Part shown: positions 1 to 64,000 of the stretch, piece by piece
Numbering within the stretch: the stretch's first letter is position 1
Layout of the letters: each line of letters begins with the position of its first letter
Origin: an uncultured Bacteroidota bacterium
GTDB lineage: Bacteria; Bacteroidota; Bacteroidia; Bacteroidales; GCA-2748055
DNA: 64,000 nt
Direction of reading: 5' to 3'
Assembly (NCBI GenBank): GCA_963713725.1
Contig: CAVQMZ010000029.1
Coordinates: forward strand, 100,369-164,368
Notes under the pieces: model-generated
What the model saw: the letters and a program-made list of their open reading frames with translations, nothing else
Told to the model about the DNA's origin: nothing
Databases searched by the model: none
Translations under genes and position numbers: made by a program

Positions 1-1172
1 CCTGTTATAGCTTGCTTCTGAATTACCGCCCATGAGTGATATACCGTTTCTGCCGGAGCCTCGACCGGGAATCATACCAATGTTTGTAATCGTATTTCTT
101 CTTATTACAACCCGGCCTTCTTCAGAGGTCCTGATACCGTAGCTAAGGCAATCGCTTATGCTGTTTTTTTCAATATGCGCAGTACTGGCAGTAACAGAAA
201 TTCCTTCCTGTCCGCACAAGGCAATCTCACAATCCTGAATTTCGATGTTCTGGCTGTTTGAAATTTTCATCCCTGTAAAAGCAGCCATTTCAATTCTTAA
301 GCCCTGGAGGACAATTCCCATGGCCTTGTCAATATGGATCACAAAAGGCTTCGCCGAGTAGCGGATAGATTTGGAATCGGGCGGAGTTTTCGAATATAGA
401 TAAAGGCAATGCTTTTTTGATCAAAAAACCATTCCCCGTCCACATCCAGTGTTTTAATGTGCTTCTGGAAAAAATAGCCGGCCTCATCCTGACGAATCCC
501 CCGGGGCCTTTCATTAAAAAGTTTATGGTCGGTCCCTCAATGGAAGTGATCCGATAGGCAGAATAGGTCCAGACATTCTGACGCAGAACAATCTCAGCAC
601 CTGCCAGGCCCTCCGCACCGGATAACTCCGGGTCCGTATACCGATGTCAATGTGCGGGAGCTGAAATCATAAAAAGCAGCGTTTGACATTAGATCCCCAT
701 TCGGGGTGCGCCCCAGCGGCAATGATTTATTCTCACGAAGCAGCAGGGTCACATCTCTTACACCGGAGGGCAGAACTTGTTTATATACATTGGTCTGTCC
801 GGCAACCGGGGTCCATTCCCCCTCCGTGAAGCAAGCCCCCGACAAAACTGGCCGTTCTCCTTCGCCATATGCTCCAAAACTGAGCTTATTCCCTGTGATT
901 TCGAGCATTCCCTCAAATTGATCTCCACAACGGAAAAGTACGGTTCCGCCTTCCAGCATTGCCATTTGCTGATTTACTTTGTCCAGGGTAAGCCATGGTC
1001 CCGAAACACCACCGGTGTATTCAGCCGATTTTCCATCCCAGGCATCATTACCCTTACCCGATACATAATATTCAGTTGCATTTGCATTGAGTCCTCCTGC
1101 AAAGAAGAATGAGGCAAATGCAAATACGGTAGGCAATAATTTCTTCAGGATCACTTCTAATCCGGTTTTCAT
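1..1172 (-). CDS. Secreted right-handed parallel beta-helix repeat protein, paralog of 3565..5645. The 3' part runs off the window and the frame is broken as read.
   Basis: ORF 594..1172 starts with a signal peptide (MKTGLEVILKKLLPTVFAFASFFFAGG). It then matches ORF 4476..5690 (YYVSG.GNDAWDGKS.E..GGVSGPWLTLD.VNQQM..., GAYGEGERP.LSGA, LPLGRTPNGD..SN.AFY.F). Homology continues in other frames down to nt 1; nt 1-60 align with nt 4480-4538. Confidence 0.6.
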
Positions 1173-1174
1173 TA

Positions 1175-3545
1175 TTATTGTTTTAGCTTGAATGTTTCAG
1201 GATCTACCATTCCCATTTTTGATGCATCAAGTGGCTCGATACCCAGCTCCAGTGCTGGACTGCCCTCCTTGAAACTGAAATCTCCGCCCTCGGGATCTAA
1301 ATTGGGGATCTCCGAAAAGACTTGCAAGCTCAAGGCCTCCGGCCCGCGTTCTTTCAAAATGCTCCACCATCCAGTCCGGGTTTGTGGGATGATAATAGAG
1401 ATTCGAATCCATTTTGGTTTTTGATTATATCGGGGGAGGTTGTAGTTCGATCCTTGCGGGGCCTTTCATTGTGAGCATTACCTCCATCCGGATGGGGTAT
1501 AATGATATTCTTATATACCTTCGAATTGGGAACGGGAACCCATTCATAGCTTATATAACCAGAAAAAGGCACTGTTTGCGGGGCAACAATGAAATTATTC
1601 ATGATGTGATTAGTGCCCTTGGAGGCGATGCCGGCTCGAGAAGCCCCAGTTTTTATATAGAATATTGCCATATATGTGGGTTTCATGCTGGCCGTCGTCA
1701 CAGCGGATGGCAGCGGGCAGGGAGTGTTGTAAATTGTCGTGCAGATAATTATATCGTATGATATTATCCCTGCCGGCTCCGGAAACGTATATACCGTTCC
1801 CGTCCGAAAGCAACTGGACTGAATGTGATATTTCATTGTACTCAAAAAGATTGTGCCGGGAGTGGGAGTAAGGATCCCCGCTTAACCATCTTTCATATAC
1901 GGCCTGCCTGTTATTATCATCTCTGTTGCGATCTTCTCTTTGACGGTCGGGCCCTGCAGGATTCTCCCTTGGACGGTTGTCTGGCTACGCCAACATTTCT
2001 CCTGCTGCGTTCTACAGGAGCTGAATTGTAGATCTCGCTGCGGAGAACGGGCGTCCCGTCAGCATTCATCCGGCGCCCCGGCCCTGGTGGATATAAGTAC
2101 TGCGGAGTAGCCGCTGTGGTGTATAAAATTGTGGGTAATGTGGTTATAGCCACTCTGCCATGCCCAGAAACCCGGGGAACTCCAGGAAATCTCGCTGAAA
2201 TGATGAATGTGGTTATTGATAATATCGTTGTGGTGATTGAAATCTTTGGTATCGGGAGCATAGCCGTCCAAAAGAATACCAGCCTCACCCAGGTGAGCGA
2301 ATTCACAGTTTACGATACGGTTGCGCTGGGCATGCAGATCAAGGCGTATACCCGTACCGCCTGAATTGATAAACCTGCAATCGAATACCTGGGACTGCTT
2401 GGCGCCACGGAAGAGAAGCATGGCCGTAGGGCGCTCGGCCATCCCCCAGCCATGTTGTAATCCCAGCCCCATGCGGCCTTCATCGTTTGTCAGGCCCATC
2501 GATAGGCATGGGTAAAAGTAAGTCCTGCAAATGCGATTCCAACAACCGGGATATCCTCCGGAGCGTCGAAATCGATCGTGCCTTCCACCCGGATAAGTTC
2601 AGTGGTGGCCTGGTGCCAGGATTCCCCGCGGTGATCCGTCGGCTGCCGGATCGGAGGGCCACAGGTATACTTTTCTGCTCTTCGTATTTACCACCCATTC
2701 GCCCGGTTCGTCCAGTGCTTCAAGGATGTTTTCCACCCATACCGATGAGCCCGAAGGATTATGAACCCAACCAGCCAGCCTGCTGAAGCTACCCCTTGCC
2801 GATACGGAAGTTGTTGCCACAGCATTCTCTTCGTCTACAGACTCAAGCGGAACCATGGCTATGGTATATGCCCTTCCGGTTCTGGCCTGAACTTCAACAT
2901 CTTCTATGTTATCCCAGTTTTTCATGTGTCCTGGGGGGAAATGCACTGTAGTCCTGTCACCTGGTTTAGTGGGAAGGAATCCCTTGTCCCTGGCACGGTT
3001 CAAACGTCCCTTATTGTCATACAGGGTATAGAATCGACCCATACCTTCAGGCATATCGGCTACCCACACCTTACCCGAGGCATTCAGGGGCAATTCGGCT
3101 GGTGCCGGATCCAGGATTTCCCAGCGTGTGACCGGTAATCCCGGCACTTAGAACCGGGGCTTCACCGGGGTATGCAGCTATGGTCAGGTGGGCAGGAAGG
3201 ATATCTCCTGCACCCGCTTCTTCGGAAAACTCATTTTCAACTTCAGCTAAATGAACCATCATCTAAACCGAGGACCAGGGTCTCATTCAATTGATGACGC
3301 CCTTCCCTCAGGTAGATTACAGCCGGATGAGAATTGCCTGATTCGCGGAGGTTTCTTAACTGGTTTACTGCTCGCGGAAGCGAAGCATATGGCTTGGTGA
3401 TACTGCCATCGGCCATATCGTCACCTTCGACGGCAACATAAATCTTTATCGGTTTCTGATGAACGCAGCCTGAAAATAGAACCATGAAAATAAGGAGCAA
3501 AAGGGCAATGCTTTTGGCTGCAACTAATGCAGAGTTGTTTTTCAT
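1175..3545 (-). CDS. Parallel beta-helix repeat lipoprotein (~790 aa if repaired), candidate glycanase or lyase. Split into at least 6 ORF fragments as read.
   Basis: N-terminus in ORF 3243..3545 has a lipoprotein-type signal (LFSGC) followed by KIYVAVEGDDMADGSITKPYASLPRAV. Colinear fragments are 2599..3147, 2059..2499 (NHIHHFSE..., HNFIHHSGYSA beta-helix-type repeats), 1610..1813 (DGNGIYVSGAGRDNIIRYNYLHDN) and 1227..1412. C-terminus in 1175..1357 reads DPEGGDFSFKEGSPALELGIEPLD. Confidence 0.6.
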
Positions 3546-3564
3546 AATTGTTACTTATTTCATG

Positions 3565-5645
3565 TTATTTCTTAAAAAGTACGACCGATCGCCAGGGGGC
3601 TATGCTTACAGAACCTGACACTGCATTTCCATGGGGATCCACAAATGCCCCTGCAGGGAGAGTGAAAGTAAGCGGCTTGTCCGAATCATTGTAAATGAGC
3701 CGGATAAAATCATCCGGTGCTGTCGATTCATCTGCCATGACCGGTGCATCGAGGTTGCCACTTGCATAAGGTCGTGCCTCATCCCATTCAGCTGCTGAAG
3801 CATACCATTGTTCAAAGGCCGGCCGGCCTGGATTACAGTTCCTTTGGAGCTCATAAATGACCTTTGATCCCTTGTAGGGCATGGCGCATACATTATTTTT
3901 AAACAGCCCCTGGTTTTCCACATCGCATTGCTCGGTCTCTTTCAGTGAGAAGCAGGTCATCGCCCCATAGTTGGCTATGGAGTTTTCAGCATCGGTGCAG
4001 ATAATGATGTTCTCTTCAAAACGATTCCCGGACATGGATGGGGGAGAGGGCTCACCGGGCGGACGGTCATAGGGATCGCGATCCAGGGTTGTGATTCCTG
4101 CGCCTCTGACCAGCAGGGTGTTACCCAGGAACAGGTTGTCCAGGGAATTAAAATTGATATGGATCCCCCGGTCGGGACCCCTGTTGACCTGGGGAAAGGA
4201 GATGGTGTTGTTGCGGATAACGAGATTCAGGGTTCCCCTGTCACACTGTATGCCCGTTGTGAAGGGTACTTCCATATCTGCAATGGTATCACCCAGTCCA
4301 ACCGTGTTGGGCACTCCGTTCAGAATGATATTTTCCTCTACCACACTACCCAGCTGATCATCGTGGGTATAGATGGCTCCCCCGTCAAAAGCCACCAGGT
4401 TGTAATTGTCAATGACGTTTCTGCTGATCTTGTTTCCTCCACCCAGATGCTGGATACCCAGGTACCCAATATTGCTCAGCCTGTTATAGCTTGCTTCCGA
4501 GTTCCCCCCATCAGGTATATCCCGTTCCTGCCAGAGCCACGACCGGCAATCAGCCCGATGTTCGAAATATTATTTCTTGTGACTACCACCCGGCCTTCTC
4601 CGCCTGTGCGTAGGCCGGCACTGAAGCAATCGCTGATGGTGTTATTTTCAATACATGCAGAACTGGCCTCCACACGAATGCCCATCTCTCCACACCATGC
4701 GATCTCACAATCGCGCACAGCAATAAGTTGACTGCTTTCAATCATTATCCCGGTCGAAACAGCCGATGCAATCCGTAATCCATCCAGGGTGACAGTACTG
4801 GAGTTCTCGATGTTCACTACAGCCGGACTGGCTGAATAAGCGTAGTCTGAGGCATTCGGTTTTTCTTCGGAGAAGAGAAAGAGTATGTGCTTTTCATTAT
4901 CGAAAAACCATTCTCCGTCCATATCCAGTGTATTTATATGTTTCTGAAAGAAATACCCGGCCTCCTGAAGATTTTCGTCTCCTTTTTTCGGCGTAGGTCG
5001 TTGATTATTGCGAATGTTTACAACAGTCCCTTCAACTGAGGTGACCGGATAGGGGTCATACCTCCACACATTCTTGCGCAGGATGACCTCCGCACCAGCC
5101 AGCCCTTCCGCACCGCTCAGTTCCGGGTCGAATAGCTGAGTAAAGGTCCGGTGGCTGAAAGTGTAAAAAGCATCGTTGCTCAGGATATCCCCGTTGGGAG
5201 TGCGGCCAAGTGGGAGGGAGGTGCTACCGCGCATCAGCAGGGTCACATCCTGCACATCCTCAGGCAGAGAATGTTGATATACATTTTTCCGCCCAGCTGC
5301 GGGAGACCAGTCCCCCGTCAGGGTCCTGGCCCCTGACAGAATGGGTCGCTCACCCTCTCCGTACGCGCCGATCCTGATGTTCGATCCTTTTATCTCAAGC
5401 ATTCCTTCGAAGACATCGCCCCGGCGGAAGTGTATGTACGCCCCTTCAGGAAGGGTCATTTGCTGGTTTACCCTGTCCAGCGTAAGCCAGGGTCCCGATA
5501 CACCACCAATGAATTCAGGCGATTTTCCATCCCAGGCATCATTGCCGGCACCGGATACATAATAGTCTACTGCAGCTGAATCTTGCCATCCCGCAAAGAG
5601 AAGAGCAAGCACGAATGCCAATGGCATTATTTTTTTCTGGATCAT
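3565..5645 (-). CDS. Secreted parallel beta-helix repeat protein (~690 aa), with one frame break at a C6 run.
   Basis: ORFs 4476..5690 and 3565..4395 are colinear. A signal peptide starts at the internal Met (MIQKKIMPLAFVLALLFAG). Repeated N.I..C / NN.I.. strings are present (IENNTISDCFSAGLR, VTRNNISNIGL, VIRNNTISF, LFLGNTLLV). The frame switch maps to the C-run 4504..4509 (see findings). Confidence 0.7.
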
Positions 5646-5743
5646 AATGGAGTGTTCGTTGGTTAGTATCGTGCCAATAAAAGTATTCAATCATCAGCCA
5701 AGGCAATTGCTCCAATCCTCCAAATCCTTGTCGAAATCTGCTC

Positions 5744-7036
5744 TTAGCGAATAAGTTCTTTAACTTCCCGCATGACCTGCAATGCTTTTTCGCCAACTGT
5801 TCCATCCTGGTAAATGGACATATTAATGGTGACTGCTCCTCCATTTTCCATACAGGCTTTTATGTATGAACTCAATTCTTCCGAGGTAAATTTTGGATCT
5901 TTTATTTCTCCTGCATCTTCCTACTCCCCACGAAAACTTCTCCATGGTTAGCAGAACATGATATGGCAGGTTTGGAGATATACCGTTTTTCATATATCCA
6001 TTTACCGGAGGAGCTATTGGATGTTGCACTTCGCCGGCCCAGTAATCCTGCCATGGTGAAGCTTCTTGCCAGTAAAAAGCGTTAAGGCAAATGATTCTAT
6101 CCTTGTTTCCAACCTTTGCCGCATTGAAAAAACTCTTCAAAAGGTATCTTGAGGATCATCGTATCGAACCAATAACCCGCAATCTTATCTTTGTAACGTA
6201 TGCCCAATTCCGGCAGAATATCCTTAAAGTTGGCAACGAAGGCTTGCACTATTTCAGGTGTTATTTCCACTCTCTTGGGATAATTAAATGCCAGCGGACC
6301 ATTGATATAGCAGATTAAACGAATGTCTCTTCTCATTGAGTGCATTGGCTAATTCTTCAATTAAATCGCGTCTGGTAGTCTGGCCGGGATGAATACGCTC
6401 CCAGCTGTCAATTGGAGCCGGACAATAGGATTCGGCATGACCAATGGGAAAAATCACATAACCTGCTCCGGTTTCTTCAATCATGTTGGCAAATTTTTCC
6501 ACATCGAAATCATTAATCGCCTCTTCATATGATTTGCGGGAACCATCGCGTTGTGGAGTTCCTGAAGTCCAGTGGAACATCAAGCCGTACCCGGTTTCTA
6601 TCAGCCAGTCGACACTTGCCCTCGCATTTTTTGCCCGAGCCTCTTCTGCTGCTATCATTTCCTTTTTTGAAACAGGCAGCAATTCAATCCCGCGAATATG
6701 GAATAACACCTCTTCTCTTTCAATACCGGATGTGGAGACGGTAATTATCTGTTTACCGGCTTCTAATGGAATTGAACCTGATAATTGTTTTCCTTTCAAA
6801 ATTCAGAGCTTCCTTGATTTTGAAATTCTCACCACCCGGGAATGGACCTGAAGTTGTAAATATGGTAAAATCTGCTTGCCTACCTCCTGCTTCTATAGTG
6901 ATTTTTGTTCCATCACCTGCTTCGCTTACATTTGCAGTAAGATAAACTTCGTACTCATCTTTTTCAGGGACTTCCACTTCCCATCTTAGCGAAGCATTGC
7001 CTGTCCATTTGGTATATTTCCGCCTCTAATCGGCAT
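5744..7036 (-). CDS. Divergent GH29-like (alpha-L-fucosidase superfamily) protein with an N-terminal beta-sandwich-like region. Multiply frame-broken, and the start is uncertain.
   Basis: Colinear fragments are 6753..6977, 6284..6799 (YGLMFHWTSGTP..., DVEKFANMIEETGAGYVIFPIGHAESY), 6097..6345 (KIAGYWFDTM) and 5823..6140. The C-terminus ACMENGGAVTINMSIYQDGTVGEKALQVMREVKELIR ends at stop 5744..5746. The GH29 motifs HWG, KHHDGF and WFD are only partly kept. No clean start or signal peptide was found. Confidence 0.4.
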
Positions 7037-7086
7037 GTCGGCTTCACTCAGAGTTTTGGACACTTCAGTAATTTTTAACCAGACAC

Positions 7087-8097
7087 TCAGTGGTGATCTG
7101 TAATTGATCTGGGTTTCAGGTGGGGATATGCATCAAACTCTTCCGGATGCAGGGGTTCCACACCCTCGGGGCGAACCACCAGGTTCATTCCGGTCAGGAT
7201 ACCATTCCTGACTAAAAAGGCATCCACCAACTCCAAGGACCAATAAAAGAAGCGATTCTGTTCTTTGGTTCCGATGCAGAATCCATGCTTGCCGCCTTTA
7301 CCCACGTAGAACTCTGAAACATTCCCCGCCTTTATAAGGTCATCGTGAAAAGCCTTTAAACTCTCAACCGTAATGGCCGGATCTTCGCTGCCCAGAAAGC
7401 TAATCATGGGCGGCAATCCTTCGACGATAAAGTTCGGAGGCGAGAGTTCGTCCTTGCATTTGAAATATGGATTGTACAGCACAACAGCGTTGGGTTTACA
7501 GGAGATGGCCAGGTCATCGCCCTGGTCGTTGACATTGTCGATCATAGCCACTGCAGCGGCCATCTGTCCGCCTGCCGATCCCCCGGCAACAACAACTTTA
7601 TCGACATCAACCTTTAACTCTTTAGCATTCTTTCGAAGGAAGCGTACAGCCGACTTGGCGTCCTTAACACATTCCAGGGGAACCTCAACCTGGTCGCGAT
7701 CCTTGAGTCGGTAATCGACCGATACCGCGATCATGCCGCGCTTGCTCCAGTAGGCACAGTCCGGATGATGCCAGCTGACCTTACCACCCTTCCAGCTACC
7801 ACCATGAAAAAATAAAATAGCAGGAAAGCTATGATCCTCGCATGCATAGCCTTCGGGCAGAAAGACATCCATCTTCAGTTCTTTGCCGTCGATGGTTTTA
7901 TAGGTCCACTGCGTGTCGGGTGTCTCTGCTGCATGTGCCGCCACGCTGCGAAGAAGCAGAGTGTCAGCAACAATGATGTCAATAAGCTTTTCATAATTTA
8001 TCTTCTTTAAGGGCTTTGCGAATGGCCGCTTCTCACTTCCGGATATCGGTATGTCTCGTTCTCCGGTTGGTATACCAGTGATACTTACCTGAGGCAT
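7087..8097 (-). CDS. Alpha/beta-hydrolase esterase (HGG / GxSxG, hormone-sensitive-lipase-like fold), candidate glycan deacetylase.
   Basis: Intact 336-aa ORF with LFFHGGSWKGG (oxyanion HGG) and VVAGGSAGGQMAA (GxSxG nucleophile elbow). Its 5' end overlaps the upstream GH29 ORF by 65 nt, so the true start is uncertain. Confidence 0.75.
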   Translation of the reverse strand: MPQVSITGIPTGERDIPISGSEKRPFAKPLKKINYEKLIDIIVADTLLLRSVAAHAAETPDTQWTYKTIDGKELKMDVFLPEGYACEDHSFPAILFFHGGSWKGGKVSWHHPDCAYWSKRGMIAVSVDYRLKDRDQVEVPLECVKDAKSAVRFLRKNAKELKVDVDKVVVAGGSAGGQMAAAVAMIDNVNDQGDDLAISCKPNAVVLYNPYFKCKDELSPPNFIVEGLPPMISFLGSEDPAITVESLKAFHDDLIKAGNVSEFYVGKGGKHGFCIGTKEQNRFFYWSLELVDAFLVRNGILTGMNLVVRPEGVEPLHPEEFDAYPHLKPRSITDHH

Positions 8098-9432
8098 CCG
8101 GATCGGTGACTAAAGCTGCATCGTACTCCACAGCAATCACGGTATTTCTTAAATCTGGTGCATTCGCAGGTACTTCAATCCTGGTGACATGATCCTTAAC
8201 TTCATAAGTCACCGTTAAAGCCTTGTGTTTCGGGTCTGCCAGAAAGTAAGCCCTGGATGGCTTGCCAACGATGCCATTGAAGGAAATGCCTTCCGGCTTC
8301 CACTCCAAAACGTGCAGATAGAGAGTCTTGTCCTTATGGGTCATCGCCCCCCACCAAAAGTCATAATCAAGAGGAGAGTAATGGCTTCCGTAGATCGACT
8401 CGCCATTCACCTTCATCCATTCCCCGACCTCTTCGAGGCGTTCGGTTTCCTCAGGCAGCAGGGTGCCCTCCGGCGTCGGGCCGACATTGAGCAGGAGATT
8501 TACGCCCCTCGCACTGCACAGGGCCAGGAACTCAATAATGTCCTTCGGGCTTTTCCAGGCATCGTCATTGCGGTCGTAGCCCCAGTTGTGGCGCATGGTC
8601 ATACAGGTCTCGGAATCTTCCGTCATTCGCTCCCCGGGAAGCATCCGGTCGGGAAGCGATTCAAAGTCGGCATAGGTTCGCTGCTCCAGCCGGCACCCTG
8701 CGGTTGTAAAGGCGGCTGCAGATCACGGTATTTGGTTGCAGCTCACGTACACGGGCACCCTGGGCGTCGGCTTCGATCACGTTGTTTCCACCGGTATCAA
8801 ACCAGAGAACAGCCATCTCACCATAGTTTGACAGCAGTTCATCGAGGTTAAGCTCGACCAGATCGAGGTACTCCTCTTCCGACAGGGTTCCGGGATTCTC
8901 CTTTCCCCGTGACGCGGTGGTACCAGTCCTTGGACTGGGAGTAGTAGACACCAAATTTAATTCCCTGCTTGGCACATTCCTTGGAGAGCTCTTTGATAAT
9001 ATCCCGCTTAAAGGGAGTGGCGTCCATTACATTGTAGTCGGTCGCATCCGTATCGAAAAGACAGAAGCCTTCATGGTGCTTGGAGGTAATGACCATGTAT
9101 TTCATGCCCGCCTTCCTGGCAGTCGACACCCACTTCGCGGCATCAAATTTCGTGGGATTAAATTGAGGAGCCAGCGTATTCCTGTACTCTTCTTTCGGAA
9201 TCTTGGCACTGTTCATCAGCCATTCCGCACTGGCTCCACCCTGTTCCTTGCCGTAGTCTATGCCCTTCCATTCCCCTCCCTGGACGGAATAGAGCCCCCA
9301 GTGGATAAACATGCCGAATCGGGCATCCCGCCACCATTCCATGTGGGAATCGTTCTTTGCTGCAGAAAATGCCAGAAGGGGCATGAGTGCCAGAAGTACA
9401 AGTAAGGTGCTAATTGATTTATTTTTTGTCAT
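8033..9432 (-). CDS. GH29 alpha-L-fucosidase, secreted. Two frame breaks as read.
   Basis: Fragments are 8848..9432 (signal peptide, FGMFIHWGLYSV, YMVITSKHHEGFCLFDT, KRDIIKEL), 8661..8975 (MAVLWFDTGG) and 8033..8644 (LLLNVGPTPEGTL, GEWMKVNGESIYG, C-terminal beta-sandwich). Confidence 0.8.
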
Positions 9433-9463
9433 CGAATCTCCTTTTATCTGTTTCCTTAGTAAC

Positions 9464-10852
9464 TCAGCTCCCGCCTCTTTTGGGTTTCTGTGTTTCGTTC
9501 TCCCACCATTCGCTGGGGCCTTCGGCTTTGATGTCCGCCCAGAGCTCGAGGAGGATGTTTTTCATTTCCTCGGTCTTTTCCGGCATTTGGCGGCAAGGTC
9601 ATTTTTTTCCTGCCAGTCCTTCTGGACTTCAAATAGCTGGAATTTTGTCAGCGTCTCGTCACCGACGATTTTCCAGTCACCGATACGCATGGCGACCCGG
9701 TCATCCGGCGAAGAAACATGTGTTCGCCAGAACATTGGGATCTTGCGCTCGACCTGCTTTCCTGACAAAGCGGGAATCATGCTGACGCCGTCGATCGTAC
9801 GGTCTGCAGGCAGAGGGATCCCCGTGATGTCGAGCACCGTCGCAAACACATCCGTGCCGATCACAGGCACATCGCTGGTGCTGCCCGGCTCAATATGCCC
9901 CGGCCAGCGGGCCAGGCCAGGCACACGAACGCCGCCCTCGTAATCATTGCGTTTGTTTCCGCGCAAACCGCCGCTTGTTCCACCATAAGCCGGAACAGGG
10001 CCATTATCGGACGTGAAAAACAACAATGTATTCTCGCTTAAACCCAGCTCATCCAGGGCATCCATCACCATACCCAGCGCATGGTCGAGCTGGGTAATAT
10101 TGCCCATGTATTTGCTGTTTTCGTGCCCTTTGTAGAGAGACTGGAAACGTGAATCGGTGGCGATCGGTAATGGGGTTCATGAAACCAGACCGAGTCAGGG
10201 CAAAGGGCTTCTTTGGATCGTGAAGGTCTTTTAACCAATGAATGGCTTCTCCTGCCACAAGCTGGGCGGAATAGCCCTCCAGCTCGCCCACGGGCTCGCC
10301 GTTACGCACAAAATTGTCTGGATTTTTATGGCTCGGGCTGGCGTTATTGTGAGTTGCCATCCAGTAGTCGTAACCATGATCGCCTGGTTGAGGATATCCA
10401 GGCTGATTGAATTGCTGCAATGAGAGCAAATGCCACTTGCCCACGTGACAGGTTTCATAACCGACCTCTTTTAGTAGTTCGGGATAGGTGATTTCGCTGG
10501 CCCGAAGATGCGACGGTCCATTCCCGGACAGGTGCCTCCACACGCCATTGCGATAGGGTGTCCTTCCCGTCAAGATCGCCGAACGTGAGGGCGAGCAAAC
10601 GCCGCAGGCGGAATAGCACTGGGTTAGTTTTACTCCCTGTGCCGCCAGCTTATCCATATTCGGCGTCTGGATCAGTTCATTGCCATAGGTCCCGGAATCG
10701 CCCCAGCCCATATCATCAGCTACCACAACGACAATATTCGGTTTCGAAGGACGATCTGGAGTAGATTTAGCCTGTTCAACCTCCACATATGCACCACTGC
10801 ACACGATCATTCCGATCGCCAAAATACTTATAATCTGTTTGTTCATAATCAT
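9464..10852 (-). CDS. Sulfatase (formylglycine-dependent, Cys-type). Two frame breaks as read.
   Basis: ORF 10049..10897 carries VVVADDMGWGDSG and CGVCSPSRSAILTGR. ORF 9562..10107 carries the C-terminal half (FTSDNGP, GGVRVPGLARWPGHI). The last ~30 aa (MPEKTEEMKNILLELWADIKAEG...) are in another frame after the T3 run 9586..9588, with the stop at 9464..9466. Confidence 0.8.
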
Positions 10853-10856
10853 TTGT

Positions 10857-12248
10857 TTAATCTTTATTAAGAGGCATGGGATACACATTTGATCCACCTC
10901 CCTGTTGCTGCACTCCCTGGGGAATGGAGGCCTTAAATTCGAGCAGCATTTTGCTGAAGCGTTTCACTTCCTCAGGATATCGATCGGCCACATTGTCGAG
11001 TTCCATGCATTGGGGATCGGCCTCAAAGTCGTATAACTCTTTGCGCGATCCGTCAGGGTTCATCAGAAACTTCCACTTGCCCGAGCGCATGGCCAGGCTG
11101 GGACTCTTGTTGGAGGTGTGGCCCGCCTGTATACCTATCCAGTCCCAGTAAAGGGGCTGCTTCCTTTGCACCGATTCGCCCAAAAAGACCTTACTCATGT
11201 CCTGACCGTCGGAGTGGTAGTCATCAGGCAGTTCAATGCCTGCCAGGCTGCAAAAGGAAGGCAGCAGATCGACCGCGGCAACAATGCTCTTGTCATCCAC
11301 CCTGCCGGCGGGTGTATGGCCCTTCCACTGAAGGATGAATGGAACCCGCACGCCTCCCTCATAGAGGCTCCTCTTACGCCCCCTGAACGGGCCGGCCGAG
11401 CCAATCGCGCTATGGCCTGCTCTAATGCCGCTGATGTCCTCTGGTCCGTTATCACTGGAAAACACGATGATGGTCTCTTCAGCCAGGCCCAGGTCCTCAA
11501 TCGTCCCGACCAGGCGTCCAAGATGATAATCCAGGTCCGTTACCGCACCATAATAGATTTGGGCAGGGGTCGAAAATCCCCTTTCCCTGGCCTCACCATG
11601 GGGACCCCATTGTGCATAAGGCTCCATTTGCTCATCTGTTGTAACCAGGGTGGTATGCGGCACCAGGGTCCAGAGATTAATATAAAAGGACTCTTCCTTA
11701 TTGGTCTTGATAAAGTCTATGGCCTCGTCGACCATTACCTCCGTGGATTGATGCTGGGGGACATTCAATTTCTCGTACCTGGAATTGCTTGTATAGTGCA
11801 CATCAATCCCATAGGCAGAGAAAGGAGGTGCATCTTCTGTAGACCCGAGATGCCATTTTCCGAAATGACCGGTTTTATATCCTTGCTGGTGCATCAGTTT
11901 CGTAAGTATGGTGACATTGGGGTCCAGATAATCCGCCATATTTTGAGCCGCATTGCGTGCGTGACCACCTCCAAGATGCCTGTGTATCCGGTGCCTGGCT
12001 GGAAATTGCCCTGTCATGACGGCCGTCCTGGAGGGTGAACATACTGGATTGGCCACATAGAAATTGGTCACCAGTAAACCCTCTTCAGCCATCTTATCGA
12101 GATAAGGAGTTTTGAGGCGAGAGTGCCCGTAGCAGCCCAGATCGCCCCAACCCAGATCGTCGGCGAAAATGAAGATAAAATTCGGACGCGCCGATACTGA
12201 TGTGGAAAAAATTAAGAGCAGTACAATTGCCTTGAATATCTTTGACAT
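10857..12248 (-). CDS. Sulfatase (Cys-type), secreted.
   Basis: Intact 463-aa ORF with a signal peptide, FIFADDLGWGDLGCYG, PVCSPSRTAVMTGQFPARH, GKWHLG, SSDNGP and GGVRVPFILQWKGH. Confidence 0.9.
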   Translation of the reverse strand: MSKIFKAIVLLLIFSTSVSARPNFIFIFADDLGWGDLGCYGHSRLKTPYLDKMAEEGLLVTNFYVANPVCSPSRTAVMTGQFPARHRIHRHLGGGHARNAAQNMADYLDPNVTILTKLMHQQGYKTGHFGKWHLGSTEDAPPFSAYGIDVHYTSNSRYEKLNVPQHQSTEVMVDEAIDFIKTNKEESFYINLWTLVPHTTLVTTDEQMEPYAQWGPHGEARERGFSTPAQIYYGAVTDLDYHLGRLVGTIEDLGLAEETIIVFSSDNGPEDISGIRAGHSAIGSAGPFRGRKRSLYEGGVRVPFILQWKGHTPAGRVDDKSIVAAVDLLPSFCSLAGIELPDDYHSDGQDMSKVFLGESVQRKQPLYWDWIGIQAGHTSNKSPSLAMRSGKWKFLMNPDGSRKELYDFEADPQCMELDNVADRYPEEVKRFSKMLLEFKASIPQGVQQQGGGSNVYPMPLNKD

Positions 12249-12266
12249 CTTTATTTCTTTTGTTGG

Positions 12267-12328
12267 TTATTGAGTATTTCCTCTTTCCTTTGAAAAGCAT
12301 TTAGGATCAGGATGTTCGGGGAGCGTCC
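12267..12328 (-). pseudogene. 62-nt relic of a sulfatase 3' end (stop codon plus the last ~20 codons), paralogous to the 3' end of 13758..15134.
   Basis: nt 12267..12328 matches nt 13758..13819 at 58 of 62 positions (hand-counted). It translates to ...TLPEHPDPKCFSKERGNTQ* versus ...TLPEHPDPKCYSKERGNSQ* in the intact gene. There is no sulfatase body upstream of it. Confidence 0.65.
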
Positions 12329-12345
12329 CATGGATTCCGAATCAT

Positions 12346-13587
12346 CTAATATTTCCAGTCTATTTTGGCTTGTCCCTTTTCTGTATCAACCCAAACACTG
12401 GCATGCTCAAATTCGCGGGTGAACTCCCAGCCATTGGGATCCGTTCTTTTGTAGGCTCCTCTAGGTGCGCCAAGTGGTTTGTGTAATTCCGGATAGTCAT
12501 ACAGCGAACCATCGGACAAATCCCATCCCCAACCGTATTGAAAAAAAGAATAGGGCTGCGCACCTATCAGAAAGCAAGCCAGATGATATTCTATTCGTTC
12601 CTTAGCCAACAGAACCATTCTTTCCTCTCTGGTCTGGGCCGTGCCCAACATACTTTCATATTCTTCAACAAACGGTCCTTTTCCGACACCTACGCGGAAT
12701 ACTGACATTTTCCCATCCCTTGCAAGGCGCAGCATATTGTCCCAATCTTTAAGTAGCGTTTCCTTGCTCAAAAGAGCTGAACTGTAATGCTCAAACATGT
12801 TTGCATCAATGGCTGGATAAGCGTATCGGGCAATCTCATCGGTAGTATTGTTACCAAGTACTATCTTATCGGGCCCCAGTTTCTTTTTTAATGCTGAAAT
12901 CAACTCACCCTGAGCTTTATGCACTTCTTCTTTCCTGTCTTCACGTAGAGAGAAAAAGCCATGCATTTGGTCAATAAATGCCCCATCGCAACCAGACTCT
13001 TCAACTCCTCTGGCAACAGTTTCAACCCACCATTTTCGAAAATCAGGATTCAAAACATCGAAAGAATACGTATGCCTAATATAATTTTCCCGGTAGTTCA
13101 ATTTCCCGGTTTCCGGGTTAACGAGCAAGTAACTTTTCAGCTCAGGATAATCGTTAATTTTTTCAGGTGTGAAGTTCTTACTATAAGAAGTAAATGGCCA
13201 TGCCCATGCCGAGTTAAAATAGAAAAGCACTTTTATATGGGGATTTACCTTTTTAAATGCTGCGGCTTCATGTTTTGTTCCTAATTCAGCTGCTCCCAGT
13301 TCATCCAGCCCATGCGATTTTTCAATAGTTAGAAAACCGGTTTTTCCTGCAATAAATCTCACCTCCTCTGGGGTCAAAAGGTGCTTCGTATCCCCAAACA
13401 TGTAATACATTGGTGTTGTGTTCCAGCTAAACCTGGGATAGAAATCCTGTGGCTCGAACAAACTACCATCACTGACGAATAAGGGCTGATCTGTTTCCGA
13501 TGGATTCTGAGCAGTCAAATCTGCCTTAAAGCCAAATATCAGAATTGCTATACAGATGTAAATACTCTGTTTAATGCTATTTTTCAT
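12346..13587 (-). CDS. Secreted putative glycoside hydrolase, GHL/GH114-style TIM-barrel-like domain (family copy 1).
   Basis: Intact ORF. The likely start is the internal Met with a signal peptide (MKNSIKQSIYICIAILIFGF). It shares CDGAFIDQ, IVLGNN, MFEHY, ACFLIGAQPYSFF and WEFTREFEHASVWVDTEKGQAKIDW with the three other copies. The family name is from memory and needs HMM confirmation. Confidence 0.55.
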   Translation of the reverse strand: MKNSIKQSIYICIAILIFGFKADLTAQNPSETDQPLFVSDGSLFEPQDFYPRFSWNTTPMYYMFGDTKHLLTPEEVRFIAGKTGFLTIEKSHGLDELGAAELGTKHEAAAFKKVNPHIKVLFYFNSAWAWPFTSYSKNFTPEKINDYPELKSYLLVNPETGKLNYRENYIRHTYSFDVLNPDFRKWWVETVARGVEESGCDGAFIDQMHGFFSLREDRKEEVHKAQGELISALKKKLGPDKIVLGNNTTDEIARYAYPAIDANMFEHYSSALLSKETLLKDWDNMLRLARDGKMSVFRVGVGKGPFVEEYESMLGTAQTREERMVLLAKERIEYHLACFLIGAQPYSFFQYGWGWDLSDGSLYDYPELHKPLGAPRGAYKRTDPNGWEFTREFEHASVWVDTEKGQAKIDWKY

Positions 13588-13757
13588 GGTATCTAATTTA
13601 TTTCTTAATACCCAACTTGAGAGCAGGGCTGCCAGGTTGATTACCGCATCCCGGGAAGACAAGTATGGAAAAAAGTAGAATACAAACAATTCCTTTGAAT
13701 TTGAAGCAGGCAAAATGAATTTTCATAATCAGATTTGAATTGGATTTTAGCTCCGCA

Positions 13758-15134
13758 TTATTGACTATTTCCTCTTTCCTTTGAATAGCATTTAGGATCA
13801 GGATGTTCGGGGAGTGTCGATTTCCAATCTTCCAGTTTTTTAACAAGCTCTATTACTTGTTCCGGATGCTCTTCCTGAATATCATATTTTTCGTAAGGAT
13901 CTATACTTACATCATAGAGTTCCACTTCATCGGAATTGAGGCTTGCCAGTAGTTTCCATTTTCCATCCAAAATGGCATAGTCCGCTCCGGTTCCTGCACC
14001 TTTCCCGATAGCCTGCCTTTTCCAGAAGAGCGGTTTTTCGCGCAGGGGAGATTTCTCTCCCTTTAATGTCGCCAGTTGACTGATCCCGTCGGGCTGGTAA
14101 TCCAGAGGCAAAGTGACTCCTGCTACCTCGCAAAAAGTTGGCAATAGATCAACCGCGGAAATCCAGGATACCTCATCCATTTCTCCTGCCGGAATTTTCC
14201 CGGGCCAACGTGCGATAAAAGGAAGACCGATACCTCCCTGCCAAAGAGTTCCTTTGCGTCCTTTTCGACCTCCCGTAGTACCCATACAGGGGCCATGTCC
14301 GTCTACAATACCCGTAGCTTCATCAATCATAATCTTACCACCCTTTTTGCCACTTCCGGCCGGACCATTGTCGGAACTGAAGATGACAAGGGTATTCTCC
14401 TTCAGGCCCAGGCGATCCAGCTCATCAAGGACCTGTCCAATCCTGTCATCGGCATGAGATAAAACAGAAGCGTAAATTTGATCGGCTTCATCAAGCTCAG
14501 AAAAACGTTCGAGATATTCAGGTAAGGTGTAAAATGGCGTGTGCGGCTCATGCAGCCACATATTGATGAAGAAGGGCTTTCCTTCATTATGACTCTTTTC
14601 GATAAATGCAATGGCGTTTTCAGCATCCTGGTGAACCGGTGTTCGTGGGGCAGAACTATTGAAGGCTGCAACTTCATCGTAACCATAAACATTTGGTACC
14701 GGAGCGTCGCTCAATCCACTCGAAAGATGCCATTTGCCAAAATGAGCCGTGGCATAACCTGCTTCCTTCAATAATCTTGGAAGCATAACAAGTTCAGGAT
14801 CAACCCAGTCACCCTGATTCTGCATTTCATTATACCTGGGCGTATGAAAGTGCCCGGTCACATTAAATCGAGCCGGAAAACAACCGGTCAACACACCTGT
14901 TCGACTGGGAGAGCAAATGGCACTCGCAACGGTAAAGTTTGTAAATTCAATGCCTTCTTCCGCCAGGCGATCGATATTCGGAGTCTTCACGTAGGCGTGG
15001 CCATGACAACTCAAATCGCCATAACCCCAGTCATCTGCAAATATGAACAGAATATTGGCTTGAGATTGACCGAGAGCAGATACCCCTGTAAATGAAAGCA
15101 GGATGGAGAAAAAAACTATTATTAACTTTTTCAT
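13758..15134 (-). CDS. Sulfatase (Cys-type), secreted.
   Basis: Intact 458-aa ORF with a signal peptide, LFIFADDWGYGDLSCHG, AICSPSRTGVLTGCFPARF, GKWHLS, SSDNGP and GGIGLPFIARWPGKI. Confidence 0.9.
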   Translation of the reverse strand: MKKLIIVFFSILLSFTGVSALGQSQANILFIFADDWGYGDLSCHGHAYVKTPNIDRLAEEGIEFTNFTVASAICSPSRTGVLTGCFPARFNVTGHFHTPRYNEMQNQGDWVDPELVMLPRLLKEAGYATAHFGKWHLSSGLSDAPVPNVYGYDEVAAFNSSAPRTPVHQDAENAIAFIEKSHNEGKPFFINMWLHEPHTPFYTLPEYLERFSELDEADQIYASVLSHADDRIGQVLDELDRLGLKENTLVIFSSDNGPAGSGKKGGKIMIDEATGIVDGHGPCMGTTGGRKGRKGTLWQGGIGLPFIARWPGKIPAGEMDEVSWISAVDLLPTFCEVAGVTLPLDYQPDGISQLATLKGEKSPLREKPLFWKRQAIGKGAGTGADYAILDGKWKLLASLNSDEVELYDVSIDPYEKYDIQEEHPEQVIELVKKLEDWKSTLPEHPDPKCYSKERGNSQ

Positions 15135-15145
15135 CTGATTGGCAT

Positions 15146-17510
15146 TTATTTACTTGAAATTTTAAATCCAATTACCGGTTGATCAGGTATTTTCTCAGGC
15201 ATCTTGATTAGTAGGCCCTGGCGTGAATGTTCCCAAAGCAGTTTCTCATCGCTGCCCAACATGGTGATTTCTGCAACTTTGCCGGTGTAGAGTCCTTTCT
15301 GGCAAAGTTTTCTTATGAATACATCTCCCGTGGGTGGAGCAAGAATGAAGGCATAGATTATATCTCCTTTTGTTGTAAAGCGTATATCTCTGGGCGAATA
15401 GGCTTCCAGGTTTTCTCCTATTCGTGATGTAATGATTTCGGTTGGTCCTTCGCCATATGTTATCCATGGCCGTGTGCCATAGATCCCCTCCCCATTAATC
15501 TTTAGCCAATCACCCAGCGCCTCCAGCATCGCGGCCTGGTTCTCAGGGAGCGTACCATCCCCGCGCAGGGCAACATTCATCATTACTACACCGTTTTTAC
15601 TGATAACATCTACTGCGTTCGCTATTAGCACCGGGATGCTCATTCGTGGCTCGGCTCCTTTCCGGTAATTCCAGCTGCCTGAAAGATCGGTTGCCCACAT
15701 CCAGGGGTAGGGCTGAAGCTCGCCAAACATGCCCCGCTCCAGGTTATAGGTAAAGGCAGCCTTATTCATATTCATTTCTTTAAATGATAGAACAACGGTC
15801 TGCTCCCCCCCGTTTTCCTCCAGGTCACGATTGACGTAGGAAGAGAATAACCTAACTCCTGAATATTCTTGCTTTTCATCAGGATAGGGTGAGTCATTGT
15901 TAAACATGTCGGGGTCGTATTTTTCGATAATTTCCCAACACCGCGCATACCAATGCTCGTTCCAGCTATCCTGAGTCCTGTAAGCACTTGGACTGTAATC
16001 CATGTTAAAAAGTTTCCACTCCAGGGTCCCGGCATAACTAGAATCCCGGGAATTTTTCAAGTAGGCCGGCGACCAGTAAAGATGCGAAGAGACTCCAAAC
16101 TTGAGTCCGTGTTTGACTGCTGCCGCCTTCCACTCCCCAAGGATATCGCGTTTGGGTCCCATATCTACAGAGTTCCACGGGTGGAATGATTCATACCGGT
16201 CGAAGTTGGCGTGATGGCTACCCACCGGCATAATAAAACAGGCACCGTTGTCTTTAAAAAATTTTACCAATGCATCGGGATCCCATTTCTCTGCTTTCCA
16301 GAGATCGATGCGTTCGCGGGCAGAAAGCCCTTCCGGGCGGTCTTCAACTGAACCAGGTCCCCAGTGCGACCAAATACCGATCTTGCCATCCCTAAACCAT
16401 TGGGGAGGCTCGTATTTCGCTGCCATTGACTCCCAGTTGGGCTCGATTTTTTTCAGGGGTGTGAAAGCATGTGGTTCAATCTTAGCTTCTTTCGTTTCGA
16501 GATCTATAGTAACAGTCAAATTTTCAAAATCACGGGTATACACCCAGCCCTCGCGTACGGCACTGCCCAGGGCTTTCCCTGGAGCCAGATCATATTCAGG
16601 GTAATTCTTAAACATCCCCTGAGTTTTATTATAGCCTGAGTTAAACAGGTAGTAGCTGTTTGGTCCATGAAAAAGTAAATATGAGGCAAAACTAAAGAGA
16701 AAGGGATCCTGTTGGGTGCCGGGCAATACAGAACTCGGTTTGCCGCAGGGTATGATCATCTTGCCTGCTTTTTCAGCTTCAATGAGATTGTCAAAGAGGA
16801 AAGCTGCTTCTTCCTTTGTATCAAGAGGTTTATGTAAGAAGAATTCAATAAATACTCCCGAGGTGTGATCAATAAAATCCTGACCACCCTGAAGGGCGGT
16901 GGTATCAACCCGGAAGCCGTTATATATTACTATTTTATCTTCACCGATCTTTGCCCGAACCATATCAATCATTTTGAACAGGCTTTCGTACTGTTCCTTC
17001 GGAACTTTCGGGGCAGCATCCAGAAATACACCATCCAGCTCACCTCTTAGAATTGGATCGACTATGGCATTCACCCACCAGCTCTGGACCTCGGGATTAT
17101 TCAGATCATACATGGGGACCGGATCAGCTTTCGCGTGTTGAAAGACCCAGTCCCGGTAAACCCATTCAGGATGTTTATTAAATTCCGTTTGAGACTCATA
17201 GAAGTTCCAGTTGAGAACTATGTTCCAGTACATCAGAACTTTGATATCCGGATTTATTTCTTTTAGCTTTTTGGCTGTTCCGATGGTGGCTGCCTCTGTA
17301 TTCGGTTTGGGTCCGTAGTCAGCCCAGGCATGTCTTTTTTCAACTGTGAAAATGGAATAGTTTTTCGCGATATACTCGTACTCCTCCGGGGTAAAATCAT
17401 TGGGCTCGCTAAAGCCATGACCATACCTTTGAATTCCATCAGGAATAATCCTGCGCCGTTAAATGAATCCCGATCGCAAGGGATAGTGACAGAAATAGAA
17501 TTGATCTCAT
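15146..17510 (-). CDS. Two-domain secreted enzyme: N-terminal GHL-style TIM-barrel-like domain (copy 4) fused to a C-terminal divergent GH29-like domain. One frame break just after the signal peptide.
   Basis: ORF 15146..17233 stays open in frame up to ~17455. The signal peptide MRSILFLSLSLAIGIHLTAQ starts at ATG 17510..17508 in another frame. The N-terminal half has LDGVFLDAAPKV, IVIYNG, VFIEFF and WVYTRDFENLTVTIDLETKEAKIE. The C-terminal half has KIGIWSHWGPGSV, FIMPVGSHHANFDRYES, KRDILGEW, PDMFNNDSP, VVMMNVALRGDGTLP and GDWLKINGEGIYG. Confidence 0.6.
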
Positions 17511-17531
17511 TTTTATCTTTTTTTGGTGTAT

Positions 17532-19010
17532 CTACTGGATTATCTTCAGTGCATAGCCCGGAGTTGAGTTTTTGAAGCCTGGAAGAGTCACCAAAACCCC
17601 ATTGTCAGTCTCTTTCCAAGAGATTGCCTCTGACTCACCGAGCATGGTGATACGCTTGATCGGTATCCCTTTGAGGGCTTTGATCACGATTTTGCTGTCC
17701 TCTGGACGTTTGAGGGCAGACACATAGATATTGTTCCTTGCGGGTGAACCAGAAGTGCTGGGGAGTCAATTGCCGGTCAAAGCTTCCTTTCTCACCACCT
17801 GGTCTGGAGCGCTGGATGGTATGGGGACCTTACTGGTGCTCGTCCACGGCTTTGAACCATATACGGCCTCTCCGTTGACCTTTAGCCATTTTCCTGCATC
17901 CAGCAGGTTCCTGATGGATTCTTTGGGTATTTTACCATTTCCCATTGGACCGACGTTGAGAAGGAAATTACCGCCCTTGCTTGTGTTTTCAAGTAGCCAG
18001 TACAGGGTCTCCAGGGGTGATTTCCAGTCGTCGTCATAGGATTTGTAGCCCCAGGAGTGATTGGTTGTTGCGATGCCTTCCCAGGTGTTTTCACTGGCTT
18101 CGGCAGGAATCTTATTATCACCGGGTGTGCCGATGTCTCCCATGTCGTTGCCGATGCGCTGATTCACAAGGATTTCGGGATTAGCGGTGTAGACTGTTTT
18201 ATAGAATTCAAAGCTGTGATGTGGTGGCATATAGAGCGGGGTATCAAACCAGAGCTCGCTTAAGTCGTAATTGTCGAGTAACTCGCGCACCTGTGGTAAG
18301 GACTTGTTGTTAATGTAGTCGTCGAATTTGACAGGTGCCGGATCCCAGGCATTCACGAAATTCTCCCACTTGGGATTTTCTGAGGGACCATAGTCCTTCA
18401 TGCCAGCGTCCCCTCCATCAGCCCAGTCCACCGAATGCGAGTAGTAGACCCCAAAATCTATGCCTCCGCGTTTGCAAGCCTGCTCCAGTTCGCGGATTAT
18501 ATCGCGCTTGAAAGGGGTCGCCTGGACCACGTTGTAGTCACTGGCCTTGGTATCGAAAAGCGCAAAGCCATCGTGGTGCTTGGAGGTGATCACCATGTAG
18601 TTCATCCCTGCGGCTTTAGCGATGGCAACCCACTCATCGGCATCGAACTCGACCGGATTGAAGCTTTGGGCCAGTTTGGCGTATTCTGCCCTGGGGATCT
18701 CCTTATTTCGCATAATCCATTCTGCAACCTTAGGCCCGATACCGTTCTCTTCCATCTTCTGTCCTTCCCAGATGCCACCAAGCTGGGAATAAATCCCCCA
18801 GTGAATGAACATGCCGTATTTATTTTCATTAAAACGTTCACGGCCACGCTGCTTGGCGTCTGAAGCATTCATTTTTGTCCATTGCTCACGCATTTCTGCC
18901 GGAACCTCAGCGTCTGCATAAATTTGGGCCGAACCGTCAATGGATAGTGCCAGCGATATTAATACCACTCCAAAAATTGATTTCATCATTTCTCTGATTT
19001 TTTTGTTCAT
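17532..19010 (-). CDS. GH29 alpha-L-fucosidase, secreted. One frame break near the C-terminal domain.
   Basis: ORF 17766..19010 has a signal peptide, YGMFIHWGIYSQ, YMVITSKHHDGFALFDT, KRDIIREL, LSELWFDTP, FLLNVGPMGNGKIP and GKWLKVNGEAVYG. ORF 17532..17723 supplies the C-terminal beta-sandwich end. Confidence 0.85.
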
Positions 19011-19015
19011 AGTTC

Positions 19016-20754
19016 TTAAAGTGCTTCAACTTCTGTGAAATAGGCACCTCCTGCATCTCCATTTGAATCATATAAGTAGGTGAGCAGTTCTGAGGGCCCG
19101 GCCGGCAGATCAATTTCAAAGACCACTCCTTTACTTCCCGCTTCCACGCTTTGCTCCATGGTTTGTCCCGCAACCTCGATTCTTGCAGATTCAGCGATAA
19201 GGGTTTTATCCGCTTCTTCGGGAAACTGCCGCAAGGTGATCCTGTACGCACCGGCTTTCTTCACCTGGATCATCCAGGGACCGGTGACACGTGGCAATCT
19301 GCTGATCGAGTTGAAGTTCCAGGGTGGATTTCCCTTTGGCATATACCAGTCCTGTGAGCACAGGACGGTGGGATTCTGGGCGGGATTGCCCACATCGATC
19401 CGGACCACGGTCAGCCGCGGAGAGACTTTCTGCCAGAAGGGCTCATACAGGGATCGCATTTTGGCCACAACATCAGAGTGCTTTTCTGCTACGTTAATTC
19501 TTTGGGATGGATCTGACTCCATGTCAAACAATCCCTGTTCCTCAGAATTCACCAGGCGCCAGCGTTCCGTCAATACCACAGAATACTCGAAAGGCCCCGA
19601 AGGCAATGATCTGGCTCCGGCTCCACCGTGAAACTGTATCACATGATGATCCCGGCTCCACTTCTGATCGGCTCCTTCAAGGAGCGGCTTCAATGATACT
19701 CCGTCTGGTTCATACTCCTCCGAAACAGTGATGTCGCATAGTTCCGCCAATGTTGGCAAAATATCAATATGGGCAGCGATCTGGTCTATATCCCTTCCCC
19801 CATGAATTCCACCTCCTGGCCAATAGATAAAAAAGGGTACCCGGTGGCCTCCATCATAAACCGATGATTTTTTACCACGCATCCCTGCGTTGTAACCTAC
19901 AATTGCTTCCGAATCCAGACCGTTGAATTTCCCACCGGCAGCGGTCCCGTTGTCGGTCATAAAGATCAGGATGGTATTTTCATCCAGCCCCAGGTCCATA
20001 AGCTTCTGGCGCAGGATCCCCATGTTATGGTCAATATTGGCAATCATGCCGTAGAAATTCGGATTGGCCACCCTGGCATTATTCTGATAAGGTTCCGCCC
20101 ACTGTTCCGGTACACGATAGGGACCATGCGGCGCATTGAGTGGCAAGGTATAGGAAGAAGGGGTTTTCTTTATTTTGTTCGATAAAGCGGATGCCTTCCC
20201 TGAACCAGACATCTGTACAATAGCCTTCAAACTGTTCGAAGCTTCCGTTGCGTTCGTAGGTATCGTCAAAATAGTCATTGCCCCAGTAGTCAGAAGCCTG
20301 GCCGACTCCGCCGCAGCGGTGCCATACCACATCCTGGAATCCCCTGGTCCTGCGGGCGGTGGGGAGCATTGTCTCCCAGGTGCCATTTGCCCACCATCCC
20401 GGTGGCATAACCGGCATCCGAGAACAGGTTTGCCATGGTAAGTTCATCCCTGTGCATCATGCTGCGCCCAGAGCTGGTGCGATAAGCTCCGGTATATCCC
20501 GGGTTGTTACCCGTCATTATGGCCGCACGTGTGGGCGTGCAAAAGGGGCTGACATGAAAATCGGTAAAGCGAACCGACTCGTCGTGAAAGACATCCAGAT
20601 TTGGAGTTTTAAGGATGGGATTTCCATGGCAGCCCAGATCACCGTATCCCTGATCGTCTGTAAGGATGAGTATGACATTGGGCCTGTGCCAGGAAGGATT
20701 AAACAAGCAAAATGAAGGCAAAAAGCAACACAGCAGGATACTTCTTCTAGTCAT
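19016..20754 (-). CDS. Sulfatase (Cys-type) with a ~150-aa C-terminal extension. Two frame breaks as read.
   Basis: Fragments are 20290..20754 ([41 protein letters not shown]), 20079..20447 and 19016..20386 ([23 protein letters not shown]). It is a paralog of 30242..32044 over its full length, including the C-terminal extension. Confidence 0.8.
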
Positions 20755-20879
20755 TTGTCTGATTTTTTACTGTTTTGACTTGAAACTGCATGGACTCCGA
20801 AGTCCAGATTAACTATGTGGTAATATTCATTTATTCGTCATAAGCTGCAATTTAATAATGGTGTATCCCGGTAGCCGAA

Positions 20880-23800
20880 TTACTTTTTGACTATTTTTAT
20901 GCTTTGAGTATGCTCTTTGTAAGTAGTCTTTACTAGATACATCTCACATGGCAAATCTTTCATATCAAAAGAGCCCATCCCATTGCTGAGTATACCTGAC
21001 AATACCACCTGACCAAGGCTATTGATTATTTCAAGCTTTGCTGTTTCAGCCCCTTTCAGCTCAATATTTATGATATCATTCACAGGATTAGGATATATTT
21101 TCATACCCTCGTTTATTGTATTCTTAATATCGGATGGTAAAGGGATCAGGATCACAGATAGAACTGTATCCTTAGATAGAGCCAAGGATTCACTAATCCC
21201 GGTATAACCCTCTTTACTTAAGGTATAAGTGTATTCCCCTTCAGACAGATCCAGGGATATATTACCCTGCTCATCTGTAAGATAAACTGTATCGTTAATC
21301 GATATAGAAACAGCCTCCAGCTTCTCCATAGAAACTGAATCTTTCACTTGAAACTCGAGCGAATACATCTTTTTGCTCATCAGAATTGCCAGTGTAGTGT
21401 CTTTTGTAAGGCTCAGGCTTTGAGAAAGCATGCTATACTTATCATGACTTATTGTATAGGTATATTCTTCTTCCATTAGATCAATTGAAGCGAATCCCAG
21501 TTCATCGCTCCTGATAAGAGTGTCAGCAATTGCAAGATCCGCATCTTGAATCACTGTCAGGGTATTTGTATCCCTAAGCTCGAATGCAAGCGTAAATTTT
21601 TCTTTTGGTATTAATCTGATTGTAAGCGTGGTGTCTTGTGCTAAATCAATGACTTTTGATACCGAGTGGTAAGCATAAGCACTTAAAGCATAGTTATATG
21701 AGCCGGACGATAAGTCTACCGAAACTGCACCAGCTTCATTTGTTGCATATTGTAGATTATTTATGTCTACGATTACATCAGGCAGGTTTGCATTTGAACT
21801 TTCATCACTTACAATAAATGACAGCTCAATTGATGCATCATAGACCTCTACCTCAGCTAAACTTATAACACCTCCATCCAACTCAATTCTTACAATTTTT
21901 CCTCTTACGCCACCCGCATCAACAGTAACTGAAGGGTCGGGGTAGGAGGCGAAGAATTGAGAGAAAGTAGTATCCCCGCTACTATCCAAAATATAGACTG
22001 TAAAATTTGATAGTCGATCCTTACAACAGTCATCGGTTCTGCCAAAAATCTCTATTTGATCAATGTTGTATTCAGATAAAAGATCGACCTGCCACCAGGG
22101 AATAGCTTCCCCACCGGCAGTGTGAGTTGTTGATCCTGAATTATATATACCATCTGTATTTCCATCAATTGCACGTGATGCAACTCCGCCATAATCTGTT
22201 GAGGATTGGGTTGCTACGCCGTTTAAAGCAATATTCCTGCTATCCACTGCGCTTGGTATATGACATACCGTTGTGGTATTTATTGGATTAAAAACAGAAC
22301 ACTCAGCAGATGGAATAAGTGTTAATGTATCTGCCGAATTTGGACCATCAGAAGACGCTGTTTCAAATTTATAAGTATAAGTTGCAACAGAATCACCTTC
22401 AATATCTTGATTTACATTGTAGATAATCTCATACAAACCTGTTTCTGTATCATATTCCGTCTGCCAAAAATCCTTTCCATGATTCGATTGATCAACCAGA
22501 GTGCTTACACCATCATCTACACGCCATAGTTTGGGATCTTCAATATTGCTTAGTTTTGAGAATACAATGGGTACATATCCCACACCTCCGCTTACGGTAA
22601 CTTCTGCTTTATTATCTACAGCTTCGATGGTCAATGGGTATCCTTCATGTACTGCATTGGTGGCAGAGCTTGCTGTTATCGTATTCCCAACAGCTTCGCG
22701 ATGTACTAATTCCCACGAATTACCATAAGTTGTAAGCGCAGCTCTAAAATTCTCGTTTGGCCCATAGTAGACGTCCGCTACTTTTGGCAGAAGGCACACT
22801 TCAACCAGGAGTTCGATGGAATCACCTGCAGTAAATGAAGTAACACCAGGTGGCGGAACGATGCAATAGGATGTTGGGTTTTGCCCTGTACTGGCAGAAT
22901 AACCTGTAGAACTCACACGCTCTCTAAAATAAGGTGTATTGTTTGATTCTCCAGCAAAAGAAGCATTGTATGAACGAATTATCATCGAAGAATTTCCATG
23001 AATAGCCAAGCCGGCAAAATCTCTTGTATATATGCCATCTCCCGCCCATATCCAGGGGGTTTTCCCTGATAAAGCAATAGGGTCTGTTGTATAATCATTA
23101 ATGGTCGAATTTGTGGGTGTAAACTGCCCTGCAACTCCTGCACTATCGCCATAAACAAGGTCCTGAGCTTTGAAAAGATTATAATTATCGCTCCCTAATT
23201 GAAAAATATCAAATCTACTAAATGCGACATCTTTTAGCGCTTTGACCTTAACTTTATAGTATACCCTTAAATAATCGTCGGATCTTTGAAGCTGAAATGT
23301 ATAATCCATTTTCAGCGCGTTGTCGGAGGAGTATGTGCCAATTTTCGTTTCTGTCAGGTTTGGACCATACTTTACAAACCTTGTTTTTACCTGAGACTGG
23401 TAAATGCGCGAACCACTTCCATTATCATATCTAAACAGATCCAGGCCCCCTAAATTACCAGTCCAGCCATACTCACTCGATTCAAGCCCGTAGTATTTAT
23501 TGGTAACTAAAAATGGTCTGTAATCACAGACATTGGTATTTCCATATTCATAATCAGGTGAATGAGTTACACTTTCCCCAAACGATCCTAATGCTGCCTG
23601 AAGCCATCCTCCGCGAGGCACTCCTGCACCAACCACACTTAGCTGATGCGATGAGGCAGCATACACATTTCCCCACAATGCCCCTACACGAGTATAATCA
23701 AATTTTAATGTTGTGTTGGCAGGGATAATTAGTTCCGTGTATTCCTTTGAATAGGCGTTTGGGATTGCCGCGTATAACAATGAATTTGTTTTATGCCAGT

Positions 23801-24944
23801 TTTTCGAAATTTGTAATGGGATACCTGAAGGATCTCCATTTGAGTTTCTAATCATTGATGTAAACCCTGTTACGTTTTTATGCGAATTATCGTAAAAGCA
23901 TAGCCGCACTCTCTTGCTCTCCGGCTCGTTATTTTCTATTTCAATATTAATATTCTGTAATATACCAGTGTTATCCTCGTTGTTATTTCCCATATTATAA
24001 CTCGGAACATCAATAAAATATACCCCCTCGTCTTTCGAGAAGCTTACCGGCGCTGATGATGTTTGATCAGGTAATGTTTGCGAGCTTGTAATGCTAAGGT
24101 TTTGACCATCATCCGCCGTGTTTGCATACCTGGTACAGAAATTATCTTTTACAGCATAAAAAATCAGACTGAGTGTGTATTGTGTGTCAGCCTGAAGTGT
24201 TTTAGCAGATGTTGTTACTGTAATGGTATTTCCACATACAGCAATAGAATCGGCTGTAATACCACCTTTTACGGCAAAACCCTTACCTTCTTTGCCTGTG
24301 GCGAAGCCATAAACACCATCTGAATAGAATACCTCACTAAAAGCATCAGGCATGTCTACTATGAGCTGCATCTGTCCATCGGTGATTTTTTCTCTCAGTT
24401 TTAGCTGAAATGCAATTCGAAACCTATTGTGCCAGTTTGTAAATTCAACCCCGGTATAGGAGCCATATACCGATGCACTGTTGGTGAAGTTCAGGCTATC
24501 TAACACACGGCGATTACACCAGGTACCATAATCTGCCATTTGGGAAATTTGCCCTCCTTGTCGGGTAGGAGCCGATGCACTCAGCTCATTAAATACAGAC
24601 CCGTCTTTTAAAATTTTAACCTCTATATCCCCAGCTTGTGTTGTACTAAATGTTGCAGCATTTGATTCCTCAAAGCCTCTCGATGGGCTGATTTCGCCTG
24701 AATTAATATTGAGACTGGCAATACTGAGTCCCGTGTAATTAATACTTAGCTTATAAGAACTGGTTTGATTTGTAAATTTGCGGGTTGAAATACCAGCTGT
24801 TTTCCAGTTTGAATCCCAGTAGGTATAATTGTAAGTGTTCTTTGCATTGTTATAAGATTCATAGCCTATAGCATCCACTACTGCTTGACCATAGGAAGTA
24901 ATGTAAATAAGGATCACTAAGAAACTTGCCAGTACTTTTTTCAT
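20880..24944 (-). CDS. 1354-aa T9SS-sorted modular protein. Signal peptide, ~870-aa region with no motif I recognise, F-type-lectin/discoidin-like domain, three ~85-aa beta-sandwich repeats, T9SS C-terminal domain.
   Basis: Single intact ORF. The C-terminus KIYPNPVNDIINIEL...MYLVKTTYKEHTQSIKIVKK is a typical Por/T9SS sorting domain. Three tandem repeats share the pattern ...D..G.....L..G.Y.Y.....Y......L.L..DT.L.I.L. The lectin-like domain is listed separately below. Confidence 0.7.
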   Translation of the reverse strand: MKKVLASFLVILIYITSYGQAVVDAIGYESYNNAKNTYNYTYWDSNWKTAGISTRKFTNQTSSYKLSINYTGLSIASLNINSGEISPSRGFEESNAATFSTTQAGDIEVKILKDGSVFNELSASAPTRQGGQISQMADYGTWCNRRVLDSLNFTNSASVYGSYTGVEFTNWHNRFRIAFQLKLREKITDGQMQLIVDMPDAFSEVFYSDGVYGFATGKEGKGFAVKGGITADSIAVCGNTITVTTSAKTLQADTQYTLSLIFYAVKDNFCTRYANTADDGQNLSITSSQTLPDQTSSAPVSFSKDEGVYFIDVPSYNMGNNNEDNTGILQNINIEIENNEPESKRVRLCFYDNSHKNVTGFTSMIRNSNGDPSGIPLQISKNWHKTNSLLYAAIPNAYSKEYTELIIPANTTLKFDYTRVGALWGNVYAASSHQLSVVGAGVPRGGWLQAALGSFGESVTHSPDYEYGNTNVCDYRPFLVTNKYYGLESSEYGWTGNLGGLDLFRYDNGSGSRIYQSQVKTRFVKYGPNLTETKIGTYSSDNALKMDYTFQLQRSDDYLRVYYKVKVKALKDVAFSRFDIFQLGSDNYNLFKAQDLVYGDSAGVAGQFTPTNSTINDYTTDPIALSGKTPWIWAGDGIYTRDFAGLAIHGNSSMIIRSYNASFAGESNNTPYFRERVSSTGYSASTGQNPTSYCIVPPPGVTSFTAGDSIELLVEVCLLPKVADVYYGPNENFRAALTTYGNSWELVHREAVGNTITASSATNAVHEGYPLTIEAVDNKAEVTVSGGVGYVPIVFSKLSNIEDPKLWRVDDGVSTLVDQSNHGKDFWQTEYDTETGLYEIIYNVNQDIEGDSVATYTYKFETASSDGPNSADTLTLIPSAECSVFNPINTTTVCHIPSAVDSRNIALNGVATQSSTDYGGVASRAIDGNTDGIYNSGSTTHTAGGEAIPWWQVDLLSEYNIDQIEIFGRTDDCCKDRLSNFTVYILDSSGDTTFSQFFASYPDPSVTVDAGGVRGKIVRIELDGGVISLAEVEVYDASIELSFIVSDESSNANLPDVIVDINNLQYATNEAGAVSVDLSSGSYNYALSAYAYHSVSKVIDLAQDTTLTIRLIPKEKFTLAFELRDTNTLTVIQDADLAIADTLIRSDELGFASIDLMEEEYTYTISHDKYSMLSQSLSLTKDTTLAILMSKKMYSLEFQVKDSVSMEKLEAVSISINDTVYLTDEQGNISLDLSEGEYTYTLSKEGYTGISESLALSKDTVLSVILIPLPSDIKNTINEGMKIYPNPVNDIINIELKGAETAKLEIINSLGQVVLSGILSNGMGSFDMKDLPCEMYLVKTTYKEHTQSIKIVKK
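21838..22235 (-). other. F-type lectin / F5/8-type-C (CBM47-like) putative fucose-binding domain inside the 1354-aa protein.
   Basis: NIALNGVATQSSTDYGGVASRAIDGNTDG...STTHTAGGEAIPWWQVDLLSEYNIDQIEIFGRTDDCCKDRLSNFTVYI...ISLAEVEVY. The ATQSS, AIDGN, HT..., PWWQVDL and R.DCC..RL strings are characteristic of F-type (fucolectin) domains, as I recall them. Confidence 0.6.
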
Positions 24945-24954
24945 AGCTATGCCC

Positions 24955-25755
24955 TCTAATTATCTTCCGTGTCAAATATAACAGCACATACACTTTGAGC
25001 TGGTAATTCTACCGCGTATACTTTTCCTTCCTCATTTAAGACCATATTCCAGTAACAGTAATTATCAAGACCTCCATTTAACCATTGGGCTACCTCACTA
25101 AAACGTCCACGCGCTTGTTGAATATTGTTTTGGCCATCATAACATTCATTGTATCGCCAGGTAAGCCGCCATCCATCTTTCCGGATACTTTCATCCAGCC
25201 CGGGGGACTCCAGGGTGAAGCGAAAATCTGCAGGTCTTTATTCTCTGCTTTGGCAGCCCGCATGAAAGGAAGCACTGATCTGGTATCCCTGTCAACTGAA
25301 AAATGTCTCATTTCATAATCATCCGGCACCTCGCTGTAGCTGTATGCACTTAAACCAAAATCAGATGATCCGACAGCCGTGCGACACATCGAAAATCCGG
25401 ATCCATTAACCGGGCTGAATAAGGCCTCAGCTAAGCTCTTCTGGTCTGTTTCAGACAAATACATAAAAGCATCTCCACCTTGTTCGTTAAAAGCGCCACC
25501 TATTCCACTTAAATTTGGATGAATAATAGTGTTTAAATCAACAATTATCGCGTCATCCTTACCTGAGGCTTTTTTCAGCTTTATGGTTTCTGTAATCACA
25601 GGTTGCGCCGTAATTTTGGCATTGTCAGATAAATCAACATAACTCAGTTGAGCATTCTTGTATGAAGGTTTTGATTCAGCGACACCTTTCGTGTGCACGG
25701 AAACGCAAGCTAAAAATGTAAGGACTATTGATAATTTTAGAAATCCCTTTTTCAT
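24955..25755 (-). pseudogene. GH30-like glycosidase remnant. The N-terminal ~200 aa are joined to short C-terminal pieces, and the catalytic core is missing.
   Basis: ORF 25090..25755 has a signal peptide, IGGAFNEQGGDAF, CRTAVGSSDFGLSAYSYSE and QIFASPWSPPGWMKVSGKMDGG (GH30-type N-terminal and early-barrel motifs). After a frame switch the rest reads ...QARGRFSEVAQWLNGGLDNYCYWNMVLNEEGKVYAVELPAQSVCAVIFDTEDN* (stop 24955..24957). The total is ~265 aa versus ~480-500 expected for GH30. Confidence 0.5.
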
Positions 25756-25844
25756 AAGGCTTTATTATTGTTTTGTTATTTTAGAAAAATAGCTTCTTCA
25801 TTTAATAGTTTAACGGGGACTTTTCACTTCTGTAAACATATCCC

Positions 25845-25876
25845 AAAAAGCCCGATTCTCATTGTTGAAATCGGGC
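25845..25876 (-). terminator. Rho-independent terminator candidate downstream of the HTCS gene.
   Basis: On the minus strand, GCCCGATT (25876..25869), an 11-nt loop and AATCGGGC (25857..25850) are followed by TTTTT (25849..25845). It sits 30 nt after the HTCS stop codon (25906..25908). Confidence 0.55.
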
Positions 25877-25905
25877 AATTCCTTGCTGGAAACGGGAGTG
25901 CGGAT

Positions 25906-28900
25906 CTAGGAGAATTCGGATGGGGAGTAACCGAATTTCTTTTTGAATGCATGACTGAAATGTGAAGCAGATTCAATGCCCACTTCATACATAACGCTTT
26001 TCACGCTGATGCCAGGATTCCCGGCCAGGAGGTCTGCAGCTGCCTGCAGACGATAATTTCTAAGGTAGGCATTGGGAATTTGGCCTGTCAGTAGTTTTAG
26101 CTTCCGGTAGAGCTGGGAGGTGCTCAGGTTTACCTCAGCAGCAAGTTCCTCCACACCAAAGGATGAATCGTCCAGGTTGTCCTGAATGGCTTTGTTCACC
26201 ATCTCGATGAAATCGGTATCGATTCCGGATATCTGGACATCGGCGGGAAGGGAACTGGATTGGTTAAAATGAGCCTTAAGTTTTTCCCGGTTCTCAATCA
26301 GATTCTGAACTGTTACTTCCAGGTACTTCAGATTAAATGGTTTTGACATATAGGAATCAGCACCATGCACCATGCCCTGGATATGGCTATCGATTTCTTC
26401 CAGTGCAGTAAGAAGGATGAAGGGGATATGGCATAATTGAATGTCTGTTTTGACTTTTTTGCAAAACTCGTATCCGTTAAGGCCGGGCATCATTACGTCA
26501 CTGATAATGATATCCACCTCGCCGGTGGCGGCAATTTCCAGCGCATCCGTTCCGTTTGCTGCTTCAATGATCCGGTATTTCTTTTGAAGTACATTTTTGA
26601 TAATACTTCTGAATTCACTCTCATCGTCAGCAACCAGTACTGTGTTTTTATTATTATTGGCCGGGTTTTTTCCCTGGCTGACGTCATAGCTTATATTGTC
26701 GTGTTCCAGCATTTCGCTGGCATTGAGCCTTCGGATGTCTGTTTTGCTGAAGAGCTCCGAATAGGATTCATCCAGCGGGATACTGACCGAAAAACAGGTC
26801 CTTTCTCCGGGAGTGCTTTCTACCTTTATCTTACCTTTGTGGAGGTCAACGATGGATTTAGCGTAAGACAGCCCTATGCCTGTCCCCATATTTCTTAATT
26901 CTGACCCTGATTGATAGAAGCGTTCAAAAATCTTGTTCAGGTCATCCATTTTAATTCCCGCCCCGGTATCCGACACATCGAAACAGGCGTGTTTTTTTCC
27001 TTCAATTTCGCGTATGCTACCCTCCAGCCGGACTGTTCCATTGGGGGGTGTGAACTTGAATGCATTTGAAAGAAGATTGAACAATACCTGTTCCATTTTC
27101 TCAAGGTCCAGGTTTATTTTGAAACCAGGATCGTATACCTGGTAGTAAAACTGAATCCCTTTCTTCACGGAAAGTGATTCAAAGGCATCGGCAACCGGGT
27201 AAATAAAACCATCCAGGGAGGTCTGGGAGATTTTTAGTTCAAGTCCCGCCTGCTCTATTCTTCTGAAAGTGAGCAATTGATCTATGAGTCGAATCAGTCG
27301 GTTGCTGTTCTTCTCTATCATTTTCACATACTCCTTTTCCTCATCACCATGGACAAGCTCCTGTAGTTTCTGCAGCGGTATTGAAATTAGTGAGAGGGGG
27401 GTTTTAAATTCATGGGAAATGTTTGTAAAGAAGCGAAGCTTTGACTGGTTAACTTCCTCGATCCTTTCTTTGTCCAATTGTTCGAAATGTAGTTTGTTCT
27501 GGAGGTTTTTAAGTTTGATCATATAAATGGAAACGCCAGAGATCAGTGCCAGGGCCAGAACAAAGAAGAGGATTTTGCTGATAGTCCTTGCAAACCAGGG
27601 GGCCATCATGGTGATTTGAAGGGAGGCCTCACTTTCCGAGATAATGCCATCGCAGTTATATCCCCTGACCCTGAATGTATAATCACCGGGTGTCAGGTTT
27701 GTATAGGTGGGGGAAAAGGATCCCTGATTAACATGGATCCACTCCTTGTCGAATCCTTCAAGTATATAAGATATACGGTTCTTTTCCGGAATGGCAGTAT
27801 GGTAGGCGGTTACTTCAATGGAAACGGTCCTGTCGTCCCTGTAAAGGATCAACTCTTCAACTTCAGAAATGTCCTTGTCAAGAATGGTTCTGCCCCCCAC
27901 TTTATCACCCACAGAAACGATTTTATTATTGATTTTAAGATTCGTAAGACGAACATCAGGAGGGATTAAATTTGCACTGATCTGGCCTGGTTTAAAGATG
28001 GTTAAGCCATTTAATCCCCCGAAAAAGTAGTATCCGGAATTGCCCTTATGGTATGCGCTCTGCCTGAAGTTATTGCCAGGGAGCCCATCGTGGATATTAT
28101 AGTTCGTGGTTTTGAATGTCCGTGTATTCAAAACGGATATTCCCATATCCGTTCCGCACCAGAGCGTGGAATCATTCTCTATAATAATCCCGTAAATGGC
28201 ATTGTCCGACAGTCCGATTGTATCCTGGAGTCGTTCAAATTCACGCTCACTGCTTCCCGGGATATCCTTCAGCCTGTTCAATCCGCCGCCAAATGTCCCG
28301 ATCCACAGGCTCTGATTATCGTCCTTCTTCAGACTGAATATTGCATTATTGCTGATGCTGCTTTCATCACTTTCAATATGTTCATGGTGCTCAACCAGAT
28401 GCAGGGAACCTCCCTCCATGCTGAATCTGGATAATCCATGGTTATTGAAACCGACCCAGATTTCCTCGGGGCTCTGCACATTCATGGCCACAATATACCG
28501 GGGATCATCAAAGGAGTAGGAGGACTGGACAGGTATTTTTACTTTCCTGCCTGATCCAAGGTAGCTCCAGGGATCCTCCAGGACAATGATCCGGGATCCG
28601 GCCATCATGATTTTATCCTGATCAATTGGAGCAACATTTCGTATGCTCTCGACGGGTAATTTCTGTCCATTTAATTCAAACTCCACCCGGGTAAAGGATG
28701 CATTTCCCTTGTTATATACTACAATACCATCGAATTCATAGCCCAGCCAGATATTATCGTGTTTGTCCTCATAAAGGGAGAAAATGTTTTTGTCAGGGAA
28801 GATGTCGAACCATTGATCAAAACGGTCAAATTTAAGATCGGACAGGCATTTTATCGTTAATGGGTTCGGTGCTCCGGCAAAGGGGTTGATTATAGGTAGA

Positions 28901-30056
28901 AACCCATAAATAACCCTCACTGTCCTCCAGCACACAATTAATCAGGTTTCCGGGGATGGTCTGTTCATCATAGGGATGGTTCACAAAGTTGGTGAATTGT
29001 TTCTGATTCAGATCCAGTTTACAAAGCCCTGCCTGGGCAGTCCCTATCCAGAGCACGTTGAAGTTATCCTCATACAGGCAATTAATCATATTTCCACTCA
29101 GCCCTCCGCTCTTCCTTGGATCATGGCTGAAATTTGAGAATGTGTCCGCGTCCTTATTATACAGAAGCAGCCCTCCACGCCAGGTTCCGACCCAGATCCT
29201 GTCCTCATTGTCCGCGAGTGATATCAGTAATGTGATTTAAAGCGAGGAGAGATTCGGATCTGGCTCATCCTGGAAGTATTCACTTATTACGATAAGTTTA
29301 TCTCCATCCGTTGTGGTTTTATACAACCCTGCTCTGGGTACCCACCCAGATCATATTATTATGCTTTTTCAGGCAGCTTACAGACTCTTTGATTAAGACC
29401 TCAGCTTCAATTTTCAGGTTCTTCAGGCTTTCTCCCACCGACATTTTAAAAAGACCGGTACTGGTGGCCAGAAGATAACGCCCTTCACCTAACTCCAGGA
29501 GGTCAGTGATATTTAACTCAGAATTTGTGCCCTTCAGCAGGTTGGGTGACCAGAAAGTAATGATGCTGTCTTTATCTGTTTTGGTGCTCACATTGGACAG
29601 GAAATTATCTCCCACCACCCACATGGAACCGTTTGTATCTTCAATGGTCCTGTAAAGTAAACCAAGGGAATCGGATGTGACCTTTATAAATTCCTCCTTA
29701 TCCGGTGAGTAAAGATTTAACCCGCTGCTGGTAACGATCCAGACCAGCCCCTCCCGATCCGAGACGATACTTGTAATGGGGCCGTGATAGACATCCGACT
29801 GGAATTTACTTTCCCAGCTGATATTTTGAAAAGAGTAACCATTATACCTGATTAGTCCATTCGAAGTACCAATCCATATGGTTCCTGTCTTATCCTGATC
29901 AATGGATTTTACGGTATTTTGATTAAATCCCTCGCTGTTGGAAAAGGTGACAAATTGATATGTATTCTCTGCCTGACCGTAAAGCTGTGTCAGGCTAAAA
30001 AGCATGGCCAGGGCCAGGGGAATTATTAAAAAGGAATTACCGCGTTTCATCACCAT
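25906..30056 (-). CDS. Hybrid two-component system sensor kinase / response regulator with an AraC-type HTH (HTCS, ~1380 aa). At least 3 frame breaks in the periplasmic sensor region.
   Basis: Fragments are 29319..30110 (signal/TM, beta-propeller repeats TGTIWIGTSNGLIRYN), 28832..29089 and 25906..28935. The last carries a Y_Y_Y-like TNLTPGDYTFRVRGYN, a TM segment, HisKA FFTNISHEFKTPLSL, HATPase DTGAGI...GTGIGLS, receiver VLVADDE...IISDVMMPGLNGYEF and HTH_AraC ...ESASHFSHAFKKKFGYSPSEF. Confidence 0.85.
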
Positions 30057-30241
30057 TCTGTCTCTGCGTGCAAGATAAACAATATTGATAAATACCAGGC
30101 ACCTTTCCAAAGCTCAAACATAGAATGCCGGCCTGTCTTTCTGTTGCTCAAATGTTGCATTCCTTTGTTCGTTTTTGTAAACCTTGACAATGGGACATGA
30201 GTTTTTCTTACATTGTATTTACCCGAAAAATCCGTGAACAC

Positions 30242-32044
30242 ATGAGACGAAATGCATTATTCTCCCGGACTTCTATTATGCTGGTGATTTCAAGTATGAT
30301 TCTTGCTTCATGCCAGCGCCCGGATCCTGCAGGTTTCCCCAATGTCATCCTTATAATAACCGATGACCAGGGTTATGGCGATGTAGGCTTCCATGGGAAT
30401 GAATGGATCAGCACACCGAATATTGACCAGCTGGCCGGGGAGAGTTGCCGGCTTGCCGACTTCCATGTGGGCACCACCTGTGCACCAACCCGCTCAGGAC
30501 TGATGACCGGTCGGAATTGTAACCGTGTGGGGGTATGGCATACAGTAAACGGACGTTCCCTGCTCAGAAAGAACGAAGTGACCCTGGCCGATGTGTTCAG
30601 GAGCAATGGCTATTCCACGGGCATGTTTGGTAAATGGCACCTGGGTGATAATTATCCCTATCGTCCGCATGACAGAGGCTTTGATGAGGCCTTCTATCAT
30701 GGAGGGGGAGGAGTGACCCAGGCTCCTGATTACTGGGACAATGATTATTTTGACGATAGCTACCTCAGGAATGGAGTGCCTGAGAAAGTGAGCGGTTATT
30801 GTACCGATGTCTGGTTTGAAAATGCACTGGATTTTATTGAGAAGAACAGGGACAAGCCCTTCTTCTGTTACCTTTCCACCAATGCACCCCACGGACCTTT
30901 TCATGTGGAGCAAAGATATATTGACCTTTACAAGGGCAATCCGGATATTCCGAACCCCAACTTCTATGGAATGATTACAAATGTGGATGAAAACCTTGGA
31001 GCCTTAAGGGAAAAACTTAAGGAGCTGGGCCTGGCCGACAATACCATTTTGATCTTTATGACTGATAACGGTACTGCGGCAGGTGTTTCTCTTGACCGGG
31101 ATGGTTTCCTTAGCTCGGGTTATAATGCAGGGATGCGAGGAATGAAAGGATCGGAATATAACGGGGGGCACCGTGTTCCATTCTTTATACATTGGAAGGA
31201 CGGAGGAATCCATACGGGCAGGGATGTGGAGTATATTACATCCTACACGGATGTTATGCCCACCCTGGTGGACTTGTGCGGACTTCAGGATCCGGAGCTT
31301 GAATATGACGGGATGAGCTTAGCGCCCTTGTTGCAAGAGGAAGCTGTTGAATGGGCGGACAGAATCATTATCACCGATACCCAGAGGGAAGATGTTCCCG
31401 TAAAAGGGAAGCAGAGCGCCGTGATGACCGACAAATGGCATTTAATAAGGGGTGAGGAACTTTACGATATGGATACTGACCCCGGACAAAGGAACAATAT
31501 TGCAGAAACGAATGCTGAGATCGTAAAAAAGTTAAAGGATGCATATGAGCTTTGGTGGGAAGATATTTCTGTCGATTTTGATGATTATTGTGAGATTATC
31601 ATTAATGCCGAGGCAGAAAGTCCGACCTGTATACGCTCACATGACTGGCACAGCATACGGATTCCACCGTGGAACCAGGGTCATATCCGAACCGGTCAGC
31701 CCGGTAACGGTTTCTGGGTAGTGGATGTTGCCGCGGCCGGAACCTATGAGTTTGCCCTGCGCAGATGGCCGCTGGAAACTGGGCTGCCGCTGAATGGATC
31801 ATTGCCACCTGGAGAGGCTGTCCCCGGCGGTGTGCCCCAGCCTGCCGGTGTTTCCATTCAATTCACCGGGGCCCGTATAATAGTTGGGGAGGAGGAGCAA
31901 AGCTCCCGGGTGGATCCCGATCAGCAGGATGTAAGGTTTACTTATGAACTCGAACCCGGGGAGTTCAGGATGCAGACCTGGCTTGAAGATATGGATGGAG
32001 GCAGCAGGGGAGCCTATTATGTCTATGTGACAAAGCTCAAGTAA
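30242..32044 (+). CDS. Sulfatase (Cys-type) lipoprotein with a C-terminal extension, transcribed divergently from the HTCS gene.
   Basis: Intact ORF. The likely start is the internal Met with signal MRRNALFSRTSIMLVISSMILASC. It carries [50 protein letters not shown] and [14 protein letters not shown]. Confidence 0.9.
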   Translation: MRRNALFSRTSIMLVISSMILASCQRPDPAGFPNVILIITDDQGYGDVGFHGNEWISTPNIDQLAGESCRLADFHVGTTCAPTRSGLMTGRNCNRVGVWHTVNGRSLLRKNEVTLADVFRSNGYSTGMFGKWHLGDNYPYRPHDRGFDEAFYHGGGGVTQAPDYWDNDYFDDSYLRNGVPEKVSGYCTDVWFENALDFIEKNRDKPFFCYLSTNAPHGPFHVEQRYIDLYKGNPDIPNPNFYGMITNVDENLGALREKLKELGLADNTILIFMTDNGTAAGVSLDRDGFLSSGYNAGMRGMKGSEYNGGHRVPFFIHWKDGGIHTGRDVEYITSYTDVMPTLVDLCGLQDPELEYDGMSLAPLLQEEAVEWADRIIITDTQREDVPVKGKQSAVMTDKWHLIRGEELYDMDTDPGQRNNIAETNAEIVKKLKDAYELWWEDISVDFDDYCEIIINAEAESPTCIRSHDWHSIRIPPWNQGHIRTGQPGNGFWVVDVAAAGTYEFALRRWPLETGLPLNGSLPPGEAVPGGVPQPAGVSIQFTGARIIVGEEEQSSRVDPDQQDVRFTYELEPGEFRMQTWLEDMDGGSRGAYYVYVTKLK

Positions 32045-32062
32045 GAGATCATTATCTTATGT

Positions 32063-33313
32063 TTACGTGACCAGGGTCGGGTGATCCCCGGGGGTAGTTT
32101 GTCGTGATCCCCTAAAGCCGTACCATGAAGCGATCAGCAGGGGGATAATCACCACAATAAGAGAAGTTTTAAGGCTGAAATAGTCGGCAACCAGGCCAAA
32201 GATCATAGGGATGAAAAAACCTCCGGCAATGGCCATGATCAGGAAAGATGAGGCTTCATTGGTAAAGCGGCCCAGGCCTTCGATGGCAAGAGAGTATATA
32301 CTGGCGAACATAATGGAGATGAAAAAGCCTGTGATGACGATGCTGTAGACGGATAAAAAGCCACTGGTGACCATTGATAAAAGAACCAGTAAGGCTGCAA
32401 TTCCTGCAAACCAGCCCACGAGTTTACCGGGAGCTACTTTGATCAGAATTCCTGCACCCAACAGCCTGCCGATCATCAGTCCCAGGAAGAGTATCCCTGA
32501 GATGTCAACAGCCCGGGCCTTGGAAATGTGAGCCTGCTCCATGAAATAGGGGGTCATGAGCTGGTAGAGGATGGCTTCTGCTCCCATGTATAGCAGAAGT
32601 ACAAAAAAACCTATCCTGAAGTGGCGGTATCCCCAGGCATTTTTCCTGGAAGCCTTTTTCTTCTCTGATTCTTCTGTGGATTGAACAGCATCGGTCGGGT
32701 TCCCGGGCATTTTGGCCAGCTTAACCAGGATGGCAAGGAGAATAAAAATAAGTCCCAGGATCAGGTAAATCCAGGTAATTCCCCTGAAGGGATTGTCTGC
32801 ATAGATCTTCAGGATGAATCCCCCGGCTATATAGGCCGTGAGAAATGCCCCGATCGCTCCAATTCCCTGGCTCAGGTTTATCCTGCTCGCACTGGTTTTT
32901 GGCGGACCAAGCGCACGGATATACGGATTGCATACAATCTGAAGGAAAGTCACCCCCGAGAATACGACAAATGTACCCAGGAGAAAAAGCTTGAAGGAAA
33001 GCAGGATGGATGCCGGAATAAAAAGCAGTAATCCCACACCGGCAATGCCTGCACCCAGGACAATGGCTTTTTTAGTCTTAATCCTCTCGATAATAATCTT
33101 AGCCGGGTAGGAAAGAGCAAAAAAGGCCAGGAAGGATACCGAGGTCAACAGTGAAGACTTGAAGTTGCTGAGCTCAAAGGTTTCCTGGAACAGAGCCACG
33201 ATTACGTTTGTCAGGTTCCATATAAAACCCCACATGAAGAACAAAAGGTTTACCAGTATGAGTGGCAGGAGAATTTTCCGGGTAAGAGGGTAGGTTTGTT
33301 TTGAAGCTTGCAT
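32063..33313 (-). CDS. MFS sugar:H+ symporter, FucP/GluP-like (putative L-fucose permease).
   Basis: Intact 416-aa ORF with ~12 hydrophobic segments. The N-terminal LLPLILVNLLFFMWGFIWNLTNVIVALFQETFELSNFKSSLLTSVSFLAFFALSYPA resembles the fucose/glucose-galactose permease family signature region. Confidence 0.7.
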   Translation of the reverse strand: MQASKQTYPLTRKILLPLILVNLLFFMWGFIWNLTNVIVALFQETFELSNFKSSLLTSVSFLAFFALSYPAKIIIERIKTKKAIVLGAGIAGVGLLLFIPASILLSFKLFLLGTFVVFSGVTFLQIVCNPYIRALGPPKTSASRINLSQGIGAIGAFLTAYIAGGFILKIYADNPFRGITWIYLILGLIFILLAILVKLAKMPGNPTDAVQSTEESEKKKASRKNAWGYRHFRIGFFVLLLYMGAEAILYQLMTPYFMEQAHISKARAVDISGILFLGLMIGRLLGAGILIKVAPGKLVGWFAGIAALLVLLSMVTSGFLSVYSIVITGFFISIMFASIYSLAIEGLGRFTNEASSFLIMAIAGGFFIPMIFGLVADYFSLKTSLIVVIIPLLIASWYGFRGSRQTTPGDHPTLVT

Positions 33314-33334
33314 GCTATTCTTTTTCAGTGATTC

Positions 33335-34486
33335 TCATTTCAAGTCCAGCGATTTTTCAGCAAAACTGAGCATGATTTCCCTGAGTTCGGTTTTGGAAGG
33401 TTCAATGGGATCATCTCCAACCTGCCGCCAGTTGTGCCCGGCGTTTTTCACTACCAGCAACTCAAGATTGACATCAACTTCCTTTGCCCCGGCTTTAAGT
33501 CCGGTGGCATGGGAAAGGGGCACGGCATGGTCACTGTCTCCCTGCATAAGCAGCAGGGGAGGATCGGAGCTGTCAATGAGGAAATAGGGGCTTACTTCTT
33601 TGAGGGTTTCCATATCCTCACCTGTATAGGTGCTTTTTCCTGTAATATGCCTCGCGTGTCGAATTAAGGGTGAATTCTCCTTGTCCTTATCCAGTGTGCC
33701 TGTGAAGTCGCTTGGTCCGTACCATGAAATCCCTGCAGCAGGATTAACTTTAATCTTTGCTAAACCTGGATCACCGGGAAAATCCTCGGGATCTGAAAAA
33801 GTCAGCATCTGTGCTAAATGCCCACCGGCTGATTCCCCCCAGACAATAATTTTATCAGGGTCTAACTGATAATCCTCTGCATGCTCCTTAAGATACCGAA
33901 GTCCGTCCCAGGAATCTGTTACACATTCCCCGATGAGTACCGTGTCTTTGTCAGGGTCCAGGTTTACCAGCCTGTACCTCACGGAAACGCAGCAGAATCC
34001 TCTTTCAGCAAATTGCAGTGCAGTTTCAGCCCTCAGATCATTCAAGCGCAGGTATTCCTTTGCCCCGCTTCGAAAGCCACCCCCGTGCACGAAATAGAGT
34101 ACAGGTGCCTTGTCATATACGAGGTTTGTTGGCATCAGGATATCCAGGAGTAAGAACTCCTCGCCAATCTTTTTATAAACAATATTGGAGTGGGAGGGAG
34201 CTGGCCACGCGATGGTATCACGTACATAATTAAATCTGAATTCGCTGAGGCTAATAAAATGATCTGAGTCAGCATCCATAGCCGCGAATTTATCCCTTGG
34301 CTCTTGATCAGGATCCTTGGAATGAACCTGGTTCGCGGCCCGGGTTAAATTATCATACTCTTCACGTGATATGAGTCCGTCCCTGCTTTTATCAAAGCGC
34401 CGGAATTCCATGCTGTTCAAGTGGATGCTGTTCAGGGAATCTAAATCGGCCAATGAGGGTATTTGGGTCGCTCTGAGAGAAACCAT
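33335..34486 (-). CDS. Esterase (alpha/beta hydrolase, HGG / GxSxG) with an N-terminal EF-hand pair.
   Basis: Intact 383-aa ORF. There are two canonical 12-residue EF-hand loops, DKSRDGLISREE and DADSDHFISLSE. These are followed by LYFVHGGGFRSG and IIVWGESAGGHLA. No signal peptide is visible at the annotated start. Confidence 0.7.
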   Translation of the reverse strand: MVSLRATQIPSLADLDSLNSIHLNSMEFRRFDKSRDGLISREEYDNLTRAANQVHSKDPDQEPRDKFAAMDADSDHFISLSEFRFNYVRDTIAWPAPSHSNIVYKKIGEEFLLLDILMPTNLVYDKAPVLYFVHGGGFRSGAKEYLRLNDLRAETALQFAERGFCCVSVRYRLVNLDPDKDTVLIGECVTDSWDGLRYLKEHAEDYQLDPDKIIVWGESAGGHLAQMLTFSDPEDFPGDPGLAKIKVNPAAGISWYGPSDFTGTLDKDKENSPLIRHARHITGKSTYTGEDMETLKEVSPYFLIDSSDPPLLLMQGDSDHAVPLSHATGLKAGAKEVDVNLELLVVKNAGHNWRQVGDDPIEPSKTELREIMLSFAEKSLDLK

Positions 34487-34564
34487 TAATTATGAATAGG
34501 TTGGAGATGATATAAACAAGACAGGTATATTTGTAAACTATTCTTTGGACGCTCATATTCTATA

Positions 34565-37500
34565 CTATTTAGCGAGGATGATCCGTTTCATCACCGGGAT
34601 TTCATCTTCAGGATAAATTTTTAAAAGATACATTCCGGGTCCCTGGTCTGAGAGATCAAGTGAAACCTGTTGGGCATCAGGATAATAGACGCGAACAAGA
34701 TTCCCTGACAGAGTGAACAGTTCTACCTTTTTCAGAAGCCTTTCAGTTTGTAGCAATAGCTCTGTAAGCACCGGGTTTGGATAGAGATGAATGGATCCTG
34801 CTTCTAAAACATCAATCGAACTAATGATCTGAAGGTTAAGGTTCAGGGTTGTATCCCCATCAAGAGAAAGCATTCCGCTTTCAGTCTGGTAGCCTTCCTT
34901 TTCCACTGAATATACATAGTCTTCAAACCTGGGCAGATCCTCGTAAAGTACTATCCCAACGGAATTAGTAAACTGCTGTGAACCCTCTACCTTTACATCA
35001 GCCTGCTTTACAGGCTTATCGCCCGAGTAGATTCTGAATTTCAGCTTGGATGAGCTTTCGACCAGTCCAATAGACAGGACCGTATCTTTTGACATATCAA
35101 AGCTGGTTTCAACGGGGAAATACCCCGTTTCGGAAATCGAAAAGCTATGTAAGCCTTCCCAGAGTACGATGTCAACTTCTCCCTGAAGGCCTGTAGTCAG
35201 GTTCTCACCACCAATGGAGACCTGTATTCCGGAGAGTCGTGCCCCGCTATCCACATTCCTGACCGAAAAAGTGGCGGTATATCTTTCCAGGTCAACACCT
35301 ACCGGGGGGCCTTTGAGATCGTCAATGTAGTAGGTATGTCCCAGGGCAAAGCTGTCCTCATCCGGCGAGCTGAAAAAGAGCCAGACCTGGTTATAATCAT
35401 CTCTTCCCAGGGCCCCGGCGCATTCAAAGCTATACTCTACCCATTGATTGGCCAGGAGTACTGGTTTCTCCACGGAGTACTGAGTGAGGCCATTCCCATT
35501 ATTTCGCAGGATCAGCCTTACTTTCGCGATGTCAGGAAGCGGATCACTACCTTCGTAATAAGCCTTTACTTTAAAAGTTGAATAAATGGAAAGGTCCAGT
35601 GTCTCAGGAAGATCAAAATGCACATTGGCCCACTTTCCGATTCCCCTGACCACCTTGCCGGTGAGTTCACTGGGATTATTTTCAGAGATATCAGGGTTTG
35701 CTATCCTGTCCGAGAAACTCATGCCTACCGGGTCTGTCCACGGGTAGCGCTGATCGGCCCCGAAGTCATTATAGAGCAAAAAGCCGGGTTCAGGTTCGGG
35801 AACTGAAATGCAGGTATCACAGGGCTCAACCGGGATCCAGACCTTGTTTTTATATTCGCCCCTTAGGATCACCCGGGTGGTATCACGAACCAGTGTATCA
35901 AGCAGCGCGAAGCGAATATGGGAGGATGCCTGGCTCTTGTTCACACCATAGCCCAGTAGCCTGATGAATTCAACATTACCCGCATAGGGCCGGTAGACTA
36001 CCTGGTGCTCGTAGCTTTCATATTCAGGATCTGCAGGATCGTAAGGGTTGATGAAGGGTAGTGTATCAACTTCGTGATACAGATCAGGACTAATGAACTG
36101 CATTCCTGTTTCGGTATTCTCCATGAGGAAGATTGGCACCATATGCTCTATGGGCGACGCAAAAAGTTTAACATCATCGGTGAACGCACTGTCCAGGGCT
36201 TCCATGCCTACTATAGTCAGGGGTGAGAATTCCGGGTCAGGCATTATAAATCCATAATCGGTGGCGTTCGCAAGGCTCCTCGCTTTTGCATGGACCTCCT
36301 TCATGGTACCGTTAATATAGAAAACACGGTAATAAAAGCTTGTCCCCGGGTTGATGTCAAGTCTTTGATTGACGGTGAATACAGAATAATTCCGGTTCTC
36401 ATCACCGGTCCCGTCACCCCACCTGATCCGCGTGGATTTCATATTATGGCTTACCTGTAAGTCCTCATAATGTTTATCCTTTCCAAAAACAAGGGCCATA
36501 GCCGGTCGGTTTTCATCCTCCCCCTCAGCAGCCCAGATGAAATATCCACCACTCTGGTTTATATTATCCAGCAGGCCCTGTTCTCCATCACCCCCGAAGA
36601 GTTTGTAAGTACGTTCCAGGGAGTCGTTGGGGTGGGACAGCCAGCACTGGGGCAGGTTTGCGACCGTACCCCTCCCCAGGGCATATTCAGATAATCCACC
36701 TTATGCTCACCAAAATTCTGGATGCACAAAGTGTTTTCCAAAATTCCGCTGCCCAGGTCCCTGTATTTGTAGGTGTACAGAAGTTGTGACTTATGTATGC
36801 TGGGTACATGGGCCTGCTGTCCCCAGTTCATGGTGTGAAAAGCCCTGTTTGTTTCATCATACCATGAAGCCATCAGGGGACTGTAAAAGGGTTTATTGGT
36901 CCGGGCGAAGAGGGTATCGTTCATGTATACCCCGCACCATGAATAAAATAGCGCATACTGGGTACCTGGGGTCTTCCCAGGGTGGATCCGGGGGGTGCGA
37001 CTATCTCATCAGCGTTGTGCCTCTCGCTTGAAAGAGCCACGATCTGCCAGAGGTCATCCACCCAGCGGGCCGTGTTAAAATCCCAGGAGCGGTATTGAGG
37101 GGGAACACCTTCCCCGTAGGGTCCGATAAAAGAGTAGATAGCTCCCCCTTTTGAAATCCGGAGATCCCACAGAAGCGAGTCCGGCTCAGAGCTGTGGCTT
37201 AACCTTGCATGGTATACATCCTCTTCCTTACACTGCTCTTGCCATTGGCTTCCCGATGGCTCGTATTCGGTGCTAAACCTTGAACTTCCTTTGTATTCAG
37301 GAATGCTGTCGCTTTGGTATTCGGGTATAAAAGAAAACAACAGGCTGTCCAGGGCATCCTCGGGAGAACGATCAATGATGGTGCTGTCCACCGGCCCGGA
37401 TAAGGGCGTGTAATTTTCCCATTCAATCTTTGCCTCTTTGGTGTTTATGTTTACCCAGACCTTCGCATGTTCAAACTCGCGGGTGTACTCCCAGCCATCC

Positions 37501-38567
37501 TGAACCGCATCTCCCAGGGGCTCGCCCAGGGGCCTGTCAAACTCATCATACCAGTCAAGGGAGCCATGTGTTTCCCTGTATCCCCAAGAGTAACAAAAGT
37601 AAGAATAGGGTTGAGCGGCCACAAGGAAGCAGGCCAGGGGGAAGGTGATCTTTTCCCTGGCTTCCTGGAGCAGGTCCTCGTATGGTTCTGCCATCTTTTC
37701 ACTATCGGTCCAGTTAAAGCCGGGGAAGGCCTTCATGATTACTATTTTCCCCTGTTTACCGGCCTCGGTCATATCCGCCATGTCCTGCCGAATACTCTCC
37801 CTGGAGGTGCTCGCAAAATGGTCAAAGTGTTCAATGGCGGCGGCATCTGTGATTCCCAGGTAGTCCATCCCAAAATGAAGATCATCCGTATTCCGTATCC
37901 CATTATACATCAATATGGCAGATGAGTCTGTAACTTCCCGGGTGAGACGGATCAGTTCGATTAGCCCGTCCTGAATGGAATCAAATTTCTCCTGTCCCCA
38001 GAGCGCAATATTGGCTTCACTGGTGATTTGTGGGAAGGCATCCATAAATACCCCGTCACAGGATCTCTCCATCACTGCCTTACGGACCTCCTCGGCCCAC
38101 CATTCCCTGACTTCTTGATTGGACAGGTCATATCTTTTTATTCTGCCGTTTTTCAGGTCCAGTGTACCGTCCTGGTGGTATAGCCACCATTCGGGAAAAC
38201 TCTCGTAAACATCATGTGCATCGAACATGGAATAATCCAGGAAGGTGTTCCAGTAGTAAATCAGCTTCAGCTTCGGGTTGACCGCTTTTAGCCTTTGAGT
38301 ATCAAAATATATTCCAGCCTCAGTGGATCCATGTGGATTTATCCCGTGCGCTTTTTCCAGACACACAAAATCCGAATGAGTGGCCACAAAATTGACTTCC
38401 TCGTCGCTTAAACCATCGTTTTTTCCAAAATGAATGTAGACGGGAACCGTTTCCCAGCTGAAAGGCGGGTAATAGTCAGGAGCCTCAGCAGGATCCTGCT
38501 GAGCGTTCACAAGCAGGGCTGAGGAAAGACAGAGGATGGCGAAAAAAGAGAATCGTATCTTCTTCAT
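34565..38567 (-). CDS. ~1330-aa T9SS-sorted modular protein: signal peptide, GHL-style TIM-barrel-like domain (copy 3), ~550-aa unknown region, CBM-like jelly-roll, two beta-sandwich repeats, T9SS C-terminal domain. Two frame breaks as read.
   Basis: ORFs 36921..38630, 36559..36924 and 34565..36499 are colinear. Junction 1 is at the C4 run 36930..36933 (repaired reading ...YFIHGAGVYMNDTLFART...). Junction 2 is near 36650 (...NMPWGGV / ANLPQCWLSHPNDSLERTYKLFGG...). The C-terminus IHLYPNPVLTELLL...GMYLLKIYPEDEIPVMKRIILAK is a T9SS CTD. Confidence 0.6.
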
Positions 38568-38595
38568 TATCGGAATCTGATTACTGTGTGGACTG

Positions 38596-39741
38596 TTATT
38601 TCCAGTCGATCGTTGCCTGTTTTGTTTCAATGTTTACCCAGACTTTGCAATGTTCAAATTCGCGGGTAAATTCCCAGCCGGTCCTAACAGCATCTCCTTT
38701 GGGATTCCCCAGGGGCTTTTCAAACTCCGGGTAGGAATCCAGTGATCCATGCTGATTCCTGTAGCCCCAGGAATAACAAAAATAGGAGTAGGGCTGCGCC
38801 GCTACCAGGAAACAGGCAAGGGGAAAGGTAATATTCTCACGGGCCTTCCTTAAGAGCTCTTCATGGGATTGATTCATTTCTTCCTTTTCGGTCCAGTTAA
38901 ACCCTGGCCAACCCTTCATAACGACGATCTGTCCCTTCTTTCCGGCTTCGATCATATTTTCCATATCCAGGGCAACATTCTCCTTGTCAGTACTGGCAAA
39001 TTGGTCGAAATGTTCGATGGTTGATGCATCTGTGATATCAATGAATTGCATGCCATAGTGGAGTTCATTTGTATTTCTGATGCCATTGTACATGATGATG
39101 TTATCTGAACCGATCTTTTCCCTTGTAAGCTCAATGGTTTTTATAAGCCCCTCCTGTATGGCATCATATTTCTCCTGTCCCCAGAGCTTTATGTTAGCCG
39201 GACTGGTAATTTGAGGAAAGGCATCCATGAATACCCCGTCGCAAGAGCCATCGATTACAGCCTTTTTTACTTCTTCTGTCCACCATTCCCTCACTTCCGG
39301 GTTCGAAAGATCATAGCGCATCAGATCCCCTCTCTTATAATCCAGTGAGCCATCCAGCTTCCTGAGCCACCATTCCGGGTGCTCAGCGTAAACATCGTGA
39401 GCATCGTACATGGCGTAGTCGAGGAAGGTATTCCAGTAATAGACAACTTTCAAATCAGGATTGATCTTTTTAAGACGGGCAGCATCGGATTCAATCCCTT
39501 TCTCGGTAGACCCGTGGACCTTTGTCCCATGACCCTTTTCGAAGCATACAAAATCGGAGTGGGTGGCGACGAATTTAAGCTCCTCTTCGGTAAGCACGTC
39601 ACTTTTACCAAAGTGAATGTAAACAGGGACTTTATCCCAGCTCCATTCAGGGTACATCTTGTTCTGGACCTCGGTTTTTTCCTTGCAGCCCATAAGTAGA
39701 ATCAGGAGAATTGAAATGAGTATTCCAGCAATAGATTTCAT
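38596..39741 (-). CDS. Putative glycoside hydrolase lipoprotein, GHL-style TIM-barrel-like domain (copy 2). Tandem paralog of the N-terminus of 34565..38567.
   Basis: Intact 381-aa ORF with lipobox LLMGC. It carries VPVYIHFGKSD, FVATHSDFVCFEKGHG, VVYYWNTF, SCDGVFMDAFPQI, IIMYNGIRN, IEHFDQF, ACFLVAAQPYSYFCYSWGY and WEFTREFEHCKVWVNIETKQATIDW. It is closely similar to residues ~45-400 of ORF 36921..38630. Confidence 0.6.
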   Translation of the reverse strand: MKSIAGILISILLILLMGCKEKTEVQNKMYPEWSWDKVPVYIHFGKSDVLTEEELKFVATHSDFVCFEKGHGTKVHGSTEKGIESDAARLKKINPDLKVVYYWNTFLDYAMYDAHDVYAEHPEWWLRKLDGSLDYKRGDLMRYDLSNPEVREWWTEEVKKAVIDGSCDGVFMDAFPQITSPANIKLWGQEKYDAIQEGLIKTIELTREKIGSDNIIMYNGIRNTNELHYGMQFIDITDASTIEHFDQFASTDKENVALDMENMIEAGKKGQIVVMKGWPGFNWTEKEEMNQSHEELLRKARENITFPLACFLVAAQPYSYFCYSWGYRNQHGSLDSYPEFEKPLGNPKGDAVRTGWEFTREFEHCKVWVNIETKQATIDWK

Positions 39742-39778
39742 AATTATTGGTATTTAATGAGATTGCTTTCTCAGGCTC

Positions 39779-40837
39779 TTATTGACCGGTCCAGTTATTA
39801 ATTTTCAGAACAGCACCGGTTCCCAATTCGCGTTCATTCCTGGCCAGGGCCATAAAGAGGTATTCAGGTTCACCATTTTTCCACAGGATATGCGCCCTTT
39901 CAAACCTGAGGATGGGCTCGTCGAAATAGAAGGCGTTGGTTTGAATAGCTATCTCGGGTTTCTCCCAATTCACACCGTTCTCAGATTCATAGATTAAACC
40001 GGGTCGCCATCCTCCTATTCGCACCGTATCGGGATCGGAGGGGGTAGCTGTATAAGTGCTGGCCACATCCATCCTGTCTTCCAGGATCATGTAATATTTC
40101 CCCCTGTAAATGAAGTTGTATGAGTCTTCTACATCCAGGCCAGCCTCCACATAGCTGATCATAGGGTTGTCGGGATGAGGTGTATAAGGACCCTCGATTT
40201 TGTCCGAGCTGGCCAGTGAGATGGTTCGCAGGTATGGATCATCAGGTTGATCGGAAACAGTCTTATAGTAGATCCTGTATTTTCCCTCCAGGTCTTTATG
40301 AAAGGAGGGGTTCGAGGCATGGAGACAATCGAAGCTTCCTGGTATAAAAGAAGGGGCAAGGACCGGATTATAGGGACTCTCCACCCAGGGTCCGTCCAGT
40401 GAGGCGGATGTGGCTAATCCAACCTGTTGATTCATCCTGGGCAGGGACCTCTCCTTATAGGCGTATACCATAACATACAATCCATCTAGCTGGTTGATCT
40501 GAGGATTGTAGTAGCTAATGGTATCGTTCTGGAAAACTGTATCGAGCAAAGTATAAGGACCCTCCGGTCGATCGGCTATCATATGCACGATCTGGGCGTT
40601 TACCAGCCAGTCGCCATCGCTGGGCCAACGACCGACAAAAAGATGAACCCTGCCCTGCTTATCATAGATGGGAGCCATATCCCAGTTTGCCCACTCGGGA
40701 TCATCCAGGATTCGCTGACCGGCTTCAAGGGACTTGCAGAAATCGGAAACCTTCATTTGATCATCGGAACATGAATATCCCAGAGCAAAAACAATGGGGA
40801 TGATCAGCAAGAGGGATTTGTTGAGTATTAATTTCAT
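39779..40837 (-). CDS. Lipoprotein with a five-bladed beta-propeller GH-like signature (GH43/GH117-clan-like). Family uncertain.
   Basis: Intact 352-aa ORF with lipobox ALGYSC. It has repeated blade-like strings (GRVHLFVGRW, DGLYVMVYAY, SASLDGPWVESPYNPVL, GKYRIYYKT, SSDKIEGPYTPHPDNPMI, GKYYMILEDR). The call rests on pattern resemblance only. Confidence 0.35.
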   Translation of the reverse strand: MKLILNKSLLLIIPIVFALGYSCSDDQMKVSDFCKSLEAGQRILDDPEWANWDMAPIYDKQGRVHLFVGRWPSDGDWLVNAQIVHMIADRPEGPYTLLDTVFQNDTISYYNPQINQLDGLYVMVYAYKERSLPRMNQQVGLATSASLDGPWVESPYNPVLAPSFIPGSFDCLHASNPSFHKDLEGKYRIYYKTVSDQPDDPYLRTISLASSDKIEGPYTPHPDNPMISYVEAGLDVEDSYNFIYRGKYYMILEDRMDVASTYTATPSDPDTVRIGGWRPGLIYESENGVNWEKPEIAIQTNAFYFDEPILRFERAHILWKNGEPEYLFMALARNERELGTGAVLKINNWTGQ

Positions 40838-40972
40838 TAAAGCACCGGTTTAGAAATAAATAGAAATTCTACCTGACTGTAATAATATGATTATTTGTGA
40901 TTAGGAGATTGCTTGTTTCGCCCATCGTATTGCTCAATCCTGTATTCCATGATCACCATTATAAAGGAATCC

Positions 40973-42268
40973 TCAGCTTACCGGTTTGTGAGTTTTAATA
41001 TAATCCGGATCAATAATGATACCCAGTCCTGATCCTTCGGGGGCCTTTATCTTGCCATCAATACTTTCAAATGGTCCTGCCTTACTTTCCACCGGAATAG
41101 TTGTTCCATTGGCATCATAGGTTTGGAAGGTCTTAAATTCGTGGTATTTGTCGGCATTCGGGCATACAGAGACCATATGAATCAGGTAAAGGAATCCCAG
41201 TCCCCCGCCTGAAATATGCGGCGAGGTCCTGATCCCTGCGGCTTCTGCCATCCGGGCGACCTTCATGGAACGGATCATACCACCATTGTAAAACAGGTCG
41301 GGCATGATTACCCCGAAAGCATGGTTGCCGATCAGCCAGCGGAAAACCCGTTCGCTGAATTCCTCTTCTCCGCCCGCCATGGTTATATTCAGGGTCCGGG
41401 CTATCTGGGCCTGCTCCTCGTACCAGGTCCACGGAACAGGCTCCTCATACCAGTAATAGTTGTATTCTTCAAGCATCCGGCCGATTCGCAATGCTTCCTT
41501 CACATCATAGCTGCCGTTCCCGTCAATCATCAGGACCATATCGTCGCCAAAAAACTCACGGGCCATTCGGATCAGTTTTTCTGTCCGCCCCGGTGCATTT
41601 TCATGATTAAGGCCCAGGTTATCACCACTTCCTGCCCGTACCTTTATCGCTTTAGATCCGATCTCCTCGTTATCCTGTCTCATCAGTTCCAGGGATTCCT
41701 CCGGTTCAAGGGTGCGAAATTCACTTAAGCGATGCCCCAGATAAATCCCGATCTCAGGATTTTCAAGCTCCCCCAGTAGTCGTCCGGCTGGTTTATCGGC
41801 AATAATCCCAAGCATATCCAGGATGGCAAATTCAATACCCGCGATTTGCACGCATAGCGGCACACCCTGGTTTTTCACAGGTCCCTCTGCAGCATGGAAT
41901 ATCAGATTGTCGAGATCACGTGCATCTTTTCCAAGGAACATCCTCTGAAGGAGGTTGGTAAACATGGGATAAGAGTTCCTGGCAATAAAGGGATGCCCGA
42001 TGGAGATTCCCTCAGCACCATCCCTGGAACGCACCCGGTAAATTGTGTTGTTCCTGTCTCTCAGTAATTCCAGCGATTCGATGATCACCGGGTCGGGAAA
42101 AAGTTCCCTTCTCAAAACGGGTTTAGCCAGAGCTGCGTCAAGTGCGGAGTAGTCCGGGGGACCGCAATCACTCTCTCCGGCTGGATTGCAGGATGTCAGG
42201 GGAAAAAAAGCTGATGCTCCGCCGATGGCGGCAGCGCTTGTTAAAAACTGTCTTCTGTTGGTACGCAT
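40973..42268 (-). CDS. Enolase-superfamily (mandelate racemase / muconate lactonizing enzyme-like, acid-sugar dehydratase-like) protein with a twin-arginine signal and lipobox.
   Basis: The start is taken at the internal Met, MRTNRRQFLTSAAAIGGASAFFPLTSC (RRxFL Tat motif plus LTSC). Upstream ORF residues overlap the sulfatase 3' end and look non-coding. The MR/MLE-type metal-ligand pattern is MLMIDGNGSY, YYWYEEPV, MAGGEEEF, with a later PHISGGG. Confidence 0.7.
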   Translation of the reverse strand: MRTNRRQFLTSAAAIGGASAFFPLTSCNPAGESDCGPPDYSALDAALAKPVLRRELFPDPVIIESLELLRDRNNTIYRVRSRDGAEGISIGHPFIARNSYPMFTNLLQRMFLGKDARDLDNLIFHAAEGPVKNQGVPLCVQIAGIEFAILDMLGIIADKPAGRLLGELENPEIGIYLGHRLSEFRTLEPEESLELMRQDNEEIGSKAIKVRAGSGDNLGLNHENAPGRTEKLIRMAREFFGDDMVLMIDGNGSYDVKEALRIGRMLEEYNYYWYEEPVPWTWYEEQAQIARTLNITMAGGEEEFSERVFRWLIGNHAFGVIMPDLFYNGGMIRSMKVARMAEAAGIRTSPHISGGGLGFLYLIHMVSVCPNADKYHEFKTFQTYDANGTTIPVESKAGPFESIDGKIKAPEGSGLGIIIDPDYIKTHKPVS

Positions 42269-42299
42269 GCTTAAGTGTTTAGAATTACTATTAAAGGAG

Positions 42300-43922
42300 C
42301 TACTTCCCAACAGTAATCTGTTTAACAATTTTTTCTCTTTGAGTCTCCCACAGGGATACCAGCTCTTCCAGCTTCTCCGGATTTTCAGTGGCCAGGTTAT
42401 GGCATTCACCCCGGTCCACCGACAGGTCATATAATTCCCAGTCACCATCCTCCTCGATGGTGGCAATTTTCCAGTTTTCATGCCGCAATGCCTTCTTTTG
42501 CTCGTGGTTCCAAAAGATGGGCGGCCTTTCGCTCAGGGCATCCTCCTTTAGAAAGGGGACCAGGCTGATCCCGGGGGCTTCAAATTGTCCATCCAGTTCG
42601 GCCGGGTCACCCCCGGCCAGCTCAAGCAGGGTGGGGGCAATATCGATAATGTGTGCAGGCATGTTTCTGAAGCTGTTTTCTCCACGGATGCCTTTGGGCC
42701 AGTGAACCACAAGAGGGGTGGCTATCCCGCCCTCATGCAACCATGTTTTGTGCAGTCTGAAGGGGGTATTGGCAGCAGTGGACCATCCGGGACCCAGACA
42801 GATATAAGAATCTGCCGATCCAGGAACAGAACCGATGGTATGTTTGTCTGCCCGGTTCATTTGCTCGGTACTGGCTCCATTGTCGGAGCAGAAAAAGATA
42901 ATGGTGTTGTCCAGATAGCCCAGATCCTTGAGCGTATTCACATATCGACCTATCTCCCTGTCCATTCGGGTAATCATGGCTGCATGAATGGCCATTTTAA
43001 CGGCCTGAAACTCCTGCTGTTCCGGGGATAGGTCATCCCATGGGATGGCGCGTCCTGTTTCTGCCGGATCAATCTGACTGACAAGTTCTTCCGGTGTAAG
43101 GTTCCAGGGTGCATAGCGTTCAGGCTCCAGGGGGTATATCTCCTGGGCCTCAAAACCCATTACCTCCCTGTTTTCTGCCCTGTATTTTCTTACTTCATCC
43201 CATCCCAAAAGGAATTCCTCCCGGTACATATCAATATCCTTTTGCATGGCCTGCAAAGGGAAGTGAGGTGCAATAAAGGCAATGTATTCAAAAAAGGGCT
43301 CGCTTGGCTTTTTTTCGTGGTGTTCCTTCAGGTATTTAATGGCATGATCCACAATGTCTACAGAAGCTTCGTATTCAGAACCGGTCCCGGGAAGGGCGAT
43401 GGAATCTCCGTCTTCAATCAGGATTTTCGGACGAAGGTGACGTCCGTCTTCGGTCCTGTAAGAATGGTCAAAACCAACTTCGGTGTGACTCAAAACGCGG
43501 TATTCGGGAGCTCTTCTGAAGATATGCCATTTTCCAGAGTGGTAAGTGCTGTAACCATGCTCTTTCAGGAGGGCAGGTAACCAGGTTTCATTGACAGGTG
43601 CGAAAAGACCGGCAGTAAAGTCCACTCCCTGTATGGGATCGGATAAAACCTGGTGAGGATAGTACCCCGAAAGTAAACTGGTCCGAGTGGGCCAGCAGCG
43701 TCCCGTATTATAAAAATTGGTAAAGCGAAGTCCCTTTCTGGCTAAAGCATCAACATTCGGGGTTTCAATAATTTCGGCACCATAAGAACCCAGGTCCGAA
43801 TGGCCCATGTCGTCGGCCAGGATGAAGACAATGTTTGGTTTTTCCAATTCATTGGGAGTACACCCATTTATTGCAAATATACCCATCATGGCAAGAGTCA
43901 GCAGGCTCAGTTCTTTTCTCAT
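42300..43922 (-). CDS. Sulfatase (Cys-type, CWPTR variant), lipoprotein.
   Basis: Intact 540-aa ORF with signal and lipobox (FAINGC), NIVFILADDMGHSDLGSYG, GRCWPTRTSLLSGYYPHQ, GKWH, CSDNGAS and GGIATPLVVHWPKGI. Confidence 0.9.
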   Translation of the reverse strand: MRKELSLLTLAMMGIFAINGCTPNELEKPNIVFILADDMGHSDLGSYGAEIIETPNVDALARKGLRFTNFYNTGRCWPTRTSLLSGYYPHQVLSDPIQGVDFTAGLFAPVNETWLPALLKEHGYSTYHSGKWHIFRRAPEYRVLSHTEVGFDHSYRTEDGRHLRPKILIEDGDSIALPGTGSEYEASVDIVDHAIKYLKEHHEKKPSEPFFEYIAFIAPHFPLQAMQKDIDMYREEFLLGWDEVRKYRAENREVMGFEAQEIYPLEPERYAPWNLTPEELVSQIDPAETGRAIPWDDLSPEQQEFQAVKMAIHAAMITRMDREIGRYVNTLKDLGYLDNTIIFFCSDNGASTEQMNRADKHTIGSVPGSADSYICLGPGWSTAANTPFRLHKTWLHEGGIATPLVVHWPKGIRGENSFRNMPAHIIDIAPTLLELAGGDPAELDGQFEAPGISLVPFLKEDALSERPPIFWNHEQKKALRHENWKIATIEEDGDWELYDLSVDRGECHNLATENPEKLEELVSLWETQREKIVKQITVGK

Positions 43923-43933
43923 GTATGAATCTT

Positions 43934-45346
43934 TTAAGGTAATGAATTTTCTTTTAGATTTTGTCCTGGTGCCATGTAATTAAAATCCCCGTTATCAATT
44001 ACCAGCACCCAGTCTACTCCGGATACCGGAACCCTGAAGTTTTCCCTGACTTCGCCTTCAACATCTTTGCCCGGTGTGGCTTCTCCGGTGCGAGGGTTGA
44101 ACCACCAGGTTCTGAAGACGTCTCCTTCAATTCTGGAAAAATCAATGATCACATCCGAATTCGAAGGAAGGTAAATGAAAGCATAACCCTTGCCCTGTGT
44201 TGCAGCTATATGATCGATGCTTCCACCTGCATATCCCCAGATAATGGACTGGTCGGGTACCCTATCCAGCATGGGGCGTGATTCCATAAGCTGCCTCAAA
44301 TGAAGCATGTCAAATGCTCCGGGCAGGTCCATGGCTTCCTGCCAGGACATGGGTGGATAGTTGATGGCTTCCACCTTGTCTGAATAAAATTGCCAGATGC
44401 AATGATTCCCGTATGTATGCCCGTGAGCCCCTGCAAAAAGGCCCCAGTAAGCAGCGCGCCTTACGTCATCTTCACCTGATATTCCGTTTTTAGGATTCCA
44501 TCCAAAGGGATGGGATTCGTAAATGGGTTCTGCATCCATGCAGGGTTTGGGAGGAAAAAGGACATAATCAGACTCAATTACCCGGTAATTTGGGATGAAA
44601 CGGTCGCTGTGCCCTGACTGATGCATGTTAAAATCCAGCCAGTCGGCATTGTGGAAACACTCAGAAGACGACCTGGAGCCCATGGGATGAAAGGTCATCA
44701 GATGATTCTGGTCTTCCGAACGAATTCCCCTTGCCAGGGCCTCCCATACTTCCTCCACACCCAGGCAGCCACGGTCACCACCATTTATCCAGATAATATT
44801 GGGTGTGTCTTTGTATCTCTTACCCAGCCATTGTCCATAAGTATAGGCATTATCAGCATTGAAGATCAGTGGGCCATCACCCCATCTCAATTCAACCTTA
44901 TCCCCCCAGGTGGGGAGCAGGCCCATCACCAGTCCTTTGGAAGCAGCGATCTCTATCACCGAGTCCACAAAGGCAAAATAGTCCTCGTTGGGTTTTGTGG
45001 GATCCATATCCTGCAGGGGCAATTCACCATTCACCGAGGGCGTTTTGAGACCATCCAGTTCAGCAAGTAGTACAGCCTGTATCACAGTAAATCCTTTTTG
45101 TCTCCTGTTTTCCAGAAATATTTCTGCCTCTTCCAGAGAAAGTCGGTGAAAAAGCTCCCAGGCAGTTTCTCCCAGATAGAAAAAGGGATCTCCATTTTCA
45201 AATTGAAGGAAACGCTGATTTTCACTCACTATGAGTCTCCCTTTTGAAAGATCAACGGCCGGTCCTTCATGAACCAGGTTCTGAGCTTTGCCTGAAAGGC
45301 TTAAAAGTGATATTAATACAAAAACAAAGATTCGGATTACTTTCAT
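43934..45346 (-). CDS. GH140-like (DUF4038-type) putative glycoside hydrolase, secreted.
   Basis: Intact 470-aa ORF with a signal peptide. FENGDPFFYLGETAWELFHRLSLEEAEIFLENRRQKGFTVIQAVLLAE, LLPTWGDKV and PNIIWINGGD resemble the DUF4038/GH140 N-terminal TIM-barrel signature as I remember it. Confidence 0.55.
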   Translation of the reverse strand: MKVIRIFVFVLISLLSLSGKAQNLVHEGPAVDLSKGRLIVSENQRFLQFENGDPFFYLGETAWELFHRLSLEEAEIFLENRRQKGFTVIQAVLLAELDGLKTPSVNGELPLQDMDPTKPNEDYFAFVDSVIEIAASKGLVMGLLPTWGDKVELRWGDGPLIFNADNAYTYGQWLGKRYKDTPNIIWINGGDRGCLGVEEVWEALARGIRSEDQNHLMTFHPMGSRSSSECFHNADWLDFNMHQSGHSDRFIPNYRVIESDYVLFPPKPCMDAEPIYESHPFGWNPKNGISGEDDVRRAAYWGLFAGAHGHTYGNHCIWQFYSDKVEAINYPPMSWQEAMDLPGAFDMLHLRQLMESRPMLDRVPDQSIIWGYAGGSIDHIAATQGKGYAFIYLPSNSDVIIDFSRIEGDVFRTWWFNPRTGEATPGKDVEGEVRENFRVPVSGVDWVLVIDNGDFNYMAPGQNLKENSLP

Positions 45347-45437
45347 GATTTGTGCTTGGGTTCAATGGGATAAATATATTATTTTGCAGGAACTTAAACG
45401 AATACATATTTAAGAAACCCTGTTAATAAACTTCACC

Positions 45438-46778
45438 ATGAAAAACGCAACAATCAGAACATCTCTGTCCATCTTAATGTTGGCCTGTCTTGGTCTCAGC
45501 AGCCTTGCCCAGGAAGGCTATGTTCCCACAGCCGAAAACCTTGAAAACCGCGAGTGGTTCCAGGATAACAAATTCGGACTCTTTGTTCACTGGGGGGTAT
45601 ATTCCATTATGGGGGGAGGCGGTGACCAGGGCATCGCCGAATGGATCATGAATCAAAAGAATATCCCCGTTCATGAATATGAAAAATTGCCAGGTTTCTT
45701 TAATCCCACCCAGTTTGATGCCGCAGAGTGGGTTTCCATGGTGAAGAAGGCAGGAATGAAATACATTACCATCACCAGTAAACACCATGACGGTTTTGCA
45801 ATGTACGATTCCAAGGTAAGCGATTACAATATCGTTGATGCCACGCCCTATGGGAAGGATGTGATTGGCATGTTGAAGGAGGAGTGTGACAGGCAGGGCA
45901 TAAAACTCTTTTTTTATCATTCCCAGCTGGACTGGCACCATCCCGATTATGTGCCCCAGGGCAGAACAGGAAAGGAAATTCCGGGAAGGTCAACTGAGGG
46001 CGACTGGAACAAATACATCGATTATATGAATACCCAGCTTTCCGAGCTGTTGACCCAGTATGGTGATATCGGCGGGATATGGTTTGACGGGATGTGGGAT
46101 AAGCCCGGTGCCGACTGGCGACTGGCGGAGACCTATGCCCTGATTCATGAACATCAGCCGGGGGCGCTGATTGGGAGTAACCACCATAAAATGCCCTATC
46201 CCGGAGAGGATTTTATGATGTTTGAACGTGATCTGCCGGGCGAGAATTCCATGGGATTCAATAATACAGGAATTTCCTATGATGTGCCACTGGAGATGTG
46301 TGAGACCATGAACGGATCATGGGGTTTTAACCTTGTTGATCAGAATTATAAGTCGGTTGAGAAATTGATCCACACCATGGTCAGGGCCGCTGGTTTTGGA
46401 GCCAATTTTCTGCTGAATACAGGCCCCATGCCCAACGGGAAAATACAGCCCGAGAATGTGGATACCCTGATGGCCATCGGGCAATGGCTTGAAACTTATG
46501 GGGAAGCTGTTTACGGAACCCGCAGGGGTGCGGTGAAACCCCAGGAATGGGGAGCCCTGACTCAAAAGGGTGATGTGGTATATGTACATGTACTTAACCC
46601 GGGCGAAGGTTCCATTGAAATTGAAGGCTACCTGCCCAGGATTAAATCTGCAAAATTTTTCGATGATGGATCTAAGGTGGAGGTTAAGGTGAAAAAAGGG
46701 ACCTCAGGTTTGGTGCTTGTATTACCTTCTGAGAAAATAAAGCCAATTGATACAATTATAGAATTAACTTTAAGATAG
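45438..46778 (+). CDS. GH29 alpha-L-fucosidase, secreted.
   Basis: Intact 446-aa ORF with a signal peptide, FGLFVHWGVYSI, YITITSKHHDGFAMYDS, GKDVIGML, GGIWFDGMW, FLLNTGPMPNGKI and GQWLETYGEAVYG. Confidence 0.9.
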   Translation: MKNATIRTSLSILMLACLGLSSLAQEGYVPTAENLENREWFQDNKFGLFVHWGVYSIMGGGGDQGIAEWIMNQKNIPVHEYEKLPGFFNPTQFDAAEWVSMVKKAGMKYITITSKHHDGFAMYDSKVSDYNIVDATPYGKDVIGMLKEECDRQGIKLFFYHSQLDWHHPDYVPQGRTGKEIPGRSTEGDWNKYIDYMNTQLSELLTQYGDIGGIWFDGMWDKPGADWRLAETYALIHEHQPGALIGSNHHKMPYPGEDFMMFERDLPGENSMGFNNTGISYDVPLEMCETMNGSWGFNLVDQNYKSVEKLIHTMVRAAGFGANFLLNTGPMPNGKIQPENVDTLMAIGQWLETYGEAVYGTRRGAVKPQEWGALTQKGDVVYVHVLNPGEGSIEIEGYLPRIKSAKFFDDGSKVEVKVKKGTSGLVLVLPSEKIKPIDTIIELTLR

Positions 46779-46918
46779 GTACTAAGGTGCCTATTGTATA
46801 CTTACTTGCACTAGAAACACCAGGAGCTGGTCCCCGAGTTAGCCAGGTCTCTTCGCAAGGCCAAGCTTGAACGGAACCTGGATGAGGATAGTTGGATATC
46901 CGCCGGTATAAATATAAA

Positions 46919-47812
46919 TTAGTATTTGTTGTAGTGCATGACTCCCCCTGAGAGCTCCAGATCCTGGAAGCTGACTTCCAGATGCTCAAAATTCAGGGGA
47001 ACAGAGATGAAATAGCGTACGGCTTTTCCGTTCAGCATTGCCGGCTGCCATTCGCCTGGCAGGGCGGCGATGAGATTGACCAGAAACTGGTTCAGTTGCT
47101 GTGATCTTCCCTTCAGAGTGATTACTCCGTCCATGCTCCCGTCTTCCATGATCACCCAGGCCACCTCCACCACATCACTGATCTGAGTGAGGTCCAGGTT
47201 CGAGTTATACAGATTCTGCAGGATGTAGGTGTGAAAGAATTTTGGCCCCATTTTATACTCCGGCTCACTGTCGGCGGAATAAAAAACAGAGTCGATATAT
47301 TTATCTCCATTACTCAACCAGTTCTGATTTGAAAGCAGTTGATTGTCCTTGTAAAGAGAAAGAGATTTCAAATTACCGTTGGCATGATATTCGGTAATAA
47401 GTCCTTCCATGTGCAGGGGGAGGTATTTTGAGGAGAAGCCGGTACGCAGGACTTTCGAAACATCAGACTCGGAAAATTCATAAAGTCCGGGTTCAATCCG
47501 GGTCATCTTCCTGTAGATTTTTGTTGGGAAATATCCCTCACCCTTTTTTTTAATAAGCAGGGTACCGTCATTTTCAATATTGATCTTCTCCTGTTCAATC
47601 ATAGTCCACTTATCATCCTTTTCACCACCCGACAGGATGCTGGTTTTTATCACGTAGCGGGTATCAGATTTCGTTCTGACTTCCTTCATCATAAGGGCAT
47701 CATCTGCAAGATCTACCGGCCTGGAGTTTGCGGCGTAATAATATATCTCCTGGCCAGCCACAGCTGTGAGGATAGTATGGAAGCAAAGTAAAGCCAGAAG
47801 GATATTTTTCAC
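46919..47812 (-). CDS. Secreted hypothetical protein with a MORN/YwqK-like repeat and a TonB-C-terminal-like domain.
   Basis: Intact 297-aa ORF with a signal peptide. ITEYHANGNLKSLSLYKDNQLLSNQNWLSNG is MORN/YwqK-like. The C-terminal PEYKMGPKFFHTYILQN...VEVAWVIMEDGSMDGV...ALPGEWQPAMLNGKAVRYFISVPLNF resembles a TonB_C fold signature. This is a weak call. Confidence 0.35.
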   Translation of the reverse strand: MKNILLALLCFHTILTAVAGQEIYYYAANSRPVDLADDALMMKEVRTKSDTRYVIKTSILSGGEKDDKWTMIEQEKINIENDGTLLIKKKGEGYFPTKIYRKMTRIEPGLYEFSESDVSKVLRTGFSSKYLPLHMEGLITEYHANGNLKSLSLYKDNQLLSNQNWLSNGDKYIDSVFYSADSEPEYKMGPKFFHTYILQNLYNSNLDLTQISDVVEVAWVIMEDGSMDGVITLKGRSQQLNQFLVNLIAALPGEWQPAMLNGKAVRYFISVPLNFEHLEVSFQDLELSGGVMHYNKY

Positions 47813-47925
47813 AGCAGAAGAATTTGATGCAAGATAGAATTTTCAAATTTTGCAGTCAAAAATTATGAAGTATATTGGCTATATTGTAAAATAAATATTC
47901 CCCAAATCCTTTTATATTCATTCCC

Positions 47926-49179
47926 ATGTCATCTAAAGAAAACCTTATTAAATGCTTAAACCATGAAGAGCCCGAGCGGCTTGTGGTCGATTTTGGTGCA
48001 ACTCCTGTAACGGGTATTCATGTCTTACTGGTTCAGAAACTCAGGGCCCATTTTGGACTGGAAAGCCGACCCATTAAGGTTACAGAGCCCTACCAGATGC
48101 TTGGAGAAGTTGACACCGAACTGCAAGAGGCCATGGGCGTGGATGTGCTTGGAATCTCGCCACCCAATGATATGTTTGGTAACAGGCTTGATAATTGGAA
48201 ACAATACCGGACTTCCTGGGGGCAGGAGGTACTTGTACCCGGATCATTTACAGTACAAATTGACGGAAACGGCGATACGGTTCTGTTCCCTCAGGGGGAC
48301 GACTCTGTTGCGCCCAGTGCAAAGATGCCCAAGGCAGCCTATTTTTTTGATGCCATCAACAGGCAGCAAACCATTGATGATTCAAAGCTAAAACCCGAAG
48401 ACAACCTGGAGGAGTTCTCCCTGATGTCTGAAGGCGACGTGGCCTACTGGAAAAAATCCATTGAAAATCTGCATGGCTCTTCAAGGGGAGTTGTGGCTAA
48501 TTTTGGAGGCACAGCCATTGGTGATATTGCCCTTGTGCCTGCCATGAACCTGAAATCACCGAAGGGCATCCGGGATGTGGCCGATTGGTATATGTCTACC
48601 CTGATGCGGTCCGACTACCTGCACGAGGTATTTGAGAAACAGACGGATATTGCCCTTGAAAACCTGGCTATGGCCAAGGAGGCAAGCGGCGATACGGTGG
48701 ACGTGGCATTTATCTGCGGGACCGATTTTGGCACCCAGGACTCCTCCTTTTGCTCACTTGAAACCTACGATGAACTATACGCACCTTATTATAAGAAGAT
48801 TAATAATTGGATCCATGAAAATACCCGATGGAAAACTTTCAAACACAGCTGTGGAGCCGTGGAGCCTTTTATGGAGCATTTTATTGACTCCGGATTCGAC
48901 ATCATCAACCCTGTACAGATTAATGCTGCCGGAATGGATCCGCTTCTTCTGAAAAAGAAATACGGTGACAAACTCACCTTCTGGGGCGGAGGAGCCGATA
49001 CTCAGAAGGTGCTCCCCTTTGGAACTCCGGAAGAGGTCAAAGCCCATGTTTTAAAGGAATGTGAAATCTTTGCCCCGGGAGGCGGTTTTGTTTTCAATAC
49101 TGTGCATAATCTTCAGGCCAATGTTCCCCTTGAGAATGTTCTGGCCATGTTAGAGGCTATCAGACAGTTCGACTCTTAA
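47926..49179 (+). CDS. Uroporphyrinogen-decarboxylase (URO-D)-family protein, function unknown.
   Basis: Intact 417-aa ORF. C-terminal strings ICGTDFGTQ, FKHSCGAV, GFDIINPVQ, GDKLTFWGGGADTQKVLPFGTPEEV, GGGFVFNTVHNLQANVPLENV resemble URO-D/MtaA-like TIM-barrel proteins. The family call is from memory. Confidence 0.5.
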   Translation: MSSKENLIKCLNHEEPERLVVDFGATPVTGIHVLLVQKLRAHFGLESRPIKVTEPYQMLGEVDTELQEAMGVDVLGISPPNDMFGNRLDNWKQYRTSWGQEVLVPGSFTVQIDGNGDTVLFPQGDDSVAPSAKMPKAAYFFDAINRQQTIDDSKLKPEDNLEEFSLMSEGDVAYWKKSIENLHGSSRGVVANFGGTAIGDIALVPAMNLKSPKGIRDVADWYMSTLMRSDYLHEVFEKQTDIALENLAMAKEASGDTVDVAFICGTDFGTQDSSFCSLETYDELYAPYYKKINNWIHENTRWKTFKHSCGAVEPFMEHFIDSGFDIINPVQINAAGMDPLLLKKKYGDKLTFWGGGADTQKVLPFGTPEEVKAHVLKECEIFAPGGGFVFNTVHNLQANVPLENVLAMLEAIRQFDS

Positions 49180-49230
49180 GAACTGTTCCTAATTAACATT
49201 ATTTAGATCAATTTTATACTTTATTTTAGG

Positions 49231-49238
49231 TACCTTTG
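49231..49238 (+). promoter_or_regulatory. Candidate Bacteroidetes -7 promoter box (TAnnTTTG) upstream of ppdK.
   Basis: TACCTTTG at 49231..49238, 67 nt upstream of the ppdK ATG, lies in an AT-rich intergenic region. No clear -33 TTTG partner was found. Confidence 0.3.
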
Positions 49239-49304
49239 TGTCTTTAAAATTCTAGGGTATTTCATATAAATAACTCATTATTAATAACTAAAAGCAAATT
49301 TCCA

Positions 49305-52015
49305 ATGTCAAATGTAAAACGCGTCTATACTTTTGGTGACAGAAAAGCCGAAGGTAAAGCCGACATGAAAAACTTATTGGGCGGAAAAGGTGCCAACCTT
49401 GCAGAGATGAACCTGATTGGCGTACCTGTACCTCCAGGATTTACGATTACCACTGAGGTCTGTACTGAATATAACGCTCTGGGTCAGGATAAAGTTGTTG
49501 AGCTGATCAAGGCTGAAGTTGAAGCTGCTGTAAAGAATATTGAAGATATCATGGGAACCAAGTTCGGGAGCAATGAGAATCCCTGCTTGGTTTCTGTACG
49601 TTCAGGTGCAAGGGTATCCATGCCAGGTATGATGGATACTGTTCTGAACCTGGGAATGAATGAGGATGCTGTTCAGGGACTGATCAACAAGACCGGCAAT
49701 GAAAAATTTGCCTGGGACAGCTACCGTCGTTTCGTTCAGATGTATGGTGACGTTGTTCTGGGAATGAAGCCCGAATCCAAAGAAGACATTGATCCTTTCG
49801 AAGGGAATCATGGAAGAGCTGAAGGAAGCACGTGGCGTTGAAAACGACAACGAGCTTACTGTAGAGGACCTGAAAGAGATGGTCGAGAAATTTAAGGCTG
49901 CCGTTAAAAAGCAGACAGGTCATGATTTCCCTGCTGATCCATGGGAGCAGCTCTGGGGAGCTGTAATGGCTGTATTTGATAGCTGGGAAACTCCAAGGGC
50001 TCAGTACTACCGCAACATGAACCAGATTCCCAATGACTGGGGAACTGCTGTGAACGTTCAGGCCATGGTTTATGGTAACATGGGAGAAACTTCCGGAACT
50101 GGTGTGGCTTTCACACGTGATGCAGGAACAGGTGAAGACATCTTTAATGGTGAGTACCTGATCGATGCCCAGGGAGAAGATGTGGTTGCCGGTGTGCGTA
50201 CACCCCGCCAGATTACCAAAGAGGGTTCACTGAGGTGGGCCGAGCTTGCAGGTGTATCTGAAGAGGAGCGTGCTGCTGACTATCCTTCACTTGAAGAGGT
50301 AATGCCTTCAGTATATGCTGAACTGCACGAGACCGAGCAGAAACTGGAAGATTATTTCGCAGATATGCAGGACCTGGAATTCACCATTCAGGAAGGTAAA
50401 CTCTGGTTGCTGCAGACCCGTAACGGAAAACGTACCGGTGCTGCCATGGTAAAAATCGCCATGGACATGCTCCGCGAAGGTAAACTGGATGAGAAGACTG
50501 CATTGCTTCGTCAGGAGCCTGCAAAATTGGACGAATTACTTCACCCTGTATTTGAAAAGGGTGCGCTTAAAAGTGCAACTGTACTTGCTCAGGGACTACC
50601 CGCATCTCCAGGTGCTGCCACCGGACAAATTGTATTCTTTGCCGATGAGGCTACCAAGTATCCTGTATCCATCCTGGTTAGGATCGAGACTTCACCAGAG
50701 GATCTTGAGGGTATGAATATTGCCAAAGGTATTCTGACTGCTCGTGGAGGTATGACTTCCCACGCTGCTGTTGTTGCCCGTGGAATGGGTAAATGCTGTG
50801 TGTCCGGAGCAGGTGGTGTAAAGATCGATTATAAAGCCCGCACCATGACTTGTGCTGGAAAAGTGTTCAAAGAAGGTGACTGGATCTCCCTGAATGGTTC
50901 CACCGGTAATGTTCTGGAAGGAAAAGTAGCCACCATCGATCCCGAACTGAGTGGTGACTTTGGAGCCATCCTTGAACTGGCTGAGAAGCACACAAAAATG
51001 GACGTCCGTACCAATGCTGATAGTCCGCACGATGCGAAAGTTGCCCGTGACTTTGGAGCTAAAGGTATTGGTCTGACCCGTACCGAGCACATGTTCTTCG
51101 AAGGAGAGCGCATCAAGGCAATGAGAGAGATGATTCTTGCCACTGCTGAAGGAGAGCGTCGCAAGGCACTGGATAAATTGCTTCCTTACCAGCGTGAGGA
51201 CTTCGAGGGCATCCTTGAAGCCATGGCCGGATATGGAGTAACCATCCGTCTGCTGGATCCGCCTCTGCATGAGTTTGTTCCCCACGATGAGGCCAACCAG
51301 AAGATTATGGCTGAGGAAATGGGAATCAGCGTTGCCGATATCCAGGCCCTCGTTGAGGACCTCCATGAATTTAACCCCATGCTGGGACACCGTGGATGCC
51401 GCCTTGGGAAATACCTATCCTGAAATCACCGAGATGCAGGCCAGGGCCATCATCGAGGCTGCTGTAAACCTTACCCAGAAGGGTGTGGATGCACGTCCCG
51501 AGATCATGGTTCCCCTGATTGGCACCTGGAAAGAATTCAAGATGCAGGAAGAGATCATCAGGGCAACTGCCGAAAAGGTATTTGAGGAAAAAGGAGCCAG
51601 GTGTGCGTACCAGGTTGGAACAATGATTGAGATCCCCAGGGCTGCAATGACAGCTGACCTGATTGCTGAACATGCGGAATTTTTCTCATTCGGAACCAAT
51701 GACCTGACCCAGATGGCCTTCGGTTATTCAAGGGATGATGCAGGTAAATTCCTGCCCATCTATATTGAAAAAGGTTTGCTGAAAAACGATCCTTTCCAGA
51801 CCCTTGACCAGGAAGGTGTTGGGCAACTGGTGGAAATGGGTGTTGCTAAAGGCCGTTCAACCAAGCCTGATCTTAAGGTTGGTATCTGTGGAGAGCACGG
51901 TGGAGATCCCGAATCAGTGGAGTTCTGTCACCGCGTTGGAATGAACTACGTAAGTTGTTCACCCTTCCGCGTACCCATCGCCAGATTGGCTGCTGCACAG
52001 GCAAACCTGAGGTAG
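49305..52015 (+). CDS. ppdK: Pyruvate, phosphate dikinase. Two frame breaks as read.
   Basis: ORFs 49305..49841 ([11 protein letters not shown]...[25 protein letters not shown]), 49789..51423 ([19 protein letters not shown] phospho-His loop) and 51269..52015 ([12 protein letters not shown]..., [10 protein letters not shown]) are colinear. Together they give ~903 aa. Confidence 0.9.
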
Positions 52016-52050
52016 TTTGAATAAGTTAATTGATTTAACATAGTAATAAA

Positions 52051-52082
52051 GCGGCAAAACTTGGTTTTGCCGCTTTTTTTTT
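52051..52082 (+). terminator. Rho-independent terminator after ppdK.
   Basis: GCGGCAAAA (52051..52059), loop CTTGG and TTTTGCCGC (52065..52073) are followed by a T9 run (52074..52082). Confidence 0.75.
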
Positions 52083-52175
52083 GGATATTAGCTCGTCGAA
52101 TTTTGAAAGAAATTACCAAACAACACTATTAAATTAAAACATTAAATAACTACTAGAATTTAAAACCGAAACCTT

Positions 52176-53794
52176 ATGAGTGAAATAATAAAGAAATTGA
52201 AACTTGATCAATACGGGATCACAGATGTAAAGGAAGTTGTTTATAATCCTTCCTATGAGCAGCTGTATAAAGAGGAAATGGATCCTTCCCTTGAAGGATT
52301 TGAAAAGGGAATTGAAAGTGAATATGGCGCAGTAAGTGTGGATACAGGTATTTTCACAGGGCGTTCACCAAAGGACAAGTATATTGTGAAGGATGAGACA
52401 ACCACAGGATACTGTTTGGTGGAAATCCGATAAAGCAAAAACTTCAGATAACAAGCCTATCAATAAGGAAGTGTGGAGTCATGGTTATGACCTGGCCTCA
52501 AACCAGCTTTCGGGAAAGCGACTTTTTGTTCTGGATGGTTTTTGCGGAGCCAATGAGGATACAAGGCTGAAGGTAAGGTTTGTCATGGAAGTTGCCTGGC
52601 AGGCTCATTTTGTTAAAAATATGTTCATCCGTCCCAGCTGAAGAGGATCTTGAGGATTTTGAACCTGATTTTGTGGTTTTAAATGCTTCGAAAACCACCA
52701 ATCCCAAATGGAAAGAGCAGGGACTTAACTCCGATGTATTTGTTTTCTTTAATCTGACCGAAAAGAAGGCTGTAATTGGTGGATCATGGTATGGTGGGGA
52801 GATGAAGAAGGGTATTTTCTCTGTAATGAATTATTACCTGCCCCTGAATGGGATGGCAGCCATGCATTGTTCAGCCAATGTGAACGATGAAGGTGAAACG
52901 GCTATTTTCTTTGGACTGTCCGGAACCGGAAAAACTACCCTGTCCACTGATCCCAAGCGCAAACTGATTGGTGATGATGAGCATGGCTGGGATGATGACG
53001 GCATCTTTAATTTCGAAGGGGGATGTTATGCAAAGACCATTAACCTGAGCGAAGAGAGTGAGCCTGATATTTTCAATGCCATTAAACGGGATGCTCTGCT
53101 TGAGAATGTGTTGTGGCCGCCGATGGTAAAGTGGATTTTGATGATGGTTCCAAAACCCAGAACACCAGGGTGTCTTATCCGATTTACCACATTGATAATA
53201 TTGTAAAACCCGTATCCAAAGCCGGGCATGCTAACAAGGTGATTTTCCTTACTGCTGATGCTTTTGGTGTAATGCCTCCCGTATCTAAACTGACCCACGA
53301 CCAGACCCAGTACCATTTCTTATCAGGTTTTACCGCCAAACTTGCCGGTACTGAAAGGGGAGTAACCGAGCCGGTTCCCACTTTCTCTGCCTGTTTTGGT
53401 GCGGCCTTCCTCACACTTCATCCTACCAGGTACGGACAGGAGCTGGTAAAAAGGATGGATGCTGCCGGATCCTCGGCCTACCTGGTGAACACAGGTTGGA
53501 ATGGAACTGGAAAGCGAATTTCAATCAAGGATACCCGAAAGATCATTGATGCCATTCTGGACGGATCCATTGATAGTGCACCCACAAAGCAGATTCCTTA
53601 TTTCAATCTTGGAGGTTCCCACCGAGCTTCACGATGTTGATCCAGGAATCCTGGATCCAAGGGATACTTATGCGATCCTACTGAATGGGATAAGAAAGCA
53701 AGAGATCTGGCAGAGCGCTTTATTAAGAACTTCGAGCAGTTTACCGACAATGAAGAGGGAAAGACCCTGGTGGCAGCCGGACCTCAGCTTATAA
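52176..53794 (+). CDS. pckA: Phosphoenolpyruvate carboxykinase (ATP). Four frame breaks as read.
   Basis: Five colinear fragments: 52176..52433 ([14 protein letters not shown]), 52393..52641, 52580..53206 ([21 protein letters not shown]), 53113..53640 ([15 protein letters not shown]) and 53501..53794. Together they give ~539 aa. Confidence 0.9.
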
Positions 53795-53902
53795 ATTTTG
53801 ACTGTAATTCAGCTCGCAAAGTGGTTATTCACTGTGTGCAACAAATGCCACTTAGCTGATCTGAAACAGCTTCAATGAAATAAGCGAATAAAATAATAAT
53901 GA

Positions 53903-53941
53903 TTAATTCCGGTCTGTATGAATAGACCGGGATTAATTTTT
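53903..53941 (+). terminator. Rho-independent terminator after pckA.
   Basis: TTAATTCCGGTCT (53903..53915), loop GTATGAAT and AGACCGGGATTAA (53924..53936; 13-bp stem with one G.U) are followed by TTTTT (53937..53941). Confidence 0.7.
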
Positions 53942-53953
53942 ATATATTGTAAT

Positions 53954-54576
53954 ATGCTAATGATCATTATAGCTGTGCTTCTGGCCTATCTCCTGGGTTC
54001 TCTTCCATGGTCAGTCTGGCTTGGGAAAATCCTTAAAGGGATTGATCTGAGAGAACATGGGAGCGGGAATGCAGGTGCAACAAATGCCTTCAGGGTACTG
54101 GGTAAGCCCATTGGGATTGCAGTAATGGTCCTGGACGTATTGAAGGGCTATGCTGCAGTAAACCTGGTTTTCCTGCAGGATGTATTTGATTCCAGGGAAT
54201 GAATCCTGGATGATTTTCAGGATAGGCCTGGGTATAGTTGCCATCCTGGGTCATATATTCCCGATTTTTGCAGGTTTTCGCGGAGGGAAGGGCGTAGCCA
54301 CCATGACAGGCATCGGTCTGGCGGTACAGGCATATTCAAGCCCTTTCTGCAATGGGCGTTTACTTGCTTGTATTTCTTGGCTTCAGAATATCAGCACTGG
54401 GTTCACTTTTGGCCGCGCTTAGTTATCCTATCTGGGTTATATGGGTATTTAAAACAGAATATCTTTCGCTTAAGATTTTCTCTCTTTTTGTTGTGGTCCT
54501 GGTTTTAATTACCCACAGGTCCAATATCAGGCGCTTGCTTAAGGGAGAAGAAAAATCTTTATTTCGCAAAAGCTGA
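53954..54576 (+). CDS. plsY: Glycerol-3-phosphate acyltransferase PlsY. Two frame breaks as read.
   Basis: [25 protein letters not shown]...[20 protein letters not shown], then [20 protein letters not shown] in fragment 54180..54422, with the C-terminus in 54352..54576. The start is taken after the pckA terminator. Confidence 0.8.
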
Positions 54577-55364
54577 TTAATTAAGAGAAAGTCTTCTTCC
54601 AGCTTTTCCTTGAGTGCTTTGGATGAGATATTCTTTTGAAGCACGCCCTTTTCTGCAATGGATATCTGGCCGGTCTCTTCGGATACGATGATTACCAGAG
54701 AATCGCTTACCTCGGAAATTCCCAAGTCCGGCGCGATGCCTCAGTCCATATTCGGGGGGGAGATCCAACTTCTCGGTAACAGGCAAGATGACCCGGGCCG
54801 CTCTTACTTTATCATTCTCGATAATTACTGCTCCATCGTGAAGCGGACTGGTTTTATTAAATATTGCCAGGATCAGCCTGCTGGAGGTTTCAGCATTCAG
54901 CACATCTCCAGTTTGGGAATACATATCCAGGTTTGATTTCTTCTTTAATAACAATGAGTGCACCTGTTTTCTCCTGGGAGAATTGCATCACTGCCTTCAG
55001 CAGGGACCTGATCTTCACCTGGGATTTGGACTCAAAACGTGACATTCAGAATCTTGTCAAAGCTGATGCTGTTCCCATCCATATATCTGGTTCCCATGTA
55101 GATCAAAAACCTTCTGATCTCCTGTTGAAATACAATGATCAGGGCAATAACACCCACACCCAGAACCGATCCCAGGATATTACTGAGCAATTCCATTTTC
55201 AGAGCGCGCACCACCCACCAGAAAATATAGATGGAAGCAATGGACAGGGTGATATTAAAAGCCACAGTTCCCCTGATCAGCATATAGAGCTGATAGAGCA
55301 GGAGGGCCACCAGAAGGATGTCGATTACATCGAGAAAGCGTATATGAATGAAAGCACTAAGCAT
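54577..55364 (-). CDS. cdaA: Diadenylate cyclase CdaA (DisA_N domain, membrane-anchored). Two frame breaks, and the 3' end is uncertain.
   Basis: ORF 55032..55364 gives three TM segments (FLDVIDILLVALLLYQLYMLI...). ORF 54577..54963 contains TSPLHDGAVIIENDKVRAARVILPV. ORF 54423..54725 contains SDSLVIIVSEETGQISIAEKG. The in-frame stop of the last fragment lies inside plsY (54423), so the real stop is unclear. Confidence 0.75.
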
Positions 55365-55375
55365 TGGGCTGAACT

Positions 55376-56209
55376 TTATTTGCAGGCTTGTTTGACAATC
55401 TGCCGGAAAATTTTTATGGTTTCAACGGCCTCCTTCACATCATGAACCCTTAGAATGCTGGCTCCAGCCATTAATGCTGCCATGTGTGCTGCGCATGTGC
55501 CTGTGAGTGCTTTTGATGGATCGGTTTCCAGTGTTTTGTAAATCATTGATTTACGGGAAAGTCCGACCATCACAGGGAGTTCCAGAATGGCAAATGCATC
55601 CAGCTCCCTTAAAAGCTTGAAGTTTTGCTCAAGGGTTTTTCCAAAACCAAAACCGGGATCAATCAGAATATCATTTACACCCAGTGTTCTGAGTTTATAA
55701 ATCCTTTCTCCGAAAAACTGAAGCAGCTCGTTCACCACATGATCGTATTGGGGTGAATCCTGCATGGTTTCCGGACTGCCCTGCATGTGCATCATAACAT
55801 AAGCCAGGTCCAGTTCTGCGACCGTTGAAAACATCCGCGGATCCGATTGCCCGGCTGTTATATCATTGATCATCTGTATGCCGAAACGGCTTTCCATTTC
55901 CCTTGCAACCCCTGCCCGCCAGGTGTCGACCGAAATAAGGGCATCGGGAAATTCATTCCTGATGGCCTCAAGAACCGGAGAGATTCTATCCACCTCTTCA
56001 GTCTCCTCAATTTCCCGGGCCCCCGGCCGGGTAGAAATGGCTCCCACATCAAGAATTTCCGCCCCTTCATTCAGCATCTTTCTGGCAACTTCAACAGCAA
56101 CAGCAGGTTCAGGAACACGACTGCCCTCAAAAAAGGAATCTGGAGTGGCATTTATAATGCCCATTACAATAGGGGATGAAAGGTCCAGGAGTTTTCCTCC
56201 CATATTCAA
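55376..56209 (-). CDS. folP: Dihydropteroate synthase.
   Basis: Intact 277-aa ORF with IVMGIINATPDSFF, GAEILDVGAISTRPGA, ISVDTWRA, INDITAG, MHMQGSP and IDPGFGFGK. Confidence 0.85.
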   Translation of the reverse strand: MNMGGKLLDLSSPIVMGIINATPDSFFEGSRVPEPAVAVEVARKMLNEGAEILDVGAISTRPGAREIEETEEVDRISPVLEAIRNEFPDALISVDTWRAGVAREMESRFGIQMINDITAGQSDPRMFSTVAELDLAYVMMHMQGSPETMQDSPQYDHVVNELLQFFGERIYKLRTLGVNDILIDPGFGFGKTLEQNFKLLRELDAFAILELPVMVGLSRKSMIYKTLETDPSKALTGTCAAHMAALMAGASILRVHDVKEAVETIKIFRQIVKQACK

Positions 56210-56341
56210 GTGAAAAATTCCTTGAAAAGAGGCTGCTGGATGTGGAGAAGTTATTCATTAAAACACGTTTCTTGAGTCGATATTTTGTAAGTTTGAGATC
56301 AGAATTTATCAAAAATACACTAAATAATTCGAAATCGATTC

Positions 56342-57023
56342 ATGCGCTTTGTTGTGATTGAGGGATCTGGATGGATCAGGTAAGTCCACCCAGCTAAAAT
56401 TATTAAGGGAATATCTTGAAAAAGAGGGCATTTCATACAAATACCTTCACTTTCCCAGACTTGAGGAGGGTGTTTACGGTGAGTTAATAGCCCGTTTCCT
56501 CAGGGGTGAGATGGGGCCAAACGACCAGGTTGATCCTTACCTGGTGGCCCTGATTTTTGCCGGAGACCGGGCTGAAGCATCTTCCATGATCAGAAGCTGG
56601 ATGGAGGAGGGCTACTTTGTAATTGTTGACCGTTACGTATACTCGAATATTGCATTCCAGTGTGCCAAGCTTCCGGAAATGGAAGAGCGGATTAAGTTGA
56701 GGGATTGGATCCTGGATTTTGAATTCATACATAATCAACTGCCGAGGCCTGATTTAAACCTGCTCCTGCATGTCCCCATCGATTTTACACGCCAACAGCT
56801 TCATAAAGCGCGCCTAGGCGATGATCGGGCCTATCTGAAGGGGGAAAGGGATATTCATGAAGAAGACCTTGGCTTCCAGGAAAAGGTTATGGAAGAGTAT
56901 ATCTCTCTGCAGCAATATGTGGATGACCTGAAATTGATAAACTGTACAGATGGAATGGGAAAAATTCAGGCCCCTGATGCCATTTCTCAATTCATCATTA
57001 ATCAAATCGACCCTGAAAAATGA
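56342..57023 (+). CDS. tmk: Thymidylate kinase. One frame break inside the P-loop codons.
   Basis: ATG at 56342 gives MRFVVIEG, then a stop. The listed ORF 56358..57023 continues ...DGSGKSTQLKLL... Removing or adding one base between 56363 and 56369 restores the canonical IEG.DGSGKST P-loop. Confidence 0.8.
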
Positions 57024-58372
57024 AATATTTAAAAATACTCAGCCGGATCCTTCTGGGGATTGTATTTATTTTTAGCGGTTTTGTAAAGGCTGTTGATCCA
57101 CTGGGTTCAGCCTACAAGTTTGCCGACTATTTTACGGCTTTTAAAATGGGCTTTCTGGAGTTTGTTTCATTACCCCTGGCCATCGCCCTGGCAGCCTTTG
57201 AATTGATTCTGGGACTTGCCCTTGTACTTGCTTACCGGCGAAAAATTGTTTACCAGGTTCTTCTTTGGTTCATGTTGTTTTTCACAGTTTTAACCCTTAT
57301 CCTGGCCATATTCAATCCTGTAACGGATTGCGGCTGCTTTGGGGATGCTTTGATTTTGACCAACTGGCAGACCTTTCTTAAAAATGTGGTGCTTTTGGTC
57401 TTTGTGGTCTTCCTGTATATGGGGAGAAAGCAGGAAGCAGAAGGTGGAGGTGCTGTCAGGGAGTGGCTAATTCTTGGTGGGATCTATCTGGGTCTATTCC
57501 TCTTTTCGTTTTGGAATTATCGTCACCTCCCACTGATTGATTTCAGACCCTATCATGTGGGTACGGTTATCAGGCAGGCCATGGAGGTTCCTGATGATGC
57601 ACCCGCTGATGAATATGAGAGTATACTGGTATACCGGAACCTGGAGGATGGGAAGGAACAAAAATTCAGTCTTGCCAATTATCCAAAGGATACTTTGAGC
57701 TGGGAGTTCGTGAGCAGCGAATCAAAGCTGATCAGCAAGGGTTATGAGCCACCCATCCATGATTTCGCTATTATGGATGAATTTGGTTCAGACCTGGTGG
57801 ATATCGTACTGGCCGATCCGGGCTATACCCTTTTGATGATTTCCTACGATCTTGAGAAGGCAGATAAAAATGCCCTTCTGGAGGCAAACCTGTGGTCTCA
57901 AATGGAAATGCTTGCAGAGGATTATACATTTATAGCAGTTTCAGCATCCACAACTGAAGGGGTAGAAAACATTTCTTCAGACCTTGGGCTCACATACCCC
58001 TTCTTCGCCGGCGATGAAATCATGTTGAAAACCATGGTCCGTTCAAATCCCGGATTTTTGCTGATTGCCAATGGAAGCATACTGGGAAAGTGGGGATTCA
58101 GGGATTTTCCCGCCCTTGTTGATCTGGATCCTTCCCTTACACAGAAACTTGAAAATGCAGCGGGTCCCGTAAGCGAAGAGGAGCAGTTACTGATGGAAGC
58201 AGGCGTTTTTGAAGGATTCTCCTTTGACATTATGGAGTTTTCATCCCTTGTGCCCGACCTGGTTTACAAAAGGCAGGCTTTGGCCATTGAAAGGGGAGTT
58301 GTTTTCTCCTTCATCCTTGGCATCATTGCTCTTGTAGCCCTTGCAGCCCTTATTTCACCCATAGAATTATAA
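57020..58372 (+). CDS. Membrane protein with an N-terminal DoxX/MauE-like domain and a C-terminal redoxin-like region lacking an obvious CxxC.
   Basis: Intact 450-aa ORF with ILSRILLGIVFIFSGFVKAVDPLGSAYKFADYF plus 4-5 TM segments, one CGC motif (TDCGCFGDAL) and a terminal TM segment. The start overlaps the tmk stop by 4 nt. Confidence 0.5.
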   Translation: MKYLKILSRILLGIVFIFSGFVKAVDPLGSAYKFADYFTAFKMGFLEFVSLPLAIALAAFELILGLALVLAYRRKIVYQVLLWFMLFFTVLTLILAIFNPVTDCGCFGDALILTNWQTFLKNVVLLVFVVFLYMGRKQEAEGGGAVREWLILGGIYLGLFLFSFWNYRHLPLIDFRPYHVGTVIRQAMEVPDDAPADEYESILVYRNLEDGKEQKFSLANYPKDTLSWEFVSSESKLISKGYEPPIHDFAIMDEFGSDLVDIVLADPGYTLLMISYDLEKADKNALLEANLWSQMEMLAEDYTFIAVSASTTEGVENISSDLGLTYPFFAGDEIMLKTMVRSNPGFLLIANGSILGKWGFRDFPALVDLDPSLTQKLENAAGPVSEEEQLLMEAGVFEGFSFDIMEFSSLVPDLVYKRQALAIERGVVFSFILGIIALVALAALISPIEL

Positions 58373-58407
58373 TTATTACATTTAATACAACAATCAAGAA
58401 AAAGAAC

Positions 58408-59157
58408 ATGAGAAAGAAAATTGTAGCCGGAAACTGGAAAATGAATACGCTCCTGAAGGAAGGAATGGAATTGGCCAAAGCAGTTGAAAAACTGGAGCAC
58501 GAAAAAACAAGTGACGCACTTGTGATTATTGCTCCTCCCTATACCCATCTCAGTAAGGTGAACGATATGATCGAAAATGTAAAATTAAGCGGACAAAACT
58601 GTGCATCCGAGTTATCAGGTGCATATACCGGGGAAATTTCCCCCAACATGTTGGTTTCGGTAGGGGCTGAGTATGTGATTCTGGGGCATTCAGAAAGAAG
58701 ATCCTATTACAATGAAGACAATGCTCTGCTGAATAAGAAAGTGAAACTCGCCCTGGCCGAAGGTTTAAAGCCCATCTATTGCTGCGGTGAAGTACTTGAA
58801 GAAAGGGAGTCCGGAAAGCACTTTGATGTGGTAAAGGAGCAGGTCAGAGCGGGTCTCGAAGGCCTTACAGCCGACGAGATGAGCAATGTAGTGATTGCCT
58901 ATGAACCCGTTTGGGCCATTGGAACAGGGGTGGTTGCCTCTTCAGACCAGGCTCAGGAGATGCATAAGGAAATACGGACCTACCTGGCCAGTATGTTTAA
59001 TGATAAAGTTGCAGATGAAATGTCCATCCTTTACGGAGGAAGCTGCAAGCCATCCAATGCCGCAGAGCTTTTTGCCAATCCGGATGTGGATGGCGGGCTT
59101 ATCGGTGGAGCTGCCCTTAAGGCGGAGGACTTCATAGCCATTGTAAATGCTTATTAG
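58408..59157 (+). CDS. tpiA: Triosephosphate isomerase.
   Basis: Intact 249-aa ORF with IVAGNWKMN, ILGHSERR, CCGE, IAYEPVWAIGTG and YGGS. Confidence 0.95.
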   Translation: MRKKIVAGNWKMNTLLKEGMELAKAVEKLEHEKTSDALVIIAPPYTHLSKVNDMIENVKLSGQNCASELSGAYTGEISPNMLVSVGAEYVILGHSERRSYYNEDNALLNKKVKLALAEGLKPIYCCGEVLEERESGKHFDVVKEQVRAGLEGLTADEMSNVVIAYEPVWAIGTGVVASSDQAQEMHKEIRTYLASMFNDKVADEMSILYGGSCKPSNAAELFANPDVDGGLIGGAALKAEDFIAIVNAY

Positions 59158-59176
59158 ATTAAAGCAGGCGATCTAA

Positions 59177-60016
59177 ATGGCATACCTCGAATTCCAAATA
59201 CCTATCCGAACCTGGACCAGCACCGAAAGGGAGATTTTGCTGGCCCGGATGTCGGAAATCGGATTTGAGGGTTTCATTGAGAACGAGGATCAGATTCATG
59301 CCTATATCCCAAAGGAGGTCTTCTCTGGAGACCTCTTCAATCAAATGATTGATGAGCTTTCAGTTCACGGGATGAAGGTTCAGTATATGTTCCATGAAAC
59401 GCCCGACCAGAATTGGAACGAAGAGTGGGAGAAGAAATTTGATCCTGTACTTATTGATGGAAAGGTGCTCATCAGGGCACCTTTCCATGCTTCTGACCAT
59501 GATCTTCCCTGTACCATCATCATAGAACCCAAGATGTCCTTTGGTACAGGTCATCACCATACAACCAGGCTGATGATAGAGGCTATGATTAAGCTTGAGC
59601 TGGAGGGCCTACGGATTCTTGATATGGGTTGTGGGACCGGTGTGCTTGGAATATATGCCTCCAAGCGTCGAGCATCCAAAGTGCTTGGAATCGATAATGA
59701 TCAATGGGCCTATGAGAATGCCCTGGAGAATGTGGAGAAGAATTCAGCCCTTAATATGGATGTCAGATTTGGTGATGCAGATTCACTGAAGGAACAGGTT
59801 TTCGATGTGGTACTTGCTAATATCACCAGAAATATTCTTGTGAAAGATCTGTCTGTTTATGAGCGTCACCTCACCTCCGGTGGAATGCTCCTGGTAAGCG
59901 GATTTCTGGCCGAAGATGTGCAATTTGTCCTGAATGCTGCCTACCAGTGTGGCCTGGAACATCTGGAAACAGCTGAAGTAAGCAACTGGATCTCTCTGTC
60001 CTTTAAAAAACCTTAA
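59177..60016 (+). CDS. prmA: Ribosomal protein L11 methyltransferase.
   Basis: Intact 279-aa ORF with IIEPKMSFGTGHHHTTRLM, ILDMGCGTGVLGIYA, GIDND, ANI and LLVSGF. Confidence 0.9.
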   Translation: MAYLEFQIPIRTWTSTEREILLARMSEIGFEGFIENEDQIHAYIPKEVFSGDLFNQMIDELSVHGMKVQYMFHETPDQNWNEEWEKKFDPVLIDGKVLIRAPFHASDHDLPCTIIIEPKMSFGTGHHHTTRLMIEAMIKLELEGLRILDMGCGTGVLGIYASKRRASKVLGIDNDQWAYENALENVEKNSALNMDVRFGDADSLKEQVFDVVLANITRNILVKDLSVYERHLTSGGMLLVSGFLAEDVQFVLNAAYQCGLEHLETAEVSNWISLSFKKP

Positions 60017-60019
60017 CGA

Positions 60020-63000
60020 ATGACAAATTCTGGTACAGGAAAATTGCTGATTCTTTTGATTTCTGTCTGCCTGTTTCCTTCACTTCAGGCCCAGAGCATA
60101 CGGGAATTTAAGCCGGATACGGCTACTTATATATCTGATTTAAAGGTTTTCACAGGGACAAAGCTTCAGGCTGATGAAGCTCCGGATTTTGAAAGATTTT
60201 TGCAACTCTTCGATTCTCTTCCCTACGACCACCGGATGGAGATTATCGAAGTTTCTAACCTGATGCTTCAGAAAAAGGCTCGGCCAAGACCTCAGTTTAT
60301 TGCATATCAGAGAGTTATCCTGGAGTTTTTCGGTGAAGGGAAAACCTCACACGGATATGATGAATGGCTGAAGGGATATAAAATATTTCTGGCGAGCGAC
60401 AGGGCTCTTCTAACAACCATCACACAATGGTTGAGCCTGTCTCTTTCCCTCATGGAGGATAATATTTTTTATTCCTCCAATTTAATTACCTGGAAAGTTT
60501 CGACACCCTCATTTAGCTTTGTTTTTAATGATGGCCTGAAGGTGTTTTTTGAAAATGTTACGCTTGCCTGCTATGCGGGCATGGATTCTATCCAGATCAA
60601 GGAGGCCACAGGCTATATTGACCCTCTCACACTGGAATGGGAGGGAAGCAAGGGTAAAGTTAGCTGGGAGAGGCTTGGGATGCCCGAGTCTGATATGTAT
60701 GCCCTGCTGGGTGAGTTTAAAATTAACCTTAAGACTTCAGCTTATTTTGCAGATTCCACATCCCTTTATTATCCTGCACTCTTCAATGGCAAGGTTACCG
60801 GGAGACTGGAAGATAAGGTAAGCGTAATCAAAGACATTCAGATGGCAAAATTTCCTCAGTTTATTTCATACCAGAACTCCTATGAAAAGAAGGATTTTGT
60901 AGCCGGTATAAACTACAGGGGAGGGATTACCATTGAAGGCGCCAACCTGATTGGTTCCGGAGTGAAAGGAGAACCTGCTGAGATTGAAATTTTCAGCAGA
61001 GATACCCTGAGGATCACGGCAAGATCGCACCGATTTATAATGAACAGCCGTTTCATTCGGTCCCCCATTACGGAAGTTTATATTTTTTTAGGACAGGATT
61101 CAATTTTTCACCCTGACCTGATATTGGATTATGATGTGGGCAGGGAGCAGTTAAGGCTCCATAAATCGGAGGATTTTACTTCCCAGGGCCCCTATTCAAA
61201 TACCTACCATGGTGTGGACATGAATTTTGATGAGCTTTTATGGACCCGGGATGATCCTATTATGAAATTCCAGGCCCAGCTGGGTTCTTCAATTGGTCGG
61301 GCTACTTTTGAGTCCAATACCTTTTTTAACTATGATTTTTTCATGAGTTTACAGGGCATGGATTATTTGCATCCGCTTGCCCAACTGGCTGCTTATTCGG
61401 ATATGGTCCGGGGCAGGGGCTTTAATTCGGGACCCTATGCCGATTTTGTGGGATATGCCGAGTATCAGATCCGGCACCAGCTTATGGCGCTTGCTAAACT
61501 GGGTTTCGTTTATTATGATGATGAAAGTAATATAATTACGCTACGACAAAAGTTATTCGATTACATCCAGGCATCCATCCGGAAGCGGGATTATGATGTG
61601 ATCCGCTTCAACTCAAAAGTTGAGGGTATATCCAATGCTGAACTTAATCTCTATTCCAGGGACCTCACCATACGGGGGATTCCCTTTATATTCTTAAGTG
61701 ATTCGCAAAATGTAAGATTAATCCCCAGTGAGAACAGCATTGTAATGAAACGAAACCGTAGTTTTCTATTTGACGGAGTAGTGGATGCAGGTTTATTCAG
61801 GTTTACGGGGCACAAGTTTCTTTTTCCAGTACGACAGCTTTAAAATATCCATGCAGCAAATTGACTCCCTGCAAATGTCTATCAATACGGGAGAGTCCAA
61901 CCAGTATGGCGAACCCGTTTTGATCGGTATTGATAACGCCATAGAAAGTATGACAGGAGAACTTCTGATTGATGAACCCATGAATAAATCGGGCCTTGAG
62001 CGTTATCCCCAGTATCCCACCTTTTCCAGTCAGGACAAATCATATATTTATTTTGACAGTCCGAGTATTCAAAATGGGGTTTACGACCGGAATTCATTCT
62101 ATTTCCAGCTGGAGGCTTTTACCATCGACAGTCTGGATAATTTCAGACCGGAAGCCATTGCTCCCTATGGTACCTTTACATCTGCAGGGATCCTTCCTCC
62201 GCTTGAAATGCAAATGACCCTTCGTGAGGATAATTCCCTTGGCTTTATCATGCAAACTTCCGATGATGGCATTGATCTTTACGGTGGATTGGGTACCTTT
62301 TATAATGAGATTGAAATGAGCAGCAGTGGCCTGCGTGGATTTGGCTCCTTCGATTATCTTACTTCAAGCACCAGGTCGGATGGTTTTATGATGCACCCCG
62401 ATTCCATGATGGCCCGTACGCGGTCTTTCCTGATCAGGGAGGCAAGTGATTCCATAGAGTTTCCCCGGGTTGAAAATACAGAGGCCGACCTGACCCTGCT
62501 GGCCAGGGACGAAGTATTGCGCATGGAGCGGTTTGATGAAACCTTCCGCATGTTCGATGACTCCATTTATCATGGAGGTGATCTTGAACTGAGACCATCC
62601 GGTCTGTCCGGGTCAGGAGCAATGGCCATGGAGGGTGCCAGGTTTGAATCGGACCACTTTCGGTATGGATCGAGGAGCATCATGTCCGATTCAGCCGGGG
62701 TTCAGCTGAGGAGAAGTTGGGAGCCGGACTACTCTCTTGTGAGCAATGATGTGAATTTCATGGTGGATCTTGATGAGGGAAGAGGTGATTTCTCCGCAAA
62801 CGGAGACCAGACCAGGATAGACTTTCCCTATAATTTATATGAAACGAATCTCGATCAATTCACCTGGGATATGCATGAGGGGAAAGTCGAACTTTCTCAG
62901 AATAAACTGCTTTACGAAAATAATGTAGATATCGGAATCGATTCCCTGAGAAGCAATGGTCCCCATTACCGATCACTTCATATCACTCAGGATTCCCTTA

Positions 63001-64000
63001 ATTTTGTCGCTCCTGAAGCCACTTATGAATTTGACTCCAGGCGACTCATTGCTCACAAAGTACCCTTCATAGAGGTTGCTGATGCCTATCTCTTTCCCGA
63101 TTCAGGCGAGGTTGTAATTGGCGAAAAGGCGAGTATGAATCTGCTAAAAAATGCCAGGCTGCTGGCCAACAAAGATAACAGGCAACACCTTATTTATGAT
63201 GCCATCCTGGCCGTCCATGGCGCAAATGAATATACCGGGACAGGTTATTACGACTACAAGGATGCATTTCAAAACAGCTATGAGCTGTTTTTCGATAGAA
63301 TTTGGGTAGATACATCACTGGTCACAAGGTCATTGGGCAAGGTTGAGGAGGATGATCCCTTCATGCTGAGTCCCTACTTTGATTTTCAGGGTGAGGTTCA
63401 GCTTTATGCCGATAAACCCTCCTTAACCTTCGACGGGGGTACCCGTATTGTACATGATTGTGATATCACAAAGGGCTGGCTGAGGTTTACGGCGGACGTT
63501 ATTCCTTCAGATATCAGGATTCCTGTCAGCGAAAACATGATGAATACCGATCTCAATAAGCTTTTTGCCGGTTCACTGATTACAAGGGACTCGACACATA
63601 TCTATTCAGCTTTCCTGAGTGGCAGGAAGGACTATTTTGATGCCAACATTACCAATGCATCCGGCACCCTTATTTACGATCCGGCAAGGGAGAGCTACAT
63701 CATTGCCAGTGAGGAAAAACTTGCTGATCCCAGTCTGTCCGGCTCCTATCTAAGGCTGGATACCAAAAGCTGCGAGGTATACGGTGAAGGCCCCATTGAT
63801 CTGACACTGGATTACGGCCAGGTAAGGATCAAATCTGCAGGTAATGCCACCCACCATGTTGCAGAAGACAGGTTCGAAACCCGCTTGATCCTGGGGCTTG
63901 ATTTTATGTTTTCGCCTGAAGCTCTTCAAATCATGGGCAGAGAGATTGATAGTATGAGCAATCTGGATCCTGTTGACCTGACCAGTCCCCATTATGAACT
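60020..64000 (+). CDS. Large (>1320 aa) secreted conserved-hypothetical protein. One frame break at a T5 run, and the 3' end is beyond the window.
   Basis: ORF 60020..61843 has a signal peptide (KLLILLISVCLFPSLQAQ). An open frame not in the supplied ORF track runs from ~61818 to 64000 without a stop (YDSFKISMQQIDSLQMSINTGES...DPVDLTSPHYEL). The junction is at TTTTT 61821..61825. Confidence 0.5.

Follow-up and report, generated by a model that had tools for sequence, protein, structure and literature searches.

The window analysed here is a 64 kb stretch of DNA from an uncultured marine-sediment Bacteroidia bacterium, and all coordinates are positions within it. The first 47.8 kb (1-47.8 kb) contain the genes listed below, with the supporting evidence in brackets.

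1..1172, -, right-handed beta-helix protein, N-terminal ~390 aa only (off the left edge; frameshift near 594-640)
1354..3545, -, GH141-like beta-helix lipoprotein, signal ...LFSGC (Pfam; several frameshifts)
3565..5690, -, right-handed beta-helix protein, ~700 aa, Sec signal (Pfam; one frameshift)
5823..6799, -, divergent GH29-type alpha-L-fucosidase (frameshifted; true start probably near 7080)
7087..8097, -, carbohydrate esterase-type alpha/beta hydrolase, HGG and GxSxG (Pfam BD-FAE 1.4e-23, Abhydrolase_3 6e-21)
8033..9432, -, GH29 alpha-L-fucosidase, Sec signal (Pfam; two frameshifts)
9562..10897, -, S1 sulfatase, CSPSR at 10565-10597 (signature and translation; one frameshift)
10857..12248, -, S1 sulfatase, CSPSR at 12009-12041, Sec signal (signature, Pfam Sulfatase 3e-57)
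12346..13713, -, GH168 endo-fucanase candidate, Sec signal (Pfam GHL15 1.5e-44)
13758..15134, -, S1 sulfatase, CSPSR at 14883-14915, Sec signal (signature, Pfam Sulfatase 1.9e-50)
15146..17700, -, GH168-GH29 fusion protein (Pfam; N terminus frameshifted upstream of 17233)
17766..19010, -, GH29 alpha-L-fucosidase, Sec signal (Pfam Alpha_L_fucos 7e-81)
19016..20754, -, S1 sulfatase, CTPTR at 20509-20541 (signature, Pfam Sulfatase; two frameshifts)
20880..24944, -, type IX secretion system (T9SS) cargo A, 1354 aa (signal peptide, TIGR04183 sorting domain)
25090..25755, -, GH30 gene, N-terminal 221 aa only (Pfam Glyco_hydro_30, profile positions 2-115 of 348)
25906..30110, -, hybrid two-component system (HTCS) sensor/regulator (Pfam; two frameshifts)
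30197..32044, +, S1 sulfatase, CAPTR at 30479-30511, lipoprotein, ...LASC (signature, Pfam Sulfatase 6e-59)
32063..33313, -, inner-membrane MFS permease, FucP/GluP family (Pfam MFS_1)
33335..34486, -, esterase with an N-terminal EF-hand pair (Pfam BD-FAE 1.3e-36, EF-hand_7)
34565..38567, -, T9SS cargo B, ~1330 aa (GHL15, 8jd7 and TIGR04183 matches)
38596..39741, -, GH168 endo-fucanase candidate, lipoprotein, ...LMGC (PDB matches)
39779..40837, -, GH117/GH43-like five-bladed propeller lipoprotein (Pfam Glyco_hydro_43 8e-9)
40973..42268, -, enolase-superfamily (acid-sugar dehydratase-like) protein (Pfam MR_MLE_C 8e-45)
42300..43922, -, S1 sulfatase, CWPTR at 43665-43697, lipoprotein, ...INGC (signature, Pfam Sulfatase 9e-51)
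43934..45346, -, GH140-like (apiosidase-like/DUF4038) glycosidase, Sec signal (Pfam Apiosidase 4e-116, Collagen_bind_2)
45438..46778, +, GH29 alpha-L-fucosidase, signal peptide (translation and GH29 motifs; family layout as in 17766-19010)
46919..47812, -, secreted protein with a MORN-variant repeat and a weak TonB_C-like end, at the right border; membership of the cluster uncertain

The cluster continues past the window start, where the open frame of the first beta-helix gene reaches nt 1; a sister-strain contig extends this gene by ~850 nt, aligning to the 3565-5690 paralogue. The right-border protein scored 21 bits with Pfam TonB_C (cut-off 24.6) and had no NCBIfam match, and it is followed by an MtaA/CmuA-like gene (47926-49179) and by housekeeping genes from ~49.3 kb.

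The many frameshifts in the window are assembly errors. Gene decay was considered as their source and rejected, because the housekeeping genes PPDK and PEPCK are likewise broken and because sister-strain contigs carry single-base indels at the mapped frameshifts (+C at 36658, one base fewer at 20142 and 20346). The latter two positions are the frameshifts of the sulfatase at 19016..20754; both frameshifts are missing from the sister-strain Illumina contigs, with one base fewer in contigs from all four sister-strain runs. Independent sister-strain Illumina contigs also span the HTCS-sulfatase-MFS-esterase junction (28575-34406) with no extra genes. Between window positions 25031 and 25149, the X2 and X5 contigs have 776 nt and the window 118 nt; ~660 nt present in the sister strains are missing from the window at the GH30 gene.

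A signature scan found six C-x-P-x-R-x4-[TS]G signatures of Cys-type S1 sulfatases, exactly where the original prediction, made from the sequence alone, had listed them (three CSPSR, one each of CTPTR, CAPTR and CWPTR), and the Pfam Sulfatase profile matched all five sulfatases scanned (E 1e-19 to 1e-59). The PDB matches of the 10857..12248 protein were scattered across several S1 subfamilies, those of 42300..43922 were best to the arylsulfatases 7all and 1hdh, and 30197..32044 has an additional C-terminal domain. The two HGG/GxSxG esterases that had been proposed both proved to be of the BD-FAE/Abhydrolase_3 type, and the one at 7087..8097 is a candidate fucoidan deacetylase.

Five GH29-type fucosidase domains are present, which had been described as three clear and two divergent. 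The three clear ones stood, including that at 8033..9432, whose N- and C-terminal parts matched Pfam Alpha_L_fucos at 6e-49 and 4e-23. The supposedly divergent domain at 15146-17233 is instead a clear GH29 domain attached to GH168 (GHL15 4e-22, aa 15-239; Alpha_L_fucos 1.9e-59, aa 261-582; and Fucosidase_C), and a Pirellulaceae metagenome-assembled genome (L018) encodes this fusion as well, with 60% identity over aa 2-695. The domain at 5823-6799 is indeed weak in Pfam (Alpha_L_fucos 24.5 bits, cut-off 25.2), yet it matched the alpha-L-fucosidase 9pnj in the PDB (5.3e-17). Orthologues of the cluster GH29 proteins, at ~55-58% identity, were found in Mariniflexile fucanivorans, Puniceicoccaceae, Pirellulales and Pontiella, which are known or likely fucoidan degraders. 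The GH140-like protein matched 8t9w (5e-123) and 3kzs/5msy (6e-86), and the propeller lipoprotein had weak matches to GH117 (3p2n, 3e-4) and GH43; the sequence CSDDQ after its lipobox suggests that it is surface-exposed.

GHL15 (GH168) domains occur four times, in 12346..13713, the GH168-GH29 fusion, cargo B and 38596..39741, and an Asp/Glu pair is kept in all four. In 38596..39741, which is 36% identical to the GH168 protein at 12346..13713 and whose profile comes close to identity with those of solved GH168 structures (matches to 8rg3, 2e-140, to 9nhf, GHL15, 3e-140, and to the characterised endo-1,3-fucanase 8ya6, 6e-55), D173 and E243 align with the published catalytic pair (PMC12534559). 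Among the three beta-helix proteins, GH141-specific support was found for 1354..3545 (Pfam GH141_M 30.6 bits, cut-off 27; Beta_helix 7e-10), which has a syntenic 722-aa GH141_M/Beta_helix counterpart in locus L001; GH141 enzymes of a fucoidan cluster are endo-fucanases (PMC12786026). The protein at 3565..5690 (Pfam Beta_helix 2e-13 and NosD; a weak PDB match to 9rx2) is 61% identical to a 703-aa L001 protein that adjoins GH168, sulfatase and GH141-like genes, and it is a candidate fucan-active enzyme; its N terminus is 60% identical to ORF 594-1172 of the truncated gene.

The two ~1350-aa proteins predicted to carry T9SS sorting domains both exceeded the TIGR04183 (type A) cut-off of 23 bits (cargo A 37.4, cargo B 30), and they are the only two of ~26 cluster proteins with this domain. 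Cargo A consists of a signal peptide, an ~850-aa all-beta domain (24884-22350), a CBM47-like F-type fucose lectin (22247-21834; 1e-23 to 2e-26 against PDB 3cqo and 2j22), three Ig-like repeats and the sorting domain (21098-20892). Over 96% of its length, the all-beta domain shares 51% identity with WKR37939.1, annotated "glycoside hydrolase [Wenyingzhuangia aestuarii]", which may be the published Fun187A; the AlphaFold model of the cargo A domain (pLDDT 91, all-beta) had no close PDB fold, and this domain is a probable GH187 endo-1,3-fucanase. A homologue of this domain in Flavicella sediminum has three T9SS-tailed GH107 (Mef1) proteins around it.

Cargo B begins with a signal peptide, a GH168 domain (about 38480-37416; GHL15 1.6e-41) and a GH174 endo-1,3-fucanase domain (about 37391-35828; 1.9e-60 to PDB 8jd7, residues 301-522), followed by CBM-like and Ig-like repeats and the sorting domain (34786-34577). 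Two frameshifts interrupt it, one near 36930-36948 and the other near 36658, and tblastn with W. fucanilytica AXE80_08890 and other queries found the GH174 domain spread over three frames; in P0143, which is 77% identical, the GH168-GH174 fusion is uninterrupted. The predicted depolymerisation of the glycan at the surface or outside the cell is thus supported by the endo-fucanase-type domain in each cargo protein; T9SS tails on endo-fucoidanases are already established (PMC8847386).

The original prediction had not mentioned the four GH168 domains, the GH174, GH187-like, GH140-like, GH117/GH43-like and GH30 sequences, the three GH141-like/beta-helix proteins or the CBM47-like lectin. These are the genes most diagnostic of the cluster.

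The assignment of 1-47.8 kb as a sulfated-fucan (fucoidan) utilisation cluster is strongly supported by the GH168, GH174, probable GH187, GH141-like and fucose lectin domains, which make firmer the earlier proposal of a sulfated, fucose-rich substrate that is probably also acetylated. The characterised GH168, GH174 and GH187 enzymes are mostly active against alpha-1,3 sulfated fucans from sea cucumbers, with brown-algal fucoidan as substrate for some only, and therefore the natural substrate is named here no more narrowly than as a sulfated fucan. Clusters of this kind are already known; this one is a new and enzyme-rich example, unusually rich in secreted backbone-cutting enzymes.

The HTCS gene encodes the full domain set expected from the prediction (Reg_prop, Y_Y_Y, HisKA, HATPase_c, Response_reg and HTH_18/HTH_AraC). 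The permease, proposed to be FucP-like, is assigned to the FucP/GluP family as a whole, its scores being below the cut-offs of both fucP TIGR00885 (188.7 bits, cut-off 280.4) and gluP (171.9, cut-off 202.55).

As had been noted, the outer-membrane importer SusC/SusD is absent from the window: tblastn with Pfam-validated probes, which recover SusC/SusD in other loci, gave a best E of 0.095 over the whole 64 kb, and Pfam scans of the window proteins had no Plug, TonB_dep_Rec or SusD match. A SusCD pair usually lies at the 5′ end of a gene array beside the regulator, and neither of the two operon-like arrays of the cluster has one there. This would fit a system that works without SusC/SusD and imports monosaccharide only, as originally suggested, and around homologues of cargo A, too, SusCD was absent within about 8-10 kb in four neighbourhoods out of five (L163/L164, L166, L167 and L168), one of the four having a TRAP transporter in its place. 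However, such a mode of uptake is not established, nor is a genome-wide absence of SusC/SusD, as the window cuts the cluster at its left edge. Furthermore, Sec or lipoprotein signal peptides can be read in the translations of the fucosidases, the sulfatases and the majority of the GH168 proteins, whose substrates are therefore most likely oligosaccharides met on the cell surface or within the periplasm. Since most of the exo-enzymes do not leave through the T9SS, oligosaccharides must still get past the outer membrane. In the homologous locus L162, SusC-SusD lie directly upstream of an HTCS, which precedes the T9SS enzyme, so that the position relative to SusCD varies among these relatives. 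The literature already describes a cluster that lacks SusCD and is served by a distant pair, in the Zobellia carrageenan regulon (PMC5698469). The most likely way across the outer membrane is a SusC/SusD-like TonB-dependent pair encoded outside the window, in the same cluster or distant in the same regulon.

The explanation that we prefer, with a probability of roughly 0.7, combines T9SS endo-fucanases, surface or periplasmic exo-enzymes, an MFS carrier, an HTCS and this external SusC/SusD pair; the activities, compartments and regulation are those we infer from the gene content. Cargo A and cargo B would leave through the T9SS and attack the polymer extracellularly, both fused domains of cargo B (GH168 and GH174) cutting the backbone and the probable GH187 domain of cargo A cutting substrate held by the fucose lectin. 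Oligosaccharides would pass the outer membrane through the external pair, and further endo-acting candidates (the two stand-alone GH168 proteins, the GH168-GH29 fusion and the three beta-helix proteins) would shorten fragments on the cell surface or within the periplasm. The six formylglycine sulfatases and two esterases would remove sulfate and acetyl groups, and the five GH29 fucosidases, with the accessory GH30, GH140-like and GH117-like enzymes, would strip side sugars and free fucose. The monosaccharide would then cross the inner membrane through the FucP/GluP-family carrier, and the HTCS would turn on the genes on detecting periplasmic oligosaccharide.

The enolase-superfamily protein at 40973..42268 scored far under the cut-offs of all NCBIfam dehydratase models, and its translation shows a twin-arginine signal and a lipobox, MRTNRRQFLTSAAAIGGASAFFPLTSC.

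From nt 1 to 47.8 kb almost every gene of the window is carbohydrate-active, and from about 49.3 kb the genes are those of central metabolism or housekeeping (PPDK, PEPCK, folP, tmk, tpiA and prmA). The family content of the locus points to the utilization of a sulfated fucan or fucoidan. The host is a member of the Bacteroidota, in which it is placed by the T9SS sorting domains and the HTCS (hybrid two-component sensor/regulator). Its TpiA protein is 82% identical to that of a Bacteroidia MAG (the nearest genome, on a 6.8-kb contig) and about 60% identical to those of other Bacteroidales, and DNA 97–99% identical to the window was found in marine-sediment, sediment and salt-marsh metagenomes. 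The window has about 46–50% G+C, and no tRNA genes were found in its 64 kb. The gene at 47926–49179, which separates the glycan locus from the housekeeping genes, encodes a uroporphyrinogen-decarboxylase-fold protein resembling the MtaA/CmuA corrinoid methyltransferases, with scores far under the family cut-offs.

The original prediction had described a locus for a sulfated, fucose-rich glycan, and every item of its inventory is present. Six C/S-x-P-x-R sulfatase signatures carry the reported motifs, five of them with a Pfam Sulfatase (PF00884) match, and the three clear GH29 fucosidases were found at 8033–9432, 17766–19010 and 45438–46778. Both GH29-like domains that had been called divergent are present, but 15146–17233 is a clear GH29 (E value of 1.9e-59); the one at 5823–6799 is below the Pfam threshold yet scores 5e-17 against the solved fucosidase 9pnj. 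The two esterases are both of the BD-FAE type. The second of them (33335–34486) has an N-terminal EF-hand pair, which is unusual for a carbohydrate esterase, and no obvious signal peptide at its called start. The HTCS has its full domain set (25906–30110, minus strand). The permease proposed to be FucP-like does resemble FucP, and also GluP, but it is under both curated cut-offs (188.7 bits against 280.4 for TIGR00885 (fucP) and 171.9 against 202.55 for gluP), and by its sequence it is assigned to the wider FucP/GluP group. Absent from the prediction were the endo-fucanase-family domains, a fucose lectin, the β-helix genes, a GH140-like gene (PDB 8t9w at 5e-123), a GH117/GH43-like propeller and a GH30 gene.

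Many genes of the locus are broken into overlapping ORFs. At least about 20 frame breaks across 48 kb, together with a GH30 gene about 660 nt shorter than in sister strains, could be read as decay, with the interrupted genes being real pseudogenes and the system non-functional, a reading to which we give next to no credence. PPDK (49305–52015) and PEPCK (52580–53640), housekeeping genes outside the locus, show the same kind of break, each falling into two or three ORFs that overlap. In contigs of sister strains, drawn from three or four runs, there is an additional C at 36658, a mapped frame change in the T9SS protein at 34565–38567, and one base fewer at 20142 and 20346, which are mapped frame changes in the CTPTR sulfatase; aligning one such Illumina contig to the window gives 15 gaps in 3.2 kb. 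Genes broken here are intact in homologues, as in the 77% identical protein P0143, whose gene is uninterrupted. Given equally frameshifted housekeeping genes and single-base indels in Illumina contigs, a pseudogenized locus was rejected, and the split genes are assembly errors. The assembly is indel-rich and probably a long-read one, and the gene calls therefore require frame correction. As for GH30, sister contigs from two metagenome runs have 776 nt between 25031 and 25149, where the window has 118 nt, so in those strains GH30 is complete and lies between the HTCS and the T9SS enzyme; the gap of about 660 nt in the window is either a strain-specific deletion or an assembly collapse. A homologous locus (L165, ENA contig_86124, 105 kb) is syntenic at 1–11147 with 34.5–46.8 kb of the window and is likewise rich in frameshifts; it has GH29, GH140-like, sulfatase and GH168 genes and a T9SS protein, and ends just past the orthologue of the 34565–38567 protein.

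Two proteins of about 1350 aa had been predicted to be T9SS cargo, and both were found to have a type A sorting domain (TIGR04183, PF18962-type) at the C terminus, scoring 37.4 and 30.0 bits against a curated cut-off of 23, as well as N-terminal signal peptides (MKKVLASFLVILIYITSYGQ and MKKIRFSFFAILCLSSALLVNAQ). These cargo proteins and the GH168 domains of the locus are as follows.

T9SS cargo proteins and GH168 domains of the locus
20880–24944, minus strand: T9SS cargo A, 1354 aa, with a probable GH187 domain, a CBM47-like lectin, Ig-like repeats and the sorting domain
34565–38567, minus strand: T9SS cargo B, about 1330 aa, with GH168 at the N terminus (Pfam GHL15), then GH174, CBM-/Ig-like repeats and the sorting domain
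38596–39741: GH168; PDB 8rg3 and 9nhf at about 1e-140, endo-1,3-fucanases 8ya6 and 9jof at 1e-46 to 6e-55
12346–13713: GH168, by Pfam GHL15
15146–17233: GH168 at the N terminus, fused to GH29; Pfam GHL15

The four GH168 domains match Pfam GHL15 (CAZy GH168) at E values of 4e-22 to 1e-48 and so belong by sequence to this (β/α)8 family. Residues D173 (FMD) and E243 (IEHF) of the 38596–39741 protein are conserved in all four paralogues, and, judged by residue number, they may be the equivalents of the catalytic D172 (nucleophile) and E243 (acid/base) of WfGH168_II (PMC12534559). In cargo B, a further domain follows GH168. Its C-terminal half matches PDB 8jd7 (‘endo-1,3-fucanase’, chain residues 301–522) at 1.9e-60, and its N-terminal half, lying across two frameshifts, was mapped to 37391–36592 with W. 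fucanilytica AXE80_08890 and the homologous protein P0127. From the entry name and the structure paper, we infer that 8jd7 is a GH174 structure; the published catalytic residues of the GH174 enzyme Fun174A are D119, E120 and E218. With a GH168 domain and then a member of the 8jd7 family, cargo B would be a double endo-fucanase (GH168 and GH174) that also carries CBM/Ig-like repeats and ends in a T9SS tail.

The N-terminal domain of cargo A (about 850 aa) matched no Pfam model, and more than 120 homologues were found, most of them T9SS-tailed. A Foldseek search with its AlphaFold model (pLDDT 91, all-β) gave no close PDB fold and only weak β-sandwich matches (OpgG/OpgD and GH36 N-domains) with a TM score of about 0.2 or lower. 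The domain is 51% identical over 96% to WKR37939.1, a directly submitted 1059-aa ‘glycoside hydrolase’ of Wenyingzhuangia aestuarii, the species from which Fun174A and Fun187A originate (PMC11943901). Fun187A, from strain OF219, is the founding member of GH187, and the size in this comparison is consistent with its 101 kDa. GH174 and GH187 have both been remarked to have β-sheet folds, and a GH174 assignment was rejected because there is no sequence similarity to 8jd7. The identity to WKR37939.1, the source species, the size, the lack of GH174 similarity and the all-β model together make the domain a probable GH187 member. Residues 900–1037 of cargo A form a predicted CBM47/F-type lectin domain that matches Pfam F5_F8_type_C as well as PDB F-lectins and the S. 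pneumoniae fucolectin-related protein (1e-20 to 2e-26). It carries H...R-T-D-D-C-C-K-D-R, which appears to differ by a one-residue insertion from the eel lectin motif (fucose-binding His/Arg/Arg with vicinal Cys-Cys). The first CBM shown to be specific for sulfated fucans belongs to CBM47. CarboxypepD_reg matches in cargo A were rejected as a SusC N terminus; they sit in the Ig-like repeats towards the C terminus, and neither a Plug nor a barrel accompanies them.

Three β-helix proteins are encoded at the left end of the window. The insertion domain in a right-handed β-helix that marks GH141 was found in 1354–3545 only, which matches GH141_M at 30.6 bits (cut-off of 27) and Beta_helix; 1–1172 and 3565–5690 (about 700 aa each) match Beta_helix/NosD alone, with no GH141-specific match. 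The GH141 enzymes of one fucoidan cluster are endo-1,4-fucanases (PMC12786026).

That the substrate might be another fucosylated sulfated glycan, such as mucin-type O-glycans or other host or algal glycans, was considered, because GH29 and S1 sulfatases are also typical of mucin-degrading loci and because the GH140-like, GH30 and GH117-like genes are not fucan-specific. The sulfatases add to this: their best PDB matches include carrageenan and GalNAc-6-sulfatases, and when subfamilies were sought by PDB similarity (taking S1_15, S1_16, S1_17, S1_22 and S1_25 as the fucoidan-type subfamilies) the matches of three of the six sulfatases scattered over S1_4, S1_7, S1_15, S1_16 and S1_19-type entries with similar scores. 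However, endo-fucanase is the only known activity of the families of the four GH168 domains, the GH174 domain and the probable GH187 domain, the GH141-like gene stands in a context typical of fucoidan clusters, a fucose lectin is present on a secreted enzyme, the mucin-typical GH33, GH84, GH89, GH101 and GH20 were not found by Pfam among the window proteins, and the source is marine sediment. A substrate other than fucan or fucoidan is therefore very unlikely, and the substrate class originally proposed is borne out.

Extracellular depolymerization of the fucan is well founded because both T9SS cargos carry endo-fucanase-type domains. This part of the original prediction stands, but the proposal that only monosaccharide is taken up is not supported in the form given, as a T9SS sorting domain was found in only 2 of the approximately 26 locus proteins. 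The fucosidases, the sulfatases and the remaining GH168 proteins have Sec signal peptides or lipoboxes at the N terminus, which in Bacteroidota mean the periplasm or membrane anchoring, and an HTCS normally senses periplasmic oligosaccharide. Enzymes of GH168 and GH174 have been published to release sulfated oligosaccharides of tetrasaccharide size and above.

The absence of a SusC/SusD outer-membrane importer pair, as had been reported, was evaluated by tblastn against the whole window with Pfam-validated SusC and SusD genes from Flavobacteriia loci. The best E value in the 64 kb was 0.095, whereas these probes did recover SusC/SusD from other loci; there was no Pfam match to Plug, TonB_dep_Rec or SusD among the window proteins, and the coding space is wholly accounted for by other genes. 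The locus thus has the dedicated regulator of a canonical PUL, the HTCS, and no adjacent susC/susD within 64 kb, with the cluster being cut at nt 1. An independent 5.8-kb Illumina contig spans 28575–34406 (HTCS start, sulfatase, MFS and esterase), and so the lack of a pair beside the HTCS is not a misassembly. Two minus-strand arrays run from 45346 to 32063 and from 30110 to below nt 1, and neither is headed by SusC/SusD. Sister-strain contigs extend about 850 nt beyond nt 1 and are still inside the β-helix gene. A homology search with the frame open at nt 1 found only a 61% relative, an exact 46-mer of the window start had no match in the genome collection, and a protein scan of JGI metagenomes for the left-edge gene gave none either. 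The gene at 46919–47812 was rejected as a transporter, with a weak TonB_C-like match under the cut-off and no barrel. Among the runs listed for the T9SS/GH168 region, none was of RNA.

Homologous neighbourhoods differ in this respect. In one relative (L162) the order is SusC-SusD-HTCS-cargo A homologue, with a second SusC-SusD further along, and in Mariniflexile fucanivorans a SusC-SusD pair is adjacent to and upstream of the GH29 orthologue, in the order HTCS, one intervening gene, SusC, SusD, GH29 orthologue. No SusC/SusD was found in 18 kb of GCA_004196275.1 (SDBV01005659.1), where GH29-GH168-GH29 precedes a cargo A homologue, and one Wenyingzhuangia genome (L166) has cargo A homologue-HTCS-sulfatase-GH95 with no pair. 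For L166, L167 and L168 the span without a pair is about 8–10 kb: this is 10 kb for L167 of Flavicella sediminum (VDET01000014.1), and 10 kb upstream for L168, whose contig stops about 330 nt past the gene. Secreted endo-fucanase genes thus often lie apart from SusC/SusD. In L167, 4568–15632 encodes four T9SS-type endo-fucanase candidates beside an AraC regulator, namely three Mef1/GH107 T9SS proteins and the cargo A homologue. The SDBV01005659.1 locus, a compact relative of the one in the window, continues after the T9SS enzyme with two more T9SS proteins, a TRAP transporter (DctPQM) and an altronate-dehydratase-like gene, which hints that the TRAP system takes up an acidic or sulfated small product in place of SusC/SusD and MFS.

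The simplest reading is that import is by a SusC/SusD-like pair encoded outside the window. Such a TonB-dependent pair would carry oligosaccharides across the outer membrane; these would then be desulfated, deacetylated and trimmed to fucose, which would enter through the MFS carrier. This reading follows from the few T9SS tails, the Sec and lipobox enzymes, products too large for porins and periplasmic sensing by the HTCS. It is possible, though we hold it only tentatively, that the locus is an ordinary but very large PUL with SusC/SusD just past nt 1 in the same cluster. The minus-strand array does run on beyond the window start, fucoidan loci are often very large, and both the M. fucanivorans order and the two pairs flanking the cargo A homologue in L162 would fit; however, this would put the pair at the 3′ end of the array, over 30 kb downstream of the HTCS and not beside the regulator, and a syntenic β-helix/GH141 block in another locus (L001) has no SusC/SusD in 20 kb.

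A truly SusC/SusD-independent system, in which T9SS and surface enzymes yield fucose or very small products that pass general porins and then the MFS carrier, is unlikely. It would account for there being no pair in the 64 kb, none beside the HTCS and none heading either array; several of the enzymes are lipoproteins, among them one whose CSDDQ motif resembles a surface-export signal, and the SDBV01005659.1 locus with its TRAP transporter and the three loci L166 to L168 are in keeping with it. Against this, the plain Sec signals of most GH29, sulfatase and GH168 proteins indicate the periplasm, T9SS tails are rare, the HTCS class detects periplasmic oligosaccharides, GH168/GH174 products exceed porin size, the cluster is cut at nt 1, and L162 has SusC-SusD immediately upstream of its HTCS. 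It is similarly doubtful at best that the lineage as a whole degrades sulfated fucan with no SusC/SusD-type importer, its multi-catalytic T9SS endo-fucanases and surface lipoprotein exo-enzymes releasing monosaccharide outside for the MFS carrier only; if true, this would be a Cytophaga-like ‘external digestion’ of one of the most recalcitrant marine glycans. On the importer depends, in part, whether the cells keep the products to themselves (‘selfish’ uptake) or leave them available to their community.

Import by a pair encoded elsewhere has a precedent in the carrageenan regulon of Zobellia galactanivorans, a non-canonical PUL without susCD that is served by a distal co-regulated pair (PMC5698469). 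Both are large clusters for a sulfated algal glycan that combine a regulator with glycosidases, sulfatases and inner-membrane transporters and lack susCD, and in Zobellia extracellular endo-enzymes supply oligosaccharides to the importer encoded elsewhere (PMC5698469). The substrate and enzyme families differ, however, the regulator is of the AraC type in Zobellia and an HTCS here, and the distal pair is inferred for the window. The SusC/SusD-less layout is thus a known variant of PUL organization, here seen for the window. With the canonical Bacteroides-type PUL (Sus) the locus shares the HTCS, Sec and lipoprotein glycosidases and sulfatases, and co-directional operon-like arrays, whereas the susC/susD tandem is absent and extracellular cutting is by T9SS cargo, not by SusG-type surface lipoproteins; M. 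fucanivorans, with its SusC-SusD adjoining the GH29 orthologue, differs in the same respect.

The locus belongs with the fucoidan/sulfated-fucan utilization clusters already described in Wenyingzhuangia, Mariniflexile, Muricauda, Lentimonas-type Verrucomicrobiota and Planctomycetota. The clusters of Wenyingzhuangia fucanilytica, Mariniflexile fucanivorans, Muricauda eckloniae and the Planctomycetota/Verrucomicrobiota have the same enzyme mix, namely GH29, GH141, GH168 (GH174/GH187), many S1 sulfatases, esterases and GH117-like enzymes (PMC12786026, PMC11685898, PMC12534559). GH29 orthologues of the locus in these taxa are about 55–58% identical, and Wenyingzhuangia has homologues of the domains of both cargos. 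In contrast to the known clusters, neither GH107 nor GH95 was seen in this locus, one T9SS protein joins GH168 to GH174 and another protein joins it to GH29, and the host is an uncultured sediment Bacteroidia. The cargos resemble the GH107 T9SS endo-fucoidanases (MfFcnA, FFA1/2, Fhf1/2 and Mef2) in being multi-domain with Ig-/CBM-like spacers and a C-terminal sorting domain (PMC8847386), but the catalytic domains are GH168 plus GH174 and a probable GH187 in place of the GH107 that bears T9SS tails there (PMC8847386). No example of two catalytic domains in one T9SS protein was found in the literature searched. Judged from sequence, the new features are the GH168-GH174 fusion on a T9SS tail, the GH168-GH29 fusion and the concentration of endo-fucanase families in one locus.

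Few marine polysaccharides are degraded as slowly as fucoidan and related sulfated fucans, which are thought to carry carbon into sediments. To our knowledge, few fucan degraders and few backbone-cutting enzymes have been characterized. The lineage recurs in marine-sediment and salt-marsh metagenomes, and its cluster is a testable case of how sediment Bacteroidota attack fucans; with GH168, GH174, probable GH187 and GH141-like members and two natural fusions, the 48 kb also offer, in compact form, candidate enzymes for producing defined fuco-oligosaccharides.

The architecture of the GH168-GH29 fusion (15146–17700) is also present in a Pirellulaceae (Planctomycetota) MAG (L018, 10001–12740), at 60% identity over the full length, and its GH29 part has orthologues of about 55–58% identity in Verrucomicrobiota, Kiritimatiellota (Pontiella), Planctomycetota and Flavobacteriia, which suggests that fucan-degrading genes may have been exchanged between phyla. 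An enolase-superfamily protein (acid-sugar dehydratase or cycloisomerase-like; 40973–42268) has a canonical twin-arginine signal and a lipobox, and it adjoins the GH117/GH43-like lipoprotein at 39779–40837 with the CSDDQ surface-export-like motif. An exported enzyme of this superfamily is unexpected, and the pairing recalls the cytoplasmic GH117 and cycloisomerase step of anhydro-galactose catabolism, with both proteins here being exported.

Follow-up and report, generated by a model that had tools for sequence, protein, structure and literature searches.

The window analysed here, a stretch of 64,000 nucleotides from an uncultured Bacteroidota bacterium (GCA_963713725.1 CAVQMZ010000029.1:100369-164368), carries on its minus strand a complete gene for a large modular protein, with a regulator upstream and co-directional carbohydrate-related genes downstream. 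The features, with the basis of each in parentheses, are as follows.

20880..24944, (-) strand: complete CDS, 1354 aa plus stop (ORF listing)
24885..24944, (-) strand: signal peptide, residues 1-20 (MKKVLASFLVILIYITSYGQ, followed by A), type I, without a lipobox cysteine (read from the sequence; predicted cleavage site)
24060..24884, (-) strand: N-terminal beta-sandwich region of the family unit, residues 21-295 (AF2 all-beta; less conserved than the core)
22347..24059, (-) strand: conserved core, putative GH187 catalytic unit, residues 296-866 (homology to WKR37939.1; invariant columns; AF2)
23274..23795, (-) strand: segment with candidate catalytic or substrate-binding residues (95-sequence alignment), namely H384 (23793-23795), E457 (23574-23576), D474 (23523-23525) and D557 (23274-23276)
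21834..22259, (-) strand: F-type lectin (fucolectin), CBM47-like, residues 896-1037 (Pfam PF22633/PF00754; PDB matches)
21135..21830, (-) strand: three tandem 77-78-aa CarboxypepD_reg-like/PEGA beta-sandwich repeats, residues 1039-1270 (PF13715 in two stretches, PF08308)
20883..21098, (-) strand: T9SS type A C-terminal sorting domain (CTD), residues 1283-1354 (PF18962, TIGR04183)
25906..30110, (-) strand: upstream HTCS regulator, split into two ORFs (Reg_prop, Y_Y_Y, HisKA, HATPase_c, Response_reg, HTH_AraC)
10857..20754, (-) strand: downstream co-directional genes (Pfam scan), comprising the six that follow
19016-20754, (-) strand: S1 sulfatase, frame-broken (Pfam scan)
17766-19010, (-) strand: GH29 (Pfam scan)
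15146-17233, (-) strand: GH168-like/GH29 fusion ORF (Pfam scan)
13758-15134, (-) strand: sulfatase (Pfam scan)
12346-13713, (-) strand: GH168-like GHL15 (Pfam scan)
10857-12248, (-) strand: sulfatase (Pfam scan)

The initial annotation had singled out this gene as the longest uninterrupted ORF in a window full of frame breaks, and both observations hold. At 1354 aa (predicted precursor mass 148.5 kDa) it exceeds the runner-up in the ORF listing, of 1009 aa, and the genes for a sulfatase, a GH30, a GH29, a GH141, the HTCS, PPDK and PEPCK are all split. An independent Logan contig (L004) contains a 98%-identical DNA copy of the gene without indels. Where they could be tested, the frame breaks elsewhere in the window are missing from independent short-read assemblies, and they look like assembly indel errors.

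The C-terminal half of the protein was read correctly at the outset as an F-type-lectin-like domain, three beta-sandwich repeats and a T9SS CTD, except that the repeats are 77-78 aa rather than ~85 aa long. The lectin domain matches F5_F8_type_C_2/F5_F8_type_C in the Pfam scan over residues 904-1022 (E 4e-16 for PF22633) and, over residues 896-1037, the PDB fucolectins FBP32 (3cqo, E 4e-30 with the isolated domain as query) and the fucolectin-related protein SpX (2j22, E 2e-25), with further matches to Sm-hPAF and eel agglutinin (1k12). In the PDB alignments, H941, R969 and R977 fall on the conserved His/Arg/Arg, so that the fucose triad is intact, and the vicinal C973-C974 aligns with the vicinal Cys pair of F-type lectins; fold match and triad together place the domain with CBM47. 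The repeats, which share seven invariant columns when aligned with two repeats of a neighbouring T9SS ORF, are a probable spacer stalk. The CTD scores above cutoff for both TIGR04183 (37.4 bits, cutoff 23) and PF18962 (36.7 bits, cutoff 27), and this Por_Secre_tail domain, combined with a hydrophobic N-terminal Sec signal over which the AF2 model places a low-confidence helix, marks the protein as predicted T9SS type A cargo. No T9SS machinery genes were found within the window.

The first ~870 residues had been described as matching nothing recognisable, and for the domain and structure databases this is accurate: searches with residues 1-880 gave nothing in Pfam, NCBIfam or the PDB sequences, and a 29-sequence profile did no better. 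Homology searches did, however, reveal a conserved unit spanning residues ~1-866: a word-indexed search returned 127 homologues, and an exhaustive one 1421 clusters at 50% identity. One relative is WKR37939.1, 'glycoside hydrolase [Wenyingzhuangia aestuarii]', which is collinear with the window protein over query residues 1-866 and subject residues 1-874 (BLASTP, 452/881 identities, 51%; 68% positives; phmmer E 3e-286). This is a single-gene nr/GenBank entry without an assembly contig and the only family member to carry a hydrolase name; the RefSeq homologues are automatically named 'T9SS type A sorting domain-containing protein' or 'hypothetical', and the name on WKR37939.1 therefore looks like its submitter's own. 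Profile matches run either in one stretch over 35-855 or over 280-855 only, in some distant relatives the similarity starts only at about residue 280-330, and in distant genome loci at about 296. The family occurs in many phyla, Bacteroidota, Planctomycetota and Verrucomicrobiota among them; a similar spread is reported for fucanase families, as are GH187 homologues in Planctomycetota. An F5/8-type-C lectin accompanies the unit in only 4 of the 120 homologues listed.

The GH187 fucanase family was described in 2023-24 and is poorly understood; to our knowledge, very few of its enzymes have been characterised. Its founding member in CAZy is Fun187A, an endo-alpha-1,3-L-fucanase (Shen et al., Carbohydr. 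Polym. 2024, as cited in PMC11943901), and that source gives W. aestuarii OF219 as the origin of both Fun174A (GH174, 80 kDa) and Fun187A (GH187, 101 kDa). A GH187 enzyme of strain OF219 is also reported to lie within a PUL. Without its signal peptide and CTD, WKR37939.1 has a mass of ~105 kDa, against the 101 kDa reported for Fun187A. The literature searched contains no link between WKR37939.1 and Fun187A or GH187, and the assignment thus rests on convergence and elimination: WKR37939.1 is presumed to be Fun187A from its source species, its submitter-style name, its deposit as a single gene, its mass and the exclusion of GH107, GH168 and GH174. Provided that WKR37939.1 belongs to GH187, the window protein has the sequence similarity that CAZy membership calls for, and the AF2 models agree with the fold described for the family, in which beta-sheets dominate (PMC12534559), with no TIM barrel predicted.

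The other fucanase families fit less well. In the Pfam scan the target has no match to PF26376 (Mef1), which speaks against GH107. GH168 enzymes fold as a (beta/alpha)8 TIM barrel (PMC12534559), and the target matches neither PF14885 (GHL15) nor the 9JO* and 8YA6 structures, whereas neighbouring genes strongly match GH168 structures in that PDB copy. Among these, the GHL15 protein at 38596-39741 matches the solved GH168 endo-1,3-fucanases 9JOM, 9JOC, 9JOF and 8YA6 (9JOM at E 2.5e-123; PDB codes from PMC12534559). GH174 enzymes are 54-80 kDa, and Fun174A has the catalytic residues D119/E120/E218 (PMC11943901); the conserved unit here, at ~850 aa and ~95 kDa, lies beyond that range, and WKR37939.1 has D119-I120 rather than D119/E120. 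No PDB sequence or profile match to GH174 was obtained although a structure has been published (cited in PMC12534559), but the GH174 entry may be absent from the PDB copy searched.

Conservation across the family is concentrated in a short list of polar residues. The initial annotation had suggested looking for conserved acidic, His or Arg clusters among homologues, and an alignment of 95 family members, which share 22-55% identity with the query, places such residues in the core: H384, D474 and D557 are invariant, and E457, K381, R476, R554, Y588 and R657 are near-invariant. H384, D474, D557 and E457 are the sole invariant or near-invariant His, Asp or Glu among the 95 members. Their conservation fits an active site, and we regard all four as candidate catalytic residues; no catalytic residues for GH187 were found published in the literature searched.

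Structure prediction gave a confident model and few relatives. The AF2 models are all-beta, almost wholly strands (pLDDT 89.7 and 93.1), with pLDDT mostly 86-97 over residues 21-295 and only three short helices in the core model (pLDDT 93.1, pTM 0.94). PDB fold matches are weak and fall on galactose-mutarotase-like supersandwiches, the top whole-chain matches being OpgD/OpgG (MdoD/MdoG; 9E08 at TMt 0.35-0.37, probability 1.00, identity 7-9%), and none of the 50 fold matches listed is a fucanase. An Ig-like adhesin array, named beforehand as an outcome that would count against a catalytic or glycan-capture role, was not found. In most GH and PL structures (GH36, GH38, GH101, PL8/12/17) the galactose-mutarotase-like supersandwich is accessory, not catalytic; OpgD/OpgG, from the GH186 literature, reportedly show that it can itself be catalytic, and they are the sole structural precedent that we know of. 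No GH187 mechanism or structure was found in the literature searched. We advance only tentatively that in GH187, as a class of glycoside hydrolases, this supersandwich may itself be the catalytic domain, with a site built from D474, D557, E457 and H384, and that the small marine-sediment Bacteroidota GH187-CBM47 clade found here might target brown-algal fucoidan and not the sea-cucumber fucans that defined Fun187A.

Taken together, we estimate with a probability of about 0.75 that residues 21-866 are the GH187 catalytic unit of a T9SS-exported modular endo-fucanase with a fucose-binding module, encoded in a fucoidan locus. The suggestion of a novel, surface-exported catalytic domain acting on fucose glycans thus survives in part: the unit is probably catalytic, is fused to a lectin and belongs to T9SS cargo, but it is not novel, being 51% identical and collinear to WKR37939.1. 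The window protein is probably an ordinary, modular member of an already known family, and its N-terminal region went unrecognised because neither Pfam nor NCBIfam has a model for GH187.

The protein is most likely a secreted endo-fucanase making the first cuts in sulfated fucan. Once exported by Sec and translocated by the T9SS, the enzyme would be released or, possibly, tethered at the cell surface, where the CBM47-like module would bind fucose or sulfated fucan and hold it on the polymer, with the three repeats serving as a spacer. The catalytic unit would then cut internal alpha-L-fucosidic bonds of a presumed sulfated fucan or fucoidan, and the oligosaccharides would be desulfated and trimmed by the adjacent S1 sulfatases, GH29 fucosidases and GH168 fucanases, with the locus under the control of the adjacent HTCS sensor. 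Endo-alpha-1,3-L-fucanase activity (EC 3.2.1.211) is putative and is favoured by the GH29, GH168 and sulfatase neighbours and by homologue loci. Across the window there are four GH168-like and four GH29 proteins, S1 sulfatases, GH141 fragments and one HTCS; no transcript evidence was found. Homologues have three GH107 (Mef1) T9SS genes nearby in Flavicella, an HTCS, a sulfatase and GH95 in Wenyingzhuangia sp., a sulfatase, GH168-CTD and GH115 in Cellulophaga, and two sulfatases in an Opitutaceae MAG.

Which linkage and sulfation pattern the enzyme would recognise is uncertain, given 51% identity to the presumed Fun187A, the small number of characterised GH187 enzymes and the mixed specificities within GH168, which has both 1,3- and 1,4-specific members (PMC10778895). 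A GH187-like hydrolase whose specificity departs from that of Fun187A is unlikely but deserves consideration. Its target might be brown-algal fucoidan with alpha-1,4 or mixed linkages, a fucan with a different sulfation or branching pattern, or some other sulfated glycan of marine origin. The family is very diverse, at 1421 clusters, and many of its members are found away from fucoidan loci. Either a sulfatase or a fucose-active GH occurs within 10 kb in only 21 of 53 family loci of at least 12 kb, a fucose-specific GH in 11 of the 53, and one Saprospiraceae copy has unrelated neighbours. In addition, the GH141 and GH30 fragments, weak GH43-like match, Apiosidase-like domain protein and esterases of the window suggest a complex branched substrate. 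Against a departure from Fun187A stand the fused fucose-specific lectin with its triad intact, the immediate GH29, GH168 and sulfatase neighbours, and the fact that W. aestuarii, the source of the GH187 endo-1,3-fucanase, is also the source of the sole hydrolase-named relative.

The N-terminal region had also been offered as a stand-in for SusD. On such a reading it would be an adhesin or a glycan-capture protein at the surface, binding polysaccharide without cleaving it. Apart from the usually accessory role of the matched fold, what recommends this is that no SusC/SusD pair was seen in the 41 window ORFs scanned, although that says nothing on whether the window protein replaces one. SusD is an alpha-helical (TPR-like) lipoprotein, whereas the window protein is modelled as all-beta, has a type I signal with no Cys at the cleavage region, ends in a T9SS CTD and shows no SusD/RagB similarity in Pfam. 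A homologue is deposited as a glycoside hydrolase and is probably a characterised enzyme, two Asp and a His are invariant and a Glu near-invariant across phyla, the protein has its own dedicated lectin module, and the OpgD/OpgG precedent allows for a catalytic supersandwich; we therefore consider the SusD-like role very improbable and do not retain it. A polysaccharide lyase or other non-hydrolytic depolymerase acting on uronic-acid-containing fucoidan is scarcely credible, as the weak structural resemblance to lyases (heparinase II/III, PL17 and PL33 among them) lies in shared beta-sandwich domains, at TM-scores of at most 0.23, the catalytic (alpha/alpha)n toroid is absent from a model with only three short helices, and the nearest relative that has been given a name is a 'glycoside hydrolase'.

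Endo-fucanases perform the rate-limiting and least understood step of fucoidan breakdown. With no Pfam or NCBIfam model, and with GH187 not reliably detected by dbCAN v3 according to one paper, members are routinely annotated as hypothetical or 'T9SS sorting domain' proteins, the window protein being a case in point. Of practical value are the ~1400 clusters at 50% identity in many phyla, an all-beta model of high confidence that resembles no solved structure closely, and the short list of H384, D474, D557 and E457, which provides mutagenesis targets and a handle for annotation.

Among known systems, the GH168 enzymes (FunA and the Fun168 series; PDB 9JOC, 9JOM, 8YA6) share with the window protein the expected endo-fucanase reaction class and the locus, but neither sequence nor fold. 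Fun174A and its GH174 relatives are likewise endo-1,3-fucanases, beta-rich, from a recently founded family and from the same genus as WKR37939.1. The OpgD/OpgG beta-1,2-glucanases are all-beta, with a supersandwich that binds glycan in those enzymes, but the TM-scores are low, the sequences are unrelated, and the substrates and cellular locations are not the same, so that the likeness goes no further than a resemblance. The lectin domain (residues 896-1037) can be aligned along its full length, triad and Cys pair included, with CBM47/F-type lectins (SpX-1 of S. pneumoniae, 2J1R; FBP32, 3CQO; eel agglutinin, 1K12), from which it differs by a one-residue insertion between Arg-x-Asp and Cys-Cys (RTDDCCKDR); one CBM47, WfCBM47 of W. 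fucanilytica, binds alpha-1,3 sulfated fucan (PMC11943901). The closest counterpart is the presumed Fun187A, WKR37939.1, which has the same collinear ~866-aa unit, signal peptide, T9SS CTD and beta-rich fold and also comes from a marine Bacteroidota. The two differ in what follows that unit: WKR37939.1 (1059 aa) has ~110 aa with no Pfam match before its CTD, whereas the window protein (1354 aa) has the CBM47-like lectin and three repeats in that position.

The N-terminal unit (residues ~1-866) of the 1354-aa protein encoded at 20880-24944 on the minus strand, hereafter the target, most probably belongs to family GH187, an assignment to which we give a probability of roughly 85%. Residues 1-880 have no match in Pfam, NCBIfam, or the PDB sequences (phmmer), and a 29-sequence profile produced just two spurious matches to PDB sequences (E > 0.3). 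The statement in the initial annotation that the N-terminal ~870 aa match nothing holds for these databases, but the unit is not an orphan, as a homology search with the target returned 127 proteins, the majority of which are 45-63% identical across 95% or more of its length, and the majority of which carry a terminal T9SS C-terminal sorting domain (CTD). One of these is WKR37939.1 (P0048), recorded as 'glycoside hydrolase [Wenyingzhuangia aestuarii]', a lone nr record without an assembly contig. This name looks submitter-given, because RefSeq relatives were named automatically, for example 'T9SS type A sorting domain-containing protein' or 'hypothetical protein'. Residues 1-866 of the target align by BLASTP with residues 1-874 of WKR37939.1 at 51% identity (68% positives, 2% gaps).

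W. aestuarii OF219 is the source of two founding endo-1,3-fucanases, Fun174A and Fun187A (PMC11943901, a 2025 review), and we presume WKR37939.1 to be the latter; a literature search found no source linking the accession to Fun187A or GH187, and a bioRxiv text match to 'GH187' was a false match to GH18_7. Fun187A (GH187) is 101 kDa, Fun174A (GH174; residues D119/E120/E218) is 80 kDa, and the remaining GH174 members are 54-70 kDa (PMC11943901). WKR37939.1 without its signal and CTD comes to ~105 kDa, and the conserved unit spans ~850 aa, with stand-alone members of the family at 820-900 aa. GH174 was rejected for the target, as a unit of ~850 aa cannot fit that family, and GH107 (Pfam Mef1) and GH168 (Pfam GHL15) were rejected as there is no Pfam match to either. 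The assignment to GH187 is thus favored by convergent evidence and by the elimination of the other fucanase families.

AlphaFold2 models of residues 1-880 (pLDDT 89.7, pTM 0.90) and of the core at 296-870 (pLDDT 93.1, pTM 0.94) are both almost wholly beta-strand, apart from a single helical hairpin around residues 731-753; beta-sheets dominate GH174 and GH187 according to PMC12534559, which cites a GH174 structure as already published (ref. 35 therein). Foldseek searches of the PDB with the 880-aa model and the 575-aa core gave weak matches only (TM ≤0.37, 7-12% identity), to galactose-mutarotase-like supersandwiches in MdoD/OpgD, galactose mutarotase itself, and several lyases, as well as in C-terminal portions of GH38 and N-terminal domains of GH36 and GH101, and we treat these as a resemblance of fold class between models and structures rather than as homology. 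No fucanase was among the 50 matches listed for each fold search. The PDB copy used extends to April 2026 and contains GH168 fucanase structures, one of which is matched by a neighboring gene in the window at E 2.5e-123. Since Foldseek gave weak matches only, the target is without a close solved homolog in the PDB to that date. Readings of the target as an Ig-like adhesin array or as a lyase were also rejected.

An exhaustive profile search recovered 1421 clusters at 50% identity with E ≤1e-3, and 570 with E ≤1e-30. In species-representative genomes, 402 loci of the family were found, in Bacteroidota (Saprospiraceae, Flavobacteriales, Chitinophagales, and Cytophagales) as well as Planctomycetota, Verrucomicrobiota, Lentisphaerota, Hydrogenedentota, Latescibacterota, and others, a spread in keeping with published accounts of where fucanase families occur and of GH187 homologs in marine Planctomycetota. 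Distant members align mainly with query residues 296-860, which therefore constitute the conserved core. In a 95-sequence alignment of members 22-55% identical to the target, the sole invariant residues are H384, L435, W447, G453, D474, P528, D557, and Q828, while E457, K381, R476, R554, Y588, and R657 are conserved in 90% or more of the sequences. On the basis of this conservation, we propose D474, D557, and E457, together with H384, as candidate catalytic or -1 subsite residues.

The C-terminal half had been described as a lectin-like domain, three repeats of ~85 aa, and a T9SS CTD, and matches in Pfam, NCBIfam, and the PDB agree with this architecture. The Pfam features of the target are as follows:

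Residues 904-1022: F5_F8_type_C_2/F5_F8_type_C
Residues ~1199-1265: CarboxypepD_reg-like and PEGA
Residues 1283-1351: Por_Secre_tail

The NCBIfam model TIGR04183 also exceeds its cutoff. Against PDB sequences, fucolectins alone match the target, comprising FBP32 (3CQO), Streptococcus pneumoniae fucolectin-related proteins (2J22, 2J1R), Sm-hPAF, and eel agglutinin (1K12). Sequence alignments with these fucolectins place H941, R969, and R977 opposite their conserved His/Arg/Arg positions, established as the fucose-binding residues of F-type lectins, and C973-C974 opposite their vicinal cysteine pair. Residues 1039-1270 form three tandem repeats, aligned explicitly with MAFFT because self-BLAST of the region showed none; the count of three stands, and the repeats are slightly shorter than previously estimated, at 77-78 aa each. 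The N-terminus, MKKVLASFLVILIYITSYGQ/A, reads as a type I signal lacking a lipobox cysteine.

The target gene begins with ATG, and the ORF listing contains no longer ORF in the window. A marine-sediment metagenomic contig (L004, Logan SRR21856590), reached via the cluster member P0121 rather than through the exact sequence of the window protein, carries the same gene at ~98% DNA identity with no indels and 31 amino acid differences. Because this independent short-read contig has the gene free of indels, the target is a genuine coding sequence that has been maintained, rather than a product of faulty assembly, and the initial annotation was correct in describing an intact ORF. The runs holding this sequence are marine-sediment, salt-marsh, and aquatic metagenomes, and a search for RNA runs found none. 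Codons 1-135 (24540-24944, minus strand) differ from L004 at 9.6% of nucleotides, with 20 nonsynonymous and 16 synonymous codons, compared to 0.2-1.8% in the remainder of the gene; this divergence may reflect recombination across the tract or rapid evolution of the N-terminal beta-sandwich.

From ~10.8 kb to 30 kb of the window, all genes lie on the minus strand, in the order hybrid two-component regulator (HTCS), GH30 fragment, target, S1 sulfatase, GH29, GHL15/GH29 fusion ORF, sulfatase, GHL15, and sulfatase, and elsewhere there are additional GHL15, GH29, and sulfatase genes, GH141 fragments, esterases, an MFS transporter, and a second T9SS protein. The features discussed here are:

2599-5690, minus strand: GH141-like protein in pieces
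15146-17233, minus strand: GHL15/GH29 ORF, 695 aa
19016-20754, minus strand: S1 sulfatase, in three frames
25020-25755, minus strand: GH30 fragment
25906-30110, minus strand: HTCS, split
34565-36499, minus strand: T9SS protein ORF, 644 aa
36921-38630, minus strand: GHL15/GH168 ORF
49305-52015, plus strand: pyruvate-phosphate dikinase (PPDK), split across frames
52580-53640, plus strand: PEP carboxykinase (PEPCK), split across frames

The GHL15 proteins of the window are judged to be GH168 endo-1,3-fucanases because of matches to PDB entries 9JOM, 9JOC, 9JOF, and 8YA6, codes listed in PMC12534559; a literature statement equating GHL15 with GH168 was looked for and not found. The single 695-aa ORF joins a partial GHL15/GH168-like domain (15-239) to a full GH29 alpha-L-fucosidase (261-582 plus a C-terminal domain). 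It may encode a genuine endo/exo fusion enzyme; otherwise, it arose artificially, through a lost stop codon or an error of frame. The 644-aa ORF, just downstream of the GHL15/GH168 ORF, has a T9SS CTD and two CarboxypepD_reg-like repeats of the target's kind, with neither a signal peptide nor a Pfam catalytic domain, and could represent the C-terminal end of a GH168-repeat-CTD fucanase interrupted by a frame break, or could hold an unassigned domain in residues 1-410. The GH141-like protein, with a GH141 insertion domain and right-handed beta-helix, is broken up among several ORFs; endo-fucanases have recently been reported within GH141 (PMC12786026).

The window is indeed full of frame breaks, as first described, with the sulfatase, GH30, PPDK, and PEPCK genes all broken. 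Those of the S1 sulfatase derive from two inserted bases, one additional C each at 20346 and 20142, both absent from short-read contigs of two independent marine-sediment samples or studies, and on L004 the sulfatase is intact (580 aa); the split is probably an assembly indel error rather than a pseudogene. Housekeeping genes (PPDK and PEPCK) are also split, which argues for a property of the whole assembly rather than decay of the polysaccharide locus. The breaks are most economically explained by consensus indel errors in the source assembly, with strain-specific decay as a less economical possibility. Relative to L004 2649-4106, where the GH30 gene is intact (485 aa) and ends 11 nt short of the target's start codon, the gene in the window lacks ~650-775 nt internally; a ~125-nt stretch is repeated in L004 (3669-3794 resembles 4031-4150), and the loss may be explained by deletion between repeats or by misassembly.

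In Flavicella sediminum (locus L001, VDET01000014.1; positions 4568-15632 of L001), the homolog P0054 lies between three T9SS-tagged GH107 (Mef1) genes and after an AraC regulator. Neither sulfatases nor SusCD occur nearby, and the four genes together make up a compact set of predicted secreted endo-fucanases. In Wenyingzhuangia sp. 1_MG-2023, where HTCS, sulfatase, and GH95 genes adjoin, an 875-aa copy without a CTD sits immediately upstream of a 1049-aa CTD-bearing copy (7070-13150 of the locus). Elsewhere, three paralogs (P0010, P0011, and P0015) share one 18057-nt JGI contig; such clustering suggests that specificities are diversifying within a genome. The Cellulophaga homolog adjoins a sulfatase, a GH168-CTD protein, and GH115, and that of an Opitutaceae MAG comes after two sulfatases. 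The association with fucoidan-type neighbors is not universal: among the 53 loci that are 12 kb or longer, just 21 have a sulfatase or fucose-active GH within 10 kb, one Saprospiraceae homolog has unrelated neighbors, and GH187 homologs outside PULs are reported for Planctomycetota strain 892.

Taken as a whole, the target is likely a secreted GH187-type endo-fucanase of a fucoidan locus. It would be exported by Sec and, as inferred from established T9SS biology, its type A CTD would direct T9SS secretion with surface attachment or release. The CBM47-like lectin would anchor the enzyme to a fucose-rich polymer, consistent with the binding of alpha-1,3 sulfated fucan by a Wenyingzhuangia CBM47 (PMC11943901), and the three small beta-sandwiches would act as a stalk. 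The GH187 unit would cut within the sulfated fucan backbone, and the oligosaccharides released would be processed, under control of the HTCS, by the sulfatases, GH29 fucosidases, and GH168 fucanases encoded nearby. Given 51% identity to the presumed Fun187A and so few characterized enzymes, a shift in linkage or sulfation specificity is quite possible.

The earlier suggestion of a catalytic domain acting on fucoidan is supported as a probable role. The domain is not novel, as the family was founded in 2023-24, and a stand-in for SusD is unsupported, since the fold, signal type, and secretion route differ and the target already carries its own lectin. On this assignment, the target is an additional member of a known, young, structurally uncharacterized family, with the less common GH187-CBM47 architecture, and the value of the analysis lies in a corrected annotation and a short list of conserved residues for the family.

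Relative to Fun174A of GH174, the target unit differs in size, and the presumed reference, WKR37939.1, differs at position 120, carrying D119-I120 rather than D119/E120. In OpgD/OpgG, as described in the GH186 literature, the supersandwich is itself the catalytic domain, and the resemblance of the target's predicted model to this fold may serve as a lead.

Follow-up and report, generated by a model that had tools for sequence, protein, structure and literature searches.

Four predicted GH168 endo-fucanase domains, one of them fused to a GH174 domain, in a fucan-degradation locus of an uncultured Bacteroidota bacterium

Analysis of the window, the whole 64,000-nucleotide stretch of DNA from an uncultured Bacteroidota bacterium, assigned the domain of about 350 residues repeated in it to GH168 (Pfam GHL15) by sequence, a characterised endo-fucanase family cutting sulfated fucans, and not to an unknown family. 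The four copies are very probably paralogous GH168 domains acting as retaining endo-α-L-fucanases, with the frameshifts in their genes probably introduced by assembly. A tblastn search with copy 1 (38596..39741) recovered the query itself, copy 2 (38567..37416, 64.6% identity, E 7e-176), copy 3 (13443..12352, 36.4% identity, E 6e-64), and copy 4 (17440..16475, 34.0% identity, E 3e-57), as the original prediction of four occurrences had claimed; all of them, like the parts of these genes given with coordinates below, were on the minus strand. No fifth copy was found in the window by this search. GHL15, a model named for checking in that prediction, matched each of the copies, with E-values between 4e-22 and 1.4e-48. 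The phmmer searches of the PDB returned only GH168 structures for each copy, and the checked titles of the matched entries read GH168, one of the families that had been proposed for testing. Copies 1-3 were 52-65% identical to crystallised and biochemically characterised GH168 enzymes (phmmer E 1e-122 to 6e-169), and the domain could no longer be called uncharacterised or impossible to place in CAZy. Membership of this family, which was founded in 2020 (PMC7401878) and for which specificity rules at the subfamily level were published in 2025 (PMC12534559), supports the proposed function as an endo-acting sulfated-fucan hydrolase. The amplification was not unusual, since Wenyingzhuangia fucanilytica has seven GH168 genes.

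Seven residues (E, K, Y, N, D, N, and E) conserved throughout GH168 (PMC10778895, PMC12534559) were invariant in all four copies. The invariant Asp, the last residue of CDGVFMD, CDGAFID, or LDGVFLD, and the invariant Glu of IEHF, FEHY, or IEFF were present in every copy as predicted, and the results supported a (β/α)8 glycosidase whose catalytic Asp and Glu lie on β-strands. Two of the strings that the original prediction ascribed to every copy, ACFL..AQPYS.F and WE[FY]TREFEH..VWV, were missing from copy 4 (ASYLLFHGPNSYY and WVYTRDFENLTVTI), and CDGAFID of copy 3 fell outside CDG[VA]F[ML]D. The nucleophile would be the Asp at the end of β4 (D173, D176, D206, and D165 in copies 1-4) and the acid/base the Glu on β6 (E243, E246, E266, and E223), as known for the family. 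The position at which the inactive mutant 9jp3 (D171A) departs from 9jos is precisely the Asp aligned here. The Glu-Lys “polar knuckle”, the Tyr-x-Asn motif, and the further Asn would hold the 2-O-sulfated fucose at the -1 subsite and the 2-O-sulfate at the -2 subsite.

Copy 1 is a stand-alone, subfamily I-like protein of 381 residues with a lipoprotein-type signal (..LLMGC|KEK). It matched GHL15 with an E-value of 1.4e-48 and the structures of PbFucA (8rg3, 2e-140), MeGH168 (9nhf, 2.9e-140), and Fun168E (9jom, 2.5e-123), and its key residues were mapped as E68-K69, Y102/N104, the nucleophile D173 (39223..39225), N219, and the acid/base E243 (39013..39015). Copy 2 (37416..38483 of gene 2), also subfamily I-like and 65% identical to copy 1, matched GHL15 (1.4e-41) and the same structures (9nhf 9.9e-133, 8rg3 1e-132, and 9jom 9e-122), with D176 (38040..38042) and E246 (37830..37832) as catalytic residues. 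Both copies were 52-55% identical to PbFucA and MeGH168 and contained the subfamily I signature Q155/R200/H222/W262 of WfGH168_I, which corresponds to Q180/R225/H247/W286 in copy 2. Copy 3 (12346..13587), a 413-residue protein with a signal peptide, belongs to subfamily IV: it matched GHL15 with an E-value of 1.2e-44, Pb41GH168_IV (9jos) with 5.6e-169 and 65% identity, and Fun168A (8ya6) with 2.9e-148 and 60% identity. The subfamily IV residues W99/R135/Q172, defined in PMC12534559, were conserved in it, and the mapped residues were W130, R166, the nucleophile D206 (12970..12972), Q207, N246, and the acid/base E266 (12790..12792). By the subfamily rules, copies 1 and 2 would cut the α-1,3 bond between two Fuc2S units, and copy 3 would cut between Fuc2S and unsulfated Fuc.

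The linkage specificity is not given by family membership alone, because the GH168 enzyme FWf5 cleaves α-1,4 bonds and MeGH168, which has no assigned activity, might be exo-acting. At least one of the copies, copy 3 especially, could thus be a GH168 member that cuts α-1,4 bonds of brown-algal fucoidan like FWf5, or could be exo-acting, which we consider unlikely. FWf5 is an endo-1→4-α-L-fucanase although its putative active-site residues were reported to be identical to those of FunA and it is 57% identical to Fun168A. The β-hairpin of MeGH168 led the authors of the structure to suggest possible α-1,4 substrates or exo action, and copies 1 and 2 aligned with MeGH168 without gaps in this region; brown-algal fucoidans are moreover the substrates of PbFucA and Rho5174. 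Against this, all 16 of the GH168 enzymes assayed in a 2025 survey, from four subfamilies, cleaved α-1,3 bonds with a specificity that followed the subfamily, and copies 1-3 retained the signature residues of their subfamilies.

Copy 4 was divergent, with about 34% identity, and it matched PbFucA in the PDB (phmmer E about 1e-50). Its gene (15146..17510) encodes a signal peptide, the GH168 domain (about 16448..17443, GHL15 4.1e-22), and a GH29 α-L-fucosidase with Fucosidase_C (15146..about 16446, Pfam Alpha_L_fucos 1.9e-59 and Fucosidase_C 1.9e-7). The AF2 model of copy 4 (pTM 0.71) showed an alternating β/α pattern with a C-terminal β-sheet; the fold search that had been proposed, carried out with Foldseek, gave GH168 structures for all of the top 17 hits (E 4e-22 to 1.5e-17), and the next hit had an E-value of 5e-8. 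The GH168 residues E58-K59, Y95/N97, D165, N198, and E223 were retained. However, F224 stood in place of the usual His after the catalytic Glu and S292 in place of the SWGY Trp, Gln was changed to Lys at a +1 position, and two loops were deleted. These changes were not errors because they were conserved in the relatives L006, L008, and L011. Judged from its sequence, copy 4 appears to be a member of a divergent clade whose -1 pocket is altered, and it could not be assigned to any of the published subfamilies. The partners of this clade varied: its members occurred alone, beside a GH29 gene, in fusion with GH29, or in fusion with a GH43-like domain. The junction between GH168 and GH29 in copy 4 (KIEPHAFTPLKKIEPNWES) lies on a run of four C (16456..16459) and a run of seven A (16447..16453), and removal of one base from the C run would restore a stop exactly at the position where L006 ends.

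The canonical function could be lost or changed in copy 4, which might then act on another substrate, use another chemistry at the -1 subsite, or mainly serve the fused GH29 as a module for binding or positioning. The residue behind the acid/base, the lost Trp, which is probably the conserved one of the -1 subsite, the +1 change, and the loop deletions, all kept across three relatives, together with the free recombination with partners, are in line with this possibility, but we regard it as improbable. The nucleophile, the acid/base, the polar knuckle, Y-x-N, and the Asn were intact, subfamily II is described as having Lys and Arg at its +1 positions, and the fold model had only GH168 structures as top hits.

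Gene 2 (34565..38567) was not one open reading frame as originally predicted, but three pieces in different frames (38633->36924, 37005->36562, and 36700->34568) as assembled. Conceptually it encodes a T9SS-secreted protein of 1332-1334 residues, with a signal peptide, GH168 copy 2, a GH174 endo-1,3-fucanase domain (35822..37394), a CBM-like β-sandwich region, a PEGA/CarboxypepD_reg-like region, and a T9SS type A C-terminal sorting domain (34568..34786, Pfam Por_Secre_tail 5e-6, NCBIfam TIGR04183 7e-7). The GH174 domain in its C-terminal part had been missed by the original prediction. It matched 8jd7, titled “endo-1,3-fucanase GH174A”, over 520 residues spanning both frameshift junctions (phmmer E 4.1e-140), and 9k1g with 6.6e-42. 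The equivalents of the critical Fun174A residues D119/E120/E218, as given in a review (PMC11943901), were D, D (37053..37058), and E (36736..36738). An intact ortholog of 1332 residues (P0001), found on a short-read contig, was 73% identical to gene 2 from end to end and collinear with it, and the only gaps fell where the two frameshifts lie. The same gene was also present in L004 and L005, and of 1.84 billion representative proteins a single cluster had the GH168-GH174 fusion.

Both frameshifts of gene 2, each of one nucleotide, fell within the GH174 domain. One base was missing at a G run at 36930..36933, where relatives read HGAGVYMNDT in frame, and one at CAAACC at 36655..36660, where relatives read GGVRA(Q/E)NLPQCW. 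The copy 4 gene, also predicted as a single open reading frame, had an extra T at 17444 that put the signal peptide (17510..17445) out of frame with the body; L006 and L008 read through this site as YPD(G/R)IQRYGHGF. The three frameshifts were most likely assembly indel errors and not pseudogenisation, because PPDK and PEPCK were also split and the intact 1332-residue ortholog exists. If copies 2 and 4 were true pseudogenes, copies 1 and 3 alone would be functional; this would agree with the frameshifts as they stand in the window, and a search for another assembly of this organism gave none, yet we hold it to be quite improbable. Like frameshifts interrupted not only the central metabolism genes PPDK and PEPCK but also many others in the window, including the HTCS regulator, sulfatases, and GH29 genes. 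Apart from the single-base indels, the coding sequence of gene 2 was fully conserved, its frames contained no internal stops, and the related MAG L004, which had many other 1-nt indels elsewhere, was in frame at both gene 2 sites. The reading of the original prediction, in which the domain is of the GH114 type or stands for a CAZy family that is new or still uncharacterised, was rejected and has next to no probability, because the identity to characterised GH168 enzymes, the GH168 titles, and the lack of a Pfam GH114 hit at E<=0.1 outweighed the lack of an NCBIfam model for the domain and the several PDB entries auto-named “GH114 TIM-barrel domain-containing protein” by depositors.

The locus is of an ordinary kind for fucan degradation in a Bacteroidota bacterium, and it is richly equipped. 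The predicted surroundings of sulfatases and GH29 enzymes were confirmed: sulfatases accounted for at least seven genes or gene fragments and GH29 for at least three genes, and there were also esterases, an MFS transporter, an HTCS regulator, and two T9SS cargo proteins, whereas no SusC/SusD pair was found among the scanned ORFs. A probable GH187-type protein, GH141-like pieces, and the GH174 domain were also present, and to call the repeated domain the best candidate for backbone cleavage was thus not supported. From the signal sequences, the gene 2 protein would be extracellular and copy 1 a lipoprotein, and copy 3 and the GH168-GH29 protein would be periplasmic and act there alongside S1 sulfatases, GH29 fucosidases, and esterases. 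The products would be taken up by the MFS permease, and the locus would be regulated by the hybrid two-component system.

Compared with known systems, Fun168E (WfGH168_I, 9JOM/9JOO), PbFucA (8RG3-5), and MeGH168 (9NHF) aligned with copies 1 and 2 from end to end without large gaps and shared all catalytic and -1/-2 subsite residues with them. At the variable +2/+3 residues of Fun168E, K114 was kept, whereas R205 and Q227 were replaced by Leu and Ala. Unlike these enzymes, copy 1 is a lipoprotein and copy 2 forms the N-terminal part of a T9SS protein of 1332 residues. Copy 3, a new sequence from an uncultured bacterium, shared with Pb41GH168_IV (9JOS/9JP2/9JP3) and Fun168A (8YA6/8YA7), the founding member of GH168, the shortened loop and the “ridge” Gln behind the nucleophile (FIDQ), and the Trp and Arg at the -1 sulfate site; its linkage is not certain, since FWf5 is similarly close to Fun168A and α-1,4-specific. 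The fusion of GH168 to an exo-fucosidase was not particular to this locus, as such couplings have been noted in Planctomycetota (PMC11685898), but the GH168 part of the copy 4 gene comes from the divergent clade. L009 contained a fusion in the opposite order (GH29-GH168), and the two were adjacent genes in L008, L013, and L029. In L008, the nearest relative with both genes (88% identity in the GH168 part), GH29 is separate and has its own signal peptide, whereas this signal peptide and the stop were gone in the window. The GH168-GH174 fusion is the sole modestly new feature of the locus. Residues about 392-912 of gene 2 aligned with GH174A (8JD7), and the D119 and E218 equivalents of Fun174A from Wenyingzhuangia aestuarii were present, whereas E120 was replaced by Asp (WVDDLWQ), as in P0001 and L004. 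The CBM-like region and T9SS tail follow GH174 as described for Fun174A; by contrast, the GH174 domain of gene 2 is broken by two frameshifts in this assembly and sits behind a GH168 domain.

A tblastn search of the window with the 381-aa product of 38596..39741 (minus strand; copy 1) revealed that one domain of about 350 aa occurred four times, always on the minus strand, in agreement with the original prediction. The three further copies were located at 38567..37416 (copy 2; 64.6% identity to copy 1, E 7e-176), 13443..12352 (copy 3, in gene 12346..13587; 36.4%, E 6e-64) and 17440..16475 (copy 4, in gene 15146..17510; 34.0%, E 3e-57), and no fifth copy was found in the window by this search. 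In a MAFFT alignment, copies 1 and 2 shared 65% identity with each other and 33-36% with copy 3, and copy 4 shared 26-35% with the rest. All four copies matched the Pfam model GHL15 (PF14885; E 1.4e-48, 1.4e-41, 1.2e-44 and 4.1e-22 for copies 1 to 4), and their phmmer matches in the PDB were exclusively GH168 entries: 8RG3 (2e-140), 9NHF (2.9e-140) and 9JOM (2.5e-123) for copy 1, 9NHF and 8RG3 (E 1e-132) for copy 2, 9JOS (5.6e-169) and 8YA6 (2.9e-148) for copy 3, and 8RG5 (8e-51) for copy 4. The PDB titles and associated papers named the matched entries as CAZy GH168 endo-fucanases (PbFucA, Rho5174, MeGH168, Fun168A, Fun168D, Fun168E and Pb41GH168_IV). By sequence, the domain is a member of GH168, a known and well-characterised family; the earlier statement that it could not be placed in a characterised CAZy family was refuted by these matches. 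GH168 was founded in 2020 on Fun168A (PMC7401878), and since then structures have been solved and four subfamilies with defined subsite specificities described (PMC12534559). The predicted activity of the four copies is endo-hydrolysis of the alpha-L-fucosidic bonds in sulfated fucan, so that the proposed function, an endo-acting sulfated-fucan hydrolase, was retained.

The proposed (beta/alpha)8 fold was also borne out. From their 52-65% identity to crystal structures, copies 1-3 would form a (beta/alpha)8 barrel with a small C-terminal beta-sheet subdomain. The AF2 model of copy 4 (pLDDT 68, pTM 0.71) contained alternating beta/alpha elements followed by C-terminal strands, and its best 17 Foldseek matches were all GH168 (TM about 0.7). 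With respect to other families, structures of GH107 enzymes are present in the PDB; no GH107 chain was among the copy 1 matches at E<=10. PMC12534559 proposes a distant common ancestry of GH168 and GH107, and no more. The assignment to a GH114/GHL type held for GHL15 and failed for GH114, since no copy matched Glyco_hydro_114 in Pfam at E<=0.1; the "GH114" seen in the molecule names of some PDB entries was assigned automatically to GH168 proteins. A new family was ruled out by the Pfam GHL15 match together with the PDB matches to characterised GH168 enzymes. No NCBIfam model exists for GH168 or GH174.

PDB sequences extracted from the HMMER alignments were aligned with the four copies, and the codon coordinates were verified. 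The predicted invariant Asp and Glu were present in all four copies, as the nucleophile Asp on beta-4 and the acid/base Glu on beta-6 (D173/E243, D176/E246, D206/E266 and D165/E223 in copies 1 to 4), aligned with D206/E264 of Fun168A, D152/E228 of Rho5174, D167/E237 of MeGH168 and the D171A site of 9JP3. The nucleophile was assigned because the inactive mutant 9JP3 (D171A) differed from 9JOS exactly in this column and because the spacing matched those of Fun168A and Rho5174. The motif strings described earlier as common to all copies were less uniform, with two of them absent from copy 4. The residues E65, K66, Y99, N101 and N218 of Fun168D, equivalent to E81, K82, Y115, N117 and N234 of FWf5, are given as conserved in GH168 in PMC12534559 and PMC10778895. 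The corresponding Glu, "polar knuckle" Lys, Tyr-x-Asn and Asn were invariant in all four copies and six PDB sequences. The Trp of the S/G-W-G-Y/W motif, which would be the conserved -1 subsite Trp (W332 of Fun168D), was present in copies 1-3 and all PDB sequences and was Ser292 in copy 4.

The subfamily I signature Q155/R200/H222/W262 (WfGH168_I numbering; PMC12534559) was found as Q177, R222, H244 and W283 in copy 1 and as Q180, R225, H247 and W286 in copy 2; the numbering map was checked in 9JOM, where all seven residue types quoted in that paper were recovered. In copy 3, W130, R166 and Q207 corresponded to the subfamily IV residues of Pb41GH168_IV, namely W99, R135 (-1 sulfate) and Q172, the "ridge" after the nucleophile. 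Under the published subfamily rules, the predicted cleavage site lies between two 2-O-sulfated fucoses for copies 1 and 2, and between Fuc2S and an unsulfated fucose for copy 3. These specificities are to be read with the caveat, from PMC10778895, that FWf5, 57% identical to Fun168A, cleaves alpha-1,4 bonds.

Two genes with GH168 domains that had been listed as ORFs were interrupted as assembled. Gene 2 (34565..38567, minus strand) was split into three open segments, each in a different frame (38633->36924, 37005->36562 and 36700->34568), and in 15146..17510 (minus strand) the signal peptide MRSILFLSLSLAIGIHLTAQDY was out of frame with the body owing to an extra T at 17444. An intact 1332-aa ortholog of gene 2 (P0001) was encoded on a short-read contig whose gene order (GH43-like, GH168, GH168-GH174) matched that of the window. 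It was 73% identical to the joined product end to end, and the only gaps near the junctions were of one residue each, at the positions of the two frameshifts. An exact-sequence search with copy 1 returned no contig, and no close relative was found in the genome scan; the best match, a related MAG (L004), showed 84.5% nucleotide identity. Both gene 2 sites were in frame in it, and it carried about 30 further small indels at places that read in frame in the window. Many other genes of the window were also split or truncated: PPDK into three ORFs, PEPCK into at least two, the hybrid two-component regulator (HTCS), sulfatases and GH29 genes, with a truncated GH30 (49305..52015 and 52580..53640 on the plus strand; 25906..30110, 19016..20754, 6284..9432 and 25090..25755 on the minus strand). 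The window protein P0151 was located on a contig of 224.8 kb. Because of the intact ortholog, the in-frame sites in L004 and these many split genes, the three frameshifts in gene 2 and the copy 4 gene are very probably indel errors of a long-read assembly. Programmed frameshifting was set aside, since many unrelated genes show the same type of break.

When the three frames of gene 2 were conceptually joined before domain search, residues 392-912 (approximately) matched PDB 8JD7, titled "endo-1,3-fucanase GH174A", with E 4.1e-140 over 520 aligned positions spanning both frameshift junctions. As judged from this match, gene 2 carries, after its GH168 domain (37416..38483), a second catalytic domain of family GH174 (35822..37394). 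For the C-terminal half of GH174, the AF2 model was too poor to use (pLDDT 31), and its Foldseek match to 8JD7 was sequence-driven and used for the title alone. The critical residues of Fun174A are D119, E120 and E218 according to a review (PMC11943901). Their equivalents in gene 2 were D, D and E; the change of E120 to Asp, which retains the carboxylate, also occurred in P0001 and L004. GH174 was followed by a CBM-like region, a PEGA/CarboxypepD_reg-like region and a T9SS sorting domain. When the first ORF piece served as query in an exhaustive HMMER search, P0001 was the only protein to cover both GH168 and the beginning of GH174. The architecture, the sole unusual element of the locus, was represented by a single cluster (50% identity) in a set of 1.84 billion representative proteins. 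The estimate of fusion frequency rests on this exhaustive search because a homologue search with the GH174 half gave one match. No mention of the architecture was found in the accessible parts of the literature naming both families. We lean slightly toward a reading in which gene 2 would be, in vivo, an intact T9SS-secreted enzyme that combines a CBM-like module with two unrelated endo-fucanase domains, a TIM barrel of GH168 subfamily I and a beta-rich domain of GH174; the two domains would act together on one fucan chain, each cutting at sites with a different sulfation.

Copy 4 retained the catalytic core in the alignment, with Phe in place of His after the acid/base, Ser in place of the SWGY Trp, Lys in place of the subfamily I Gln at +1, and two loop deletions. 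These substitutions are real, since they recurred in relatives. With its conserved change of the -1 pocket (W->S, H->F), the clade may form a GH168 specificity group not yet described. The clade recombines with GH29 or GH43-like partners. In the window, the C-terminal half of the copy 4 gene was GH29 (PF01120, Alpha_L_fucos, 1.9e-59, profile positions 12-345 of 345; PF16757, Fucosidase_C, 1.9e-7). In one related locus (L008), with a GH168 part 88% identical, GH168 and GH29 were separate genes and GH29 had its own signal peptide; another (L006) had GH168 without GH29 and the C-terminus 'HAFTP*'. In the window gene, the stop and the GH29 signal peptide were gone and the frame was continuous through the junction. 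This junction was positioned on a C4 run (16456..16459) and an A7 run (16447..16453), where an error of one base could mask a stop codon and make the fusion an artefact; GH29 would then, however, be left without a start codon and a signal peptide. Elsewhere, GH29/GH168 fusions occurred in both orders (in locus L009 and in Planctomycetota), and in L011 a GH168 of the copy 4 clade was fused to a GH43-like domain. The combination of an N-terminal methylation motif with DUF1559 is typical of Planctomycetota and relatives. A gene with this combination adjoined a GH168 89% identical to copy 4 in L006 (133..948 and 1486..2607), a neighbourhood that suggests a recent transfer of the clade between phyla. 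Inter-phylum transfer has been proposed for GH168 in PMC11685898.

In a 1354-aa T9SS cargo protein (20880..24944, minus strand), the N-terminal 900 aa had no Pfam or PDB match. This region shared 51% identity with a Wenyingzhuangia aestuarii protein of 1059 aa named "glycoside hydrolase" and probably belongs to the GH187 endo-fucanase family. It was followed by an F5/8 type C module of fucolectin/CBM47-like type, a CarboxypepD_reg-like region and a Por_Secre_tail. Fragmented ORFs at 1..5690 (minus) matched a GH141 insertion domain and a right-handed beta-helix and may represent a further backbone-cleaving enzyme of the locus; GH141 endo-fucanases were recently reported (PMC12786026). A 352-aa lipoprotein-like protein (39779..40837, minus) matched GH43 weakly (8e-9), with a GH117 as its best PDB match (E 3e-4). 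It lay directly upstream of GH168 copy 1 both in the window and in locus L005 (940..1998), and the same kind of domain was fused to copy-4-type GH168 in L011 (5845..7977) and L012. This GH43-like protein thus accompanies GH168 recurrently, as an uncharacterised beta-propeller partner. In the mechanical ORF of an enolase-superfamily protein (MR_MLE_C; 40973..42481, minus), an internal twin-arginine-like motif, MRTNRRQFLTSAAAIGGASAF, probably marks the true start; the fucan locus would then encode an enolase-superfamily enzyme that is exported. The gene directly downstream of gene 2 (33335..34486, minus) encoded an esterase (BD-FAE / alpha-beta hydrolase) bearing an EF-hand pair at its N-terminus; in L005, this position was occupied by a GH29. 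In the proposed pathway, the first cuts would be made outside the cell by the T9SS cargo proteins, gene 2 and 20880..24944. The lipoprotein copy 1, the periplasmic copy 3 and the GH168-GH29 protein would follow, with sulfatases, GH29 enzymes and esterases; the products would be taken up by an MFS transporter, and the locus would be regulated by the HTCS. The HTCS and the T9SS tails are pointers to Bacteroidota.

These results are of value chiefly as a correct annotation: the window holds a dense locus for the utilisation of sulfated fucan/fucoidan in an uncultured Bacteroidota bacterium. Alongside sulfatases and GH29 fucosidases, it encodes three or four endo-fucanase families (GH168 in four copies, GH174, a probable GH187 and GH141-like pieces). 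Fucoidan turnover is relevant to marine carbon storage, and defined endo-fucanases are wanted as tools for making fucan oligosaccharides. The GH168-GH174 protein is a rare natural tandem enzyme and a candidate for synergy. The locus opens no new question; it extends GH168, a family already in active structural study, with new members whose specificities are predictable by the published subfamily rules.
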